A stretch of DNA of 58,022 nt, from positions 1-58,022 of the IMG/VR virus record IMGVR_UViG_3300031994_000017. One strand, written 5' to 3'. Numbering within the stretch: the first letter of the stretch is position 1; each line of letters opens with the position of its first letter. The position numbers were made by a program, and so were the translations under genes. The notes beneath the pieces were generated by a model, which saw only the letters and a list, made by a program, of their open reading frames with translations, was not told where the DNA came from and ran no database searches. Below, piece after piece: positions 1-58,022 of this stretch. This DNA is from a virus. Taxonomy: Duplodnaviria; Heunggongvirae; Uroviricota; Caudoviricetes.

Positions 1-585
1 TATAAATATAAAGCTAGAAGAATTGTTATTGATGGTAATGGCCTCGGTATTGGCCTGTTGGACTACATGGTAAAACCTCAAGTTAATGTAGAAACTAATG
101 AAACTTTCCCAGATTTTGGTGTTTATGGCGGAACCTAGGATGATGCGGCTATGGAATATAAGAAGTTCCGCACAAGTATATGTGAACAAGATGCCATTTA
201 TGTTGTTAAAGCAACTGCTCCTATAAACACTGAAATGCATACCACCTTACAAGCTCAAATGACTTCTGGTAAAATAAAATTTCTTATTGATGATAGAGTT
301 GCGAAAGCAAAATTAATGAATACTAAAATGGGGCAAAAAATGACTTCAGAATAGAGGGCAGATTACTTAAATCCATTTATCCTAACTTCCATATTAAAAG
401 AGGAGTTAACTAACCTCAAAGAAGAAAATGAAGGAATTAATATTATTTTAAAACAAGCAAATAAAAATATTAAAAAAGATAAAGTATCTGCTTTGGAATA
501 TGGTATTTATTATATAGCTAAAGAGGAAGACGGCAAAAAACGCAAAAAGAAATTTAATGCAAAAGATTGGGCATTTTTTAACTGA
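1..585 (+). CDS. terL: Terminase large subunit, C-terminal nuclease region (5' truncated; 2 in-frame TAG)
   Basis: Frame 1 is open from base 1 to TGA 583-585 if TAG=Gln. Motifs IVIDGNGLGIG and KKDKVSALEYG; lies upstream of portal. Confidence 0.85.
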
Positions 586-597
586 GGAGGGCTTGTA

Positions 598-954
598 ATG
601 TTAGCAAGTAGAGGCGAAATTAAAATACATGAAATTTTAGAAAAAGCTGGTTTAGATTTTAAAGAAGAATATATTATTGAAGGATTAAATAGTCCGAATG
701 GACGCCCTTTGCGCTTTGATTTTGCAATTTTTGATGATGATGGGAATTTAGATTTTTTAATTGAATATCAAGGAAAACAACATTATGAAGCAAGTGCTAA
801 ATATGGCGGAAAAAGAGGGCTATATCAACAATAGTTTAATGATAATAAAAAAAGACGTTTTTGCGCCCTTCACAATATCACTCTTTTGGAAATTCCATAT
901 ACAGAAGAAAATTTAATTTCTTATGATTATATAATGTAGCGTGCAGGCTATTGA
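598..954 (+). CDS. Small Vsr/DUF559-like PD-(D/E)xK endonuclease
   Basis: SD GGAGG. LRFDFAIF...LIEYQGKQHY motif; reads through 2 TAG to TGA 952-954. Confidence 0.7.
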
Positions 955-971
955 GAGGTGGGTGAAAAAAG

Positions 972-2540
972 TTGGACGAAAGACAAAAAGAAATCCATGA
1001 AAAAGGATTTGATATGCGGTTAACTGATTATAATAAAATAAAAGTTGGCCCAAAATATATAGAAGATGCAACTATATTAATAAATAATTTATATACTCCA
1101 AGTAGACGAGCGAGATATAGTAAGGCTGATGTTATAAGAGCTTTGGCGGAAAATAATTTACCTAAGTTAAGAGAGATTTCTCGTTTTTTCTATAATACCA
1201 GTGGTATATATAGAAATATTTGCCATTATTATGCTTTTATGTATAGATATGACTGGTATGTGGCTGCGGAAATTTTAGATAAAGAAACTGATAGTAAAAA
1301 AGTTGAAAAAGATTTTTTTAAATTATTGGGATATTTAGATAATTCTTAGATTAAGCGTATTTGCGGAGAAATGGCATTAAAAACTATCAGAGATGGAGCA
1401 TATTATGCTTATATTGTCCCTTGCGCAGATAAATTAGTGTTACAAGAATTACCTGTTAATTATTGTCGTGTAAGATATAATGTAGGTGTTGACCCAGCAG
1501 TAGAATTTAATTTAAGATTTTTTGATGAAGCATTTCCCACATATGAATATCGTATGAAGGTATTAAAAATGTTCCCTAAGGAGTTTTATAAAGCTTACAT
1601 GCTTTATCTTAAACGAAAATTAAAAAATGACCCTTGGGACGTCGATGATGGTTGGTATTTATTACAGCCGGGTAGTTGTGTGCGGTTCAGTCTCTTTAAC
1701 AATCCGGAAATCCCTATGTTCGCCAATGCGATTCCATTAATTATGGACTTAGACGCAGCATAGGATCTTGATCGCCAAAAGCAAATGCAAAAATTATTAA
1801 AAATTTTAATTCAAAAATTACCTTTGGATAAAAATGATGATTTGGTATTTGATGTAGATGAAGCAAGAGATATTCATAAAAATGCTGTTGAAATGCTGAA
1901 GAATGCTATTGGAGTTGATGTTCTTACCACTTTCGCGGATGTTAAAGTAGAAGATATGTCTGATTCTAATACTACTACGACTTAGGATGATTTAAAGAAA
2001 ATTGAACGCACTGTGTTTAATGCTTTTGGTACTTCTTAGAATATTTTTAATGCCGAAGGAAATTTAGCAGTAACTAATTCAATTCTTCAAGATGAATCAT
2101 TGATGCGGAATTTGTTATTACAATTTAATGCGTTTTTTAGTAGAGTCACATCAGCATTTACAGCCAACAGAAAAAAATATAATTTTAAATTATATATGTT
2201 AGAAACTACTCAGTATAATTACAAAGAATTATCAAAGATGTATAAAGAATAGGCTACTACAGGTAACTCAAAAATGTTGCCGCAGATTGCTTTAGGACAG
2301 TCTTAGAGCTTTATTCTTCATAGTGCTTATTTTGAAAATGAAATTCTTGATTTGCCGTCTTTGATGATACCTCCTATTATGTCTTCTACATTAAGTGGTT
2401 CAGAAATTTTGGCCAGAAAAGACCAAAGAAATAGCGAGAAAAATCAAAATAATACAGAAGAAAAAACTCAAGGTCGGCCAGAAAAAGCTGATAATGAGAA
2501 AAGTGATAAAACAATCGCTAACCGAGAGTCAATGGGATAA
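972..2540 (+). CDS. Portal protein (~522 aa)
   Basis: ORF pieces 972, 1371, 1785 and 2352 share one frame, separated only by TAG; ends TAA. Position between terL and protease; size fits. Confidence 0.8.
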
Positions 2541-2554
2541 GGAGGTAAATAAGA

Positions 2555-3835
2555 ATGCCAAGACATGAAAGTGTTCCTGTTTTATCTTCAGTTGAATTAA
2601 TTGATATTGCCCCTTCTGAACATAGTCCTCTTGTAAGTAAATGTGTTATAAAAGTTTGTTATGTAAGTGATAAGCCAAATCGCAATGGAAGTATTATTAC
2701 TAAAAATACCGCGAAAAAAATGGCCCCAACTTTAAGGGGAGCTATTATTGCTGGATATTATAACAAAGAAAAGTAGGACTTTGAAGAACATAATCGTTCT
2801 TTTGAAATATCTAATGGTGAAGTTAAAGTGACTGATTTAACTCGTCCTTATGGCTTCGTTGATATTAACGCAGATGTGTGGTTTTAGAAATTCATTGATG
2901 ATGACAAAGAAGAACGTGAATATATGTGTACTAATGGCTGGCTTTGGACAGAAACCTATCAAGAATGTCAGCGAGTAATTGATGAAGGAAATAATCAATC
3001 TATGGAGTTGGCTAGAAATTTTTTAGATGGTTCTTGGACCAAAGATAATAAAGGGTAGCCAGAATTTTTCATAATAAATGAGGCAGTAATAGAAAAACTT
3101 ACTATTTTAGGTGAAGATGTTGAACCCTGTTTTGAAGGCTCCAGTATTACTGCGGATTTTTCTCTTGGAGCCGATTTTAAAACGCAAGTTTTCAGTTTGT
3201 TAACTGAAATAAAAGAATTATTAGCAGAAGGAGGAGAAAAATCTATGGAGCAAAATACTCCCGATACTGTTGTTGAAGAAAAGATTGAAGAAGAAATTGT
3301 TGAAAATACTGAAGATTTTAAAAAGAAAGAAGAAGAAAAACAACAGGAAGAAAAAGAAACTCCTAAAGCAGAGGAAGATGAAGAATCTTCTGAGAAATAG
3401 GATGAAGAGGATGAAGATGAAAAGAAGAAGAAAACAGATCATGCTCTTCAAGAACAATATAATGCTTTAAATGAGCGTTATGCTGCTTTAGAACAAGAAA
3501 AATTAGCTCTTGAAAATGAACTTTAGGAATTGCGTGAATTTAAAAAGCAAGCAGAACGAGTTCAAAAACAAGAGATGATTGATAGCTTCTTTATGTTATC
3601 CGATGAGGATAAGGCTGATGTTGTAAAAAACATTGATAATTATTCTTTGGATGATATTGAAGCAAAATTATCTGTTATTTGCGTTCGTAATAAGGTTAAT
3701 TTCAATCTTATAGAAGAAAAAGACGAGGAAGAAACTCCTACAGTCTATAATTTAGAGAATGAAAATAACATTGAGCCAGAAATCCCTGATTGGATTAAGG
3801 CTCTAAACGCAGTTGTAGCTGAAAATAATTTTTAA
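2555..3835 (+). CDS. Prohead protease/scaffold (~426 aa)
   Basis: Pieces 2555, 3197 and 3530 share a frame through TAG. Protease-like N-half (TRPYGFVD, GNNQSMEL) plus acidic coiled-coil C-half. Confidence 0.7.
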
Positions 3836-3853
3836 TAAGGAGGATAACATAAA

Positions 3854-4528
3854 ATGGCTAAAACACGTTTAAGTGAAAAAGCTCTTTATGTAGAGCGTGG
3901 TTATGGTCAGGTTGAGCCTAATCATTTGAGTGCTCAACGCAATGGCCAGATTTATGCATAGCTTCCAGCCAAAGCCGATATTGATGTTCTTGAAAATGGT
4001 CAATTTGTAAAATATGATTATAAAGAAGGCGTCGTTGATTTTGATGGTCCTGGTGAATGGATGCTTGTTTTTAATGAAGTAAAACTTTATAGAGATCATT
4101 TAGATTATAATGATTTTGCTATGAAGAAGAGTGATTATGCTGCTAGAGTTTATAGCCCAGTTGGTAGTTTAAAGGGCATCGGTTAGGCTCGTGATTATAG
4201 TAAAGTAGTTACTCCTGCTGATCCTTATGAGCCCGACAGCACTGAGAATCCATTTACTATTACTCAGTGGAATGTTCCTCAGCTTATGCCTGAAAACACT
4301 ACTATGGTTCCTCGTGTTTTTAAGACTAACGTTGGAGATATTTTTACCACAAATACTGTTGCCGCTGAAACATTGGCATTAGGTGACAATTTAGTAGTTG
4401 GTGATGATGGTTATCTTTGCCCCGAAGCTGATGCTGGTCAAAATGCTGGCACAATGAAGTGGCAGGTTGTTAAAGTTTATACTTTACCAGACCGTGAAAA
4501 GGCTGTTAAAGTTATGAGAATCGCTTAA
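3854..4528 (+). CDS. Head decoration/minor capsid protein (~224 aa)
   Basis: ATG 3854 after an SD, in frame with the 4286 piece via TAG; directly upstream of the major capsid. Confidence 0.6.
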
Positions 4529-4548
4529 TAGAAAGGAGAGAAAGTAAA

Positions 4549-5670
4549 ATGGCTTTAGATTTTGAAAATTTATTTTCTTTAATGAAAACTGTAGCTAAGG
4601 CTGATGCTTCTGCTCCTGTAGCTTATAGTTTCAATGGTAAAGATTATTCTTATGAAGCTTTAAATACCACTTTGCGCCAAGAGCTGAATGAAATCGCCGG
4701 CGATTATCGTTCTTTCCGCAAGAATAGTGCTGATGTTTATAGCTTAATTGAACGTGTTGTTGATGACGTTCTTCCCAAGAAAGTTCAAGAGAACTATCAA
4801 ATGTTTGCTGAGGTTCAATCTGTTCCTCAAGGTGATAAAGTTCTGTTCCGTAGAAAGCTTAGTGCTCGTGCTCGTGCCAAGCAGTTTGTAACTCGCGTTG
4901 GTCTTGCTGGCGTCTATGAAGTTTGGAAGCTTGGCGGAGAAGAGAGCTTTGAGGTTCCTACCAGTGCTATTGGTACTGCTGTTCAGATTCCTCTGGAAGA
5001 GTTCCTGGATGGCCGTGTTGATTGGGCTGAAATGCTTGATATCGTCATGGAGGGTATGGATGAACTGATTTATCATGAAATCGGTGCGGCTCTTCGTGCT
5101 TCTATTGATCAACTTCCTGTTAACAATGTCGTTGTTTCTAACGATTTTGATGAAGTTGAATTTGATCGTTTACTGTATATTGCTGATGCTTATGGTCCTT
5201 CCACAATTTATTGTACGATGGAATTTGCGGCTAAGATGATTCCTCATGACACTTGGCGTTACACCGAGCAAATGAAATCTGAGCTGTGGCAGAATGGTCG
5301 TTTAAGTTCTTATAAAGGCCGTAGTGTTGTTATTATGCCTAATGGTATTGAAGATGAAACCAATAGTCGTAAGACTGTTGATTCTTCTTGGTGCTGGATT
5401 CTTCCTGGTGGTGGAGCTAAGCCTGTTAAGGTAGTCTTTGAGGGCGATACTCTGAGCCGTGAAGAGCAGAATCATGACTGGAGCCGTGATATTCATATCT
5501 ATAAGAAGGTCGGCGTTGCCGCAATGATGACCAATGATATTTGTGTTTATCGTGATACTTCTTTAGGTGATATGAATATTACTAGTTTGAACTATAACGC
5601 TGGTATTGACGCAGTTAATACTGAAGTTTCTGTTGTTGACAATGAGCCCGATGAAGGAGACGGCGATTAA
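4549..5670 (+). CDS. Major capsid protein (373 aa, no TAG)
   Basis: Intact ORF, strong SD, biased codon usage, head-module position, followed by a terminator. Confidence 0.85.
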   Translation: MALDFENLFSLMKTVAKADASAPVAYSFNGKDYSYEALNTTLRQELNEIAGDYRSFRKNSADVYSLIERVVDDVLPKKVQENYQMFAEVQSVPQGDKVLFRRKLSARARAKQFVTRVGLAGVYEVWKLGGEESFEVPTSAIGTAVQIPLEEFLDGRVDWAEMLDIVMEGMDELIYHEIGAALRASIDQLPVNNVVVSNDFDEVEFDRLLYIADAYGPSTIYCTMEFAAKMIPHDTWRYTEQMKSELWQNGRLSSYKGRSVVIMPNGIEDETNSRKTVDSSWCWILPGGGAKPVKVVFEGDTLSREEQNHDWSRDIHIYKKVGVAAMMTNDICVYRDTSLGDMNITSLNYNAGIDAVNTEVSVVDNEPDEGDGD

Positions 5671-5682
5671 TAATTAATTAAT

Positions 5683-5719
5683 GGGGAGAGGAATTAAATC
5701 TCCTCTCCCCAATATTTTT
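5683..5719 (+). terminator. Intrinsic terminator after capsid gene
   Basis: GGGGAGAGGA / TCCTCTCCCC 10-bp stem, then AATATTTTT. Confidence 0.7.
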
Positions 5720-5742
5720 AAGAGAAAAAGGAGTAATTGAAT

Positions 5743-6324
5743 ATGTCTATTAATAATGATACCATGTATAAAGTAAAAAATCGTAGTGGCGGAAAGGTTG
5801 CTTATACCGTTCAGTATGGTGGGAATAAAATTCATTAGGTTTTTAACCCTGGTGAAGTTAAAGTTGTTCCATATGCGGAACTACGACAATTATCTTATCA
5901 ACATGGTGGCCCAGAATTGATTTATAATTATTTACAAGTTAATTCTGTTAAAGTATTAAATTCTTTAAATTTAAATCCAGAACCTGAGTATTACATGAAT
6001 GAAGCTCAAGTAAAGGATCTTTTGATAAATGGTAGTTTAGATGCTTTTTTGGATTGTCTTGATTTCGCCCCAACTGGCGTTATTGATTTAATTAAAAAGT
6101 ATGCTGTAGAATTGCCTCTCAACGATTATGAAAAACGGCAAGCTATTTTAAAGCAGCTTAATTTTAATGTTGATAAAGCTATTGAGAATGATAGAGCTTC
6201 TAAAGAGAATGAAACTCCTAAAGAGGCTCCTACACGGCGAGTTACAGAAAAGAAAGAAGAAACTTCTAACAACGTTCCACAGCGTCGTACCGCTTCCAAG
6301 TATATTGTACCTAATGAACAGTAA
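5743..6324 (+). CDS. Head-module hypothetical protein (~193 aa, 1 TAG)
   Basis: ATG 5743 after AAGGAG, in frame with the 5917 piece; ends TAA. Confidence 0.7.
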
Positions 6325-6346
6325 TTAAATGGAAGGAGGTTGTAAA

Positions 6347-6907
6347 ATGGCGACACCTTTCACTGTTATTTATGACCGTTTCCTTGGAAAAGTTACTGAT
6401 GATATGTATTTGGAATTAACTCTTGAAGATACTATAAGAGATTTATAGAATATTTTTATTTAGGCTATTCCAGATTTTGAATTTCCTCGTTTTGATTTGT
6501 ATGATTATGAATTAGAGTAGGAAGAAATCACTTTGGATGAAGTTCCTGTTGGTGCTTTCATAATTAAATAGGATCAAGAAGAAGGAATATGTATAATAGA
6601 TAAATCTCATTATAATATTGATTTAACTTCTGAAGAAATTAATATTATTGCGATTTTGATGAAAAAAAATTGGATTGAAAGATAGTTAAACTCTATTGAA
6701 AATATAAGAATGAAATATAGCGGAAGTGATTTTAAATTTACTTCTTAGGCTAACCACATGGCGAAATTATAGTCTTTGCTAACTGAGTCTAGACGAGATT
6801 CAATTCATATGTAGAGACTGTATAAACGTAGACGTCCTACAAATAGTAAAGGCGGTTTTGAGTCTAACTGGGATGTCTTACGAGAGGATAGCGCAATTGA
6901 CTACTAA
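6347..6907 (+). CDS. Putative head-tail adaptor (~186 aa)
   Basis: Not in the ORF track. ATG after GGAGG, open to TAA if TAG=Gln (MATPFTVIYDRFLGK...KYSGSDFKFTS[Q]ANH). Function from position. Confidence 0.6.
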
Positions 6908-7199
6908 ATATAATTTTGATATTTCAATAGACAGTTTTAAAAAAAATAATATTCGGCTTATTAATCAAATGTGGAAATTAATTCCTATGCGGGAAAATAA
7001 TGAAGACTGGCAAAAACAATTAGATACAGTAATATTAGAAGTTGCGGGATTGAGTGAAATTTTTTACTTAACTCCGCAATTTTTATAGCTATGGAGTAAA
7101 CTAGAGGGTTTAAAAATAGTTGAACTTTCTTTTTCATTTTATAGAAGAACTGTATTTGAATGCATAAATTTGCTTTAGGAGATTGAAAATGCCTTATAA
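6897..7199 (+). CDS. Neck-region hypothetical protein (~100 aa)
   Basis: TTG start after GAGGA overlapping the previous stop; 2 TAG; ends TAA. Confidence 0.6.
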
Positions 7200-8214
7200 T
7201 CTAAATTATATAGCGCATCATTTGAAAGAGCGGCCAGAAAATTATTTAAAAATTAACAATCCAAATATAGATTAGGCTTATTTAAAAAGAATGTTCGGCG
7301 GTGAAATGTAGCAATAGCGCATGATCGCTGATAAATTAAAAAGTTTTGATAGAGCATTAATTTCTTCATATCAAAGAGCTTTTGTTCAAAAACAAGGAGA
7401 AGATCGTATTACCAAAGCACTTATTAATCCAGACAAGTTAAAACAGGATTATGATGATAAAATTTTTTCTATTCGTTATGAAGAAGGTTATAAACCGGGA
7501 GATGTTTTTGAATGGAAAAATACTAAAACTTTTTGGATTATTTATTTATAGGATATAGATGAATTAGCTTATTTTAGAGGAAGTATTAGACGCTGTAATT
7601 ATCATATTAGATGGAAAGATACTGATGGCGTTATAAGAGAAACTTATGCCGCCGAAAGAGGTCCAGTAGAAACTAAAATTAATTATATTCAAAAAGTTGG
7701 CATTAGTGTAGATAGACCTAATTACTCTTTAAATATATTAATGCCCAAAACCCAAGCAACATTAGATTATTTTGTTAGATACGCAAAATTTTATTTACCT
7801 GATACAAATATGCCAGATAAAGAGATATGTTGGCGCGTAGAAGCTGTCAATTCAATTAGCACTCCTGGTATTTTAGAGATTGCGGCTGTAGAGTATTATG
7901 CGAATGAATTTGAAGATGATGTTGAGTAGGGCATAGCTAAAGGAAAAATTTTAACTAAAACTGAATAGATAGAATTAGTTGATGAAGAAGAAAAAATTAT
8001 TGGTGAAGTTTTTATCAAACCAAGGATTAGTAAAACTTATAAATACTTAGGTGCGGAAAATGCCGATTGGGAATTTGATAAAAAATTACCAATTTAGATA
8101 ATAGAAAAAAATGATAAAACTATTACAATTAAGTGGAATTCATCTTATAGTGGATAGTTTGATTTGAGTTATGGTGAAGCGGTTAAAACCATTGTTGTTG
8201 AATCGCTGTTTTGA
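7189..8214 (+). CDS. Putative head closure/neck protein (~341 aa)
   Basis: Pieces 7321 and 7741 share the frame from ATG 7189; ends TGA (KTIVVESLF). Confidence 0.6.
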
Positions 8215-8231
8215 GAGAGAGGAGTTTTAAG

Positions 8232-8822
8232 ATGAAGATAGAAAATTATTAGTTTCCTAAATCAAGTTTTCTATCAATGGACAAGGACTACGGAATTATT
8301 TTTAATTGGATGATGAAAAATAATCGTTTAAAGAAGTTGCTTTATTATACAACTCCCGATTGTTTAGATCGTCCTAATTTAACCGAAGAACAAAGTGCGG
8401 AGTTATTTGGTAAAAATATAAAAATTGTTCCTAAATTATCAGTTGATGGAAAAGTTTTAGCTTATATTATCATTTCTTTTGATAATTTTACTCCTAGCGG
8501 CAATCCAGAATTTAGAGATAATATTATTACTTTTGATATTATTTGCCATTTTGATTAGTGGCAACTAAAAGATTTTGAATTGCGGCCTTATAAAATTGCT
8601 GCGGAAATTGATTCAATGTTTAATAATAAACATTTATCTGGAATTGGTTTGTTGCAGTTTTTAGGAGCAAATTAGATTATTTTAACTGATGAATTTGCTG
8701 GTTTAACTTTAATGTATTAGGCAGTTCATAGAGATGATGATACCAAAAATGCTCCAGTAGGAAAAACTGATAAAGAACTAAAAGATAACTTTAACGAATT
8801 GTTTAATAATAAAAATGGTTGA
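8232..8822 (+). CDS. Putative tail terminator/completion protein (~196 aa)
   Basis: ATG 8232, TAG at codon 7, open to TGA; lies before the tail genes. Confidence 0.55.
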
Positions 8823-9540
8823 TACTTTAGTTTTAATGACTGGAATAGATATTCCTATTCCAGACCTTAAGATTATTATGCATTAGCCAACTTGTAAAGA
8901 AATAGCTATGGCAGGTCGTGAAAGTTATTTATTAGGAGCTTAGTGTTTATGTCTGGATAAAAATTCTTTTTCTTAGGACAAATCTCTTTTAGCTAATGCC
9001 ACTAATTTTCAAATATTTATGACGATAATGACTGACGATTAGGGAAAAGAAAGAAAACAAGATGTTATAAATGCTTTATAGTTATTTTTCCCCAATTATT
9101 CTCCTAAATTTCTTCCTCGCAGTTTAGGATTATTTAATCTTGAAACAAAAGAAATGACTGTTATAGATGAGAATAATTTTGAATTGTTACAAGAATACAT
9201 AAAAGATGTTATTTGTATGAAATAGGACGAGGATGATTTTAATCCGCAAAAAGGTAAAGCTGAAGAGATTGCGGAAAAGCTGCGGAGAGGCCGTTAGCGC
9301 ATAGCCGCCTAGCGTCAAGCGGAAAATGGCGGTGATTTATTTACATAGTATATCTCTGTTATTACAGTAGGTATTGGTTCAATGTCTTTGTAGGATGCTA
9401 TGAATTTAACTATGTTTTAGTTATATGATTTAGTAGAGAGATATGCTTTATATAATGCCTGGGATATTGATGTTCGCGCACGTATGGCTGGTGCGAAGAT
9501 TGATAAAGAACCAGACAATTGGATGAAATCCATACACTAA
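8815..9540 (+). CDS. Tail-module hypothetical, possible assembly chaperone (~241 aa)
   Basis: Not in the ORF track; open only if TAG=Gln; ends TAA 9538-9540. Confidence 0.6.
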
Positions 9541-9573
9541 AAAAATAAATTTTTATAAGGAGGACAAAAACTT

Positions 9574-10809
9574 ATGAAATTTGGTGTTCGTGAATGTTGT
9601 GACGTCGTTCTGCGTGCCAAAGGCACTCAGAAAGTCGGTAATAAGATTTTCTATAAGAATGAACCAGTTATTTATTTCGATACTTTAAAAACCTCCAGTC
9701 TTGAAGGTGCTGCCACTACTGTTTATGCTCAAGGCGGTCGTGGTAATGCTCGTTTAATGTCTTGGGACGGTGAAAGAACTCTTACATGGACTATGGAAGA
9801 TGCTCTTATTTCTCCTATTGGTCTTATGATTTTAACCGGAGCCGGACTTATTGATAGTCCAGCTAAAAATAGTAATAAAGAAGGTATTATTGTTCATACT
9901 ACAGAACAAATTCAATTATCTGATGCTAATTTTGCTTTATTAAATAATAATGCTGGTTATAAAATTCTTTTGTCTGAAAATCCCTATGACCCTAAAGATT
10001 CTAGTAATCATTATACAGCTGATAATATTTATGTCATGAGATTAGATTCTAATGGTGATATTATTTCTGAGCCATTTATTGGTACTGCTACTGCTGATTC
10101 TAAATGGATTGAAATTAAGGCTCGAGATCGTTATGATGACGCTGGTAATAAGTGGGAATATGGTAAAAATTTAGATGAAGTCGGCGGTTTTGCTCGTCAC
10201 ACTAAAGGATTAGCTAAAGATGATGTAGTTCTTGTTGACTATTATCGTGAAGTAAGAGGAATTGGTGCGGCCCAAGAAATTAATATTACTCCTGATAAAT
10301 TCGGTGGTAGTTATTATCTTGAAGCTTCTACTCTTTTCCGTAATGAAGATGGTCTTGATATGCCTGCGGAATTTATTATTCCTAACTGCCGCGTTCAGTC
10401 TAATTTTACCTTTACATTGGCTTCTAATGGTGATCCTTCAAGCTTTACTTTCACCATGGACTGCTTCCCTGACTATACTCGTTGGAACAAAACTGAAAAA
10501 GTCCTTGCTACAATTCAGGTTATTACTGAGGGCACTGGTGCCGGTAATGAGTTAATGCGTCTTGAAACTAACCACCATGGAGTTTATGTCCATGAGAATC
10601 TTGACGGTACTATTACAGATGAGCGTTATGCGGCCTAGGCTGGTTCTAATAAGAGTGAAACTGATTATCCTGCTGAAACTGATGGCGCTATTGGCGGATA
10701 TGCTGCTTATCATACCAGTGATAGTGATGTAGCTACTTTTGCTGGTTTTAATGATGACAAAGAGCCAGCAGATAGTAATGGTTCTGCACTTGGAAAGATT
10801 TCGGGTTAA
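9574..10809 (+). CDS. Major tail tube protein (354 aa to TAG; 411 aa with readthrough)
   Basis: Strong SD, biased codons, IYFDTLKTSSLEG...VYAQGGRGN motif. One TAG (10636-10638), then 56 more codons to TAA. Confidence 0.75.
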
Positions 10810-10846
10810 TCAATTACAATAAATAAATAAAACAACAATATTTTTA

Positions 10847-10880
10847 AAAAGGAGGAAGTTTTGGACTTCCTCCTTTTATT
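10847..10880 (+). terminator. Intrinsic terminator after tail tube gene
   Basis: AAAAGGAGGAAGT / ACTTCCTCCTTTT 13-bp stem. Confidence 0.75.
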
Positions 10881-10916
10881 TATTATGCGAAAATGAGGAA
10901 AAGGAGGTAAGTATAT

Positions 10917-12386
10917 TTGATTACTAGTGCTTCAAAAATTAGTTAGCTTTTTAAATATTCATATAAATTAACTCCAGAACTTGTTTTATCAGCTGCTCAT
11001 TCTAAACTTATTCGTTCATATGGAGAAAAAAATGATGAGGTAAGAAAAGAATTAGAAATAAATTTAACAAATTATTATTATCCAAAAAATAATTCTACTG
11101 GAATAGATTCTACTTTAAGAGCAGAATTAATAAGATTAAGAGGAGAATTTATCACAAATAATATAAAACAAATGGTTGTTGATCCTTAGTTAAGAGCTGA
11201 AGCAGGAACTACTAAAAGAATGGGTACAAAAAGTCATTCAAAAAAAATGGAAATTTTAACTTATAATACAAGATATCAATAGATATAGGATATTTTAAAA
11301 ATGATTGTAAGTACAGGCGGTTTAAAAAATTAGAATAATTTAATTCAATAGGCTGAATAGTTATTAAAAGATATGAGTCAAGAATTATTAAATTTAGCAA
11401 GTGGTTCTGAAGAAGCAAATTTAAGAATGACTAAAATTTATTTTTTCTAGGAAAGAGGTAATTTATTTTAGCAAATTGATGAGGTGTATAATCTATTATT
11501 TTAGTAGAATAATATTTCTAATATTATAGGTGAATCTTTTGAAAGAGAGGCAAGAGCACTTGATTATATTTTTAATGCCGTTAAAGAAAAAAATATAGAT
11601 GTTATGTTAAAAAATGTTGAAGAACAATTTAATAAAAAAACAACTGGATCTGAATGGGTAAAACGTGATAATATTACTGTTTCAGATATTTTTGTTCAAA
11701 GAAAATAGACAGAAACAGTAATGGAAAAAGGAGAAGAAAAAGAGCAAGTGCATTATACAATTTAGTCTTCTTCTGGTAATGTTGATATTTCCGGCTACTT
11801 ACAAGATAGATAGGGAAAAGTTGACTATATTTTTAATGAAAACGATCCAAAAAGAAGTTTGTATGCTTCTTTAAAAACTTGGGGAGCTGATATAAGTGAG
11901 CGTGATTTTGGTAAAACTTCTTTAATGTCTGGTTTATTAAGAGGTAGTTCAGTTGATGCAGCTTTATCTTATGGTTTAGTATTAGGATGGTATAATCCTC
12001 AAGGAAGATTAAGACCTGCTACAGGATTGGCAGCTTTTCATCAATATGCTAAAGCTTGTCTTTTTATAGATCTTGTAAGCGGTATTTCTTAGCAAATAGG
12101 AAGTTTTGCTGATACTTTAGTAATAAATGATAGAAGTTAGAGAAGAATAAGAGTTATATCTGTGCCTAATTTAATTTAGAAAGTATTAGGAAATTTAGAA
12201 AGTTTAGATTTATATATCACAGAAGAGAAATCTGGAAAAAGTCTTGAATCAGCTGTTGATTCTATATCTATATATTCTGAGAATCAAAAAACAATTTAGT
12301 CTAATGGTTATTTAAATTCTTTGATTACACAAATGGGTCAAATAAAATTAAAATTATCGGGTGGTATTTTAAAGTTAGCTGATTAA
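10917..12386 (+). CDS. Hypothetical protein (~489 aa), possible restriction-endonuclease fold
   Basis: TTG after AGGAGGT, open to TAA with many TAG; motifs IGESFE, GKVDYIF, ASLKTW. Confidence 0.6.
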
Positions 12387-12393
12387 ATAAAAA

Positions 12394-12422
12394 TTGACAA
12401 TTACAAAATTTTTTGTTATAAT
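12394..12422 (+). promoter_or_regulatory. Consensus sigmaA promoter with extended -10
   Basis: TTGACA-17 nt-TATAAT, with TG immediately upstream (TGTTATAAT). Confidence 0.85.
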
Positions 12423-12457
12423 ATATATATACAAAGAGTAAAAGGAGGAGTATAAAA

Positions 12458-12994
12458 ATGGCAAAAGTTCCATTTACAAAATTAAATACAATTAAATCAA
12501 TTCCCGCGCAGGAAATTAGTTTTAATAATTAGAAAATTATAGTTGAACAATATCTTCCACTTTCTCAAAAGCTTGAATTAATTCAAACAGTAATTGAGCT
12601 TTCTGGTAATGGAGAAGAGGGATTTTATAATATTGTAAAACTAAAAACTTATTATACAATTGAAATGCTAAAAGCATATACTAATATTTCATTTACTGAT
12701 AAGTAGCAAGAAGATGTAACTAAATTGTATGATGCTATTGTAATGAATGGTATTTGGGATGCGGTCGCAGAAGCAATTCCGCAATTAGAAAAAGGGTATA
12801 TTTGGGATAATCTTTTAACTATGGCAAGAGAAGTTACTGATTATAATCATTCCGCTTTAGGTATTTTAAAAACTTTAAAAATGGAATATGGAGAAGAAAA
12901 TTTTTCTTTAGAAAAAATTAATGAAATGTTAAATAAATTAAATGATCCAAACGAATTATAGATTATTAAAGCTGCAGTAACTAATTTGGGCTAA
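12458..12994 (+). CDS. Hypothetical protein before tape measure (~178 aa, 3 TAG), possible chaperone
   Basis: ATG after AGGAGG, in frame with the 12725 piece; ends TAA. Confidence 0.65.
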
Positions 12995-13031
12995 TTTTAT
13001 TATTCTTATTTAAATATTTTTTATATTTTAA
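12986..13031 (+). promoter_or_regulatory. Candidate late-promoter motif, copy A
   Basis: TTGGGCTAA...TTTTTTATATTT; ATA starts 37 nt after TTGG. Upstream of the tape measure gene. Confidence 0.5.
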
Positions 13032-13040
13032 TAGGAGTAA

Positions 13041-13080
13041 AATAATGGCAAGAGTATTTTACTCTTGTCATTATTTTTTT
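13041..13080 (+). terminator. Hairpin plus T-run before tape measure (terminator or attenuator)
   Basis: AATAATGGCAAGAGTA-TTT-TACTCTTGTCATTATT stem with one G-U pair, then TTTTT. Confidence 0.6.
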
Positions 13081-13110
13081 AGTTAAAAAGAGAGAAAGGA
13101 GAGTATAGAG

Positions 13111-16100
13111 ATGGCACGACAAATATCTGTTGGTATTAATTTTAATGCTAATATAAATCAAGCTAAAGCTTAGATTGATAAATTAAATCAAAGTTTAGAA
13201 AAAATTAAATCTACTGAAATTATTGTTCAAGGTGGAAGTATTTAGTAGGCAGTATAGTCTGCTAATTAGTTATAGTTAGCTTTATCTAAGGCTGTTAATA
13301 CTTCTACTGGTCGTTTGGATTTTAGTGCTTTATAGTCTAATTTAAAAATGATGAACACAGATGTTTTATCTGTAAGTCAGAATTTATTAAGAATGGGGCC
13401 TGATGGTCAAAAAGCTTTTTCGCAGTTAGGTACCGCAATAGCAACAGCAGAATTGCCTGCGAAGCGTTTGAATTCTACTTTAGTTAATTTTGGAGATACT
13501 TTAATAAGAACTATTCGATGGTAGATAGCTTCTTCTATGATTCATGGTTTTATGAGTTCTGTTAAAAATGCAGTTTCTTATATTGAAGATTTAGATAAAT
13601 CTTTAAATGCAATTTAGCGAGTAACTCAAAAAAGTTCTTTTGAAATGGCAGGTTTTGCGAATTAGGCAAGTGAATTAGCGGCTAATTTAAAAGTAGTTAC
13701 TAAAGAATATACCGATGCTTCTTTAATTTTCTTCCAGCAAGGTTTAGATACTAATGAGGTAATTGAAAGAACTGACGCAACTATTAAATTAGCTAAAGTT
13801 ACAGGGTAGAGTGTATCTGATATTGCAAGTAGATTAACGGCAATTTGGAATAATTTTGATGATGGAACCAAGAGTTTGGAATATTATGCTGATGTTATTA
13901 CTGCGCTTGGTGCTGCTACGGCTTCTAGTTCGGATGAAATTTCTTAGGGCTTAGGTAAATTCGCGGCAATAGCAGATACAGTTGGTTTAAGCTATGAAAA
14001 AGCTACTGCGGCTTTAGCAACTGTAGTAGCAGAAACTCGTTAGAGTGCTGATACAGTAGGTACTGCCTTTAGAACCATTTTTGCTCGTTTAGATAGTTTA
14101 AGCTTAGGTGAAACTCTAGAAGATGGCGTAGGACTTACAAAATATACTGAAGCTTTAGCTAAGGTTGGAGTAAGTGTTTTAAACTAGAAAAATGAATTAC
14201 GGGCTATGGATGATATTCTTGATGACTTAGGAGTTCGTTGGCAAACTTTAGGAGATGCTTAGAAAAGTGCTGTAGCATAGACAGTAGCAGGTATAAGGTA
14301 GTATGCTTAGTTTATTGCTTTAATGGATAATTATCAAGATGTTTTAAAAAATCAAGATATCGCTGAGAATGCCGAAGGGACAATTTAGAAATAGTTTGAT
14401 ATTTATGCTGATAGTATTGAAGCATTAAATAATGAAATAAAAAAAGCTAAATAGGATCTTTATGGGGCAATTTTTAATGGTGATGCAGTAAAAGGTTTTA
14501 AATCTGCTATTTTAGATATTTTAAAAGTTGTTAGAGATATTATTGATGGTTTTGGCGGAGTAAAAGGATTAATAGTAACATTAGGAGCTTTATTATTAAC
14601 TAATTATATGCCTAAAATAGAAGCTGGAATAATTCGTATAGGAACAAATTTGAAAGATTCTTTAAATATTACTAATTTTTAGAGACAAAATACAATTCAA
14701 GAATTAATTAATCAAAATTCGAATAATGTAAATTCTGAAGTAGTTAAAGGAATTTCAGAAGAAAAAAGTGGAGCTTCTTTAGAATAGCAATAGGCTTATT
14801 ACACGGATTTAATGCTTAAAAAAAGAGTTGAATTGGAAGCTATTAGTAGTAATTTAACAGATAAATAGCGAGAATCTTTAAATTTATAGATTCAAGAGTT
14901 AGAAGTATTAAAAGAATAGGCTATTGCGGCTAGAGAAAAGTACGAAAGTGAAAAAAAAGAGGCTGAAGACTATGCTCGAAATTACAGAGCTAAAGAAAAA
15001 ATTGTAGATTTTAGAAAAAATAAAGAAAAAAATTAGTTAATTGAAGAACAGTCTAAACTTAATAGTAGTAGAGGTGGTTTAACTACTGCTAATAATAAAG
15101 TTGAACATGAATGGTAGGTAGCCAAAGGGGAAAAAGGTGCTGCTCAAAGAGCTGTTAATTTAGCCCAAAATGAGGCAAACAGAATTAAACAAGAAGTAGG
15201 CAATTAGAACACACCTGAATTAGAAAAAGCAAGAGAAAATTTGACAGAAAAACTAAAAGTTTTAGCAGAAGCTACAGATAGAGAGTTAGAAGCATCTAAA
15301 AAAGTTTTAATAGCTAAACAAAAATTAGAGAATAATGAAAATGAGCGTTAGAAAATAGAAGAAAAAATGAATGAATTAAATGGCACTAATGGCTCAAAGC
15401 GAATAGAAGAAATGGCGAGTGATATTAGTGCTACTGGTATTAAAGATAATAAATTATGGGATAATACTTAGAAATAGCTAAAAGATAAAGAGACAGAAGC
15501 TTTTAAAGTAGATACTACAACTTTAGCAAAAGCTGGAAAATTAACAGGAGAATTACTTAGTAAACAAAAAATATATAATGGTTTAAGTGAAGATTTAAAT
15601 AAAACTTTAAATTTAAGAAATAAATTAGATACAGATAATATTAAAAATACAAAAGAGCAAGAAAATATACAAAAATAGGTAGGAAAAGAGCTGTAGGCAT
15701 AGTCTGAACGTTTAAAATAGATAAGTAAAGAAGAATAGGGAAGATTAAAAGACAAATTAAGTTAGAGTGAGAACGGCAAAAAAGCTTTAAAAACTTTAGA
15801 AGTATAGTCTACAGGTGAACTAGACTTTTCTAAATTAAAAGATTTAGATGAATCATAGCTTAAGGCTGTTTCAGACGCTTTACATCAAATAAGTGATGAT
15901 GCAGGAGATGCGGCAGAAAAAACTAAAGTCTTATCTCAAGCTATAATTGAAGAATTGGCATAGAAATTAGGAATACCTGAAGCAGAATTATAGGCTTTAG
16001 TAGACAAATACCGAGAAGTCGGAGAAGCAGAAGAAGAAGCAAAAAATAAAGCAATAACTTTTGCTGACGGTTTTGCCGGAGGATTAAATATAGTTTCTGA

Positions 16101-19100
16101 TAGTTTTGGAACTTTTATGTCTGGAGCTTAGAGTGCTATAGGAACTTTTACTAGTTTTTCTATGGGGGCAAAAATGCTTTCCACGGGAGTTAGTTAGTTA
16201 ACTGAGGCTTTTGGAGAAAATGGAACAGCTATACAACGAGTTACATCTATTATGATGATTGCTCGTGGAGCTATGTCTACTTTAAACACAGTTTAGTAGG
16301 CAACTGCTTTTATTTCTAAAATTGTGGCTGCGGCTCGGAAAAAAGAAACCGTAGAAGAAGAAATAAATACTGCAGCTACCACTGTCAACTCAGTTGCTAA
16401 AGTGTTTAATGCCGAGGCTGGAAAAGGACTGGCAGGAGTTATTCTAGCAGTTGTTGCTGCGGCAATTATTGTTTCTACAATAGCAATTGTGGCAAATACT
16501 GTAGCAACTAATAAAAATACCAAAGCTAAGCAGGCCAAGGCAGCTCAAGATGAAAAAAATGCTTAGAGCGCAAAAGAAGCAGCTGAAGCAGATAAATAGG
16601 AATTAGAAGAATTAACACAGCTTAATAATGAATATGAAAGAACCTATGCGATTTATAAAAAAAATAAAGAAAATAAAGAGGATTTAATTGATACAATACC
16701 AGATTTAATTGATAAATTAGAGATAGAAAATGGTTATTTATTATTATAGCAAGAAAGATATGAAGAATTAAATGCGGAAATTGAACATTATTTAGCTCTT
16801 AAGGGAGAGCAAGCTAAAACCTCTGCGGAAAAAAATGTTACTAATGCGACTCTTGATTTGGCTTCTACGGCTGCGGCCAAAGAGGGTGGAGCTCAAAAAG
16901 TTGATGTTGTTAATGATGAAGGCAAAGTTGTAGGATCAGCTATAAGGTTCCCAATTGATGATGCTGAAGAATTAGGATATTTATCTCAATATTTAGAAGA
17001 AAATCCTGTTTAGGGTTGGACTGTTGATAGCGCTGGTTTAGTATTCTATAATAAAGAAAAAAATGCTAAAACCGCAGAAAAAATAAGAGAAATTTATGAT
17101 GGATTTTTTAATTGGATAAAAGATGTAGATAGTGAATTTGTTGCTGCTAATAGTGAATTTGCCAATGTGTTTCATGAAGCAGAAGAAAATGGGGAAATAG
17201 AAAAATTAGAAAGTTTAACTGCGGCAGAAGAGTTAGAATAGGATACTGTTTTAATTAATAGTATAAATAAAAGTAATATAGCACAAAGTGATAATTTTAT
17301 TGATTATACAAAAAAAAGAGCTGAATTATTAAAATAGTATATAATTGAATCGGGAAAAACAGAAGAAGAGGCAGAAAGAGCATTAAATCAATATTTAAAA
17401 GAGCAAGATGCCACTAGAGAATTTGAATAGAATTTTGAAATTTCTCGAGCAAAATCAAAAGAAAGTTCAAAATTGGATTTTTCTTCAGGGCAAATTGAAT
17501 ATGAGTCAGGAAAGTTTCAAGATCTTAATACTTTTTTATCAAATAATAACATGGATGAAGATGAATTTTTTACTCTTTATAGTAAAATACGCTTTGTTCC
17601 AGATGAGGGTTCTTTGGGAGAAAGTATTTTAGAAGCTCGTGAAATGGTAGAAAAAGAAGATATATTGGTAAAGATTGTTCCTAGTGCTGAAGGGGCTTAG
17701 AAGGATTTAAAAGAAGATATGTCTTCTGATGAAAGGACTGCCTATACAGAAAAATATAAAGACACTCTTTTTGATGAAAAATATGGATTAAAAGATGCTG
17801 AGGGTAAAGCTTTAACCGCCTCAGATTTTTGGCAAAAAACATATGGAGAACGAATAAAATTAGTTAATTAGTGGGCAGATAGTTTAGATAAAGTTGCTTT
17901 AAACACAAAGCATATTAATGATTTAGAAAACTAGCAAGCAAGTTTAGAAAAAAATAGAGAAAAAATAATTGAAAAACGTGTAAAAGCAAGAAAAAATGAA
18001 GAATAGGAATATTAGGATAATTTAAAATTAATTAGCGAATTAGAAAATAAAAAAAGTGAATAGAGTAAATAGGGTTATTTTTCGTCTTTGGGCGCCTTTG
18101 AAGGAGAAAATTTAAGAAATAGTTTTTCAGAGGTAATAGCTAATGATATGGATGAAACTAAACTTGCTAAAAAATTATCTAATAGAGCTTTAGGGTATCA
18201 AGTAAATATTTCTGATTTTTAGAATAATAAATTTGTATAGAAATTATTAGCTTCGCCAGTTTTTAGTTAGGAATTTTCTGACGAAAATGGAGAAATTAAT
18301 TGGGATTATTTATTAGATTGGTTAACTGATTATCTAGGAACAAATGAGGAAAATAGAGCAAAAAAACTTGGAGATATCAATACCAGATATTATAATGAAT
18401 TATAGGAAAAATTAGAGAAAGCTTAGTTGAGAAAAGACGAATTAGAAGCTGAGTATCGGCAAGAGGCAGAGAGTGATATTCAAAGAGATATTGATAATAT
18501 TTAGACGGAAATTAATTCTTATGAAGATCAATTAGCAGCTTTAGAAACTGAAAAAAGAGATAAATAGATTGCTGATTTAGATTTAGAAGATGGTGAATTT
18601 GATGTTTATTTAGAAGGTTTAAAATCAATTATACCTTATTAGGAAGATGTTTATAAAAATATTGAAGATTATAATAATGCTATTATAGACACAGCGATAG
18701 CAAATAAACGCATGGAAAAAGGCATTAAAGCTCTTGCTTCTAAATGGGATGATTATGATAAAATTATGTCAGATTCTAATGCCTCTTTAGAAGACTTATC
18801 TACAGTGTTGCCCGGAATAAATGATGGACTTTAGGATATATTAAATTTAGATGATATTGATTTTGAATTATTACCTAAAGATTTTGTTTAGAAGAATTGG
18901 AAATTAATTACTGATGCGGTTAATGGTGTAGAAGGCGCTATTGATGAGTTAAGAGATAAAGCCGGCGAAGAAATTTTATTAAATATTGGAGCAAAAGCAA
19001 ATTGGGATGAAGATATTACCAATACTGTTATGGATTTACATAATACCATTGCCCAATATGATGATATGAATTTTGAAGTTGGAGTAAAAGTAGATCCTTA

Positions 19101-22100
19101 GGATCAAGCAGATTTTTATTAGGCTTGTACGGATTTAGTTAATGCTGCTGGTATGGCCAAAGAACAAGCATAGGCATATTTTGCTTCTATGGGCTATGAT
19201 GTTGAATTGGCAGAAGTTGATACAACTAAACAAACTAATTGGAATGTAAATTGGCCAGAATTAGATGAACAAGCAAGTAAAGATGCGGGTGTGCCAATTT
19301 TTAAGGATAGTACAAAGCATTTAGAAGGTACAAACACAACTGGAGGAAAAGTATTAGCAGTTAAATCAATTACTCCAAATGGTTCTTACGGCGGCGGCAT
19401 AGGCGTAAATACAACCGCTCCTAAAACCGCGGCTCGTTCTGGCAGTGGCGGCGGAGGAGGAGGAGGCGGTTCTCGCTCTAAAAAAGAGCCTAAAAAAGCC
19501 TCTGATGAAATTGAACGCTATCATAAAGTAGATAAAACAATTGATTCACTTTCTAAACAATATGATCATTTAAAGAATGCTCGTGATGCGGCTTATGGAG
19601 CGGATAAATTAGCAGTTATTGATGAAGAAACTAAACTTCTAAAAGAATAGACTGCGGCCGTGCGTGAGCGCGCAAAAGAGGCTGAAAAGTATCTCGCAGA
19701 AGATAGAGCTAATATTGAGGCATTCGGCGCGGTAATTGATGCGAATGGTGTAATCAGTAATTATGATGAAATCATGTAGCGTGAGTTAGATAAACTTAAT
19801 GCCGTTTATGCTAGCTATAACGCAGGTGGCTCTAGTGATGAATTGGTTGAAAAAGCTGAAAAAGATTATGAAGATTTTAAAAAATTAATATCTAAATATG
19901 AAGGTACTTTAGAAACCTATTAGGATGCTGTAGAAGAAATTGCCGCGAAGGTTCGTGAATAGCTTGAACTTGAACTTGAAAAGATTGATGTAACTCTTCA
20001 AATCAAATTAGATATATCGGAAGAAGAAATCAAAAAACTTGATTTTAGACTTTAGCGTTTAGAAGGATTGAATTTCCGCGCGGCTGAGCGCATAGCCGCC
20101 CAGTTTGATAAGCTTGGTGCTTCCTGGGAGCAATTTGGAGAAATATACGAGAGCGCAAAATAGGTATTAACTGCTGGTATTTATGATGATGCTGGTAATT
20201 TAGTTGCTGGTTTGGGGCTAACAAATGATGTAGCTTCTCAGTTACTAAATGGTAATACTGATATTATTGATTCTCTTGGTCTGACAGGTGAAAATAAACA
20301 AGCAGTTCTTGATGCTTTAGACTAGTATCGTGATGATTTAATTAGTCGGTATAGTGATATTGAAAGCGGGCTTGAAGCAATATAGGATGAATATGTCTAG
20401 CAAACTGAAGATTTTATTTCTTAGATTGAAGAATAGACTTCTCGCATTGATAGACTAGGCCAAATGGCGGAAAATATTAAAGATTTATATGGCACTTTTG
20501 GTAAAGAGCTTACTGGTATAAATGCGGATATAATGCGTTCTATAAATCGCACTATTAATAATAATAATATGGCGATGTTGTAGTCTATGCGGTCTGAGCA
20601 AGCGGCTGCGGAAGAAAGATTAAGGGCGGCCCAAGAGCAATTAGCAGAAGCAGAAAGAAATGCTATTTTATTAGGTAATACTCCTGAAAGTGATAGAATG
20701 GTTTAGTTCTGGCGTGAATAGACTACTGAAGCTCAAAGCGCTTTAGAAGATTTAAATAACGAAGTTATAGAATAGGTTAAAACCATTGCTGAAGCTGCTA
20801 AAAATATTTTAATAGATACTATAAAGGATGAATTTAATAGTTTAGGTGAATTAATGTTTGGTATGGTTGGAGAAGATGCTTAGGCTAGTTATGATAGATA
20901 TAAGACTTTAAGTGACGCGACTTTGTAGGATTATTAGAAAATTTATGAATTAAGTAAATTAAGCCGGGCTATTAATAATTCAATTAATGATACAGATAAT
21001 ATAAGAGCTAAAGAAATATTAAGAGACTTAGAACGTGAAATTGTAGATTATCAAGCTGAAGGAGTTGAAATGACTCAATATCAAGTAGATAATTTAAATA
21101 AACGATATGAATTACGATTGGCGGAAATTGCTTTGGAAGAAGCTCAGAACGCAAAAGACCAAGTGCGGTTAGCTCGTAATGCTGATGGTGGTTGGGGATA
21201 TATTTATACTGCCAATAGTGAGAATATAGATAAGGCTCGTCAAGATTATGAAGACAAATTATATGCTTTATAGGAATTAAATAGACAAGCAATTGAAGAT
21301 AGTCAATCTACTTTATTGACGTTGGAAAGTGAATTTAATCAAGCATTACAAGATTTAGCTAATTCAGCTACCTTAACGAAAAAACAAAAAGACCAACAAG
21401 CAGAAGAATTAAGAAAACATTATATGCGTTTAGGTTCTATTAGTGCTTCTACTTTATAGGAAGCTCTAAATTTTAATAATAAGTTATTTGATAGCGATTG
21501 GAAAGATTATAGTGACCGATATGGTTATATACGTTCCGCAGATTAGGATTATGTAGATAAATTTAGTGAAACTTGGTTAGGATAGCACGGAATTGGTGCC
21601 ACTTTAGACTCAGCTACTGAATGGTGGGAACGCTATTAGGATAAAGTAGGAGATTTAAATACTCCGGGTAGCGTTCTTTATAACTTAGGAACTGGATATA
21701 AAGAGTATTTAGATTTCTTGTAGACCGGATTGGAAGCTGCGGGATTAGATAAAAATGGTGATTTTGGCTAGGGCATTTTAGATTAGATGTAGTTGATTCA
21801 GAAGGGCACTGATGAATCGGCGGAAAGCGCTTAGAATTTTGCGAAAGCATGGAAAGATAGTGCGGCTGAGGCTGCTAATGCGGTCGGAAAAATGTAGGAA
21901 AACTTAACCAAAAAGTTATCTAATATGGCTACTTCTATTGAAAATTTAAATGCGGCTATTAAAAAATTAAGGGAAACCTTGGCCGCAGCTAGTTCTACTC
22001 TTTCTAATACTACATTAACTTTACCTACTGCTAGTAATACAACTTATGTCCCCAATTAGGTTAATCCTAGTGGAGATAATGGCGATTAGGGTAGTTCTTC

Positions 22101-22734
22101 CGGAGGCACTTCGGGCGGTCCTCGTGGGTATAGTACTCTTTAGACTGTTAAGTTTGATAGTCCTTGGAATAAAGAAAAGAAAAAAGATACTCTTTCATGG
22201 TATCCAGGTAGTGGTGAAAAGATATTAGAGAAATATTATAACGATAATGAAGAAGCTATGAAAAATTATTTAAATGATAATAAAGTAGGATATACAGTGC
22301 GAGAATGGTGGGAGCAATGGTTAGCCAATAAAGATGTTTTTAAGAAATATATTCAAAAACTTAATCCTGGGGTTTCTTTAGATAGTGGCGGATATACCGG
22401 TAATTTTGGCCCAGAAGGTCGTTGGGCAATACTTCACTAGAAAGAATTAGTGCTTAATGAACAAGATACTAAGAATATGTTAACTGCTGTAAAGCTAGTT
22501 AGAGACTCTTTAAACGCAGTATCCCTTGGTCGCCATTTAGGTGGTATAAAGGCTTATGGTAATTATAATTCTAATCAAAATAATGGTATAGCTTAGCAGA
22601 CTATAAGTATTGAAGCTCATTTCCCCAATGTTGTAGATAGATATGAGATTGAACAAGCCTTTAATAATTTGGCTAATTATGCGGCTCAAAATGCTTATAA
22701 TTTAGATTTTTCTGAAAAAGTAAATATCTTTTAA
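13111..22734 (+). CDS. Tape measure protein (~3,207 aa, TAG-dense)
   Basis: Pieces 16324, 17473, 19189, 21070 and 22258 share the frame from ATG 13111. TP901-like N-terminal region, hydrophobic 16.2-16.55 kb segment, C-terminal DSGGYTG...LH[Q]KELVLN; ends TAA. Spot-checked, not read codon by codon. Confidence 0.85.
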
Positions 22735-22736
22735 TT

Positions 22737-22777
22737 AAAAAGGCCCCTTTGACTTTTATATCAAAGGGGCCTTTTTT
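22737..22777 (+). terminator. Intrinsic terminator after tape measure
   Basis: AAAAAGGCCCCTTTGA / TCAAAGGGGCCTTTTT 16-bp stem. Confidence 0.85.
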
Positions 22778-22824
22778 GGCCCAAATTAACCAATATTCTT
22801 TTTTTATTTTTTATAAATATTAGA
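22776..22824 (+). promoter_or_regulatory. Candidate late-promoter motif, copy B
   Basis: TTGGCCCAA...TTTTTTATAAAT; spacing 37. Directly after the terminator, before baseplate genes. Confidence 0.5.
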
Positions 22825-22850
22825 TAAAGAGAAAAAGGAGGAAAACATCT

Positions 22851-23954
22851 GTGGCTACACAAGAAACTTATTTGGCCTCTTTTGTTGAAGGGATGCGGGT
22901 AACCGCAGAGCGTTTTATTCAAATTGCGCAATTTGATAAAACAATAAATGCCTAGATTATTGAAATTGATAATAATGATGATACTTTATTTTATGTTTCT
23001 ACTACTGGCTGCTCTCGCCTTCCCGTACATAAAGTCATAAATGATAATACTATTTATGTTCCTGGAGATAATGTTTATGTTAATATCCCTGGTGGTGATT
23101 TTAGTAGTCCTGATAAAATAATTATAGGAAAAATTAGTTCTTATAATTATAAAGCTAGTATAAAAACTCCATCAGATTATTTAGTTGATGCCTCAAAAAC
23201 GCTTCAAACTATTGAGAATTTCCCTAACACAGAATGTTATTCAACAATGATAGTTGAATTTGCCCCGATTATCTAGTCTACTGAAGGCGCGATTGGAGTA
23301 AAAGAAGTAATTTTTCCTTACACCCTTACATTTACTGATTAGGAAGGAATTGAAAAATAGATTAAAGGATTATGGTCAACTAGGAATTTATATGGCAATA
23401 TTTTTAATTCTTTTATACCGAATAAGCAGTATATAATTATAAAAGGTTTATCAAATTATCGTAATATAACTTTTAAATGGGAATTAGAGGATATGGACTA
23501 TTATTCCATGACACCTTTAACTTTTGGCGGAAAAGAAATTCCTCAAAAATGTATAGCAAATATTATAAATAATTAGAAGTTTTATTTTAATTATGATATT
23601 GAGGACTTTGATAAACAAGGTTTATTTAATACTTATATTATATTAACTGAAGCTGGTTGTAAATTTTTCCGTTTTATTGATGGTGCTTGGGTAGAGCAGT
23701 CTTCAGATTACTCAGTTGAATAGATGAATAAAGAGGATGCGGAAAAGGGATATACTTGGCGTCTAGAATGGTATTAGCGCAATTTGGGTCTTTTAGAAAA
23801 TGAAATGATTAATTATTTACCATCCTATTGGGAACCTTTAAAAGAAGAGCCAAAAGATTATCATAAAAAATTAGTTTGTTTGGTTGCGGTAAAAGCAAAT
23901 ATTGAAAAAGAAGATAACACAAACCGCAAAGTTTTATATAGTATTTTAGAGTAA
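22851..23954 (+). CDS. Tail/baseplate protein (~367 aa)
   Basis: Not in the ORF track. GTG after AGGAGG, open to TAA if TAG=Gln (VYVNIPGGDFSSPDKIIIGK). Confidence 0.6.
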
Positions 23955-23968
23955 AAGGAGGAAAGAGA

Positions 23969-26926
23969 ATGGCGAGTAAATTATATCCGCCTATTTTGGA
24001 AGCATCTATACCAGCTTTTTATGGCAATACTATTGTCATTCCTTTTAAGCACAATCCTTTAGTTAGTTCTAAGGATTATAAAGATTTTGCTGTTTAGATA
24101 AAAAAAATAAATGGTGATGTTGTAGAAGGAAGCCCATTTATAGTTTCAAAAGAAGGCTTAACAAATAATTAGATTATATTAAATGTTAGTGCTAATTTTG
24201 TTCAATCTAATTGGTATAAAATATAGATAGCTTATAAGAGTAGTATAATTGGTTATTACTCTACAGCCGCAGTGACAAAATATTTGGGAGCCAATCGGCC
24301 AACAGTTAGCTTGAAATTTGTTAATGGCGCATATATAGGCACTTATAAACATGAAGATGCCAGTGAGAAAGCTTATTCATATCAATTTATTTTAACAGAC
24401 GCTTCTGGTAATGTAATTGAAGACACTGGCGAAAAAATTCACAATGTTAATGATGATATTGAAGAAACCAGTTCTTCTGATATTTTTTATTTTAAATATA
24501 ATTTAAAAGAAGAAGTTAATAAATATTATTCTCTAGAATATATACTTACCACTATTAATGGTATAGTATTAAGAGCAAAAACTCTAATAACAAAAGGCAT
24601 ATTAGATGGATTCAATCAAGATTAGCTTTTTAATGTAACCGCAAAACTTAATAGAGATTAGGGTTCTGTAGAAATATGGGCGCAAGGATTAATTACTCCT
24701 ATTACCGGTTCTTTTATTCTTCGTAAAGTTTGTAGCAAAGATGATTATTTAAGAATACAATCTGTTACTTGTTTTGATTTAACAAGATAGGCTATGGCAG
24801 AAGAAAAAGATGGTTAGCTAATACCTTTTTCTATTAAATTATGTGAAGATTTAACCTGTGAAGCTGGTTATTATTATAAATATTATATTCAACAATATAA
24901 TAAATATTCGGTGTTTAGTAAACCAGTAGGGGAAAGCCCAGCTATTTATGTGTCTTTTGATGATTGTTTTTTATATGATGGAGAAAAACAATTAAGAATT
25001 TTATATAACCCGAAAATTTCCAGTTTTAAAGAAAATATTCTTTAGAGTAAATCTGAAACAATAGGTAGTAAATATCCTTTTATTACTCGTAATAGTATTG
25101 TAGGATATAAAGAATTTCCTATTTCAGGCTTAATATCTTTTTAGATGGATGATAATTAGAAATTTATGACTTTAAAAGATTAGATACGTTTGGGCATTGT
25201 AAAAGATAGTATTCAGAGAGAAACAACCCTTTCAGCCGGCGAATAGCGACAAGATATTCCATACCCGCAAAAACGTTATTTTCATAAAAACTTAGAACGA
25301 GAAAATGATATTAATTTAGTAGATTTGAATGTTAATGCGGAAAAAGAATTTAAATTATAGGTATTGGATTTCTTAAATAGTAAAACTCCAAAGCTATTTC
25401 GGTCCGCGACAGAGGGCAACTATTATGTTTATACTATGAATAGTTCTTTAACTCCTAATGATGTTTTAGGAAGAATGCTGCATACTTTTAATTGTACGGC
25501 ATATGAAATAGGGCCAGTGCAAGATTTTTATGATAATTTAATAGGACAAGATTTTGAAGGTTTGTATAATACTAATGGTAATCTGATTCCTAGAACTGAT
25601 TTAAATAAATTTTATACTAAAACATTATCTATCTTAAATACTGATAATTAGATTAATTATAATTTGTTAATGGATAATGAGCTTGCGAGAAATTTTTATA
25701 TTAGAGATGCTGATCCGCTTTCTAATTATACAATTTCTTTTATTGATAGAAATGATACTAATAGAATTATAGAAGATTAGGTTATTACTATTGGCGCTAC
25801 TGGTTCTTATAATTATTTTTGTGTAGAACCAAATGTTTATATTAAGGGTGTATGGATAGGACGTTTAAATGAAGATGGAGAACGTATTAATGTTTCTAAA
25901 TATACTGGTATTACTTTCCGCAATATGGTAAGAGTTCCTTTATCTGATTTTGATTTTATTTCTGGCACCAGTAATGAAGATTGTTTAGCTATTCAGCTTT
26001 TTAAACCAGATAGAGATAAAATATTATAGTATTATTATCAAGTTTTAAATGAACTAAAAGAAGCTATTAATATTGCGGATTAGAAAAATTATTCAAATAT
26101 TCTATTAAATTTATTAGATGTAAAAGAAAATTTTCAGCGCATTTGGAATTAGGATGAGTATGGCGTAAATATAGTTTCATAGATAACACACGAAAGAGAT
26201 ACAGAACTTTCTAATAGTTTAAGGACTTTATCTAGTAATGTATATTCTATAAAAGATATTGATGTAGAATATTATAAAGAAGTTATTAATTTAATTAAAT
26301 TAATTAAAATGGATGGAGATTTTATTTTAGAATTAACTCCAGCTTCAGATGAACAACAAACCGCTTTAATTTCAAATATTTATGATTATACAAATAGTAA
26401 AGAAACAATTATTTCACTAGATAAAATATTATTATTGCGGGCAAGAAATTTTAATGAACGTTATGCCGAATAGGCAGTATTTAATTTAGATAATTATTAT
26501 TCAATAATTCAAGAATTAGAATATCTAGAAAAACATAATTTAGAAGATGACATTTATTTTTCTAAAGAGTTAGATAATTTCTTAGAAACTAATTCTTTTA
26601 CAGGATATATTGTTAATAAGATGCCTTTATCCGCAGAACAAAGAAATGAATATGATAATAATAATTTAAAAACTCATAAAGAATTTAGCTTTAATGTTTA
26701 TTATGCTGGTAAGAAAAATAATAGTTTCGCCGAGCCGCTTGAAAAAGCTAAAGAGCTTTAGGTTTAGAATAAGCAAGTTATTTTAGTTCCTCCTAGTGCT
26801 ACAAAAATCTTAGCGATAGAAGTAGAAAACCCTGGTAATTTTTACTATTATGCTACTACTGGAGACAATATTTATTATGATATTTCTTATTAGATAGGGA
26901 AAACTACTTACTAGTTTGAGTTGTAA
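23969..26926 (+). CDS. Large baseplate/distal-tail-like protein (~985 aa)
   Basis: ATG 23969 in frame with pieces 24272 and 25364 (PKLFRSATEGNYYV, GRMLHTFNCTAYEI); ends TAA. Confidence 0.65.
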
Positions 26927-26940
26927 GGAGGAAATGTTGT

Positions 26941-28554
26941 ATGTAGTATCCAGATACTTTTTTACAAGAATTATAGTCTCAACATATTCAAACTAAATGG
27001 GCTAGAATAACTTTATTAAATTGGGATGAAGAACCTGTTCAAGAAATTTAGGGTATGGTGACTGGCGGCAATGCGAATGTAGACGGCAATTCCGCCATTA
27101 GAACCACTTGTTCTCTTTCTATAGTTTCTAAGACAGATGATTTAACTAAATATTCAATCGCTTTACGTTCAAAAATAAAAGTAGAGATTGGGCTTGAAAA
27201 TAAAATTAATAAAAAATACCCAGATATTATTTGGTTTAAGCAAGGTATTTTTATTGTAACAGGTTTTAATACTTCTAAAAATACTACATAGTCTAATTTA
27301 AGTGTATCAGGTAAAGATAAAGGATGTTTATTAAATGGCGAAATTAGTGGTTCTTTGCCTGCTTCTACTGATTTTGGCAAAGTAGATGAATATTCTAATA
27401 CTTATGAACCCATAGTTAATTTTGATTATACTCCTGGTAAATATTATTATAAATTTAATAATCTTTATTTAATAGATTACTCATTATATAGAAGAAATGT
27501 AGAATATTATGAAAAAATTTCTTCTGTAACTACTACTCAGTTGCCAATAAAAGATATAATAAAAAATATAGTTCATGTCTATGGCCATGAACCTTGGCAT
27601 AAAATTATTGTTAATGATTTAGATTTAGTTGGTAGTGAATTACTTGAATATAGGGGAGATAAACCTTTATATTTGATTAAAAAAGGTGATGTTAATAATA
27701 ATGTTTTTATAGGTATTACTTTTGATGGAGAATATGAAATAGGCGGATAGAAGATAGGATATTTAGCAGAAGATTAGTATTTAAGTTTATCGGCTATAGA
27801 TGATGAAGTTAATTCAAAAATATAGCCTTTGGATGAATAGTATTATATTGTTAAATTAGTTTATGGAGATACAATGGGATATAAAGGTGTTGAACTTACT
27901 TTCCCTGGAGATTTAATTGCGAACGTAGGAGAAACTGTAGTTAGTGTTTTAGATAAAATTAAAAATATTCTTGGAAATTTTGAATATTTTTATGATTTAG
28001 ATGGTAATTTTGTATTTTAGGCAAAACATTCTTATGAAAATGTTAATTTTTCTAAGATACGATACGATGGTGATAATGAAGTCTATATAGATGGTTCATA
28101 TTATAATAATGGAATTATTTATTCTTTTACAGATGAAGAAACTAATACACAATTTTCTCATACTCCTAATATCACAAATTTAAAAAATGATTATTCTATC
28201 TGGGGAGAAAAAACAACCGCAACTGGAGGAAAATTACCCATTCATTTACGTTATGCGATTGAAGCAAAACCATATTAGTATACTACTATTGGAGATGGAG
28301 AGCGAGCAGGTTTTACCTATATAACTGGTAATGATGGGTCTACAGAAGAATTAAATAGTGCTTTTAAATTATTATAGGACATGGAAGAAGAATATAATAC
28401 CTAGTTAAAAAATATAGAGGAAAAAACTCAAGAGTACGAGGATTTTATTGAAAGTTCAAAATTATCTTTACAATAGTTAACAACATCTTTAGTTACGAGT
28501 GATTTCAAAATAGAAATTCCCGATGATTTTAAGCAATATATTATTAAGAGATAA
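26941..28554 (+). CDS. Baseplate hub/Tal-like protein, N-terminal part (~537 aa); codon 2 is TAG
   Basis: SD AAGGAGGA 8 nt before ATG. In frame with pieces 27055 and 27355; FPGDLIANVGETVVSVLDKIKNILGNFEYFYDLDGNF; TAA at 28552-28554. Confidence 0.7.
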
Positions 28555-28571
28555 AGGGGTGACTAAGAGTT

Positions 28572-30950
28572 ATGACTGCGCTAGAAAAAGCCGCGAGAGA
28601 GCCTATAAAAAAATTAATACCATATTTAGGATATGGTGAAAAAAATAATAAATCTGATTTATATAATATGAATACTTATGGCACCGGTAAGTATACTTTA
28701 TTCGCGGAATATTTTGATAATTTGCGCCGATAGGGATATAATTTTTATAACGGTTATAAAAATGGTTATGACTGGTGCGATATGACTGTTGACTGGGCTA
28801 TATGTCAAGCTTTTGGTCATGATGTAGGAAGAAGAGTATTATATTAGCCTATGAATAGCGCTGGAGCAGGGTGTTCTTGTTCCGCAAGTTACTATCGCAA
28901 TAATAAAGCTTGGATTTCAAGAAGCGGACGACCTCTTCCTGGTGATTAGATATTTTTTGGTAGTTATGGTAATGAGTCACACACCGGTATTGTTGAAAGT
29001 GTTACTGCCACCGAAGTACATACAATAGAAGGTAATACTAGCAAGAAAGTATTACGTAGAAGCTATTCTAGAAATAATTCTAGAATTTCTGGTTATGGCC
29101 GTCCTAATTACTCTTTAGTAGCCGGTAATTATAGTAATGGCCCAGAAGAAGAACAATAGTCTAAGGAAGATACTCAGGCGGTTCAAGAAGAAAATCAAAA
29201 AACCTAGGAAGCGATGGAAAATCTTCAAAAAGCATTAACAGATTTATCAAATTCATTGGCTGAATTTAATTCTACCAATAAAAATGAAGATTCTTTTATA
29301 GAAGGTTCTCTTATAGAAGATTTAAATTATGGCACAACAAATTGGTTTGAGGATTTTTTATAGAATTATAATAATTTATTAGAAGAATATAATCTTTGTT
29401 TAAATAAAATTAATTCTTTGAGTTTCTTTTATCTAAGAGATAATCCTTATCAAATTTTGACTAATCTTCCTAAAGATTATGTTATAGAAAATTTAGTAAC
29501 AAAACCTTCCTAGTCTAAAGATAGTATTTCTTATCTTTGGTAGAAAATGTTTTATGGGACATATACTCCAGCGCAATTGACTTATTTAAATTCATATCCT
29601 ACAGATTTAAAGTATGAAATAGCTTGCTATTATGGTTACAAAGACGCCATTGATTTTTATACTGTGGAAATTAAAAAATGGTTAAATGATTTTAACACAG
29701 CCTTAATTAAAGAAGATATTTTTTCCGCTTGGTTAAGTTGCTTTAATATATTGTAGGCTAATATTTATTTATTATATATTCATACTTTCGGAGAAATAAC
29801 TAGAGAATTGAAATCAGGCCTTTCAGAGGATGAAGTTAATCATTCAGATACTGATTATACTTATATTAGAAAAGGTGTTTCATACAATTTTGGAAAAAAT
29901 AATGAAGATTATTGGATTTTTATTAATAAAGCCAAAGAAATGACTTAGCTTTTTAAAGATAATTTATATTTGCCCGCAGAAAAAGTATAGACAAAACTTA
30001 ATTATTGGATATTAAATATAAATGGGCCGCAAAGAGTAACTGACCAACATTCTATTTTTGAAGAAGCTATAAATAGTTATTCTGAAAAAATATTAGAAAT
30101 TTAGAATAATTATATGAATGATTTAACATCATTAAAAGAGAAAAGCCGCGAACATCCTATTTTAGTAGATTGGAGAGAGTTAATCTACTAGATGGCCAGA
30201 GATTATTTTGACTATTACCAAAATCCAAATTATGATTATTAGAGTATGTTATTGGCCGCCAATAAGGATATATTAAAGAAAAATGGAACCACTGGCTATG
30301 AAGTTTTTTATACGGATCTTTTGGGCTTTTGGAGAGAGTTATATTATAATCCCTTATTGGAAAAAAATGATTATGATATTAAAAATATATTCTTAGAGTC
30401 TTCAGATTTTAATCCTGAAACTAATTGGCGCAAAATAGTTTCAGAAAGGCCATCTTAGTTAAACTATTGGTTTGATTTAACTGAAGGTTATGGCGAATTA
30501 GCTAAATATACTATTTCCGCCATTGGAGATAGATTGAAAGCAACTAAGGATTCTGCTGTTGAAGCTTTATATTATAAAGATACTCCTAATATAATTTATT
30601 ATGAATAGAATGATATTCCAAAAGTTGAAAATGATGGTTATAATAGTTATACCTATTTTTAGCTTGGAGGGCCTATGTTAGATGTTTACACTATGAGCTC
30701 TCAAGGAAAAACAGCTATTGATCTTTTACAAGATTAGTTATATAAATTTGCTTTTTGTGTAGAGAATATTTCTATTACAACCCTACCTATTTATACTTTA
30801 AAGCCTAATTATCGGATTTTAATAAAGAGTGAAATATAGGGTTTGAGTGGAGAATATATTATAGATAAATTTTCAATACCCTTTGTTTATAATGGAACAA
30901 TGACAATTAATGCTATTAAAGCTGTTCCTTATATAGGTATTAATGGATAA
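28572..30950 (+). CDS. CHAP peptidoglycan hydrolase domain fused to tail/hub C-terminal region (~792 aa)
   Basis: ATG after AGGGGTGA. WCDMTVDW (Cys), PGD[Q]IFF, SHTGIV (His), TIEGNT; then coiled coil and VDWRELIY[Q]MA; ends TAA. Confidence 0.8.
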
Positions 30951-30966
30951 AAAGGAGGATTAAAAG

Positions 30967-31350
30967 ATGGAAATAAAGCAATGGGTAAATGATATTCATT
31001 CCGGGCTTTTTGAAGGTCATAAAGCATATAGAATAGGATTTTAGGCACTTCCTGGCACCAAGTTTACAATTACTGGGACAAATAGTGATACTCCTAGTGA
31101 AATTATTATGGGGCCAACTGGAATTTATGAAATTGGTTTTGCGACTCCTCTAATTGAAGATTTTAATGTTACTGAATCAATAGATAGCCCACATAGTATT
31201 ATGATTTTAGATGCTATTTTAGCTAGTGACACTGATGAAAATTTAAATGAATATGATGCCGCTTTTATCGCATATAATTACGATACACAGGAAAATGTTT
31301 AGACTAAAATTTCTAACTCAACTGAAGAAGTAGGAGGTGCTGAAGTATAA
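30967..31350 (+). CDS. Small tail-module protein (~127 aa)
   Basis: ATG after AGGAGG; F[Q]ALPGTKF...GPTGIYEI; ends TAA. Confidence 0.6.
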
Positions 31351-31814
31351 TGGCTATTACAGATTTTGTAGATACCGGTAATTATGCCAATAGTTTTTAC
31401 GGAACCTATGATCATTACTAGCGAATTGGTTGGTATTTTGATAAGATAGTAGATACCTTATAGGATTTGGAAAATTGTAAAGACATTATGACTGGGCGTT
31501 TTGTATTGGTAAAATCTGAAGACGCAATTTTTATGCGGACTTCAGATAATTATACAGAAAATTATCCTTATTAGCGTTATGAAATTTAGGATAATACATT
31601 AATACCAGTAGAAAGCAGCGTTTATGAGGCAGAAGGCTTTAGATTTATTGGTTATGCAACCAGAAAAGCTATGCTATTATTGGATGATGCTTATATTGAC
31701 GTAGATAATATTGCGGCCTATAAAATTGCAAAGACAGATAATGTTAGAAGTTTAAGTGCTTATTATTTCCCGACGGAATATAATAAACAATATTGGAAAG
31801 ACGTGGAGGAATAA
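31350..31814 (+). CDS. Hypothetical protein (~154 aa)
   Basis: Not in the ORF track; TAATG-coupled start; open to TAA if TAG=Gln. Confidence 0.6.
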
Positions 31815-31817
31815 AAA

Positions 31818-32207
31818 ATGACACCAACTTTAGCTCTTATTTTTGAGATATGTATAATTCCTTTATTAGGAGTTTTAACTACTTTTTTAGTTGCTTTAAT
31901 TAGAAATAAAATTGCGGAAATAAATAATAAAACCAATAATGAAACTGCGGAAAAGTATTTAACTATGTTAAGTGAAACAGTTATTTCTTGTGTTATTGCG
32001 ACTAATTAGACTTATGTAGAAAGTTTGAAAAAATAGAATAAATTTGACTTAGAAGCATAGAAAAAAGCTTTTGAATTAACTAAAAACGCGGTTTTAGAAA
32101 TTTTAAGCCATGAAGCAGTAGATTATTTGAACGCAATTATTGGTGATTTAAATACCTATATTGATAAATTGATTGAAGCTACGGTTAATTATAAGAAAAG
32201 CAATTAA
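31818..32207 (+). CDS. Holin, LL-H-like (~129 aa, 3 TAG)
   Basis: N-terminal transmembrane segment then amphipathic helices (ATN[Q]TYVESLKK[Q]NKFDLEA[Q]KKAF); at the end of the tail module. Confidence 0.7.
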
Positions 32208-32254
32208 AATAAGAGGATACTCATTTTTATTAATGAGTATCCTCTTATTTTTTT
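32207..32254 (+). terminator. Intrinsic terminator after holin
   Basis: AAAATAAGAGGATACTCATT / AATGAGTATCCTCTTATTTT 20-bp stem plus T-run. Confidence 0.85.
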
Positions 32255-32286
32255 TACCATTTTTTACATACGCAAATTGTGATTGG

Positions 32287-32336
32287 TTGGACAAATGTGG
32301 TAAAAAATTGGTAAAGTTTTTTCATATATCAATGAG
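32287..32336 (+). promoter_or_regulatory. Candidate late-promoter motif, copy C
   Basis: TTGGACAAA...TTTTTTCATATAT; spacing 37. After the holin terminator, before the accessory cassette. Confidence 0.5.
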
Positions 32337-32373
32337 AAAAATTGGTAAAAAATTACCAGAAAGGATGAATATT

Positions 32374-32775
32374 ATGTATCAATCAAATTATGGCTACTAT
32401 AATCCTCAGTCGTAGATACGCCAAACAGTAGTACCACAATTGACGCAACCTATTATGCAATAGTAGCCCATTCTAAAAGGACACCCTGTTGCATCATTAG
32501 AAGAAGCCCGCGCCACATCTATTGATTTTGATGGTTCTGTATTCTTTTTCCCAGACTTAGCAAATAAGAAAATTTATACGAAACAAATCAATGCGGATGG
32601 TACAGCTTCTTTAAATATGTATAGCAAACAGGATCTCCCTCCAGAAACTCCGGCAGGAGGAAATTTTGTTACGCATGAAGAATTAGAGGCGGTTATTGGA
32701 CAATTGCGGCAGAGTCTTATTCCGCCCGCAAAAGACCCTGTGCCGCCAATAGACAAGACTTCTATCAAATTTTAA
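32374..32775 (+). CDS. Cassette gene 1, Q/P-rich hypothetical (~133 aa)
   Basis: ATG after GAAAGGA; 3 TAG; LKGHPVASLEEARATSIDFDGSVFFFPD; ends TAA. Confidence 0.7.
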
Positions 32776-32787
32776 GGAGGAATAAAA

Positions 32788-33033
32788 ATGGCAGAAGATT
32801 ATAAAAATTATATTTTACAAATGATTAGAAGTGGTAAAAATCCGCAGGAAGTAGTCTTAAACGTGATAGGCGGCCCTATGTCATAGACTCCTATTGGAGC
32901 AAATTTAATTGAATTAGCAAAATAGGGCAAAGGAGCTGAAATAGAACAAATAGCTCGTAATATGGTAGCTTCTCGCGGGAAAGACTTTGATACAGAATTC
33001 AATGCCTTCAAAAAACAATGGGGGTTTGAATAA
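32788..33033 (+). CDS. Cassette gene 2, helical hypothetical (81 aa)
   Basis: ATG after AAGGAGG; 2 TAG; ends TAA. Confidence 0.7.
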
Positions 33034-33058
33034 TATATATATCAAAGGAGGAACTTAT

Positions 33059-33952
33059 ATGTTCAATCAAGGTAATGGCTATTCTTTAGCCGACATTGCT
33101 GCTGCTGTTGGTGGCAGTAATGGAATGTTCGGTGATGGCTCTAATGGAGCCTGGTGGATTTTGCTTCTGTTCTTATTCGGCTTAGGCGGATTTGGATGGG
33201 GCGACGGAGGCTTTGGTGGATTTGGCCGTCCTGGTGGAGCAAGTGCTTAGGGAGCAACCACTCGTGCTGAAATTACTTATGGTCTAGATATGAGTGATTT
33301 ACAGCATGGTATTACTGACTTAGGCAGCTCTATGAAAGATGGTTTCTATGCTATCAACACAGGCCTATTAAATGGTTTTGCTGGTTCAACAGCCGCAGTT
33401 ACTAATGGTATCCAAGCTATTCAAACTGATATTTGTAATTTAGGTTTAACTAATTTACAAAATACTAATAGTGTTATTTCTGCTATCAATGCTGACACCA
33501 TTGCTAATATGCAGAATACTTTTGGTATAACTACTCAACTGAATGCTATGGCTAACCAGCAATAGAACTGCTGCTGCGAAACTCAGCGTCAATTAGAACG
33601 CGATTTTGCTGACTTAAATTATAATTTAGCAACACAAGAATGCGATACTCGTCGTTCTATCACTGATGGAGTTAGAGATATTATTGATACTAATAATGCT
33701 AATACTCGTTCTATTCTTGACTTCTTAGTACAAGATCGTATTACTGCTCTTACCAACGAGAACAGCGCTCTTCGCACTTAGATTTCTTAGAGTGAGCAGA
33801 ATGCTTATTTAGTATCTCAATTGGCTCCTAAAGCTGCTCCTGCTTATGTAGTTGCTAATCCTTATACTGGGACTATTTATCCAATGACTACTTATGGTAG
33901 TGGATATGGTTGCGGATGCGGATGTGGCTGCGGTTGCGGTGGTTTAGCTTAA
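33059..33952 (+). CDS. Cassette gene 3, Gly-rich membrane protein with CCC and (GC)5 tail (~297 aa)
   Basis: Pieces 32987 and 33290 share the frame. WWILLLFLFGLGG segment, NCCCET, PAYVVANPY, C-terminal GYGCGCGCGCGCGGLA. Confidence 0.75.
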
Positions 33953-33985
33953 TTTTTTACAATTAGATTGGAGGTTTTTTAAACT

Positions 33986-34405
33986 ATGGAACTAACAGCT
34001 AATGCTTTACAAACAGTAGGAACTTTTAGAGATATATTGTTTACTGAAACTGCTGTTGCGGGAAATTGCTCCATGATTCATCGGGAAGGTAGTGGATTAG
34101 TTACTTTAAGAGGATTAACTAATCAATGTCGAGCTAGATTTAAAATTCATTTTGGAGCAAATGTAGCTATTCCAACAGGAGGAACTGTAGGCCCAATTAC
34201 AGTAGAATTTTCTATTAATGGTGAGCCGGTTGAACCTTCTACTATGATTTCTACACCTGCTGCCGTAGAAGAATTTAATAATATTAGTCGGACTATTTTC
34301 TTAAACGTACCTTCTGGATGTTGCACTCAAATTAGTGTAAAAAATACTACAGCAGATGATATTGAAGTACAAAATGCAAATTTAATTGTAGAAAGGGTGG
34401 CGTAA
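33986..34405 (+). CDS. Cassette gene 4, beta-rich BclA C-terminal-like protein (139 aa)
   Basis: Intact ORF; alternating hydrophobic beta pattern, VPSGCC. BclA-C resemblance is from recall, not a search. Confidence 0.5.
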   Translation: MELTANALQTVGTFRDILFTETAVAGNCSMIHREGSGLVTLRGLTNQCRARFKIHFGANVAIPTGGTVGPITVEFSINGEPVEPSTMISTPAAVEEFNNISRTIFLNVPSGCCTQISVKNTTADDIEVQNANLIVERVA

Positions 34406-34406
34406 A

Positions 34407-35009
34407 ATGGAACAGCTAAAACAGATGAAAGAAACTTTAGTTAATCAAGTGCAAGGCCAAATGGCGGATTTACGTTATGTAAATACCCATGAATTGGGCG
34501 AAGTTATTGACATGATTAAGGACATTGAAGAAACTATATATTATTGTACCATAGTAAAAGCAATGGAAGATAAAGATGAAAAAGAACCATTAATGTATTA
34601 TGGAACTAGATATTTGCCACCTTACGATCCACAAGAAGAGTATTATAGGGATTTAGATAAGCCATATGGACGGATGTATTACAGTGATGGTCAAAGAACT
34701 AGCTCTTCTTCTTCATCTAGCGGCCAGGAATCTGGTAGAAATTATGGCGGAAGAGATATGAGAGGATATACAGAATATGTTTATCCAATTGATATGCGCG
34801 ATCGCAGAGAAGGCCGCAGCCCCATTAGCAGAAAGACCTATATTGAAAGTAAAGAAATGCATCAAGATAAAACGATACAAATGAAAGAATTAGAAAATTA
34901 TATGGCGGAGTTATCTTAGGACATTTCTGAAATGATTCAAATGGCGTCTCCAGAAGAAAAGGCTGTATTATAGAAAAAATTAGCGGCTCTTTCTTCAAAA
35001 ATTAACTAA
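34407..35009 (+). CDS. Cassette gene 5, Y/R/G/S-rich hypothetical (~200 aa, 2 TAG)
   Basis: Extends past TAG 34917 to TAA 35007-35009. Confidence 0.7.
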
Positions 35010-35320
35010 TGTTTGAAATAAATGGTGAATATTGGGGGATATTTATAGTATCCCCCAATCACCATAGCTTAATGCGTTCAGACGGTTCTTTTACTATTGG
35101 AGTATGTGATAATAATGAAAAAAGAATTTATATTAGCGATGGATTAGAACCTTTATTAATGAAAAAGGTTTTAGCCCACGAAATAACTCATGCAGCTATG
35201 TTTAGTTATGGTGTAAATTTATCCTTGTCTCAAGAAGAATTATTAGCAGATTTAATTGCAACTTATGGTCAAGAAATAATTTGTATTGCTAATAAAATTT
35301 TTCATCGTATCACCGAATAA
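35009..35320 (+). CDS. Cassette gene 6, HExxH zinc metallopeptidase-like (103 aa)
   Basis: VLAHEITHA motif with a downstream EE; TAATG-coupled to the previous gene. Confidence 0.65.
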   Translation: MFEINGEYWGIFIVSPNHHSLMRSDGSFTIGVCDNNEKRIYISDGLEPLLMKKVLAHEITHAAMFSYGVNLSLSQEELLADLIATYGQEIICIANKIFHRITE

Positions 35321-35324
35321 AATA

Positions 35325-35365
35325 AAAAAGGAGTTAGTATCTTTAAAATACTAACTCCTTTTTTT
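35325..35365. terminator. Bidirectional terminator at the strand switch
   Basis: AAAAAGGAGTTAGTA / TACTAACTCCTTTTT, with an A-run on the left and a T-run on the right, between convergent genes. Confidence 0.85.
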
Positions 35366-35870
35366 ATTCGGCGACAGAAAGAGCAAATTTTTTTTCTACT
35401 AAAGAAAAATATTTATCCCCTATATTGTTTCCTCCTAAAGCATTGTAAACATCATGATCCTAAACTAAACGCTCATATTCATCTGAAGTAATTTTATGTT
35501 CTGGAGTTAGCAATTCTTTGCAGGTTGAAATAAAAGTAGTTCTTTGAATAGATAATAACCCTCCAGTTAATTTTCCAATATTACCATCTAGAGTATGTAT
35601 AGTTTCATCTATATGATTAATTTCATCAGTAATTCTAACATCTGCGTCAACCATTTCTTGGTGCTATTGGTCAATAACTTCCATTACATGTTTTTCTTGA
35701 TTGTTTATACGCTGTTGTACTTCATCCAATAACTCTTCTTTTTCTTCATCATGCTGCCGCGCCTATTCTTTCTTATATAGGCCCCAAACTTTTTTTAAAG
35801 CAATACTTAGTCCAGTAATAATTAAACCAAATACAAATTGTAGCCAATACTATGCAATAAATTGCAGCAT
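35364..35870 (-). CDS. Single-TM coiled-coil protein, possible lysis accessory (~168 aa, 4 TAG)
   Basis: ATG 35870 with SD GGAAGGGAG; MLQFIA[Q]YWLQFVFGLIITGL...YNALGGNNIG; ends TAA. Confidence 0.6.
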
Positions 35871-35911
35871 TTGTTCATTGCTCCCTTCCATAGAATAAAA
35901 ACTTTACAGTT

Positions 35912-35960
35912 CTCATATTTATTAAAAAAGTGGAGTAATAAATTAAAGCTTTAGGACCAA
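35912..35960 (-). promoter_or_regulatory. Candidate late-promoter motif, copy D
   Basis: Minus strand TTGGTCCTAA...TTTTTTAATAAAT; spacing 38. Upstream of 35364..35870. Confidence 0.45.
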
Positions 35961-36442
35961 TCAAAACCAATATTTTTAACTTCTATATTTAATCCAGCTT
36001 CTCCAATACAAATAGCATCACAAACATCTTCAGAAACATTTAATTTATATTTGCTCTTAACATATTGTTTAGCTCGTTGTTTGCAGGTTGCTCTATCAGC
36101 ACCCCAAAGAGAAAGTCTTTTTCGCCATACACTTGGAGCCAATATTTCATAATCTATTTTTAATTCTACTAATAATTCAGTTATAACTCCAATTACTTCA
36201 GCTAAGGTTTTATAAGTGGATACATTATTACCAATATTACTTTCTAATTGAATATCTTCTAGAAATACTTTTTCAATATTTTCAGAAAGCAATATATTAT
36301 TTAACCACTATCGTATTTTTTCTAATCTATGATCTAATTTTGTTCCTGTGGCTGTATAAATTCCAGATTTTATTAATTCATTTCCTTCAAAAATAGCATA
36401 ACCGGTAATTTTGCTGCTCTAATCTAAAGCTAAAATTTTCAT
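35951..36442 (-). CDS. ruvC: RuvC-like Holliday junction resolvase (~163 aa, 2 TAG)
   Basis: MKILALD[Q]SSKITGYA, VFLEDIQ, DVCDAICIG motifs. Confidence 0.8.
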
Positions 36443-36966
36443 TTAGAAGTAGAACCAAAGCCGCCCATGCGCCTGCCAGAAGCTTTGTCGTTATCAGTTA
36501 AATTATAGTTTTTAATAATACCTTGACCAATAATATCTCCCTTTTTTAAAAGGATGGGGAAAGGAGATAAATTAATTAACTGAAAGAAAATTTCTCCTTC
36601 ATTATCAGGATTATTATAATAATCGCTATCAATAATGCCAACTCCATTTGCCATAATTAGCCAATATTTTAATGGAGAAGAGCTGCGTATTGATAATTCA
36701 AGGTATTTATCTTTTTCTAAAAAACATTTTATACCGGTAGATACTAAAGAAGGTTTAGCCACGTATTTTTTAGTTAATTTTGCCATTTCTTCAAGTGTGT
36801 ACGGAATATATGCGTCATTCTACATATTATGTATATGATATATATAAGGTTGAATTAAAGTATCTTCCGCCACCTAAAAATCATAGCCCGCGGATTGGGC
36901 GGTTTTGCGTTCGGGTAAGCGAATGTCCGCGTTCTAAAATTTGCTTACAACTTCAAAACGAGCCAT
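36439..36966 (-). CDS. dut: Trimeric dUTPase (~175 aa, 3 TAG)
   Basis: SAGYDF, IRSS, GIIDSDYY, IGQGI, RMGGFGST motifs; ends TGA. Confidence 0.9.
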
Positions 36967-37208
36967 TAATTTACCTCATAAATAATTTCAATATTAGTAT
37001 CTGGCTCTTTTTCCTCATTGAACAACTTTTTAACAGTCACTAATTGATATTCATCAGTGATTTCTCCTTTGGACTTAACAACTTTAGTTTGATAGCTAAA
37101 AGCCGCCAAAGTAAAATGACTATCATTTTTCAGCTCTTCGTGTAATTTTTCAACTTCTTCTACTGTTTGAACACGGTAAACATCGGTGGATTTCACTAAA
37201 TATTTCAT
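36966..37208 (-). CDS. Hypothetical protein (80 aa)
   Basis: Intact ORF, coupled to dut. Confidence 0.7.
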   Translation of the reverse strand: MKYLVKSTDVYRVQTVEEVEKLHEELKNDSHFTLAAFSYQTKVVKSKGEITDEYQLVTVKKLFNEEKEPDTNIEIIYEVN

Positions 37209-37211
37209 ATT

Positions 37212-37487
37212 TTATTCCTCTCTTAATAATTCAATATTTAAATTATTTTTTCCATACTTGCTAACAATATTAGTTTTTATTTGTTCTTTAACGCCCAAAA
37301 TAAAACTATGTTGCCCATCAAGATAAACATTATTTGTATTATAAATTTGACTATATCGTTCTAACTCATCGCTCATTTCTGCTATTGGACAATATTCTAC
37401 TAATTGGGGTTCTCCATTATTACAATAATAGATAGGATGACGATAAGTTCCTTCATTTATAATACATATAAAACCATTATTAACCAT
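37212..37487 (-). CDS. Hypothetical protein (~91 aa)
   Basis: Start moved to ATG 37487, which overlaps the upstream stop. Confidence 0.55.
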   Translation of the reverse strand: MVNNGFICIINEGTYRHPIYYCNNGEPQLVEYCPIAEMSDELERYSQIYNTNNVYLDGQHSFILGVKEQIKTNIVSKYGKNNLNIELLREE

Positions 37488-38022
37488 AATATACAACACC
37501 TGCCTCGTAAGGGAATAGATAGAATATTTCTGGCGCTTTATCATCTTTATTTAAACAGGCCCAAATTTCCCAAGCATTATTTTCTTCATCAAAGCTAATA
37601 GAATATACTTTAGAAAAATTTGAAAGAATTTCCCATAATATTGATGGAAGAGAATCTAAGCCTTCATCAGCTCCAAATTCTTTATAAGCAAATAAGGTGT
37701 AATAATTATAACGAGATGATAATAACATATAATAATTTTGATTAATTGAATTCATCCAATTAACAATTTTTTCATAATAATCATCCATAAATTTTTCTTC
37801 AGTTATGGGAGGGAATTGTATGACAGAAGATTGATTTAATTCATATAAAGACATAGTAGGACCAGAAACACCTTCTTTAATTTTTGCTTTTGGCATTTCA
37901 TCCCAGTTATGTCCGTTCCGAATATAACATTTTCCAGTTTCTTCAACTTCTACTATTGTTCCATCTGAAATTTTTTTTAATCGAAATAAATCAGTATATT
38001 TTTTAACAACATTATCTCTCAT
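37480..38022 (-). CDS. Hypothetical protein (180 aa)
   Basis: Intact ORF with SD and its own promoter. Confidence 0.7.
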   Translation of the reverse strand: MRDNVVKKYTDLFRLKKISDGTIVEVEETGKCYIRNGHNWDEMPKAKIKEGVSGPTMSLYELNQSSVIQFPPITEEKFMDDYYEKIVNWMNSINQNYYMLLSSRYNYYTLFAYKEFGADEGLDSLPSILWEILSNFSKVYSISFDEENNAWEIWACLNKDDKAPEIFYLFPYEAGVVYYG

Positions 38023-38048
38023 TTAAAAACTCCTTTTTTATTTTCTTT

Positions 38049-38077
38049 ATTTTATCATAATTTTTCTACAAAGTCAA
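38049..38077 (-). promoter_or_regulatory. sigmaA-type promoter
   Basis: TTGACT-17-TAAAAT with TG extension. Confidence 0.6.
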
Positions 38078-38545
38078 ATCTATTATTCTTTGATTACTAG
38101 AACCACGCATTGGCAAAGAAATATCTCTTAATTCATCAATGTAAGGACCATCTACAATGCCAGTAATATTGGACAGAATATATAAAATTCTATTATTTTT
38201 TCTTGCTAATAATTGTTCAAAAGTATAACCAGTCCATATCCAAATTTTTAAATCAGGATATTTCTTTTTTAATTCTTTGATAATAAATTCTACTAAAAAA
38301 CTATTGCTTTCGCATAATGGTTCCCCGCCCATTATACAAAAAGTGCGAGGAATACCATTAGCGAATAATTCATTCTCTATTTCTTGTAAAGTCTCATAGG
38401 TAAATTCTTTTCCGCCATCAAAATCCCAGGTTTCTGGATTATGACAGTTTTTACAATGGAAAGGACAGCCTTGGGTGAAAAAAGATAAGCAAACCCCAGG
38501 AGCAGCAGCTATGTCATTTTTTATCATGCCAGCATAACGCATCAT
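38066..38545 (-). CDS. nrdG: Anaerobic RNR activating enzyme (radical SAM)
   Basis: QGCPFHCKNCHNPETW CxxxCxxC motif, GGEPL, RGSSNQRII. Confidence 0.95.
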   Translation of the reverse strand: MMRYAGMIKNDIAAAPGVCLSFFTQGCPFHCKNCHNPETWDFDGGKEFTYETLQEIENELFANGIPRTFCIMGGEPLCESNSFLVEFIIKELKKKYPDLKIWIWTGYTFEQLLARKNNRILYILSNITGIVDGPYIDELRDISLPMRGSSNQRIIDLTL

Positions 38546-40833
38546 TCTAAGACCCCCACATGTTTTACTCTATGATGAACTTCATCTTGTTTGCCGAGAT
38601 TAAATGCTGTTGTATAATTGCCTGTAAGATAGCCTGTTACACGACGCAATCTTTGTATATTATTTTTTCCGCATTTTGGACATTCATGATTAATTTCTCC
38701 CTAAAATCCGCAATCAAGACAAGTATCTGAAGGCACATTAATAGCGAAATAAGGAATATCATGGTCCATGGCATAATTTACAATCTACTCTAAAGCTTCA
38801 ATGTTATTTACTGCTGAAGCATCAAGTTCAATATAAGTAATACAGCCAGCGTTAGAGTATCCTGTTAACTAACTTTCTATATCAATTTTATCAAATGGAC
38901 TAATGTTATGCCATACAGGTACATGCATGGAATTAGTAAAGAAATCTTTATCGCTTACTTTTGGGATAATACCATATTTAGCTTTAAATTTTTTCATCGC
39001 AGTATAACAAAGATTTTCGGCAGGGCTATAATAAACACCAAAGTTTAAATGATATTGTTGTTTAAATTCAGCACAGCGGTTTTTAAATAATTGTTCAATA
39101 CGTTTTGCTAAGTCCATGCCTTCTGAAGTAGTATGGTCTTTACCAATAAGAATTTGTAATGTTTCTGCTAAACCTAATTGGCCAATTACTAAAGTTCCAT
39201 GTTTTAAAGCACTACGAATTCCTTCTTCTGGATGGTATCCTAACATAGTATTATTTTCATACATGAAGCGAGCGCTTGATTCGTCTTGTGAGCATATCCA
39301 TTCAAAACGCTCTAATAATTCATCTTTTGCGTCATGAATTGCCTCATCTAATTTATCCATAAAATTATTAATTCCATCACGAGCATCAAAGTAATCTGTA
39401 TTTTTATATTTTTCTACCGCTTCCATAGCTAAAGTGGGCATAATAATTGTTACTGGAGCTATATTGCCTCGTCCATCTTTACGTTGAGGATTTACTCCAG
39501 GTTCAGCGTTAATATCAGCTCCATTGGCAGTCCTGCATCCCATTGTACTAAAGTAGGTACAAGGGTCTTGTCTATCATACCCAACGTTTCCAGACCAGTC
39601 TACATTGGCATAATTGGGGTATAGTCTACGTGCCGTGGATTTAAGCGCAAGACGATATAAGTCGTAGTTTGGGTCTCCTGGTTCACGATTTACTCCTTTC
39701 ATCATTTGGAATATTCCACAGGGGAAAATAGATGTTTTATGTAATTTGCCAATACCTTCAATAGATACTTCTAATAAAGCTTGAGTTATCATACGACCTT
39801 CTGGTAATGTACAAGTACCATAATTAATAGAAGTAAAAGGCAATTGATTTCCCGAACGTGATTGTAATGTATTTAAATTATGATACATACCTTCAACTGC
39901 TTGATGGATTTCACGTTCTGTCATATCCATAGCATATTGATATGCATTTGGACAATTTAAATTATTATAAAATTCACTAACAATTGGAATATCTATAATT
40001 TTTATTCCTTCTGGAGGAGAACAATCTAATATTCTATGTTCTACGTAAACAATTCCATCTCTAAAGTGTTTATGGAAACTTTTACGAACATAAGGAACCA
40101 TAGTCCAATCAAGATGAGTAGCGCTTACGCCACCAAATTGCTACAGACTTTGTAATTGAAAAATAACTGCTACAAGTTGAAATGCAGTATTAACAGAGCC
40201 GGCTGGCCGCACATCAGTTTGACGAGTATTGAAACCATTAGCCAATAAGTCATCAAAAGGAATACTTAAACAATTATGCATTCCTACTGCATATGAATCT
40301 AAGTCATGAATATAAATTCTATTATTTTCATGATTATACCTATGTTTTGCCGAAATTAAATTATCCAATGCATATTTACGAGTCATTACGCTAGTTGCTT
40401 CACCCATACGACCGCCGAAAGAACGTTCATCTACATTGGCATTTTGATTTTGGACATTACTAGCTTGTAATTTTTCTCCAATAGCATCGAAAAAATCAGT
40501 TGAAGTTTTTCTTGCTACTTCTTTTTTATACCTATAACGGATGTATGCACGAGCTACATCAGGACGCTCAGAATGCATTAAATATTCTTCTACTAAATCT
40601 TGAATTTGTTCTACTGAAATTGTTTTTTGAAAAATTTCTTCAATAGTGGGCGCATGATCAAAATTTTCATTTTTTATAAGGCAATATGAATAAATTTCAT
40701 TTGCTATATCTTTAGCTGTATCAGTTTCATATAATTGCCCGTCAACTTCAATAAAAGCTTTATTTATTGCATTAATAATTTTCTATTTATTAAAAGAAAC
40801 TTGTGTTCCATTTCTTTTTTTAACTAATACCAT
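38542..40833 (-). CDS. nrdD: Class III anaerobic ribonucleotide reductase with ATP cone (~763 aa, 5 TAG)
   Basis: N-terminal VKKRNG ATP cone, TMGCRT, SPAENLC, zinc site, RLRRVTGYL glycyl-radical motif; pieces joined by TAG. Confidence 0.95.
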
Positions 40834-40844
40834 TTTTTATCCTC

Positions 40845-40892
40845 CTACTATATTTTGTGTTTGCGCTTTATAATATATACAAAATGCAGTAG
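40845..40892. promoter_or_regulatory. Tandem NrdR-box-like operators upstream of nrdD
   Basis: CTACTATATTTTGTGT (40845-40860) and ATACAAAATGCAGTAG (40877-40892), starting 32 bp apart. Confidence 0.55.
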
Positions 40893-40897
40893 AATTA

Positions 40898-41122
40898 TTA
40901 GCTATTTTGGCCCAATTCGTCTATTAGTCTATTGATATACCAGATTGCCTTTTTTAAATCTTCTACTCCGTTTTTAAATTTCCAACGCCATAAATACTTT
41001 ATAGCATTGGCAGTACAGACGGCCTCAATTCCCTCAAGGCCGACTGTTGCTGCTTTAAGTCCGTCAATACACTCAATTCCGCCAGCAGTATAATGGGCGG
41101 GATGATTTACCATATCATTCAT
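40898..41122 (-). CDS. DUF3310-like protein (74 aa)
   Basis: VNHPAHYTAGGIECID...KYLWRWKFKNGVEDLKKA signature. Confidence 0.85.
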   Translation of the reverse strand: MNDMVNHPAHYTAGGIECIDGLKAATVGLEGIEAVCTANAIKYLWRWKFKNGVEDLKKAIWYINRLIDELGQNS

Positions 41123-44100
41123 CTTCCATATCTCCTTTGTGTCGTTCTGTTTGGAAAGTTAAATCTCCGTTATCTAAAATTTGATTAATTTTATATAATT
41201 GATGACCCCCAGTTGAAGCATATTTTTTGGCTACAAAATTATCACCGCGTCGCATACCTTGCACCATAATCATATTACCTCTATTGAACCAAGAACGTTC
41301 TACAACTGTTTTTGTTCCATCAGAATTTTTAATTGAAATTTGTTTATCAAACAAAGAAAAATATTCTTTACTAAATTTTACATCTACAACTCCACTAGTT
41401 GTTAAAATTGTCGCTAGACCTTTTTGTTTATCTTTTGCGATACAAGTTCCTGCGATTTTTGTTAATTTAAAGATAGGAATTTCTCTGCCGCCCTTAAAGA
41501 ATGTTCTTTCTACTTCTGGGATTTCAGATAACTTATTAAAATCTTGAATACCATATTTGGTAAAATTGACATTAGCTAATTCATGCTCATGGTAATAAAA
41601 ACACAAAGTTTCCATTTCCCAAGCTGAATAAGTGCCTAACGCATATTTATTCCAATCTGTAATAAAAATCATATTATTAAGAGTGGTTAATACTTCTTTT
41701 TGATGACTTGAAAGCCAATTGCGATAAACGTTCATCCATTTTTGATATACTTTATCCCAAGTCTTTGCATCAAGAATATAAGATGTAGTATCATAATTAT
41801 AAAAATTAATTTCGGTTAGAAAATTAATAGCTCTATCATCAAGTTTATAAGAAGTAGCATTTAGTTTGCATTCACTTTTTAGATAACGATTAAATTCATA
41901 AATTCTATAAGCCATTTTTTCTTCTTCTGTTGTTTTAGGAAGAAGATTATATTTATTAAGAGTCGCCATATTTTGTAGATTTAATTTACTTTTTTTATCG
42001 CAGGTTTCCCAAATAAACCAAATCATATTGTCTTTGCGGCTCATAAAACTATCAAAAGCACCACCTTTAATAAGAGAAATCATAGCAGCTTTATTTGGTT
42101 TAATTCTATAATAAAAATCTTTAATAGAGGTGTATGGGCGGTTTTTAATAATTTGTTCAATCAAATCATCTCCAACCCGCAGCATGCCTTTTAAACCAAA
42201 CCAAATACTATTAGTTTTTTCATCTGGAACAAAACTATAAGTAGAATTATTAATATCAACTAAATTAATATTAACTCCTTCGTCTCTCATTTTTCCGATG
42301 GCTTTTGCGATTTTATCATAATTGGTGTTTTGCTCTTTTTTATCCTCATATTCTTCAAAATCTTCTTCGTTTTCAATTGCACCACTATCTACGATAAGAC
42401 AAGCGCAATTCCAATAAATAAGAGGATATTTATAAGCTATATTCATTTCTTGTAAAGCTACAAGTGAATATGCAAGTGTATGAGACAAGTTAAAACCATA
42501 GCCACGAGAAGTTGCGACTAAGACATTCCAAACATAATTACAAAGATTTTTACTTAGACCCTTTTCTGCGGTTTTTTCAAAATACTCTTTTGTGATTGCT
42601 TCATATTCAACAGGATTTTTCTTAGCAATAGATTTACGCAATCTGTCAGCAAAGTTTAAGTCAAAACCTCCACATTCGGGAATCTGGACTAATTGCATAA
42701 AACATTCTTGACTTTCCGCAATTCCATAAGAGCCTCCAACATATGGTTTAAGAATTTCTATTTCTTTTTTTGTTAGACCATTTTGCCGCATTTCTTCATA
42801 CCAAAGATTTATATTCTTTTTAAAGCGAGCAAATTTGTTCAATGGCTGTTCTGCGCCTTTTTCTTGCGCCATAAGTCTAATAACAGAATTCAAGTGGGCT
42901 AAATCTTCTACACTTTGTGGTTTTGTCAAAGCGATGCCTTGAATACCACTTTGTTTTTCCATTTGGAACAATGATAGAATTTTATGCTCCCAAACCATTT
43001 TCCACATTTTTGGATCATTACGTTCAAGATTATAAATACCTAAAACCTTTTCATAAGTTTCTTTTAAAGTAGGCTCTGGCGTAATTAATCCCGCATTAAC
43101 AAGTAAATCCAAACAAGTATGAAGTTTATCTTCTGCTTCAACACTTAAAGCATCATATTTAATAAGACTACACGCTTCTGCATCATGCAAATCAAAAGCG
43201 GTTATAATCGTTCCATCTGGAGCGCGCATAAGAGCTGTAGAATTAGTAAAAGGTTCATCTACAAAAATTACACCGCCAGCATGAATACCACAGCGGCACA
43301 CCAATCCTTCAATTTTTTGGGCAACTTGCCATAATTCAGGTTGCGCGTCCATTTCCTTAATAAATAAAGGAATGGGTTCAAAACCATTTTCTTTATCTCC
43401 ATAATAACATTGCTTAAGAGTACGAATAATATTTCTATCACTGGGTACTAATGAAGCAATATATTGAGCTTCGTCTACATCAATTCCTAATCCTCTTGCC
43501 GCAGTTAATATAGCAGATTTAGATTTTTCAGTACCAAAAGTAATAACATTAGCTACTCTATCTTCACCATATACTTCTCTAAATTTATTAAGAACTTGCG
43601 CTCTTCTACCGCCCTCTATATCAAAGTCTACGTCAAGGACTGAGACACGCGCAGGATTAAGAAAACGCCAAGGATAAGTACGCACATCTTCCCAAAGTGG
43701 ATTAATTTGAGTAATATCCAAAAGATAGAGAAGAATAAAGCCTACACCAGAACCGCGGCCAGGTCCTACAATACTTCCTGCTTTCCAACAGGTATCAATA
43801 ATATTTTGAAGATTAAGATAATAGGCGGACCAATGTGCTTTATTTACTTCTGAAGATTCCCAAGTCATGCGCAAACACTCATTAATTGCATCATAAATGT
43901 GCTGCTCTTGTAAATTTTTATTCAATTCAAGCTTATTAACTATTGCGCAGGCTAATTTATTATCACCAATATATTTAGAATTATAAAAAATTTTAAGATA
44001 AGGAATTAATTTTTCATATTTAATTCTATATGTTTCATTGTATGAATGAAATTTCCAAAGTAATTCTGGAATTTTTAAAGGTTTTAATAAGCTATAATCT

Positions 44101-44987
44101 TCACACTTTTCTTTTATCTCAATAATATTTTGATAGGCAATTTGAAGTTGCTCTTCAGTTAATTCAGTTAAATAACTTTCTAACTCTTGAGTTCCCATCA
44201 TATAAGTTGTAGCATAGAAAGCATCAACTTCTCTGTCTCCATCTTGCGAGTTAAGATATGCTTTATGAATTGAAGCATCTTCTTTTTTAAGATAATGACT
44301 ATCTGTTGTAATAATATATTTAATATTTAATTCTTCTGATAAACGAAGCAGATTTGTATTAACATATTTTTGTTCTTCGTTATTGGACGGTTGTAATTCT
44401 AAATAAAAATTTCCATCAAAGAGATTGTTCATTGTAATAAGCCAATTTTTAATTTGTTTTATTAGCGTTACATCAAGACTACTTCTGTATCGTAAAAGCT
44501 GAGTGGGAATAAAACCTCCAAGACAGGCCGTACTACCAATCACGTGGCCGGGGTTAGGGCCAATAATATCAATTAAATCTTGATAATATGTAGGTACTCG
44601 TCTCATACGACGAGAAACATAAGAACGCAACCAAGCACGAGTTGAAATTTCTCTTATTTGTTGATGCCCAATAGCATCTTTAGCCAATAGAATAAAATGA
44701 TAATAGTTATCATTTTCTCGGTTATAATTTTCAGCGGTTAAACCATTTCTAACTAAATAAATTTCGTTACCAAGAATTACTTTAAAATTTGGATTATCTT
44801 CTTTTATTTTTTTATAATATTTTTCAACCTTAACCGCATTACTAACGCATTCATGGTCTGTAATGGCTACTACTTCATGGCCTAATTCAATTGCGTAGTC
44901 TATTAAGTCCTTAGGTTTTATAATACAATCTCTTAGTCGGATATTACTATATTCAGTATGGTTATGTAAGCTTCCAGGATATTCCAT
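41115..44987 (-). CDS. dnaE: DNA polymerase III alpha subunit, DnaE-type (1290 aa, no TAG)
   Basis: PHP motifs (LHNHT, TDH), GPGRGSG, LDVDFD, GIHAGG, GFNLSH, C-terminal OB fold. Confidence 0.95.
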   Translation of the reverse strand: MEYPGSLHNHTEYSNIRLRDCIIKPKDLIDYAIELGHEVVAITDHECVSNAVKVEKYYKKIKEDNPNFKVILGNEIYLVRNGLTAENYNRENDNYYHFILLAKDAIGHQQIREISTRAWLRSYVSRRMRRVPTYYQDLIDIIGPNPGHVIGSTACLGGFIPTQLLRYRSSLDVTLIKQIKNWLITMNNLFDGNFYLELQPSNNEEQKYVNTNLLRLSEELNIKYIITTDSHYLKKEDASIHKAYLNSQDGDREVDAFYATTYMMGTQELESYLTELTEEQLQIAYQNIIEIKEKCEDYSLLKPLKIPELLWKFHSYNETYRIKYEKLIPYLKIFYNSKYIGDNKLACAIVNKLELNKNLQEQHIYDAINECLRMTWESSEVNKAHWSAYYLNLQNIIDTCWKAGSIVGPGRGSGVGFILLYLLDITQINPLWEDVRTYPWRFLNPARVSVLDVDFDIEGGRRAQVLNKFREVYGEDRVANVITFGTEKSKSAILTAARGLGIDVDEAQYIASLVPSDRNIIRTLKQCYYGDKENGFEPIPLFIKEMDAQPELWQVAQKIEGLVCRCGIHAGGVIFVDEPFTNSTALMRAPDGTIITAFDLHDAEACSLIKYDALSVEAEDKLHTCLDLLVNAGLITPEPTLKETYEKVLGIYNLERNDPKMWKMVWEHKILSLFQMEKQSGIQGIALTKPQSVEDLAHLNSVIRLMAQEKGAEQPLNKFARFKKNINLWYEEMRQNGLTKKEIEILKPYVGGSYGIAESQECFMQLVQIPECGGFDLNFADRLRKSIAKKNPVEYEAITKEYFEKTAEKGLSKNLCNYVWNVLVATSRGYGFNLSHTLAYSLVALQEMNIAYKYPLIYWNCACLIVDSGAIENEEDFEEYEDKKEQNTNYDKIAKAIGKMRDEGVNINLVDINNSTYSFVPDEKTNSIWFGLKGMLRVGDDLIEQIIKNRPYTSIKDFYYRIKPNKAAMISLIKGGAFDSFMSRKDNMIWFIWETCDKKSKLNLQNMATLNKYNLLPKTTEEEKMAYRIYEFNRYLKSECKLNATSYKLDDRAINFLTEINFYNYDTTSYILDAKTWDKVYQKWMNVYRNWLSSHQKEVLTTLNNMIFITDWNKYALGTYSAWEMETLCFYYHEHELANVNFTKYGIQDFNKLSEIPEVERTFFKGGREIPIFKLTKIAGTCIAKDKQKGLATILTTSGVVDVKFSKEYFSLFDKQISIKNSDGTKTVVERSWFNRGNMIMVQGMRRGDNFVAKKYASTGGHQLYKINQILDNGDLTFQTERHKGDMEDE

Positions 44988-45021
44988 TTGCCTACTCCTT
45001 TTTTCTTTTTTCTTTTCTTAT

Positions 45022-45050
45022 ATTATATCATATTATAAATAAAAAGTCAA
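45022..45050 (-). promoter_or_regulatory. sigmaA promoter for the polymerase gene
   Basis: TTGACT-17-TATAAT with TG extension. Confidence 0.75.
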
Positions 45051-45054
45051 ATTA

Positions 45055-46254
45055 TTATGCCCGAACTAAAACTAATCTATTTTGCGCTCTGGTGATTAAA
45101 GTGTATAAATATTTAGTATGTTCATCTGATGTGTATGGAAAATTTTCTTCATATCCTAATATCTTGCCCCACTCACTACCTTGAGCTTTCCAGCAAGTAA
45201 TAGCATATCCATAATTAAAATGTAATGGAAAAGGTTCTTTTTTATAACGTCGTTGTAGCAGATATTCTTCTTTTCCTGAAAAAGAGGGAATACCAGTCAA
45301 TAATTCATTATAATCTGCTGTCAAATTTGAGAAAGTTTCACCTGCTTCATCACCAGTAATATCCATTTTTAATAAATTTACATAAGTAGGTTTCCTTCTA
45401 AGTGCATATGGATAAGCATAATTAATTGTTTCATATTTTTTAATTTGTCCTATAACGCCATTAGTTAAAGGATTATTATTTGATGATAATGTTTCCCATT
45501 CATTATGTAAATTAATTACTTTATCTCCTATTACTGGATGCTCTTCGGGATACTCTAACGTTTTTCGCATATGAAAATTTAAGTTTTTACGGGTATTGTT
45601 AGTGGCACAAATAATCTAATCAGCCCAAAGCATCATACCATCAGTAACTTCAAATGGATGCACAATCATTACTTCTTGATTAATATCTGTTTTAGGAAAT
45701 GTATATAAAGGTTTCCCCTCTCTGACGTGCATAGACAAACGGATAATTTCACTTTCTTGTGCTTGCCGCATTACTTCATCTAAGAAAATATGCGGATGTT
45801 CAAGAATACCATTATTTTGGTCTTTTTCTATTGGCGGTAATTGCATGGGGTCTCCTAAAGCAATTATATATACATTATGAGAGCAAAGTAAATTCCAAAG
45901 ATTTTTTGGTAACATAGAAACTTCATCAACAATAATGATTGATGGTTCGCCTTCTAGGACTTCTTTTGGAGTAAATGAATATTTCCCATTGGGCATTAGT
46001 TTTGCTCGGAAGAGTAATTTGTGAGCGGTGATTGCATTCGAGCATCCTTTGTTTTTTAAAACATTGGCGGCTTTGCCAGTATATGCTACATAGCGTATAT
46101 CTTCGGATGGAACATTTAAAGCTTCTACAATAAATTTAACAAGAGTACTTTTTCCTGTTCCTGCAAATCCAGAAATACAAGTATATTTTTCACCTGCTTT
46201 ATATCTAGCTACTGCAATTTTTAATCCTGCTTCCTGCTTAGAGGTTAGCTGCAT
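45055..46254 (-). CDS. RecD/Dda-like SF1 helicase (~399 aa, 1 TAG)
   Basis: GFAGTGKST, IIVDEVSM, LGDPMQL, WKAQGSEW; the two ORFs join through TAG 45616-45618. Confidence 0.9.
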
Positions 46255-46576
46255 TATTATGTCTCACCACCCAATCACTATATTCTTGAAACCAAACATT
46301 ATATCTACTTATAAAATAATTTTGTATATCTTCAATATCTAATTCATCAAAAACAAATAAATTATAAATATTACAAAAAACTTGCCCGTACTCTTCTTCT
46401 ATGGCGGTAAGGAGGTTAGATAAACTACGACCTTCTCCTAAAAAATTACTAAAATCAAATTTATCTAAAATTTCTATACTATATTTAAAAGCGGGACTAT
46501 TCTTACATTTGCGTTTAATATAATTATTTGCGCCTTTTATTCTATCTTTTTTAAAACGTTCTGTATCTATATTCAT
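46238..46576 (-). CDS. Hypothetical protein (112 aa)
   Basis: Intact ORF with SD GAGG. Confidence 0.6.
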   Translation of the reverse strand: MNIDTERFKKDRIKGANNYIKRKCKNSPAFKYSIEILDKFDFSNFLGEGRSLSNLLTAIEEEYGQVFCNIYNLFVFDELDIEDIQNYFISRYNVWFQEYSDWVVRHNNAANL

Positions 46577-46665
46577 TTTTACCTCTTTTTGCGATAAAAA
46601 AAGTTAATCACTTTTTTTATTTTGATTTTCGACAACTTTGAATGTGCCCGGTCGGATGCCGATTG

Positions 46666-48417
46666 TTAAAAATAAAACGGCTATCTCTTTATTATTTCAT
46701 AATCTTGAACCAATATTTGAGGATTATATTGTCCCATCCATTCATTCATGGTACAAGTTCCTACAATATTTATTTCTATATATCCATTTTCACTATATAA
46801 ATTATTAAATTCTTCTTCGCTAGATTTAAATTTAATAGCACTTACATTATTAACATTTGAAATATTTATTTTTAATGTTGGATTGCGATCTTTTGCCATA
46901 AGAGTTATTTTATCTTTTGTAATTTTAATATTTTCAAAAGCAATTAATGGTTCAGCTACATTCTATCCCCACAAATCTTCTCTTGTTGTTAAATCTTCAA
47001 TAACTGGAACATAGTTATCGTCTGCTCTAAAAATAAAATCAACAAAATATGTAGGTTCAAATACTAAATCTTTTAATTTTTCATCGGTTATTTTAATAAA
47101 TTCTTCTATTTTATCCGCGGCTATAGAAAAACCAAAAGCGTTTTGATGACCCTCTGCATAATCTATTATTTGAGTATCTGAAAGCAGGTCTTTAAAATTT
47201 TCCAAAGGGGAATTAGCAAAATTACGTCCTGAACCCGCGTAATGAATTTTTCCTTCTGTTTCAATTTCATTAAGAATTAAAGTCGGATGCTAAAACTCAT
47301 TTGCAATTTCATTAGCGATTAAGCCTGTTAGGTTTTTATTAGCGCTATATTCTGGCGACAAAAGGACAAGTAAAATTTGATGTTTTAACAAATCTTGTTC
47401 TTCAATTAATTGATGAACTATTTTTAAATTATCATCACGCTCATTCGTTTGTGCCTTTTTCACATTTCCGCACATTCGTAAAGCTTGAGTAATAATCTTT
47501 TCTTCTTTTCCTTTTTCTCCACGTTTAGTTGATGGTACTAAAATATTAGCCCTGTGTTCTAACATTGACTCAAATAATATATCTTTATCTCTTAAACTAC
47601 CAACTCTAGTAACAGCATTTACTAAAGGAACAAGATAAAAAGCTATTTTATGCTAAGTTATTTCGCCCTAAAAATGAAACTAATCTTTATCTATAATACC
47701 CTTTATAAAAGGGTTGGTTATATGATTAAAACCTCTACGAATTAGTTCGCGAGTTTCTAATTGCCGCACATCCATCATATCTCCAGTCAGACCTACAGCA
47801 ACCAAGTCAATAAAATTTTCTGCCTTTTGGATTTGTAATAAACCATCTATATAACAACAAAATTTATAAACCATTCCAACACCAGATAATGTTTTATTAG
47901 GATAATTGTCCAATTGATTATTTATAACACAAGCATATGGAGAAACTTGTTCAGCTTCATGATGGTCAATTACTAAAATATCAATTCCATGTTCAGATAA
48001 TTCTTTGTGAAGTGCTATTTCATTACTACTGGCGTCTGGAACAATAATAAATTTGGCATCATTAGGCAAAAAATCTAAATCTATTCCATGTTCTTTCTTT
48101 TCATGTAAACCCCAAGTGACGCAATTTTCTACATAATTAGGGAAAAGGGAATGTAAATAATTAATTAAAAATGCTGCGCTTGTATAGCCATCGCAATCGG
48201 CGTCTACTTGTACATATGTTTTATCTTTCTAAGATATGTGTTTAATCAACATCCTTGCGCCCTATTCTATATTACTAATTAGTTTAGGACTTAGTATATC
48301 TAAATAACTTGTATTACAATAATTATCTATGCTATCAATTGGAATACCTCGGTTATAAAGAACTTGTTCCAAGGGAGAATAATTAGGGTTTCTTTCTTGT
48401 ATTAACTTATAATTCAT
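46666..48417 (-). CDS. recJ: RecJ-like DHH ssDNA exonuclease (~583 aa)
   Basis: VDADCDGYTSAA, VIDHHE, GHQNAFG; four ORF pieces share a frame through TAG; ends TAA 46666. Confidence 0.9.
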
Positions 48418-48724
48418 CTTCTTTGTCTCCCCAATATTTAAATGCTTGATAAGGATAAGCCACAGTAGAAGGACGAATTATAGTTGAGATTACATTTTCT
48501 GGAATTCCTCTTTGAATATAAGAAATATTACATTTATGGCCGCGAAAGCAATCTCTCGCGGGACAAGCTATCCAGAAATCGCCATTTTCGCACTACATTT
48601 CAAACGAATTATTAATAGATTTAATTTGTGTTGTTTTATAAAGCATTTTTTCATATTGTTGCTAAATTTCTTTTAATTTTTCAAAACCTTCAGTTTTATC
48701 TTTATACCACACTATACCTTTCAT
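48407..48724 (-). CDS. Hypothetical protein (~105 aa, 2 TAG)
   Basis: Not in the ORF track; ATGA-coupled to primase; open to TAA if TAG=Gln. Confidence 0.5.
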
Positions 48725-49830
48725 AAAAAAATCCTTTCTTTAAATAACTGAATAAACTTATCTTTTCCTTCATCTATTGGACTTGCTTTGTATGAAGTTA
48801 TCATGTCTTTGTCAAAAAGAAAAGAAACTTTTATATCTTTTGAATTTCTATCATAAATTTTTAATAAATTGTTTTTTAAATGTTTAAATTCGGTATCACC
48901 AATTTCTTGGAATTGGCGGTCAAACGCTATTGCGATTTCTTCAGCGCCGCATTGTTTTAAAAGATATACTTGATATTGTGATAAATTACTTCCACAACAA
49001 GCTACGCTTATATCATTTTCAAAACCAAAGTATGATTGATATAAAAGAGCAGATTTTTCACTTTCAAAAACAATTGCTGTTTTAGCTTTTCTAATATTAT
49101 CTTTAGAATGATTAATATTATATAAGTTTAATCCAAGAGGATGATTATACATAACTTTATTGATGGTTACAGGTCTGTATTTTCCATATAAATCACAATC
49201 TTGTTGGCACATAAAACGACCGCGCAAACCTATAAATCGTCCTTTAATATCAAAATGAGGTATTGTTATTTGGTCATTTCCTAAATAATATCCAATTCGG
49301 TTATATTCAATAACTTCTTGAGAAATATTTTCTTTTAGCCAAGGAGTTAATTTAATTGAATAATTTAATTTAGTTAAAATATCTTCATCATATTCTTTTA
49401 ATTCAAAAAATTCTAATTTTTTAAAATCTAATTCTTTTAAACGAATATAATCATTTAAACAATTCCAATCCTCTAGACCAAAGTATTCTTCATTTAAAAT
49501 TATTTGAGAAGAAATACCAAACTTTGCGGCTATATATTGAATTGTTTCATTTAAATTTAATTCTTGTTGTTTTTGAATATGAAAAACTTTTCTAGTTAAT
49601 TCAAAAATATCAAAACTAGGTTCCGCGCAACCAGTATAACAATGAAATAAATTACTGTTTGAATACCAATATAATTTTCTACTGCCTATTCCAGGTTGGT
49701 TATGGCAAATAGTGGCGGAGATAATACCAAAATTAGTGTATTCTGGTTCTCCGCCCCATTCAGCCAAGAATTGATAAATTTGCTCTTCTGTAAGTTGCTC
49801 CTTTATCTTATCTTTGTCAAAATTGAACAT
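48721..49830 (-). CDS. DNA primase (369 aa, no TAG)
   Basis: TICHN...CYTGC zinc motif, VFESEKS and IAFDR TOPRIM motifs. Confidence 0.85.
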   Translation of the reverse strand: MFNFDKDKIKEQLTEEQIYQFLAEWGGEPEYTNFGIISATICHNQPGIGSRKLYWYSNSNLFHCYTGCAEPSFDIFELTRKVFHIQKQQELNLNETIQYIAAKFGISSQIILNEEYFGLEDWNCLNDYIRLKELDFKKLEFFELKEYDEDILTKLNYSIKLTPWLKENISQEVIEYNRIGYYLGNDQITIPHFDIKGRFIGLRGRFMCQQDCDLYGKYRPVTINKVMYNHPLGLNLYNINHSKDNIRKAKTAIVFESEKSALLYQSYFGFENDISVACCGSNLSQYQVYLLKQCGAEEIAIAFDRQFQEIGDTEFKHLKNNLLKIYDRNSKDIKVSFLFDKDMITSYKASPIDEGKDKFIQLFKERIFL

Positions 49831-50018
49831 TAAAAGGTCAACACCTTAATGCAAATTCCTTTAATTCCATATTCTTCATTAACGATATTACATAAATAAT
49901 TTTGAATATCACTAGTGCGCTCCTTGCCTTTGCGCATCTTTAAATAGTTCTGAGCCATCTCATTAGTCATCTTATATTCAAAATATCCGGCATTAACATC
50001 ATTATTATTTTTAATCAT
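49830..50018 (-). CDS. Hypothetical protein (62 aa)
   Basis: Intact ORF with SD, coupled to primase. Confidence 0.6.
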   Translation of the reverse strand: MIKNNNDVNAGYFEYKMTNEMAQNYLKMRKGKERTSDIQNYLCNIVNEEYGIKGICIKVLTF

Positions 50019-50032
50019 TTTTTTCTCCTTTA

Positions 50033-51565
50033 TTAAAAAGCGGAACGAGGTTCCACGTCTATTTTTAAATCTTTAATTTCAACTAATTCATAATTATAAG
50101 TAGTAGCAAACATAGGTTCTACCTTACAACGTCCTAAATTTCCCTTACACCAAAGATAAATTCCCTTGTATCTACCTCTACGATTTTTATAAATAGAAAT
50201 CTTTAAAAAAGGTTTTTCAAATACCCCTGCAGAAAGGATTTTATCAAGAGATTGTATATCTTTTTCATTTACCGGCAACATCACAAGGCCGACGTCAATT
50301 TTGTCCGCAATTGATTTCGCTCCTCGCAAAAGATTTTGGTCTGGAGTTTCCGAGTCAACATAAGAGCCATTTAACTGAGTGGCGGACAAAATAAAAATAC
50401 CATATTTGGTACATAAATCTTTAAGTTTAATAGACATCATAAAAAGAATATTATCTTCGCGCAATTTAACTCCACCACTACGACGAGTAATTTCTTCTAA
50501 GATTTTCATTGAAGTATGAATATAGTCTAAACAAATATATCTAATTTCTTTATCACGAATGTTTTTAACAATAGAATTTTCTATATCCTGTAAAGAAAAA
50601 TCTGGAATTGTTTCAATATATAGTGGGCTATTTTCAAGGATTTCAATTGCTTCATAAACTCTCTTTTCTTCATCGCCCTCATAGCGACCATTAAGAATAT
50701 GATCTTCGTCTACGTCCGCGAGAAAAGCTAATATCATAGTTTGAACTTCATCAAGAGTTTGTTCTGTTGTAATGAATAAAGTGGGTTCTTTTACTCCATT
50801 TTTAATCCAAGAGCCAAATTGTTCATTATATATCTTATCGCAAGCAAAGTTACAAGCATCCGCTATCATTGTTCTTGATTTTCCGGTTCCAGTAGGGGCT
50901 GACCGCAAATATAACTTACCTAATCTTGCGCCACGAGTAATAGTATTAATCATTGAACCATAGAGTGGTATACCTACTTCTGGACTTTCTTTTAATCCTT
51001 CAATTAAATCTCTAATATTTTTTGATGCTTGTATAGACTCATTTTCAAAATTATCAACATATTTTGCTTTTATTTCGGTAATTTTATTATCTATTTGTTC
51101 AGCGATTTGCTCTAAAGAAGAATTATCTAATCTGTCCTCTTGGAGCTGGCGCTTTTTTACATCCAAGATATTATCTGGGTCATAAATATCTGTTACATCT
51201 ATTCCAAAAGTATCATATGCGCGCAACAAAGACATTTTTTTCATGCGGTGATAATAATAATCAAACGATGAAGGAGAAGCATTTTCAGAAATTTGAATTA
51301 ACCATTCTTCACCTTTTTGCTTATCAAAAATGGCTTTACTTTTTGGACGAGTTTTTAAGAAATCTAAAATATTTAAAAGATTGATTTGAGAGGCTCCCAA
51401 TTCATGTAAATTATAAATTGTGCCAAAAATAATTTTATGAAAATTATCCGGAAAATCTTCTTCAGTAATATTGTATTTATCTGTAAAATCCAAAAGTTGA
51501 GGATTATTATAAACACAACCTATTACTTGAATAATACTAGTTAAATCAACATATTTAGATGCCAT
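50033..51565 (-). CDS. dnaB: DnaB-like replicative helicase (510 aa, no TAG)
   Basis: SAPTGTGKS, ICLDYIH, SATQLN, LRGAKSIADKID, KNRRG. Confidence 0.9.
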   Translation of the reverse strand: MASKYVDLTSIIQVIGCVYNNPQLLDFTDKYNITEEDFPDNFHKIIFGTIYNLHELGASQINLLNILDFLKTRPKSKAIFDKQKGEEWLIQISENASPSSFDYYYHRMKKMSLLRAYDTFGIDVTDIYDPDNILDVKKRQLQEDRLDNSSLEQIAEQIDNKITEIKAKYVDNFENESIQASKNIRDLIEGLKESPEVGIPLYGSMINTITRGARLGKLYLRSAPTGTGKSRTMIADACNFACDKIYNEQFGSWIKNGVKEPTLFITTEQTLDEVQTMILAFLADVDEDHILNGRYEGDEEKRVYEAIEILENSPLYIETIPDFSLQDIENSIVKNIRDKEIRYICLDYIHTSMKILEEITRRSGGVKLREDNILFMMSIKLKDLCTKYGIFILSATQLNGSYVDSETPDQNLLRGAKSIADKIDVGLVMLPVNEKDIQSLDKILSAGVFEKPFLKISIYKNRRGRYKGIYLWCKGNLGRCKVEPMFATTYNYELVEIKDLKIDVEPRSAF

Positions 51566-52232
51566 TTATATCATCCTCCAAAATAAATTGGAATGAATTG
51601 TGGCGCGTGGTAAATTTTGCCCGCGGAGATTTAATTGTAATCTGTTCTTCTTTTGGTACATAATCTTGAATATTTTTTCCTTCATTAGATTGTTGAGCTA
51701 ACCATAAACTATAATAATAATTATAAGCTTCTTGATAAAGATAAGGAATTATATTTATTGTGGGATGTTTACAATCTATTTTTATAGTTTTTTTAATTTC
51801 AAGACCATAAATTAAAGTTTTTAACATTCCAGAATAAGTATAATTATATTGTTCTATTAAAGTTTTTTTCTGTTTGCGGATATTAGGAGGCACCCACTCA
51901 ACATTAAATATCTTTTTTATATATTCATCTAATTTTTCTTCATCAGTAAATTCTCGGTTTTGTTCTTTATCATAGCAATCTTTGTGCGCATACTTATTAT
52001 CTGATACCAAAACACAAGGCTCTTTTACGCGATTAAATATTTTTTTACAATATATACATTTAACGTTTTCTGTTGGGTCTACTATTTGTATATCTTTTAA
52101 AGCTGGATTAGTAAGTTTTTCTCTTAAAAAACATTCTGCGTGCGCATAACGCCTTGAATTAATTTTCGCATATGGTTTTGCGTCACGGTCAAATTGCTAT
52201 TGACAATATGCACATTTAACATAGTGAGGCAT
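51555..52232 (-). CDS. Tandem zinc-finger protein, possible helicase loader (~225 aa, 1 TAG)
   Basis: Two CxxC...HxxC units; own promoter; directly upstream of dnaB. Confidence 0.6.
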
Positions 52233-52267
52233 ACAACATCCCCCATATTTTTTATATTTTCATATAT

Positions 52268-52296
52268 ATTATATCATAATTTTTACAAAAAATCAA
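52268..52296 (-). promoter_or_regulatory. sigmaA promoter for the ZnF-dnaB-primase operon
   Basis: TTGATT-17-TATAAT with TG extension. Confidence 0.7.
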
Positions 52297-52324
52297 CCTA
52301 TAGTCTCCCATAGGTTGATTTTTT
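52287..52324. terminator. Inverted repeat/terminator overlapping the -35 box
   Basis: AAAAAATCAACCTAT / ATAGGTTGATTTTTT 15-bp stem. Confidence 0.7.
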
Positions 52325-52339
52325 GAAAATGTAAATTTT

Positions 52340-53314
52340 TTACTTTAATAAATCTGTTTTAATTTCATCAACAATTAGATAAATAAGCTCTACTTGGTCT
52401 CTGGTTGCGTCAGAAACTTTTTTACCCTTCCCGAGATATTTATCAATAATTGATGTAATTCTAGGAGCATAATACAATTGATTTTTTGTCATAAGTTGAC
52501 CAACAATTGTTTCAAACTCTGACATAAGAGCATCAAAGTCATAATTAGGCGCATCAACAGCGACTTCTCTTTGTTCAGTTACATAGGCGTTTTGACTACT
52601 TGCCGCCTCTTTATCAATAGCATCGTAAAGGGCTTTTACCAAGTTATCATATCCAAAAGGAATAGAAGAAGCAATTTGACTGAAACGACTTTTACAATCA
52701 ACACTTTCATCTGGTGAACGAAGAATTAAAGTTCTTTCTCCATTATTTACATCAATATAGCCCATAATGTCGCTCATATTTTTAATAATTTCATTATAAG
52801 CTGTTGAGCAAGAAGGAACAATTTGATTGTATTCAGTGCCATCTTTGCGCTTAAAGGTTTTGTCCTTGCTGTGTGAAATAAAAACAACGGCATAACCTTT
52901 CATAGTAATAGAACGGAAAGTAGTTTCCCATTCGCGCTTTACTTTTGCCCAACCATTAGTACTCCAACCACCATCGCCAATATTTTCAATACCCAATTGA
53001 CTACAAAGATATTTTTCACAAAGTTGCGAAGCAATATCAACAGTATCCACTACAATTGTTTTAAAGGTATTTTTAATATCGGGGTCATCAAGCTGACGTA
53101 AAACTTGCTTCATTTCACCCCAAGTAGTAACATCCTAAGCGAAAACACCAGGAAGAGCATTATAACCTTTTTCAAAAGCCAAAAGAAGTGGACTAGGCAT
53201 TTTTGAACCAAAAGTAGTCTTACCTGCGCCACCAGGCCCATAAATATAAGTAATATAACCGCTTAAATCACGGCTAACTTTATGCGGCTAAAGAGCCTTT
53301 AGATTAATAGCCAT
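52340..53314 (-). CDS. Sak4-like P-loop ATPase/ssDNA annealing protein (~324 aa, 2 TAG)
   Basis: IYGPGGAGKTT Walker A, IVVDTVD Walker B, ISHSKD; next to an SSB-like gene. Confidence 0.75.
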
Positions 53315-53342
53315 ATTTAATTCCTCCTATTAAGGTTTTTGA

Positions 53343-54284
53343 TTAAAAACCAAAAACCTTATCATTAGAGGTAGAAACGGGGGCAGTAGCTGTCGCAGCC
53401 CGAGAAGCCTTATACGCATCTTGACGTTCCTTAATAGTAGCAAGATAAACTTCACGGTCAGCCATTGCCTTAGACAGTTCATCAGCGGTGATGAATTCAT
53501 CGCTATCCCATTCATAAGGTTCTTCCTTCGCACCAGTTACAACAAAATCACGCTTTGTGGTAGGAACTTCTCTAGTAAAAGTTTCACCAAAGGCAGAAGC
53601 GGAGGTCTGAGAACGAACTATAGTCTGAGAAATCTGATGGCCCCAAACCTGAGTACAGAAAGGATTACTACCGCTAATATTCTGATTTTCAAAATAATCA
53701 ATGGCATCGGGGTTCAAAACAGTATATTCTACAGGCAACAGAGCATTATTATAATTAAAAATAGCGCCTCTAATAATACCCTTTTCGGGGAGTTCGCGGT
53801 CTGGGTCGGCCTCAACACGCCGGAAGCTAGTAATTACCATATCAGTCTTAAAGGTATCTCTATTTCCTTCCTTGGCGGGCAGAGTATCTACAATAGTGAT
53901 GAAACCGCCCTCATTACGCTTTAAAGATACAAGCTCTTCCTTACCATTTCTATCGGAATAAAACTCATTAAGAGCAATAGCAGAGTCAATGGAAACCTTA
54001 GTGGCAACATCCTTGCCGTCCTTCATAATAGTCTTATAAAAACCATTACAAATATTAGAAAGAATAGTGTAATTAGGATTATTCTTACCCTTACTTGTAA
54101 CAGGAGTTACATAAGTATAATGAACTGAAAGAATATTCGTACAATCATCATTGGTAGCAATATCAAGAGTACCAGTGATATATTTTGTATTAGGGTTCTT
54201 AGAATTAGGCCCAGTTACCTTTTCCTCAAGCTTACTTTCATAAATCAAACCTGCAATAGTAGTAGCATTAAACATTTTTCTCAT
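53343..54284 (-). CDS. Putative single-stranded DNA-binding protein (313 aa, no TAG)
   Basis: Intact ORF, high-expression codon bias, flexible tail ending in F; context beside Sak4. Confidence 0.5.
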   Translation of the reverse strand: MRKMFNATTIAGLIYESKLEEKVTGPNSKNPNTKYITGTLDIATNDDCTNILSVHYTYVTPVTSKGKNNPNYTILSNICNGFYKTIMKDGKDVATKVSIDSAIALNEFYSDRNGKEELVSLKRNEGGFITIVDTLPAKEGNRDTFKTDMVITSFRRVEADPDRELPEKGIIRGAIFNYNNALLPVEYTVLNPDAIDYFENQNISGSNPFCTQVWGHQISQTIVRSQTSASAFGETFTREVPTTKRDFVVTGAKEEPYEWDSDEFITADELSKAMADREVYLATIKERQDAYKASRAATATAPVSTSNDKVFGF

Positions 54285-54298
54285 TTTTATTTTCTCCT

Positions 54299-54643
54299 TT
54301 AATTTTCAATAATAATATTTCTTCCCTTATCGCTTAAACCATAAATAACAGGGTCTGTGCTTACCTTAACAACATAACCGTCATTGACTAATTTGCGGAT
54401 TGCTCCAGAAACTGTTCTAGAAGCTACTCCCAATCCTTCAGCAATATCTTTTGCCTTCCAAGTTAATGTTTCTGAATTATTTTGCAGATAAGTCAAAACC
54501 AACTTTCCATTATCCGTAAACAAGGGCTTTTCCTTTTTACTTTCAGTTCTAAAAGCTTGCCAAAATTCTTGAGCGCCTTCGCTCAAAGAAGAAATATCAA
54601 TCTTTTCTTCAACTTCATTAATAAAATCAATTTTACTAATCAT
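54299..54643 (-). CDS. Winged-HTH protein (114 aa)
   Basis: KAKDIAEGLGVASRTVSGAIRKLVNDGYV...YGLSDKG. Confidence 0.8.
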   Translation of the reverse strand: MISKIDFINEVEEKIDISSLSEGAQEFWQAFRTESKKEKPLFTDNGKLVLTYLQNNSETLTWKAKDIAEGLGVASRTVSGAIRKLVNDGYVVKVSTDPVIYGLSDKGRNIIIEN

Positions 54644-54685
54644 TTTAAAAATTAATAACTCACTTTCTTTATTCTTTCTATATAT

Positions 54686-54714
54686 ATTATATCATATTTT
54701 TTTATAAAAAACAA
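54686..54714 (-). promoter_or_regulatory. sigmaA-type promoter, weak -35
   Basis: TTGTTT-17-TATAAT with TG extension. Confidence 0.5.
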
Positions 54715-54724
54715 GTAATGGCTA

Positions 54725-55543
54725 TTAATTAAAAATAAATTCATTTGCGTAAGGTAAAGTTTTTACCCAATCAATAAATTTCACTCTCCAACCAGACTGC
54801 TTGTGGTGTTCTCTTTGATGAACCATATTGCGCAAATTCTCATAATTCATAGTTACTGTTCTGGTCTGTAACCAACTTTGCGGCAAAACGCTCAATAATT
54901 CCTCCCAATATCTAATATCTTTGGTTTTGTTATAACGATTGCGCAAAAATTCAAGATAAGGAATTAGACACATCTAAAGAAAATCTTCATCAATTGGATG
55001 CTTCAAATCTTTACGTTGCGCTTGTTCGTCATAGGGAATGAAATGAATTAAGTCTGGTTCAAAACATTCCAAAGTAATAGGATTTGAAGCCAGTTTATGC
55101 ATCTTAGATGTCGAATTAGCGGTAGTGCCGATTTTGTAGGTGTCAAATTCGGACCACCAGTATTGCGGAGCGGTAATATCAACTGTAACAAAAATTTGCC
55201 GCAAAAATTTACGATGCTCTGAACCACCTTCAATTAATTGTCTTGCTAATTTCATGTCATTTGGACCAATGTAAATAACTTCATGACAATCTGCTAAATC
55301 AGGCCAATACCATTGTGTCCTTGTGTAAAAGTTATCCGCATAATTTTCTTTTGCCCAGTCATCATCTGGGTCTATTCCAGCATCAACCATTTCTCGATAG
55401 GCAATATCTTCTAGCTCAATATCTACATAATCATCTGGCAAAGTATAAAACTAACTATCACTCTTTTCCCAACTATTTTTGGGATTTCTCATTCCGCGAA
55501 GTGCGTTATCAAAATTATAAACTCTTGTTTTTTCAAATTTCAT
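54725..55543 (-). CDS. ThyX/Thy1-like protein (~272 aa, 2 TAG)
   Basis: GSEHRKFLRQI, APQYWWSEFDTYK, NSTSKMH, YENLRNMVHQREHHK; pieces joined by TAG. Confidence 0.6.
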
Positions 55544-55820
55544 TTTTTTCTACTCCTAATGTATAACCATCAATGTGCGGATTAATATGGGTTAAAAGAT
55601 TTTCAATTTCATCTATAACAACTGGTTCAGTGCCAAGTTTTTTTGCATTATTTAAAAAGACTGTGTATGAAATACATTCAATTTTGCCTAAACCATATTC
55701 ACGAGCTTTTTCTTCCATCGCTCTTGGCATACTACAAACTACAATGGCCTTATGCTTTTTTGCATATTCCAATAGTCGCTTAGTTTTTCCGTTGCCTCTT
55801 TCACCAATTTCTCTATACAT
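55533..55820 (-). CDS. Small P-loop-like hypothetical (95 aa)
   Basis: GERGNGKT and VVIDE motifs. Confidence 0.6.
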   Translation of the reverse strand: MYREIGERGNGKTKRLLEYAKKHKAIVVCSMPRAMEEKAREYGLGKIECISYTVFLNNAKKLGTEPVVIDEIENLLTHINPHIDGYTLGVEKNEI

Positions 55821-55824
55821 AAAA

Positions 55825-56925
55825 TTACGAGCCTCCTTTGCTCATATTATATCCATATTTTTGAGTTTTATAGTAATCTATCCAAAAGACTTCTTGATTA
55901 TTTAATTCGTCTTTTCCGCATAATTGTAAAACTTCAAAAGTAAAATTCTCTACACCGTCTTTTTGCATAGCTTTATACAAAATATTATTAGGTGCGTCTA
56001 TGCCTAAACCGCACTTAATATGCTATTTCCAGCGTTCGGCAATATCAACGGATTGACCTATATAAGAACGTCCATCCAACAGATTGGTAATGCGGTAAAT
56101 ACCAGAAGCAGGTTTTACAGTAATTAATCTATTAATTAAATCATTTGCGGCTTGGCGGAAATACCCCTCCCATATGATTTTGCTAATGGGTCTAGGATTA
56201 CTAATAAAAGGTATAACTTCTTTTAATCGTTTTATTTCAATCAAGTCTTTTTTAGTAATAGATAATCTGTATTTATTTTCAGCATTTCTTTTTTCATCTT
56301 CTCGTTCAAAAGCTAAACGAGCTGCTTCTGCGGCAGAACGAGTTTTATTTAATTCCTCTTTTACCTATTGGAGTTTTTCCTATTCCTATAAGGTAATTTC
56401 ATTAAAATCTTTAGTAAAGTCATTTAAAACATTTAAATATTCTTCTTCATATTCTTTGCGATTTTTTTCAAGCGCGACAGAGGCTTTTTCAGCTTCTCTT
56501 TCAACCGCTTCTGCCATATTTTGATATGCTATATCATAAACAACTTTTACAGATTTTTTAGCTAGCTCTTGTCCACTTTCTATTGCATCCTATAATTCTT
56601 CTTTTTTACCTTTGAGATTTTCAACGTCTTTTTCAATATTATAATATTCTTTTTTTAAATTAGATATTGCGGTAGTTTTTGCCGCATAATCGAAATTTAA
56701 ATGATTTATTTTTGCGGTTAATTCGTCAAAAGTTTGATTATATCTACTATATTCATCTTGTAAATCTTCTAATTTTACTTGATACTAATTATATAAAATT
56801 TTTAACTATTTATTTTTTTCTTCTTGCTATTTAATATATTCGTTTTCCTTATGCTGCTTTTGGATAACGAACGGTATCATAGCAATTGCGCCAATAATTA
56901 TTCCTATAATAAGGTATAAAAACAT
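55825..56925 (-). CDS. N-terminal TM + coiled coil + C-terminal GIY-YIG nuclease (~366 aa)
   Basis: MFLYLIIGIIIGAIAMIPFVI; long heptad region; GIYRITNLLDGRSYIGQSVDIAERWK[Q]H; ends TAA. Confidence 0.75.
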
Positions 56926-56937
56926 TAAGTAGAAGAA

Positions 56938-56964
56938 TAAGGGGTAAGTTTAACCTACCCCTTA
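56938..56964. terminator. Intrinsic terminator
   Basis: TAAGGGGTA / TACCCCTTA stem. Confidence 0.55.
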
Positions 56965-56986
56965 TATATTTATTTTATTTTATATC

Positions 56987-57259
56987 TTACTCAGCGGCCT
57001 CGGCAGCATCAAGATCCAAATCCATGCCTTCCTTGGTCAAACGAAGCAGCTTAATGGGCTTATGAAGACCATTCTCGGTCTCAACCTCAGCCTCAACACG
57101 AACGCCATAGCCCTTGCGCTGAATGGCGGAAGTAAAGATACCATCAATCTACCGCTTATTTAGACCCAAAGCTTCAGCAACATCTGCGGAAGTAACGTCA
57201 GTTCCATTAATCTTCTTAAGGTATTCAAATACCTTTCTACTATTTTCACTCATAGCCAT
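56987..57259 (-). CDS. Winged-HTH-like DNA-binding protein (90 aa, 1 TAG)
   Basis: Not in the ORF track; TSADVAEALGLNKR[Q]IDG...RLTKEG; biased codons; own promoter. Confidence 0.7.
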
Positions 57260-57308
57260 AATAAATAATCTCCTTTAAAACTTTTTTCTTTTTTTATTTT
57301 GTGTGTAT

Positions 57309-57337
57309 ATTATATAAAAATTTTTTAAAAAAATCAA
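57309..57337 (-). promoter_or_regulatory. sigmaA promoter
   Basis: TTGATT-17-TATAAT. Confidence 0.65.
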
Positions 57338-57528
57338 GTGCTCTGCTTCAACAAGTCTTGAACCATTTCGTCAATATCAACAATGTCTTCTATTGTTTCC
57401 ACATGACTGGATAATTCTACTATTTTATTTTGAGCTTGCTTAATTTCTTTTTTATTTGTTGAATTTTGAACAATGCGTTCATATTTAGCAATCTTTTCTG
57501 CTAACTACTTTTTTTCTTTTCTCTTCAT
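57334..57528 (-). CDS. Small basic hypothetical (64 aa, TAG at codon 8)
   Basis: ATG 57528 after AAGGA; ends TGA. Confidence 0.55.
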
Positions 57529-57557
57529 AAGAAATATTATTCAATCCTTACACATAT

Positions 57558-57586
57558 ATTATATGAAAAATTTTTAAGAAAGTCAA
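57558..57586 (-). promoter_or_regulatory. sigmaA promoter
   Basis: TTGACT-17-TATAAT. Confidence 0.65.
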
Positions 57587-58022
57587 GAAATTTTTATATA
57601 TTTTCTTAAAAATTCTTCTTCTGAGTAAATGGGAATGTTGAGACGTTTTGCGGAAACATTTTTACTTGAAGTGCTATTAATATTATTGTTAATCAGACAA
57701 TCTACTTTTGAGCTAATGGCAGTAACAACTTTGCCGCCATTTTGCTCAATTAAGGATTTTAATTCATCCCTATTTTTGAATTTTTCCAAACGTCCCGTAA
57801 TGACTACTGAAAAACTATCATTATTGTTTGTTTTGGGCAATTCTACAGAAGTAAAAGTTAATTCTGTGAAAACTTCATCGGCCATTGAAAAATCAAAGCC
57901 GCAAATTGCCGCAGTTTTTTCTGGACCAAAACCATTAAACTTAGAAAAATCAAAATTGTCGGCGGCCTTTTCTTTAAGGTCTTCGTATGTTGTAATACCA
58001 TTCTTTACGAGTTCTTTAGCGA
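57583..58022 (-). CDS. ligA: NAD-dependent DNA ligase, C-terminal HhH/BRCT part (truncated)
   Basis: BRCT pattern VVITGRL...RDELKSLIEQNGGKV...SSKNVSAKRLNIPIYSEEEF; frame open to the window edge. Confidence 0.8.
   Translation of the reverse strand, partial: AKELVKNGITTYEDLKEKAADNFDFSKFNGFGPEKTAAICGFDFSMADEVFTELTFTSVELPKTNNNDSFSVVITGRLEKFKNRDELKSLIEQNGGKVVTAISSKVDCLINNNINSTSSKNVSAKRLNIPIYSEEEFLRKYIKIS

Follow-up and report, generated by a model that had tools for sequence, protein, structure and literature searches.

Reassignment of TAG from stop to glutamine (code 15) has been described in gut phages of the crAss-like, Lak and gemstone clades (Borges et al., bioRxiv 10.1101/2021.08.26.457843), and proteomics has proven TAG-to-Gln decoding in crAss-like phages (Peters et al., PMC9523058). 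Phage Phass-1 (OQ749652) is likewise TAG-recoded, with a genome of ~136 kb, a large tRNA array and a tRNA-Sup(CUA), and the proposed Phassvirus group includes Enterococcus phage EF1 (Babkin et al. 2023, PMC10607447). The initial annotation of the locus studied here, made from the sequence alone, had called TAG-to-Gln recoding a known phenomenon, and these three reports bear it out: the phenomenon is established, and the phage is a new relative of a published group.

The locus is a window of 58,022 nucleotides, the first 58 kb of the complete genome (150,281 bp, 34% GC) of an uncultivated phage; the record ends overlap. Its closest published relatives are Phass-1 and the Enterococcus EF1-like group. 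The Phass-1 capsid was the second-best match to the capsid of this phage in a phage collection (46% identity). Because this value is far under the 83–86% nucleotide identity that defines the proposed genus, the phage is not a Phassvirus, and judging from these sequences it shares with Phass-1 no more than membership of the wider group. Neither phage has its own synthetase, and one Phass-1 suppressor tRNA, 79% identical to the tRNA(CUA) of this phage, is likewise unpaired at 1:72. Phass-1 has three suppressor tRNAs compared to one here, however, and its 91-nt suppressor tRNA bears a long extra arm that the tRNA(CUA) of this phage lacks. The structural module is syntenic with that of Enterococcus EF1. 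SPbeta-like Bacillus phages and Enterococcus EF1/VRE9 gave the best matches for DNA polymerase III alpha (38% identity) and for the capsid and structural module (40% identity), and they resemble this phage in genome size; unlike this phage, they use the standard code, with no role for a suppressor tRNA.

Like the code 15 gut phages, this phage concentrates TAG in structural and lysis genes, encodes its own tRNA(CUA), has a low GC content, recodes its replication genes variably and has relatives of the same clade that use other codes; unlike those phages of Bacteroidota, its lineage probably infects Bacillota. Its genome size would suit the Agate clade (125–200 kb), as would the occurrence of codes 11, 15 and 4 among its relatives.

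TAG is a sense codon across the window

Reading TAG as sense raised the coverage of the window by open reading frames of at least 100 aa from 0.389 to 0.957, and that of the late module (positions 1–35320) from 0.182 to 0.978. Recoding TGA instead, as a control, gave almost no gain (0.409 and 0.200, respectively), so the large gain in coding density from code 11 to code 15 is specific to TAG. The claim that same-frame fragments join through TAG only and end at TAA or TGA held for all window frames, which are long and tightly packed. In-frame TAG totals 314 in the window and 477 in the 198 genes of the whole genome, which stop at TAA (157) or TGA (41). TAG positions are spread evenly over gene length without enrichment at 3' ends, and only TAG interrupts conserved genes; TAA and TGA never do. 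The features of the late module are as follows.

1..35320 (+), late module (packaging, head, tail and lysis); 28 genes, 25 with in-frame TAG
1..585 (+), large terminase, 3' part; phrog_2 match (E = 5.7e-23), N-terminal part
972..2540 (+), portal protein; 522 aa, 6 TAG; phrog_2739 match (E = 4e-74), full length across the TAGs
3854..4528 (+), head-module gene beside the capsid gene (putative scaffold); TAG at 2/10 Gln-type codons
4549..5670 (+), major capsid protein, HK97 fold; 373 aa, no TAG
9574..10809 (+), virion structural protein; gene lies 5' of the tape measure; 1 TAG
13111..22734 (+), tape measure protein; 3207 aa in a single frame; PhageMin_Tail match (E = 6e-27)
28572..30950 (+), CHAP-domain lysin-like protein; 792 aa, 19 TAG; motif TAG at 28947
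31818..32207 (+), holin; 129 aa; phrog_13712 match (E = 1.9e-33)

The late module contains 268 TAG and 301 CAA+CAG codons, such that TAG accounts for 47% of Gln-type codons and is the commonest of them in several late genes. The tape measure gene alone has 108 in-frame TAG versus 85 CAA+CAG, with its motif TAG at 22438, and an earlier hand count of its first 200 codons proved right (10 TAG versus 6 CAA and 2 CAG). TAG takes up all three Gln-type codons of the holin gene (3/3), and the amidase endolysin gene has 4 TAG. The large terminase gene wraps the record ends (149088–150281 joined to 1–585) and encodes 592 aa with 5 TAG. Pfam had no match for the N-terminal part of the terminase, a sigma-like gene and small lysis-region genes; PHROGs recognized some of the genes that Pfam missed. 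In a fold search with the capsid protein, each of the best 50 PDB matches was either an HK97-type capsid or an encapsulin, with E = 5e-8 for the first. The product of 9574..10809 is the putative major tail protein from its position only, and its AlphaFold model (pLDDT 49.6) was too poor to use.

The DNA metabolism genes lie on the opposite strand.

35951..36442 (-), RuvC-like resolvase; 2 TAG; motif TAG at 36419, residue 8
38542..40833 (-), anaerobic ribonucleotide reductase NrdD; 763 aa, 5 TAG; motif TAG at 38869
41115..44987 (-), DNA polymerase III alpha; 1290 aa; TAG at 0/45 Gln-type codons
46666..48417 (-), RecJ-like exonuclease; 583 aa, 8 TAG
48721..51565 (-), primase-like gene and DnaB helicase; both without TAG

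Four motifs quoted earlier (RuvC, CHAP, NrdD and tape measure) are all present at in-frame TAGs, and Pfam models span the TAGs at full length (NRDD 2–562/562, RuvC 1–144/148, CHAP 2–81/81 and PhageMin_Tail 2–201/201). The initial estimate that about ten genes would be invisible under code 11 is sound in the strict sense, as 12 genes lack any unbroken stretch of at least 100 aa, but too low in the broader one, as TAG interrupts 37 of the 47 genes of at least 100 aa and 41 of 54 overall. Because standard-code annotation breaks 37 of the 47 larger genes, it overlooks or fragments the portal, terminase, tape measure, lysins and NrdD; annotation of this record needs translation table 15.

A single tRNA(CUA) lies outside the window

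A search of the rest of the genome returned exactly one tRNA(CUA), located inside the tRNA array at 104164–104240 (-), and one CUA anticodon stem-loop was found genome-wide. Its gene encodes CCA, and its acceptor end is of the Gln type (unpaired 1:72, G2-C71, G3-C70 and G73); together with E. coli tRNA-Gln, to which it is 68% identical, it has U1, G2-C71, G3-C70, G73 and G10. The suppressor tRNA of Phass-1 to which it is 79% identical is among those assigned to Gln by its authors (PMC10607447). BLAST of the tRNA gave no match in E. coli genomes and none in five relatives.

The window has no tRNA and no release factor gene, as initially stated, and the lack of the latter extends genome-wide: no RF-1/PCRF domain, RF2 gene or RF1 inhibitor was found in the whole genome, nor was a GlnRS/GluRS catalytic domain or PylS. 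The phage differs in this from some Lak and Agate phages, which have an RF2 gene. In contrast to the cases in PMC10879173, Rfam detected neither an HDV-like nor a theta ribozyme close to the suppressor tRNA.

Codons opposite TAG point to glutamine

Codons opposite the window TAGs were tallied at the DNA level in 37 related IMG/VR loci, and were CAA (25%), TAG (14%), CAG (7%), GAA (7%) and AAA (6%). The substitution profile of TAG matched that of the window's own CAA codons and was unlike the profiles of TAT, TGG, TTA, GAA and AAA. Among standard-code relatives only, Gln stood at 114 of 321 TAG-aligned residues, with Lys as the runner-up (40). A Codetta-like test on the DNA of relatives, following the initial suggestion of a Codetta run, ranked Gln first by 179 log-likelihood units with standard-code relatives alone, and by ~717 units over the next amino acid with recoded relatives. 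Against Enterococcus EF1, a distant, cultured, standard-code phage, Q was found at 18/112 TAG columns compared to 28/165 true Gln codons and a background of 4.7%; TAG columns therefore behave like Gln columns. Protein-database column counts gave up to 120/120 Q at some TAG sites, but are partly circular because the related phage proteins were themselves called with TAG as Q. These counts were set aside, and the conclusion rests on the DNA-level tests, the sole independent ones.

At individual sites, the proposal that Gln fits the motifs at TAG stood for RuvC, where residue 8 is CAG, CAG and CAA in relatives, and for NrdD, where column 655 (the IES*LTGYS site) is CAA/CAG in 27/32 loci. Column 231 of NrdD is CAA/CAG in 24/29 loci, and two of the five NrdD TAGs lie at columns with CAA/CAG in standard-code genomes. 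The tape measure site LH*KELVLN was mixed: four relatives have Glu (GAA, GAA and GAG) or TAG, making it a Glu/Gln position. Homologues carry non-Gln residues at some TAG columns, including E, T, P and A in RecJ, R in PhoH and, in bacteria, Thr at two NrdD columns; these are expected at variable columns, though their number is not zero. The MAG contigs that carry NrdD come from mixed taxa, and mis-binning of phage contigs probably accounts for some of them. Searches of PDB sequences with the CHAP and RuvC segments returned no usable match. Related-locus searches with the distal tail protein or the tape measure C-terminus as query returned no relatives, and these regions were instead taken directly from the relatives' genomes.

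TAG use differs between gene classes

The major capsid gene, adjoining head genes and the core replisome are nearly devoid of TAG, whereas tape measure, tail and lysis genes use it often; recoded codons concentrate in the late structural and lysis genes. TAG use is heterogeneous among window genes (chi-square p = 6e-18). The TAG share was 4/39 in abundant head and tail genes versus 262/523 (p = 5e-7), and 0/91 in the core replisome versus 34/123 in accessory DNA enzymes (p = 9e-10).

The pattern is common to the phage family. Among recoded relatives, which are non-independent samples, TAG made up 2% of Gln-type codons in the major capsid gene (n = 21) and 4/257 in the counterpart of the scaffold-position head gene 3854..4528 (n = 21). 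Over 12–21 relatives, it reached 2–8% in the head genes adjoining the capsid and 9% in the putative major tail gene, compared to 24–56% in low-copy tail, tape measure and lysis genes. DNA polymerase III alpha had 3 TAG among 956 Gln-type codons in 20 relatives. That TAG is kept out of the major capsid gene throughout the family is a point which the preprint of Borges et al. does not take up; 'capsid' occurs 0 times in it.

Proposed decoding scheme and alternatives

TAG is a sense codon in this phage, it stands where relatives have Gln, and a tRNA(CUA) gene exists. We consider it very probable that the phage uses code 15, that this tRNA reads UAG and that the gene classes follow suppressor build-up and product abundance. 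On the sequence evidence, UAG would be a glutamine codon in the phage's genes, with termination by UAA and UGA only, and the single tRNA(CUA) from the array would decode it. Charging of this tRNA with glutamine most likely falls to a host enzyme, since the phage lacks a synthetase; if the host is a member of the Bacilli without GlnRS, the charging route would be unlike the E. coli model. The polymerase, primase and helicase may form a TAG-free class because they would be needed before the suppressor accumulates, and the most abundant products, the major capsid protein and its neighbors, would likewise go without TAG. The TAG-rich low-copy virion, tail and lysis genes would be completed only after the suppressor tRNA is present. 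The scheme further presumes a timing for this switch and that decoding of UAG competes with release factor 1 of the host.

A different amino acid at TAG (Glu, Lys, Leu, Ala or pyrrolysine) is suggested by the ARAGORN label of the tRNA, 'Pyl', which derives from the anticodon alone, by the several TAG columns that align to E, K, T or R, and by BLAST in candidate-host MAGs, where the top match to the tRNA was a tRNA-Met (73% identity). Given the lead of Gln in both likelihood tests, the match between the TAG and CAA substitution profiles and the Gln-type acceptor stem, we regard such an assignment as highly improbable; for pyrrolysine in particular, PylS is absent and the TAG columns are Gln. 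Even less credible is the view of a defective genome whose interrupted frames would be pseudogenes or products of faulty assembly or sequencing; the bare presence of stops is the only argument for it. TAG is the sole interrupter, coverage reaches 98%, the genome is complete with a terminal overlap, and interruption by TAG alone recurs in dozens of independent related contigs, with exchange between TAG and CAA/CAG. The gain in coding density and the DNA-level codon and likelihood tests refute this view, and the possibility raised at the outset, that TAG might align to non-Gln residues or true termini or bring no gain under code 15, gave way to columns that favor Gln and a higher coding density.

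TAG may also be only partly reassigned, remaining a stop early or in a few genes, with incomplete late readthrough and many truncated products. The avoidance of TAG in the most abundant virion proteins and the core replisome, in relatives too, is as expected from slow or leaky decoding; neither an RF2 gene nor an RF1 inhibitor was found, and in the NrdG-like gene one TAG, 17 codons before the end of the frame, could equally be a true stop. On the other hand, TAG shows no 3'-end excess, and with 108 TAGs in the essential tape measure (3207 aa), hardly any protein would reach full length without very efficient suppression at each site. We judge partial reassignment unlikely, and it overlaps with the code 15 reading rather than replacing it.

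Beyond an on/off late switch, TAG could act as a graded throttle in this phage family, a tentative idea to which we give slightly less than even weight. If it holds, suppressor decoding, competing with host RF1, would remain leaky or costly, TAG density would help to set the timing and amount of each protein, and selection would exclude TAG almost entirely from the highest-copy virion proteins and the core replisome. The phage adds a complete, heavily recoded member to the Phass-1/EF1-like group of large phages. Because relatives of this phage include standard-code and TGA-to-Trp members, the group suits the study of code change and of TAG-free genes; its closest cultured relatives infect Bacillota. 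Elsewhere in the genome, a gene for an ArfA-like peptide is without TAG, and could belong to the same toolkit as the throttle.

TAG as a sense codon in the window

The IMG/VR record is one contig of 150,408 bases (GC 34%; completeness 100% by CheckV), with the window as its bases 1–58,022; a terminal overlap of 127 bases gives a unique length of 150,281 bases. GC skew and gene orientation divide the window into 1–35,320 (+), the late module of packaging, head, tail and lysis genes, and 35,364–58,022 (−). Interruption of the window genes by TAG only was confirmed. Under table 11, the 40 ORFs of at least 100 aa were separated by wide gaps. With TAG as sense, frames were long and abutting, all ended at TAA or TGA as the initial annotation had read them, and the longest reached 3207 aa with 108 TAG. 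The gain in coding density expected under code 15 (TAG read as Gln) was large: in the window, ORF cover (≥100 aa) was 0.389 under the standard code and 0.957 with TAG as sense, and in 1–35,320 the two values were 0.182 and 0.978; a TGA-recoding control reached 0.409 in the window and 0.200 in 1–35,320. In a TAA-recoding control, spurious frames inflated cover, and long frames were far fewer than under TAG recoding.

The four TAG motifs quoted in the initial annotation (RuvC, CHAP, NrdD and tape measure) proved exact, as did its hand count over the initial 200 codons of the tape measure (10 TAG versus 8 CAA/CAG). Its estimate of about ten genes invisible in the standard code is close to the 12 that lack any uninterrupted piece of ≥100 aa but understates the interruption overall, which affects 41 of 54 window genes and 37 of the 47 of at least 100 aa. 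TAG positions were spread evenly along genes, and full-length Pfam or PHROG matches ran through TAGs in NrdD, RuvC, CHAP, PhageMin_Tail, RecJ, portal, holin and terminase. Two smaller window genes are listed here:

598–954 (+): HNH or homing-endonuclease-like gene (phrog_9084) between terminase and portal; 2 TAG
38012–38545 (−): NrdG-like gene; single TAG, 17 codons before the frame end

Because homologues of the NrdG-like protein end within ~10 residues of this TAG, it may either be read as sense or terminate the gene.

Assignment of TAG to glutamine

In a protein-homologue comparison of NrdD, RecJ and PhoH, most of the TAG columns held Gln. Looking up the encoding contigs of database homologues from related phages (P0011 and P0121) revealed that these had themselves been translated 'with_TAG=Q'; such counts are therefore partly circular and not independent evidence, and the amino acid test was moved to the DNA level. 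Across 30 loci from genomes or MAGs, none with in-frame stops, columns 231 and 655 of NrdD were CAA/CAG in 24/29 and 27/32, respectively, while two further NrdD TAG columns were Thr in bacteria and CAA/CAG in the nearest phage relatives.

Codons were then aligned with 37 loci from a portal-based IMG/VR scan (portal identity 48–77%; genomes of 125–200 kb). Across all window genes, TAG was opposite CAA (25%), TAG (14%), CAG (7%), GAA (7%) and AAA (6%), and CAA was opposite CAA (27%), CAG (9%), TAG (9%), GAA (8%) and AAA (7.5%); the profiles of Tyr, Trp, Leu, Glu and Lys codons were quite unlike that of TAG. In relatives without in-frame stops, 321 TAG-aligned residues included 114 Q, 40 K and 30 E, and when TAG columns were scored in a Codetta-like way against substitution profiles derived empirically for each amino acid, Gln came first by 179 log units. 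Enterococcus phage EF1, a cultured standard-code phage with 22–40% identity, also had Q as the top residue at TAG columns (18/112, compared to 28/165 at true Gln codons and a background of 4.7%). The claim that Gln fits the motif at the quoted TAGs held at the RuvC site (CAG/CAG/CAA in relatives) and at the NrdD site (CAA/CAG in 27/32 loci); at the tape-measure site, relatives have Glu or TAG, which makes it a Glu/Gln position. UAG functions as sense, equivalent to CAA/CAG, and the code-15 reading of the phage is supported with high confidence.

Distribution of TAG among genes

A greedy, non-overlapping whole-genome set of 198 genes contained 477 in-frame TAG, 925 CAA and 312 CAG, with 157 TAA and 41 TGA stops. 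TAG use differed strongly between window genes (chi-square p = 6e-18). Genes without TAG were DNA polymerase III alpha (0/45), primase-like, DnaB and a capsid gene whose assignment as the major capsid protein rests on a predicted HK97 fold (model pLDDT 67; top 50 PDB matches all capsids or encapsulins). TAG-rich genes included the tape measure (108/193), tail genes, the CHAP protein and holin (3/3); 4 TAG are also present in the amidase endolysin, which lies outside the window. The gene-class pattern is also seen across recoded relatives, which are non-independent samples.

Table. TAG among Gln-type codons (TAG+CAA+CAG)
Window phage, late module, 1–35 kb: 47%
Window phage, 35–84 kb: 20%
Window phage, 84–123 kb, includes tRNA array: 13%
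Recoded relatives (non-independent), capsid: 2%
Recoded relatives, adjacent head genes: 2% and 8%
Recoded relatives, putative major tail: 9%
Recoded relatives, neighbouring late genes: 24–56%
Recoded relatives, polymerase: 3/956
Recoded relatives, primase-like: 1/279
Recoded relatives, AAA_24 protein: 0/230
Recoded relatives, RecJ: 17%
Recoded relatives, GIY-YIG protein: 22%

A sigma-factor-like gene just upstream of terminase and the late module (genome 146891–147925 (+); phrog_5767, E 2e-45) has no TAG; in relatives, TAG makes up 29% of its Gln-type codons. Several TAG-free genes at genome 72217–74103 and 87912–92576 (−) favour CAG over CAA (for example, 16 CAG : 3 CAA), unlike the remaining genome, and may be recent acquisitions.

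Suppressor tRNA and proposed mechanism

As the initial annotation had stated, the window has no suppressor tRNA, nor any other tRNA gene. The rest of the genome encodes 32 tRNAs, nearly all in an array at 103.6–115.8 kb (−), and a structural pattern search of the genome found no second CUA anticodon stem-loop beside that of the single tRNA(CUA). The phage carries one tRNA cognate to UAG. Genome-wide searches detected no RF-1 or PCRF domain, GlnRS/GluRS catalytic domain or PylS, and no HDV-like or theta ribozyme was detected beside tRNA(CUA).

Features outside the window (genome coordinates)
104,164–104,240 (−): tRNA(CUA); Rfam tRNA 57 bits
~104243–104352 (−) (L003:6243-6352): weak YrlA (Y RNA-like) match; 28.5 bits, E 0.005, under gathering score
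112292–112367 (−): tRNA-like gene with 8-nt anticodon loop (ttgt)
112399–112493 (−): 95-nt tRNA-Ile(UAU) with long insertion
135358–135507 (−) (L087:1474-1623): 49-aa ORF without TAG, core AKKGKGSFKRHEKH

The tRNA(CUA) has U1 opposite U72 unpaired, G2-C71, G3-C70, G73, G10 and an encoded CCA, and matches E. coli glnV at 68% identity, with the acceptor stem in common. These acceptor, G73 and G10 positions are GlnRS identity elements in the E. coli system. It is 79% identical to one suppressor tRNA of the TAG-recoded phage Phass-1, which has U1 opposite C72; the Phass-1 suppressor tRNAs were assigned to Gln by their authors (PMC10607447). One Phass-1 suppressor (L038:31443-31533) is 91 nt with a long variable arm and loop CTGA, whereas the tRNA(CUA) here has no such arm. 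About 135 nt upstream of tRNA(CUA) is a sigma-70-type site with extended −10, a kind of match that is frequent in the AT-rich DNA here. The YrlA-like match lies directly 5' of the tRNA, behind a promoter-like site of the extended −10 type. The 49-aa ORF had a Pfam ArfA match (PF03889; 24.3 bits, E 4e-6) slightly under the cut-off of 25.5. ArfA brings RF2 to stalled ribosomes, so the ORF could serve as an accessory factor in a phage that suppresses TAG.

We propose that tRNA(CUA) would be transcribed by host RNA polymerase and charged with Gln by a host enzyme. Early replication genes would not need suppression, and TAG-rich genes would become translatable only after tRNA build-up, delaying tail and lysis functions; the model of Borges et al. 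is the same scheme. That TAG is avoided in the virion proteins of highest copy number suggests a decoding step that remains costly or leaky.

Relatives and known systems

TAG-to-Gln recoding in gut phages, called known in the initial annotation, is indeed established bioinformatically (bioRxiv 10.1101/2021.08.26.457843), and proteomic work has shown it in crAss-like phages (PMC9523058). The window phage is a further example of an established phenomenon, of modest interest; the main value lies in correct annotation and in the family-wide pattern of genes kept without the recoded codon. The nearest published genome is Phass-1 (capsid identity 46%), followed by Enterococcus phages EF1/VRE9 (40%); polymerase identity to SPbeta-like phages is 38%. 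The wider Phass-1/EF1 group has already been described as having TAG-recoded members (Babkin et al., PMC10607447), and by the identity criterion of these authors the window phage falls outside Phassvirus.

Three relatives with complete or near-complete genomes were analysed over their whole length.

Table. Codes of three relatives
G010 (L117-L124, IMGVR_UViG_3300028591_000005): 146 kb, complete; standard code; no suppressor tRNA
G006 (L134-L142): 178 kb; TAG recoded; tRNA-CUA
G012 (L050, L108; IMGVR_UViG_3300028048_000052): 175 kb; TGA read as Trp; no tRNA-UCA detected

With G010 standard, G006 TAG-recoded and G012 TGA-recoded, one phage family uses three codes. G012 (portal identity 54%) has in-frame TGA, not TAG; 10/14 TGA align to window TGG, and reading TGA as sense lifted ORF cover from 0.68 to 0.84; ARAGORN found no tRNA-UCA in G012. 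In-frame TGA was also seen in the relative locus L107. The range of genome sizes and the mixture of codes are consistent with how Borges et al. describe their 'Agate' clade. The EF1 tape-measure homologue (L037:15737-23764) is labelled 'cobalt-zinc-cadmium resistance protein CzcA' in GenBank, which is almost certainly a misannotation.

Follow-up and report, generated by a model that had tools for sequence, protein, structure and literature searches.

A conserved two-box, promoter-like signal upstream of TAG-containing genes in an uncultivated recoded phage

In the model published for gut phages with recoded stop codons, recoding acts as a purely post-transcriptional timer, and the main paper on recoding says nothing on promoters (bioRxiv 10.1101/2021.08.26.457843). 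The phage described here is uncultivated, has a circular, 150-kb genome and reads the TAG stop codon as an amino acid. The window analyzed here (the whole stretch of 58,022 nucleotides, positions 1 to 58,022 of IMG/VR record IMGVR_UViG_3300031994_000017) contains a bipartite motif that an earlier note had proposed to be a late promoter recognized by a phage sigma factor or an activator.

Architecture and statistics of the two-box motif

In the 150-kb genome, the motif consists of TTGG-N-C(C/A)AA, 27-28 variable bases, a T-tract and ATA(A/T)AT, with the ATA located at +37 from the start of the box and, at one site, at +38. About 10 copies occur genome-wide, every one of which points toward a gene start at a distance of 22-50 nt, and several lie directly after terminators; copies beyond the window include those at 60258, 71207 and 84082. 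The four sites reported previously, at 12986, 22776 and 32287 on the plus strand (ATA at +37) and at 35960 on the minus strand (ATA at +38), were verified, and the gene contexts assigned to them hold, including the accessory cassette behind site 3 and the reverse-strand membrane gene behind site 4 (Table 1). Downstream of site 1 lies the 3207-aa tape measure gene, as claimed, and the unit behind site 2, described before as baseplate genes, is an operon of tail genes, a CHAP lysin and a holin whose 367-aa gene has a GTG start at 22851. The 133-aa gene after site 3 starts at 32374, and the 168-aa membrane-protein gene after site 4 starts at 35870. Two sites had been said to follow terminators, and strong ones are indeed present before sites 2 and 3; as a correction, at sites 1 and 4 the box shares bases with the TAA stop of the preceding gene, and a strong terminator lies between site 1 and the tape measure start. 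This terminator makes site 1 doubtful as a promoter; six related genomes show the same layout. An additional site precedes nrdD, whose product (763 aa, start at 40833) is encoded with 5 in-frame TAG codons.

Table 1. Positions of the two-box sites, neighboring terminators, contrasting promoters and candidate reader in the window
Feature	Position	Strand	Remarks
Composite motif copy inside 426-aa gene (2555..3835)	3034..3079	+	No gene start downstream
Canonical promoter TTGACA-17-TATAAT	12394..12422	+	Contrast example
Site 1 upstream box TTGGGCTAA	12986..12994	+	Final TAA is the stop codon of 178-aa gene 12458..12994
Site 1 T-tract and ATA box	13017..13030	+	ATA at 13023; followed by 13-codon mini-ORF, then terminator hairpin
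Intrinsic terminator between site 1 and tape measure start (13111)	13040..13082	+	-19.1 kcal/mol, z -10.4
Terminator at tape measure gene end, adjoining site 2	22737..22776	+	-25.3 kcal/mol, z -5.8
Site 2 upstream box TTGGCCCAA	22776..22784	+	+37 kept in L113, L115, L116, L117
Site 2 core: T-tract, TATAAATA-like box, conserved TAGA start region	22807..22826	+	ATA at 22813
Bidirectional terminator after holin gene, upstream of site 3	32206..32251	.	-27 kcal/mol
Site 3 upstream box TTGGACAAA	32287..32295	+	L108 orthologue: GCGGACAAA at +37
Site 3 core: T-tract, CATATAT box	32318..32337	+	ATA at 32324
Site 4 upstream box TTGGTCCTAA	35951..35960	-	Overlaps last codons and TAA stop of RuvC-like gene 35951..36442
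Site 4 core	35910..35928	-	ATA at 35922..35920, spacing +38
Canonical SigA-type promoter of TAG-free operon P0001-P0003	38049..38077	-	Contrast example
nrdD upstream box TTGGGCCAA	40907..40915	-	Additional site, absent from the earlier note
nrdD site core	40865..40884	-	ATA at 40878..40876; +37 kept in L108, L110
Further canonical SigA-type promoters	45050, 57586	-	Contrast examples
Candidate reader, 114-aa winged-helix protein, TAG-free	54299..54643	-	Own extended -10 (SigA-type) promoter

The four sites are not a product of chance, the pattern TTGG-N27/28-TTTTT-N-ATA-W-W-T giving 4 matches versus 0.06 expected from 100 dinucleotide shuffles, among which the largest value was 1. The search patterns were refined after the data had been seen, a refinement that is controlled for by an offset test and by the relatives described below. 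In the offset test, a histogram of TTGG-N-C against TTT-N-ATA-W-W over offsets 12 to 120 that is independent of the choice of pattern, 7 pairs fell at +37 and 1 at +38, and the remaining offsets averaged 0.25 (P ~9e-9). When the composite motif was checked against coding DNA, 7 of its 8 matches lay outside gene bodies (binomial 1.2e-5). The core and the upstream box also go together, since only 5 of the 28 TTTT-N-ATA-W-AT boxes in the genome have a ribosome site and a start codon within 26-50 nt, and these 5, but none of the others, have TTGG at -37/-38 (Fisher 1e-5). G008 retains the copy inside the 426-aa gene, which is probably due to coding constraint. Looser candidate sets based on the -10 only were too noisy and without an information peak, with a clear GG enrichment in this genome alone.

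In this phage, most boxes read GG-N-CCAA, and the palindrome TTGG-N-CCAA occurs 10 times versus about 3 expected (p ~0.003, rank 10 of 256 palindromes). The dyad was rejected as a general feature because the boxes in relatives are not palindromic, and its restriction to this genome weakens a simple dimer model. Close relatives vary the first two T of the box (CTGG, GTGG, GCGG), and therefore the true contact core would be only about GG-N-C-N-A.

Conservation, contrast with SigA-type promoters and association with TAG-containing genes

Neither a search with two tail proteins nor blastn against GenBank phages yielded relatives. When five distant relatives were pooled, 11 matches at +37 and 5 at +38 were observed versus 0.95 at other offsets, and four orthologous junctions keep the spacing while the sequence of the spacer diverges. 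At the tape measure/tail junction, the box remains at +37 even in L115 and L116, where the terminator has been relocated between the box and the core. The +37/+38 spacing is likewise retained in relatives at the nrdD, cassette and RuvC-end junctions, the +38 of site 4 being kept in G002/G013 and G003, and G001 shows an AAGGAC box at +38. Two other searches in relatives were discarded: the strict composite motif gave one chance match in 13 distant relatives, and TTGG alone combined with a loose box gave no outstanding offset spike. Across IMG/VR, the strict motif had outside the lineage only 4 chance matches, in coding DNA.

The phage also contains 42 canonical promoters (TTGAC-17-TATAAT), which are unlike the two-box class. 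An exact box was observed at G000:146747, 16 bp upstream of a canonical -35. The two-box sites do not have the -35 hexamer at 16-18 bp from the -10 that characterizes SigA housekeeping promoters, their box-to-ATA spacer being 27-28 bp, and a consensus scan found no -35 hexamer at 16-18 bp at site 2 and only a weak 9/12 SigA match at site 3 (TGGACA-18-TAAAGT). The distinction from sigmaA promoters made in the earlier note is supported by the missing -35, the fixed geometry, the orientation, the distance to gene starts and the conservation in relatives, features by which the two-box sites appear as a separate, promoter-like class. The head-gene block has a canonical promoter at its beginning (G000:146763), and therefore not every late gene depends on the two-box class.

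The two classes differ markedly in the genes that they precede. The first gene of at least 100 aa has at least 2 internal TAG codons in 10 of 10 two-box units versus 3 of 37 canonical ones (Fisher 5.5e-8), the first genes behind canonical promoters being almost all TAG-free. The TAG-containing units headed by two-box sites include the tape measure gene, the tail/lysin/holin operon, the accessory cassette, the membrane gene, NrdD and a fibre-like gene. The designation of the sites as late is correct for the tail and lysis operons, but among the TAG-containing genes that the class precedes are also non-structural ones, such as nrdD and one with a phosphatase domain, and therefore a middle/late, TAG-gene class fits better than a late structural one. 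Judging from the sequence, the two-box sites most likely represent a second, phage-specific promoter class that would turn on the TAG-containing genes. In one clade of recoded Firmicutes-type phages, then, TAG genes would also own a conserved promoter class, different from the promoters of host type that precede the early, TAG-free genes, which would offer an annotation rule for transcription units in uncultivated recoded phages.

Candidate readers of the upstream box

The earlier note had left the choice between a sigma factor and an activator as reader. The first of these was not borne out by six-frame profile searches, which gave no Sigma70_r2 and no TIGR02937 match, and an activator-type reader is therefore more likely. 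In addition, a Pfam or PHROGs scan of about 55 proteins, covering the small ORFs in part, gave no sigma, nor was a T4-type gp55-like sigma (with gp33) found. The phage has no match to the known activators ArpU (TIGR01637) and Mor (PF08765), nor to Phage_antitermQ PF06530, the one Q family profile used. The phage RNA polymerase profiles PF00940 and PF00562 were absent in six frames, the PF00940 negative being weak, as its control was silent. Because neither a phage RNA polymerase nor a sigma was found, the host polymerase would have to serve these sites.

Two proteins were considered and rejected: a 211-aa r4_2-like HTH protein (G000:129321-129956), the only such HTH, which is not conserved in relatives, and P0001 (180 aa), which as a gp55 analogue has a predicted alpha/beta PAS/Cache-like fold (pLDDT 80) and no PDB match. 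A third protein, the 114-aa winged-helix protein listed in Table 1, is conserved in all five relatives with about 50% identity. This MarR/HTH_24-like protein, whose nearest solved chains are weak AspA-type wHTH matches and which has no tblastn match in GenBank phages, is regarded as a candidate reader of the upstream box.

In the mechanism that we propose, the core would comprise the T-tract (about -17 to -12), a tATA(A/T)AT box (about -12 to -6) and the conserved TAGA start region; the -35 hexamer is absent, and therefore host RNA polymerase with SigA alone should read it poorly. A phage-encoded early DNA-binding protein, possibly the TAG-free 114-aa winged-helix protein, would bind the TTGG-N-C(C/A)AA box, whose center lies about 33 bp upstream of the ATA, at about -44, three helical turns away on the same DNA face. 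The bound protein would recruit or remodel the host polymerase like Mor/C of Mu and other class-II-like phage activators. The TAG genes would then be gated twice, at transcription by the two-box class and at translation by a suppressor tRNA. That these sites are second-class phage promoters for TAG-containing middle/late genes, at which an early phage DNA-binding protein activates the host polymerase, is a joint proposal for which we judge the chances to be about even. It would provide a testable handle on the timing of the switch, consisting of an element of 50 bp, a small number of candidate readers and clear mutations.

More tentatively, the clade might possess a dedicated transcription system for alternative-code genes, built on a small activator of a new type or a polymerase-appropriating factor, a G/C box at about -45 and a -35-less core. 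If this were true, the polymerase may ignore terminators, and the code switch would be a coupled transcription-plus-translation programme; a new type of activator would also supply an orthogonal promoter/regulator pair useful in Gram-positive hosts. The two-box class is present also in relatives with the standard code or with TGA recoding; therefore, it would predate recoding, and it may be the scaffold on which recoding evolved.

As an alternative to an activator, a sigma-like factor of the phage, highly diverged and similar to T4 gp55 or to that of Kayvirus, could read the core, the TTGG box being an auxiliary co-factor site. Such a factor would account for the exact TATAAATA at site 2 and at 84082 (5-7/8 match elsewhere), it has a parallel in the -35-less late promoters of Kayvirus, whose long -10 box is attributed to a phage sigma (PMC7698491), and standard sigma profiles miss gp55-like proteins. 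Nevertheless, T4 and Kayvirus late promoters do not need a fixed upstream box, and the six-frame searches, the lack of conservation of the r4_2-like HTH protein and the fold of P0001, which is not sigma-like, make this explanation unlikely.

The box could instead load a Q-like antiterminator or processivity factor that lets transcripts pass terminators internal to the late operons. In favor of this reading, the strong terminator that precedes the tape measure gene is separated from site 1 by 20 nt. More hairpin terminators lie within the late blocks, and transcripts from Kayvirus late promoters ignore a terminator (PMC7698491). Most sites, however, follow terminators rather than precede them, and Phage_antitermQ gave no match, which leaves antitermination improbable as the function of the box, although it is compatible with the activator model and not exclusive of it.

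We likewise ascribe little probability to the box being read by a host factor, be it a global regulator or an alternative sigma, through which these genes would be coupled to the physiology of the host. In favor of such a factor, none of the phage proteins could be assigned as the regulator, and in relatives the nrdD copies are overlapped by NrdR-box-like palindromes; against this, the strict motif is confined to the lineage in IMG/VR but for the 4 chance matches, and the box words had no match in a full-text literature search. To our knowledge, the box matches no regulator consensus.

Finally, it is very improbable that the sites are weak constitutive SigA promoters with the box as a distal UP-like or structural element and timing left to TAG recoding alone, since, despite a TATAAA-type -10 with 5/6 of the SigA consensus, the 9/12 match at site 3 and the exact box near the canonical -35 at G000:146747, the T at -7 is missing in most copies, the G/C-containing box with its strict single-base spacing is unlike A/T-rich UP elements, and the box is kept at orthologous sites with divergent spacers.

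Comparison with known promoter systems

The late promoters of T4 carry TATAAATA and are recognized by gp55 together with gp33 and the gp45 clamp. Like them, the two-box sites have an AT-rich extended -10-type box and no -35 and precede virion and lysis genes. An exact TATAAATA stands at two positions, 22812 and G000:84046; three further copies agree with it in 7 of 8 bases and the remaining ones in 5-6 of 8. In contrast to T4, the core box is degenerate, reading CATATAT in several copies, and a second, upstream element is conserved, so that the fixed-spacing box and the T-tract belong to the signal.

Late promoters of Kayvirus (Staphylococcus phage K-like) have a long -10 box, TGTTATATTA, and no -35, and they are served by a phage sigma (PMC7698491). 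The resemblance lies in a large phage, lytic and of Firmicutes in the case of Kayvirus, that combines many strong SigA-type early promoters with about a dozen -35-less late ones, some units having both. The Kayvirus class, however, is without any upstream element, and a recognizable sigma is encoded, whereas the phage studied here has the upstream box and no sigma was found; every copy differs from the TGTTATATTA -10.

Activator-dependent promoters are known from P2 (Ogr), phi29 (p4) and TP901-1 (Alt). Mu Pm with Mor and Plys/Pmom with C (PMC4461284) and the promoters of staphylococcal RinA (PMC3152322) belong to the same type. Common to these promoters are a poor or absent -35, a recognizable -10 and a fixed upstream protein site on the same DNA face; they rely on the host polymerase and on a regulator produced early, as would also apply to the mechanism proposed here. 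The two-box sites share the weak or absent -35 and the upstream site in fixed phase, at +37/+38 in about 10 copies and in relatives. They differ in that no Mor, ArpU/RinA-type or Q homologue was found, in a box whose sequence and location (about -48 to -40) have no counterpart among these systems, in the presence of about 10 copies across the genome and not 1-4, and in heading TAG-recoded genes. From its architecture, we consider the two-box signal to be related to the activator-type late promoters, of which it would be a new variant.

The two-box element and its genome

The contig is a circular virus genome of 150.3 kb (127-bp end overlap, ~33% GC) with strong Shine-Dalgarno sites, and the window is its first 58 kb. 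With the standard code, the plus strand from 1 to 35.3 kb is nearly devoid of long ORFs; when TAG is read as sense, positions 1-35320 yield a normal structural module whose late genes open only then, and the tape measure gene encodes 3207 aa with 108 in-frame TAG codons. Because these structural ORFs appear with TAG as sense and a CUA-anticodon suppressor lies in the cluster of 32 tRNAs of this genome, outside the window, the phage is TAG-recoded, like those that Borges et al. described. Gene calls were the output of a simple script. TAG is also present in NrdD, RecJ, dUTPase and RuvC, and absent from the polymerase, DnaB and primase.

The four copies of a bipartite motif claimed by the earlier note, each a TTGG-type box followed by a T-tract/ATA core, were all found exactly where it had placed them, and the composite pattern matched four times in the window against 0.06 expected. 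Further copies were located in the whole genome (see table). When TTGG-N-C was paired with TTT-N-ATA-W-W, ATA lay at +37 from the first base of the box in seven matches and at +38 in one, against 0.25 per offset elsewhere. TTGG at -37/-38 accompanied only 5 of 28 T-tract/ATA boxes, exactly those with a gene start 26-50 nt downstream, and seven of the eight composite matches fell outside gene bodies; the earlier note's own condition for refutation, a motif just as common in coding DNA, therefore does not hold. Although the search patterns were refined post hoc, once the data were known, these three observations show that the fixed geometry does not stem from the way the pattern was chosen. The intragenic copy is conserved in a distant relative (G008:16068), probably through coding constraint; less probably, it might be a promoter within the gene that serves the head genes further downstream.

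Copies of the two-box element and associated features (phage genome coordinates unless a relative is named)
Feature	Position	Strand	Remark
Site 1	12986	+	
Site 2	22776	+	
Site 3	32287	+	
Site 4	35960	-	
Fifth strict copy	84082	-	whole-genome search; precedes 1244-aa gene with 18 TAG
Relaxed-pattern copy	40915	-	precedes nrdD
Relaxed-pattern copy	60258	+	
Relaxed-pattern copy	71207	-	
Relaxed-pattern copy	102889	-	poorer box
Relaxed-pattern copy	124766	+	poorer box
Intragenic composite copy	3034-3079	+	inside 426-aa gene 2555..3835
Terminator	13040-13082		between 178-aa and tape measure genes
Inverted repeat	32342-32358		around site 3
Inverted repeat, degenerate	32296-32316		around site 3
ACTATATATAGT-type palindromes, degenerate	~40845-40880	-	nrdD/nrdH promoter
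ACTATATATAGT-type palindromes, two	L108:6275-6325, L110:7085-7140		nrdD/nrdH promoter, relatives
Exact TTGG-N-CCAA box	G000:146747-146755		outside window
Exact TTGG-N-CCAA box	G000:60258-60266		outside window
Operon P0001-P0003	36966-38077	-	180, 110, 80 aa
Winged-helix gene	54299..54643		114 aa
Suppressor tRNA	G000:104164-104240	-	CUA anticodon

Anatomy and conservation of the element

When 30 copies drawn from this phage and from relatives were aligned, four parts stood out: the upstream box (T)TGG-N-C-N-A(A), an AA(t) ~21 nt before ATA that is weakly conserved, the T-tract, and ATA(A/T)AT followed by TAGA 8-11 nt past the first A of ATA. With that A set at -11, the box would reach from about -48 to -40, and +1 would fall on the conserved A of TAGA. 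A consensus scan found no -35 hexamer at 16-18 bp for site 2 and no more than a 9/12 match for site 3. The 42 canonical TTGAC-17-TATAAT promoters of the phage (mostly at 128-146 kb, with four in the window) clearly belong to another class, in agreement with the proposed distinction from SigA-type promoters.

The TerL-based relatives in IMG/VR are distant (50-58% identity), and the strict composite motif is absent from them save for one chance hit. Read whole, five of these relatives carry TTGG-N-C at +37 from the core box in 11 cases and at +38 in five, whereas the other offsets give 0.95. By ORF totals, G008 and G010 were little changed by recoding (apparently standard code), G003 gained most with TGA as sense, and G001 and G013 were TAG-recoded, which suggests that this one clade uses three codes, TAG being sense in the present phage, G001, G002 and G013.

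Orthologous footprints came from closer relatives in ENA and Logan. Where the tape measure gene meets the tail genes, five lineages have the box TTGG/CTGG-CC(C)AAA at +37; in two, the terminator has shifted so as to separate box and core, and the box falls within its stem with the spacing unchanged. At the nrdD, cassette and RuvC-end junctions, the boxes GTGGAC, GCGGAC and TTGGTC still stand at +37 or +38, and the spacers are divergent. The odd +38 of site 4 is shared at its junction by G002/G013 and G003, and by G001 with an AAGGAC box. Because relatives keep the spacing with variant boxes, the outer TT is not essential and the box palindrome of this genome is lineage-specific.

Transcription units behind the sites

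The tape measure terminator precedes site 2, whose unit of tail genes, CHAP-domain lysin and holin extends to the next terminator. Site 3 comes after that one, in line with the earlier note's report of two sites behind terminators; it heads the accessory cassette and site 4 a membrane-protein gene. The additional site in the window at 40915 heads NrdD, whose full-length Pfam match appears only with five TAG read through. The first substantial gene contains internal TAG in 10 of 10 TTGG-class units, whereas it is TAG-free behind 34 of 37 canonical promoters; the class is therefore better described as putative promoters of TAG-containing middle/late genes than as late structural promoters.

At site 1, a strong terminator hairpin begins no more than 20 nt downstream, before the tape measure gene, an arrangement kept in six genomes; site 1 may make a short RNA, require read-through, or be no tape measure promoter at all. 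This terminator occupies the same junction in G001, G002, G003, G008 and G010, overlaps a mini-ORF that has a ribosome site of its own, and retains the stem words AGAGTA/TACTCT in 5 of 6 diverged genomes, an unusual sequence conservation for a stem.

The repeat TTGGTAA-N4-6-TTACCA occurs twice around site 3, in the spacer and just before the ribosome site, and is conserved at the orthologous promoter in L108 and L110; it could be a repressor operator or a 5'-UTR hairpin. The nrdD/nrdH palindromes overlap the -10 region and leader in the same two relatives and resemble NrdR boxes; the reductase genes of the phage may be under repression by host NrdR.

Candidate readers and known systems

Six-frame profile searches found neither Sigma70 region 2 nor a TIGR02937 match, so that, of the phage sigma factor or activator proposed as reader, the activator is favoured. 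The single region-4-like HTH lay in a 211-aa protein, which was rejected, being absent from relatives. Profiles for ArpU (TIGR01637), Mor (PF08765), Q (PF06530) and phage RNA polymerase (PF00940, PF00562) likewise had no match, a weak negative in the case of PF00940. Among ~55 phage proteins scanned against Pfam or PHROGs, only one DNA-binding candidate of unassigned role is both conserved and TAG-free: a 114-aa MarR/HTH_24-like winged-helix protein with its own extended -10 promoter, present in 5/5 relatives. From these negatives and this candidate, the favoured model is that host polymerase would drive the TTGG-class promoters with a phage activator bound at about -44. Its rivals are an undetected sigma-like factor, a Q-like antiterminator, a host factor reading the box, and promoters that are constitutive but weak.

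The three-gene operon is also TAG-free, with its own canonical promoter amid TAG-containing genes. P0001 (180 aa) was set aside as a reader, since it models confidently as a PAS/Cache-like alpha/beta domain; it has many metagenomic homologues and matches no known family.

Exact boxes lie between divergent promoters, at 146.7 kb between two canonical ones (one heading the head-gene block) and at 60.3 kb between a canonical and a TTGG-class promoter, an arrangement that suggests a possible switch in which a single protein acts on both classes. Another palindrome, TTGC-N-GCAA, is more over-represented than TTGG-N-CCAA (18 copies genome-wide against 3.1 expected).

The box sequence had no match in a full-text literature search, and the key paper on recoded phages is silent on promoters (bioRxiv 10.1101/2021.08.26.457843). 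Nearest in mechanism are phage late promoters that depend on an activator (Mu Mor/C, RinA and similar) and the late promoters without -35 of T4 and Kayvirus (PMC7698491), from all of which the TTGG class differs in its sequence, its -45 box and its link to recoded genes.

Follow-up and report, generated by a model that had tools for sequence, protein, structure and literature searches.

Gene content of the replication module

The window analysed here, a stretch of 58,022 nucleotides, is the first 58 kb of the complete 150-kb genome of an SPbeta-like siphophage of the gut. Genes were annotated from Pfam, PHROGs and Atlas, and the features that matter for the distribution of TAG codons are as follows.

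4549..5670, plus strand: putative major capsid protein (YonB-like), without TAG in a late module that is otherwise rich in it
35951..36966, minus strand: dUTPase (3 TAG) and RuvC-like resolvase (2 TAG in 5 Gln codons, at codons 8 and 45), overlapping by 4 nt
38012..40833, minus strand: NrdD and NrdG, the anaerobic ribonucleotide reductase pair, overlapping by 4 nt; NrdD with 5 TAG in 34
38012-38545: NrdG, 1 TAG
41115..44987, minus strand: DnaE-type replicative polymerase, 1290 aa, SPbeta YorL-like, with PHP, pol III alpha, finger and HhH domains
45022..45050, minus strand: promoter-like site of the sigmaA type (TTGACT-17-TATAAT, -10 element extended by TG), its end 35 nt ahead of the DnaE start
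45055..46254, minus strand: Dda/RecD-like SF1 helicase, 1 TAG (codon 213)
46238..46576, minus strand: small ORF with no assigned function, 0/3 TAG (uninformative), with a 17-nt overlap at the RecD start
46666..48417, minus strand: RecJ-like ssDNA exonuclease with DHH, DHHA1 and RecJ_OB domains, 8 TAG in 26 Gln codons
48407..48724, minus strand: small ORF g48407, 2 TAG, overlapping the primase stop by 4 nt and the RecJ start by 11 nt
48721..49830, minus strand: primase-like protein (phrog_47), 0 TAG in 20 Gln codons
50033..51565, minus strand: DnaB-like replicative helicase, 0 TAG in 17 Gln codons
51555..52232, minus strand: zinc-finger (ZnF) protein (phrog_4680), 1 TAG (codon 12), without an alternative start
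52268-52296: promoter-like site TTGATT-17-TATAAT, the ZnF gene being the first behind it
52340..53314, minus strand: Sak4-like AAA_24 ATPase, 2 TAG (codons 9 and 60)
53343..54284, minus strand: YorF-domain protein with an SSB-like fold, 0/6 TAG, five of its six Gln codons being CAG

From this sequence it had originally been predicted that the core replisome is free of TAG and that accessory DNA enzymes carry it. The counts agree for DnaE (0/45, with 41 CAA and 4 CAG), primase, DnaB and the SSB-like YorF protein on the one side, and for the RecD-like, RecJ, Sak4-like, ZnF, NrdD, dUTPase, ThyX-like and RuvC genes on the other. NrdG, which had been placed among the TAG-free genes, has one TAG in its C-terminal tail (codon 160 of 177), and the ThyX-like gene is TAG-bearing as stated, but two of its four TAGs precede the probable start codon, an ATG at codon 11 with an AGGAG ribosome-binding site. 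The pattern had been assigned to positions 41115-54284, an interval outside which NrdD, NrdG, dUTPase, ThyX and RuvC fall. We considered whether the TAGs are an annotation artefact and rejected this: when starts and ribosome-binding sites were checked, those of ZnF, Sak4, dUTPase and RuvC proved internal, and only the first two in the ThyX-like gene probably precede the true start.

Genetic code and suppressor tRNA

TAG is read as glutamine by the 150-kb phage (code 15), which encodes its own tRNA(CUA). In alignments, the residue opposite TAG in standard-code relatives is overwhelmingly Gln (131 Q in NrdD), and Q is the most frequent residue aligned to TAG among homologues of NrdD, RecJ, RuvC, DnaB and RecD. 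Three of the five NrdD TAGs lie inside the glycyl-radical domain and the first two upstream of it; homology continues past TAG. ARAGORN detects 32 tRNAs in the genome, and the suppressor tRNA with its CUA anticodon lies at c[104164,104240]. Its acceptor stem has U1, G2-C71, G3-C70 and G73, features that we take to resemble the identity elements of tRNA-Gln. Among possible accessories of a code change, neither a match to the RF-1 domain of a release factor nor a class-Ic synthetase match (GlnRS) was found in the genome. TAG is concentrated in the structural and lysis genes; in the structural genes it makes up 268/569 Gln codons (47%) vs 15% in the minus-strand module, and the tape measure protein of 3207 aa alone has 108.

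TAG load in individual genes

Tested gene by gene, as the original prediction had proposed, the TAG/Gln fraction is heterogeneous among the 23 minus-strand genes (Monte-Carlo P = 2.5 × 10-4), with DnaE the sole gene individually significant in this genome (depletion P = 1.6 × 10-4). On this genome alone the depletion in primase (P = 0.03) and DnaB (P = 0.053) is borderline, and YorF and NrdG (P 0.37-0.84) are uninformative because they have too few Gln codons. The predicted contrast between core and accessory genes amounts to 1/93 vs 26/124 TAG (Fisher P = 3.7 × 10-6), a figure that is circular because the two sets were picked by their TAG content. A compositional cause was rejected, since neither the CAG/CAA ratio nor local GC content separates TAG-free from TAG-rich genes.

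TAG load across recoded relatives

The phage family lends itself to a clean comparison, with 11 recoded lineages, 6 standard-code relatives and mostly independent TAG gains; the independence of the gains follows from the alignments, in which TAG columns are mostly lineage-specific (for example in RecJ). Over the 11 recoded lineages DnaE has 3/497 TAG vs 48 expected (P < 5 × 10-5), and the other depleted families are topoisomerase II-A (1/181), topoisomerase II-B (1/144), ligase (0/61) and primase (3/120, P = 0.008, all three TAGs in one lineage). Enrichment that reaches late-gene levels is found in RuvC (38/94, with TAG in 11/11 recoded lineages), in RecJ (40/220 vs 16.7 expected, TAG in 9/9) and in the homing endonucleases of the GIY-YIG (51/179) and HNH (26/64) types. 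These enriched genes stay at or below the TAG fraction of the structural genes, and an absence of selection against TAG fits this as well as selection for gating does. At background are DnaB (10/150), RecD (12/145), Sak4 (6/111) and also NrdD/G. A TAG-free core replisome is therefore not obligatory, given that DnaB is at background family-wide and that one lineage (G007) has 6/13 TAG in DnaB and two TAGs in DnaE.

Some late genes are as poor in TAG as DnaE. The YonB-like capsid gene has 2/142 vs 44 expected, and the scaffold-like (4/122) and major-tail-like (6/91) genes are likewise low in a module that averages 25-44%.

The orthologue comparison that had been proposed as a check shows that TAG is not spread at random: per-gene TAG density correlates between lineages (rho 0.64), and all pairwise comparisons (42/42) are positive. 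These data support a TAG load that is gene-specific, non-random and conserved. A Poisson mixture, which ignores overdispersion, gives a BIC of 604 for two classes, 522 for three and 507 for four, so that at least three classes of load are preferred, finer than a two-way split, as had been suggested; the further gain with a fourth class makes a continuum just as likely as separate tiers. In the three-class split the near-zero class holds DnaE, primase, YorF, ligase and topoisomerase II, together with the capsid gene; the middle class holds RecD, RecJ, Sak4, ZnF, NrdD, dUTPase and ThyX and, family-wide, DnaB and NrdG; and the top class holds the tail and lysis genes and RuvC. This comes close to the three tiers of the original prediction, from which DnaB and NrdG (middle) and RuvC (top) depart. 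Its stricter form, with all of the core replisome lowest and all accessory enzymes in the middle, does not hold, and the lowest class includes a capsid gene.

Position of TAG within genes

For non-structural genes of the 10 other lineages, 35% of TAGs fall in the first fifth of the gene vs 20% expected, and structural genes have no such bias (18.5% vs 18.0%). The 5' bias survives restriction to lineage-unique TAGs and a family jackknife; by lineage it is strong in three and absent in four, and for this genome the evidence is borderline (first-TAG P = 0.034). In RuvC, RecJ, the homing endonucleases and a membrane protein the first TAG is usually in the first tenth of the ORF. We rejected the codon-8 TAG of RuvC as a special conserved "gate" codon: the site is a conserved Gln at which six lineages share TAG, and a TAG fraction of ~40% predicts ~4/11 by chance.

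Operons and promoters

Overlaps of 4-11 nt join primase/g48407/RecJ, ZnF/DnaB, NrdD/NrdG and dUTPase/RuvC, and those of g48407 place the TAG-free primase and the TAG-rich RecJ in one operon. Strong sigmaA-like sites with a 17-nt spacer number 67 vs ~6 in shuffled sequences. Relatives of the phage point to Bacillota as the host group. The promoter enrichment is limited to the stricter class with the 17-nt spacer, since a scan with the general promoter consensus over 35-55 kb gave 86 sites vs 106 in shuffles. Promoter-like sites immediately precede DnaE, ZnF-DnaB, ligase, the topoisomerase II operon and the suppressor tRNA, and TAG makes up 3/94 Gln codons in promoter-proximal genes and 110/699 in distal ones. 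DnaB and primase lack a promoter of their own and lie downstream of the TAG-bearing ZnF gene. In the relatives a promoter-like site is present within 250 nt upstream of DnaE in 13/16, and RecJ, Sak4, DnaB and primase have their own in 0/14. Only 2/7 suppressor tRNAs of relatives have a strong promoter-like site within 300 nt, so the link between this promoter class and the suppressor tRNA is not general.

Relationship to SPbeta and phAss-1

The replication module is of the SPbeta type known from Bacillus and Enterococcus phages (YorL DnaE, YorF and YorK-like RecJ). At 38% identity, DnaE aligns with SPbeta YorL over 99% of its length, and the YorF-domain SSB-like protein and the YonB-like capsid protein are SPbeta-like as well. 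SPbeta and its cultured relatives use the standard code, unlike this phage.

With phAss-1 and the proposed Phassvirus group (Babkin et al. 2023, PMC10607447; OQ749652) the phage shares a genome size of 130-150 kb, code 15, tRNA arrays with tRNA-Sup-CTA, DnaE, TAG-free capsid and DnaE genes, and a tape measure protein that has ~3150-3209 aa in that group and 3207 aa here. It thus has the features of the wider Phassvirus-like group, namely a tape measure protein of >3000 aa, DnaE, the tRNA-Sup-CTA array and TAG-free capsid and DnaE genes. The similarity to phAss-1 itself is below genus level, since orthologues are distant (23-48% protein identity) and megablast of the 22.5-kb replication arm against a phage collection including OQ749652 gave no match. 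The phAss-1 loads are 0/59 for DnaE and 6/25 for RecJ, and its RuvC and NrdD are TAG-free, unlike those of this phage. Babkin et al. (PMC10607447) list TAG-bearing ORFs without a test for gene-level selection.

Proposed selection on TAG load

On balance we lean, if slightly, towards an explanation in which TAG load is selected gene by gene, by expression timing together with translational demand. Genes that must yield complete protein before the suppressor tRNA has built up, or while it does so, would be kept free of TAG; these would be DnaE and primase, plus ligase and topoisomerase II, both encoded just outside the window, and they tend to be directly preceded by host sigmaA-type promoters, of the kind also found ahead of the suppressor tRNA gene. 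Those needed late would be the genes for the RuvC resolvase, RecJ, the homing endonucleases and the membrane protein; promoter-distal and often overlapping TAG-free genes of the same operon, they would tolerate or exploit TAG at late-gene densities, and a first TAG near the 5' end would therefore cause early termination in a standard-code host until suppression becomes efficient. A middle group with a low and lineage-variable load comprises NrdD/G, RecD, Sak4, ZnF, dUTPase and, family-wide, DnaB. With k TAGs and a per-codon suppression efficiency s, yield would scale as s^k, so that proteins sharing one transcript could start to appear at times graded by TAG count. From these patterns we infer a role for expression timing, early termination at TAG and an adaptive value. 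The passage in three steps originally predicted, from the host code through partial to full suppression, would have support of an indirect kind only, in the promoter positions and the tendency of TAG to lie near the 5' end. Timing is not the sole cause, since the capsid, scaffold-like and major-tail-like genes are TAG-poor though late. A second force, translational demand, would act beside it, since TAG is avoided in the most abundant virion proteins too.

A stronger form of this explanation, possible but more doubtful, makes the TAG count a tunable translational timer within operons, with a yield of s(t)^k as suppressor tRNA rises. It would give a fixed order of release from one transcript without any transcriptional control: primase, then the small ORF, then RecJ; DnaE, then NrdD/NrdG; dUTPase, then RuvC. 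The first "gate" codon near the 5' end would make aborted translation cheap, and RecJ and RuvC would stay unexpressed until replication has begun.

Translational demand or the cost of truncation might also act without any role for timing, which we consider unlikely. TAG would then be avoided wherever incomplete read-through is costly, both in abundant proteins (capsid, scaffold, tail tube) and in those whose truncated forms could poison a complex (polymerase, topoisomerase, ligase), and the remaining genes would drift to a neutral TAG fraction. The three TAG-poor virion genes in their TAG-rich module speak for this, the 5' bias of TAG in non-structural genes is what it predicts, as a way to minimise cost under partial suppression, and enriched genes never exceed the structural-gene fraction. 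However, high abundance is not expected of DnaE, ligase or topoisomerase, and a tape measure gene with 108 TAGs implies near-complete suppression late, when the cost would then be small. Nor does cost alone predict the link between TAG-free and promoter-proximal genes or the conserved promoter of DnaE.

It is improbable, in our judgement, that the pattern stems from gene flow, with DnaE and other replication genes being exchanged often with standard-code phages. Only TAG-free alleles would work in both, and recombination, in place of selection on expression in this phage, would keep the genes clear of TAG. Exchange itself has some basis: in the portal and topoisomerase trees recoded lineages are scattered among standard-code ones, which requires 3-4 changes of state, and relatives that match DnaE at 60-75% identity have a DnaB at 35-43%, whereas DnaE is at 45% where DnaB reaches 67%, a disagreement between neighbours that indicates module swapping. 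Yet RecJ, RuvC and NrdD belong to the same exchangeable module and have TAG in nearly every recoded lineage, DnaE uses the CAA-rich Gln codons of the phage itself, and the nearest sampled DnaE is only ~75% identical, a divergence that leaves time enough to gain TAG, given how RecJ turns over between sister lineages.

Chance or incomplete spread after a recent code change, with TAG drifting in and DnaE merely having none yet, is strongly disfavoured and scarcely credible: the marginal values for primase and DnaB, the uninformative small TAG-free genes and the differences between close relatives in TAG-bearing accessory genes (PMC10607447, Table 2) are compatible with it, but DnaE stays almost free of TAG over 11 lineages with independent gains, loads correlate in every lineage pair, the alignments show no TAG positions inherited from one recent recoded ancestor, and the distant phAss-1 repeats the contrast between DnaE and RecJ.

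Selection by timing and demand, as favoured here, is a refinement of the published model of early standard-code and late recoded genes, in which stop-codon recoding regulates the late and lytic functions of gut phages (Borges et al., bioRxiv 10.1101/2021.08.26.457843; earlier work on phage recoding: Ivanova 2014; Yutin 2021, PMC7886860). In those phages, too, a phage-encoded suppressor tRNA inserts Gln at TAG, recoding is heavy in structural and lysis genes, and the early genes can be read in the standard code; per-family tests found preferential recoding or avoidance for lysis genes, tail genes, intron endonuclease and integrase, and recoding of the replication machinery was termed "variable" (Borges et al., 10.1101/2021.08.26.457843). 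Beyond that work, the replication module resolves here into conserved gene-level classes, TAG-free and TAG-rich genes overlap within operons, abundant virion proteins avoid TAG, and the 5' bias is confined to non-structural genes. Phage recoding is now described as a two-state switch between early standard-code and late recoded genes; in this family TAG load is set per gene even between overlapping genes of an operon, at no fewer than three conserved levels. Should these levels follow the dosage of the suppressor tRNA, how many TAGs a gene has and where they lie would amount to a simple post-transcriptional timing device.

The bldA system of Streptomyces, in which a tRNA-Leu (UAA) controls TTA-containing genes, is similar in that a codon is absent from the genes needed first and present in later ones, and in that the codon is decoded by one tRNA whose level rises over time. 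There a rare sense codon is read as part of a developmental programme of the cell, whereas here it is a stop codon of the host code served by a viral tRNA, and genes might differ in threshold according to their TAG count. Gene callers that assign two codes block by block will mis-annotate modules interleaved in this way.

Genome organization and TAG counts

The full virus record is complete, with direct terminal repeats, and comprises 150,408 bp, of which the window is bases 1-58022. Under a code in which TAG is Gln, a structural and lysis module occupies plus-strand positions 1 to 35.3 kb, and the minus strand from 35.4 kb on carries replication and nucleotide-metabolism genes.

Features of the structural and lysis module
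Within the module, plus strand: portal gene (gene calls with TAG = Gln)
4549-5670, plus strand: YonB-like capsid gene
Within the module, plus strand: tape measure gene, 3207 aa, 108 TAGs
Within the module, plus strand: tail genes and endolysin

The window contains no tRNA genes; among the 32 of the whole genome is a tRNA(CUA) at c[104164,104240], with an acceptor end (U1, G2-C71, G3-C70, G73) resembling the identity elements of tRNA-Gln. In alignments, standard-code relatives mostly have Gln opposite the TAG codons, often in Gln columns that are otherwise invariant. A search for a release-factor or GlnRS-type gene found none.

The original prediction described a core replisome free of TAG beside accessory DNA enzymes that carry it, and all of its gene identities were borne out. 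Its SSB-like protein is a YorF-domain protein with a predicted SSB-like fold, and DnaE shares 38% identity with SPbeta YorL across 99% of the DnaE length. Expressed as in-frame TAG over all Gln codons, DnaE (0/45), primase (0/20), DnaB (0/17) and YorF (0/6) lack TAG as proposed, but NrdG, placed in the same list, has one. TAG is present in every gene predicted to bear it: RecD (1), RecJ (8), ZnF (1), Sak4 (2), NrdD (5), dut (3), RuvC (2) and the ThyX-like gene (4, two of them upstream of the likely start); the ORF g48407 has two. The observation on TAG load is thus confirmed with small corrections. The sole TAG of NrdG (38012-38545, minus strand) is codon 160 of 177, in the C-terminal tail. 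A protein that stopped there would be almost complete and read-through would add 18 residues, so two C-terminal variants could arise from the code switch.

In this genome alone, TAG use is heterogeneous among the minus-strand genes (Monte-Carlo P = 2.5e-4), driven by DnaE (depleted, P = 1.6e-4), RecJ (P = 0.017) and the GIY-YIG endonuclease (P = 0.007), while primase and DnaB are only marginal (P = 0.03 and 0.053) and the small TAG-free genes are statistically weightless.

TAG load is conserved by gene among relatives

We fetched 36 DnaE and 37 portal loci, followed by 19 whole relatives, and collapsed near-duplicates into 11 recoded and 6 standard-code lineages; each family was tested against a leave-one-out background computed per lineage. 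Across the recoded lineages DnaE is depleted (3/497 against 48 expected), as are the two topoisomerase II subunits (1/181 and 1/144), the phrog_850 RNA-binding protein (0/99), ligase (0/61, P = 0.01) and primase (3/120, P = 0.008). DnaB (10/150), NrdD (22/287), RecD (12/145) and Sak4 (6/111) are at the background level, together with NrdG, ZnF and dUTPase. The enriched families are RuvC (38/94, with TAG in 11/11 lineages), RecJ (40/220, in 9/9), the GIY-YIG (51/179) and HNH (26/64) endonucleases, PhoH (25/149) and the membrane protein g35364 (19/68). The TAG fraction of these enriched genes does not exceed the structural-gene level, which indicates an absence of selection against TAG there and not selection for it.

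Gene by gene, the TAG densities of this phage and of the other lineages pooled are correlated (rho 0.64 for non-structural and 0.72 for structural genes), and the correlation between lineages is positive in 42 of 42 pairs. The same contrast is seen in the distant, published phAss-1 (DnaE 0/59, RecJ 6/25), and the wording of its authors implies a capsid gene and a DnaE without TAG (PMC10607447). The distribution of TAG over orthologues is thus non-random, and the random spread that would have told against the original prediction is not seen; loads are conserved by gene in the 11 recoded lineages. Most TAG columns are private to one lineage (21 against 7 shared in RecJ, 19 against 1 in NrdD), indicating that TAG gains were largely independent. 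A TAG-free replisome is not obligatory, since one recoded relative (G007) has 6/13 in DnaB and two TAGs in DnaE.

At RuvC (35951-36442, minus strand) codon 8, six recoded lineages have TAG, a sister lineage CAG and the others CAA; given the TAG level of about 40% in RuvC, this is consistent with a conserved Gln position and not clearly a selected gate. The homing endonuclease genes of this phage, GIY-YIG (window 55825-56925, minus strand; 8/23) and HNH (genome 102083-103003, minus strand; 8/15), are among the TAG-richest non-structural genes, in agreement with the published observation on an intron endonuclease of Agate phages.

The original prediction also held that the programme is tiered and finer than an early/late split. 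In a Poisson mixture over 72 families, three or four classes are preferred to two (BIC 604, 522 and 507 for two, three and four classes). The three-class fit places DnaE, primase, YorF, ligase, topoisomerase II and many early genes at 0.06x the genome average; RecD, RecJ, Sak4, ZnF, NrdD, NrdG, dUTPase, the ThyX-like gene and DnaB at 0.63x; and most structural genes, RuvC, the endonucleases and g35364 at about 2x. These classes lie near the proposed tiers, although DnaB, NrdG and RuvC shift class. Because four classes fit better still and overdispersion is ignored, a gradient of TAG load is as plausible as discrete tiers. The tiered interpretation is partly supported.

Operons, promoters and the position of TAG

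TAG-free and TAG-rich genes are interleaved with overlaps of 4-11 nt (primase/g48407/RecJ, ZnF/DnaB, NrdD/NrdG and dut/RuvC), so the contrast cannot stem from separate transcription units. A strict scan for TTGACA-17-TATAAT-like sites gave 67, against about 6 in shuffles, with one conserved sigmaA-like class consisting of TTGAYT, a 17-nt AT-rich spacer with TG, and then TATAATATAT.

Promoter-like sites of the TTGAYT class (strict scan)
45022-45050, minus strand: directly upstream of DnaE
52268-52296, minus strand: directly upstream of ZnF-DnaB

Beyond the window, with sites at genome positions 60227, 67333 and 104376 (minus strand), this class heads the suppressor tRNA and the tRNA arrays as well as ligase and the topoisomerase operon. 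Sites that match the TTGACA consensus perfectly make up a second class, clustered at 128-147 kb. Genes starting within 150 nt of a promoter-like site have TAG at 3/94, the remaining genes at 110/699, and the TAG fraction increases with promoter distance (rho 0.33, P = 0.007). DnaE has its own promoter-like site in 13 of 16 relatives; for RecJ, Sak4, DnaB and primase the count is 0 of 14.

We examined TAG position in the non-structural genes of G001-G016 (relatives' loci L082-L232) and of window 35364-57259 (minus strand). In the 10 other recoded lineages, the leading fifth of these genes holds 35% of their TAGs where 20% would be expected, and first TAGs occur earlier than by chance. The bias persists for lineage-unique TAGs and under a family jackknife, and it is uneven, being strong in only 3 of 7 testable lineages. 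For 9 of the 13 TAG-bearing genes in the window, the first TAG comes no further than 11% into the ORF (P = 0.034 for first-TAG position). Structural genes have no 5' TAG bias; its confinement to non-structural genes suggests that TAG terminates part of the time while these are translated, and not during structural translation.

Abundance beside a proposed role of timing

Three late-module genes run against a pure timing reading, as do the TAG-bearing DnaB and DnaE of G007 and the enriched genes that stay within the structural-gene TAG level.

Late-module genes with strong TAG depletion in all recoded lineages
3854-4528, plus strand: scaffold-like gene (4/122)
4549-5670, plus strand: capsid gene (2/142 against 44 expected)
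9574-10809, plus strand: major-tail-like gene (6/91)

Their neighbours have 25-50% TAG. Selection against TAG must then also come from high translational demand or from the cost that truncated subunits impose, so that avoidance of TAG goes with how abundant a protein is as well as with timing.

In the published general model, early genes use the host code, the phage supplies a suppressor tRNA, and recoding falls on the late and lysis genes; the same work made per-family tests and called recoding of the replication machinery variable (10.1101/2021.08.26.457843). The wider phage group is also published, with a tape measure of 3100-3200 aa, DnaE and tRNA-Sup-CTA (PMC10607447). Added here are a conserved gene-level hierarchy of TAG load in the replication module, its presence within single operons, the avoidance of TAG by abundant virion proteins and the 5' bias; the hierarchy is a testable refinement of the published code-switch model.

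Apparent gene exchange and code history

Recoded and standard-code phages (G000-G019) are intermingled in both the portal and the topoisomerase II tree, requiring at least 3-4 state changes. From these trees, either the code appears to have been repeatedly gained or lost, or modules to have recombined across the code boundary. DnaE (41115-44987, compared with loci L002-L037) is 60-75% identical to that of relatives with DnaB at about 40%, and 45% identical to that of relatives with DnaB at 67%. DnaE and its neighbours thus differ in their identity to the same relatives, apparently through a swap of DnaE between lineages. Several relatives have a DnaE match that extends over about 5 kb or is split, suggestive of introns, inteins or inserted endonucleases. 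Several TAG-free genes at genome 72217-74103 and 89537-92576 (minus strand; loci L038 and L039) encode Gln mostly by CAG (14/20, 16/19 and 12/12), against CAA in the rest of the phage, and may be recent acquisitions; YorF in the window has the same codon preference (5/6).
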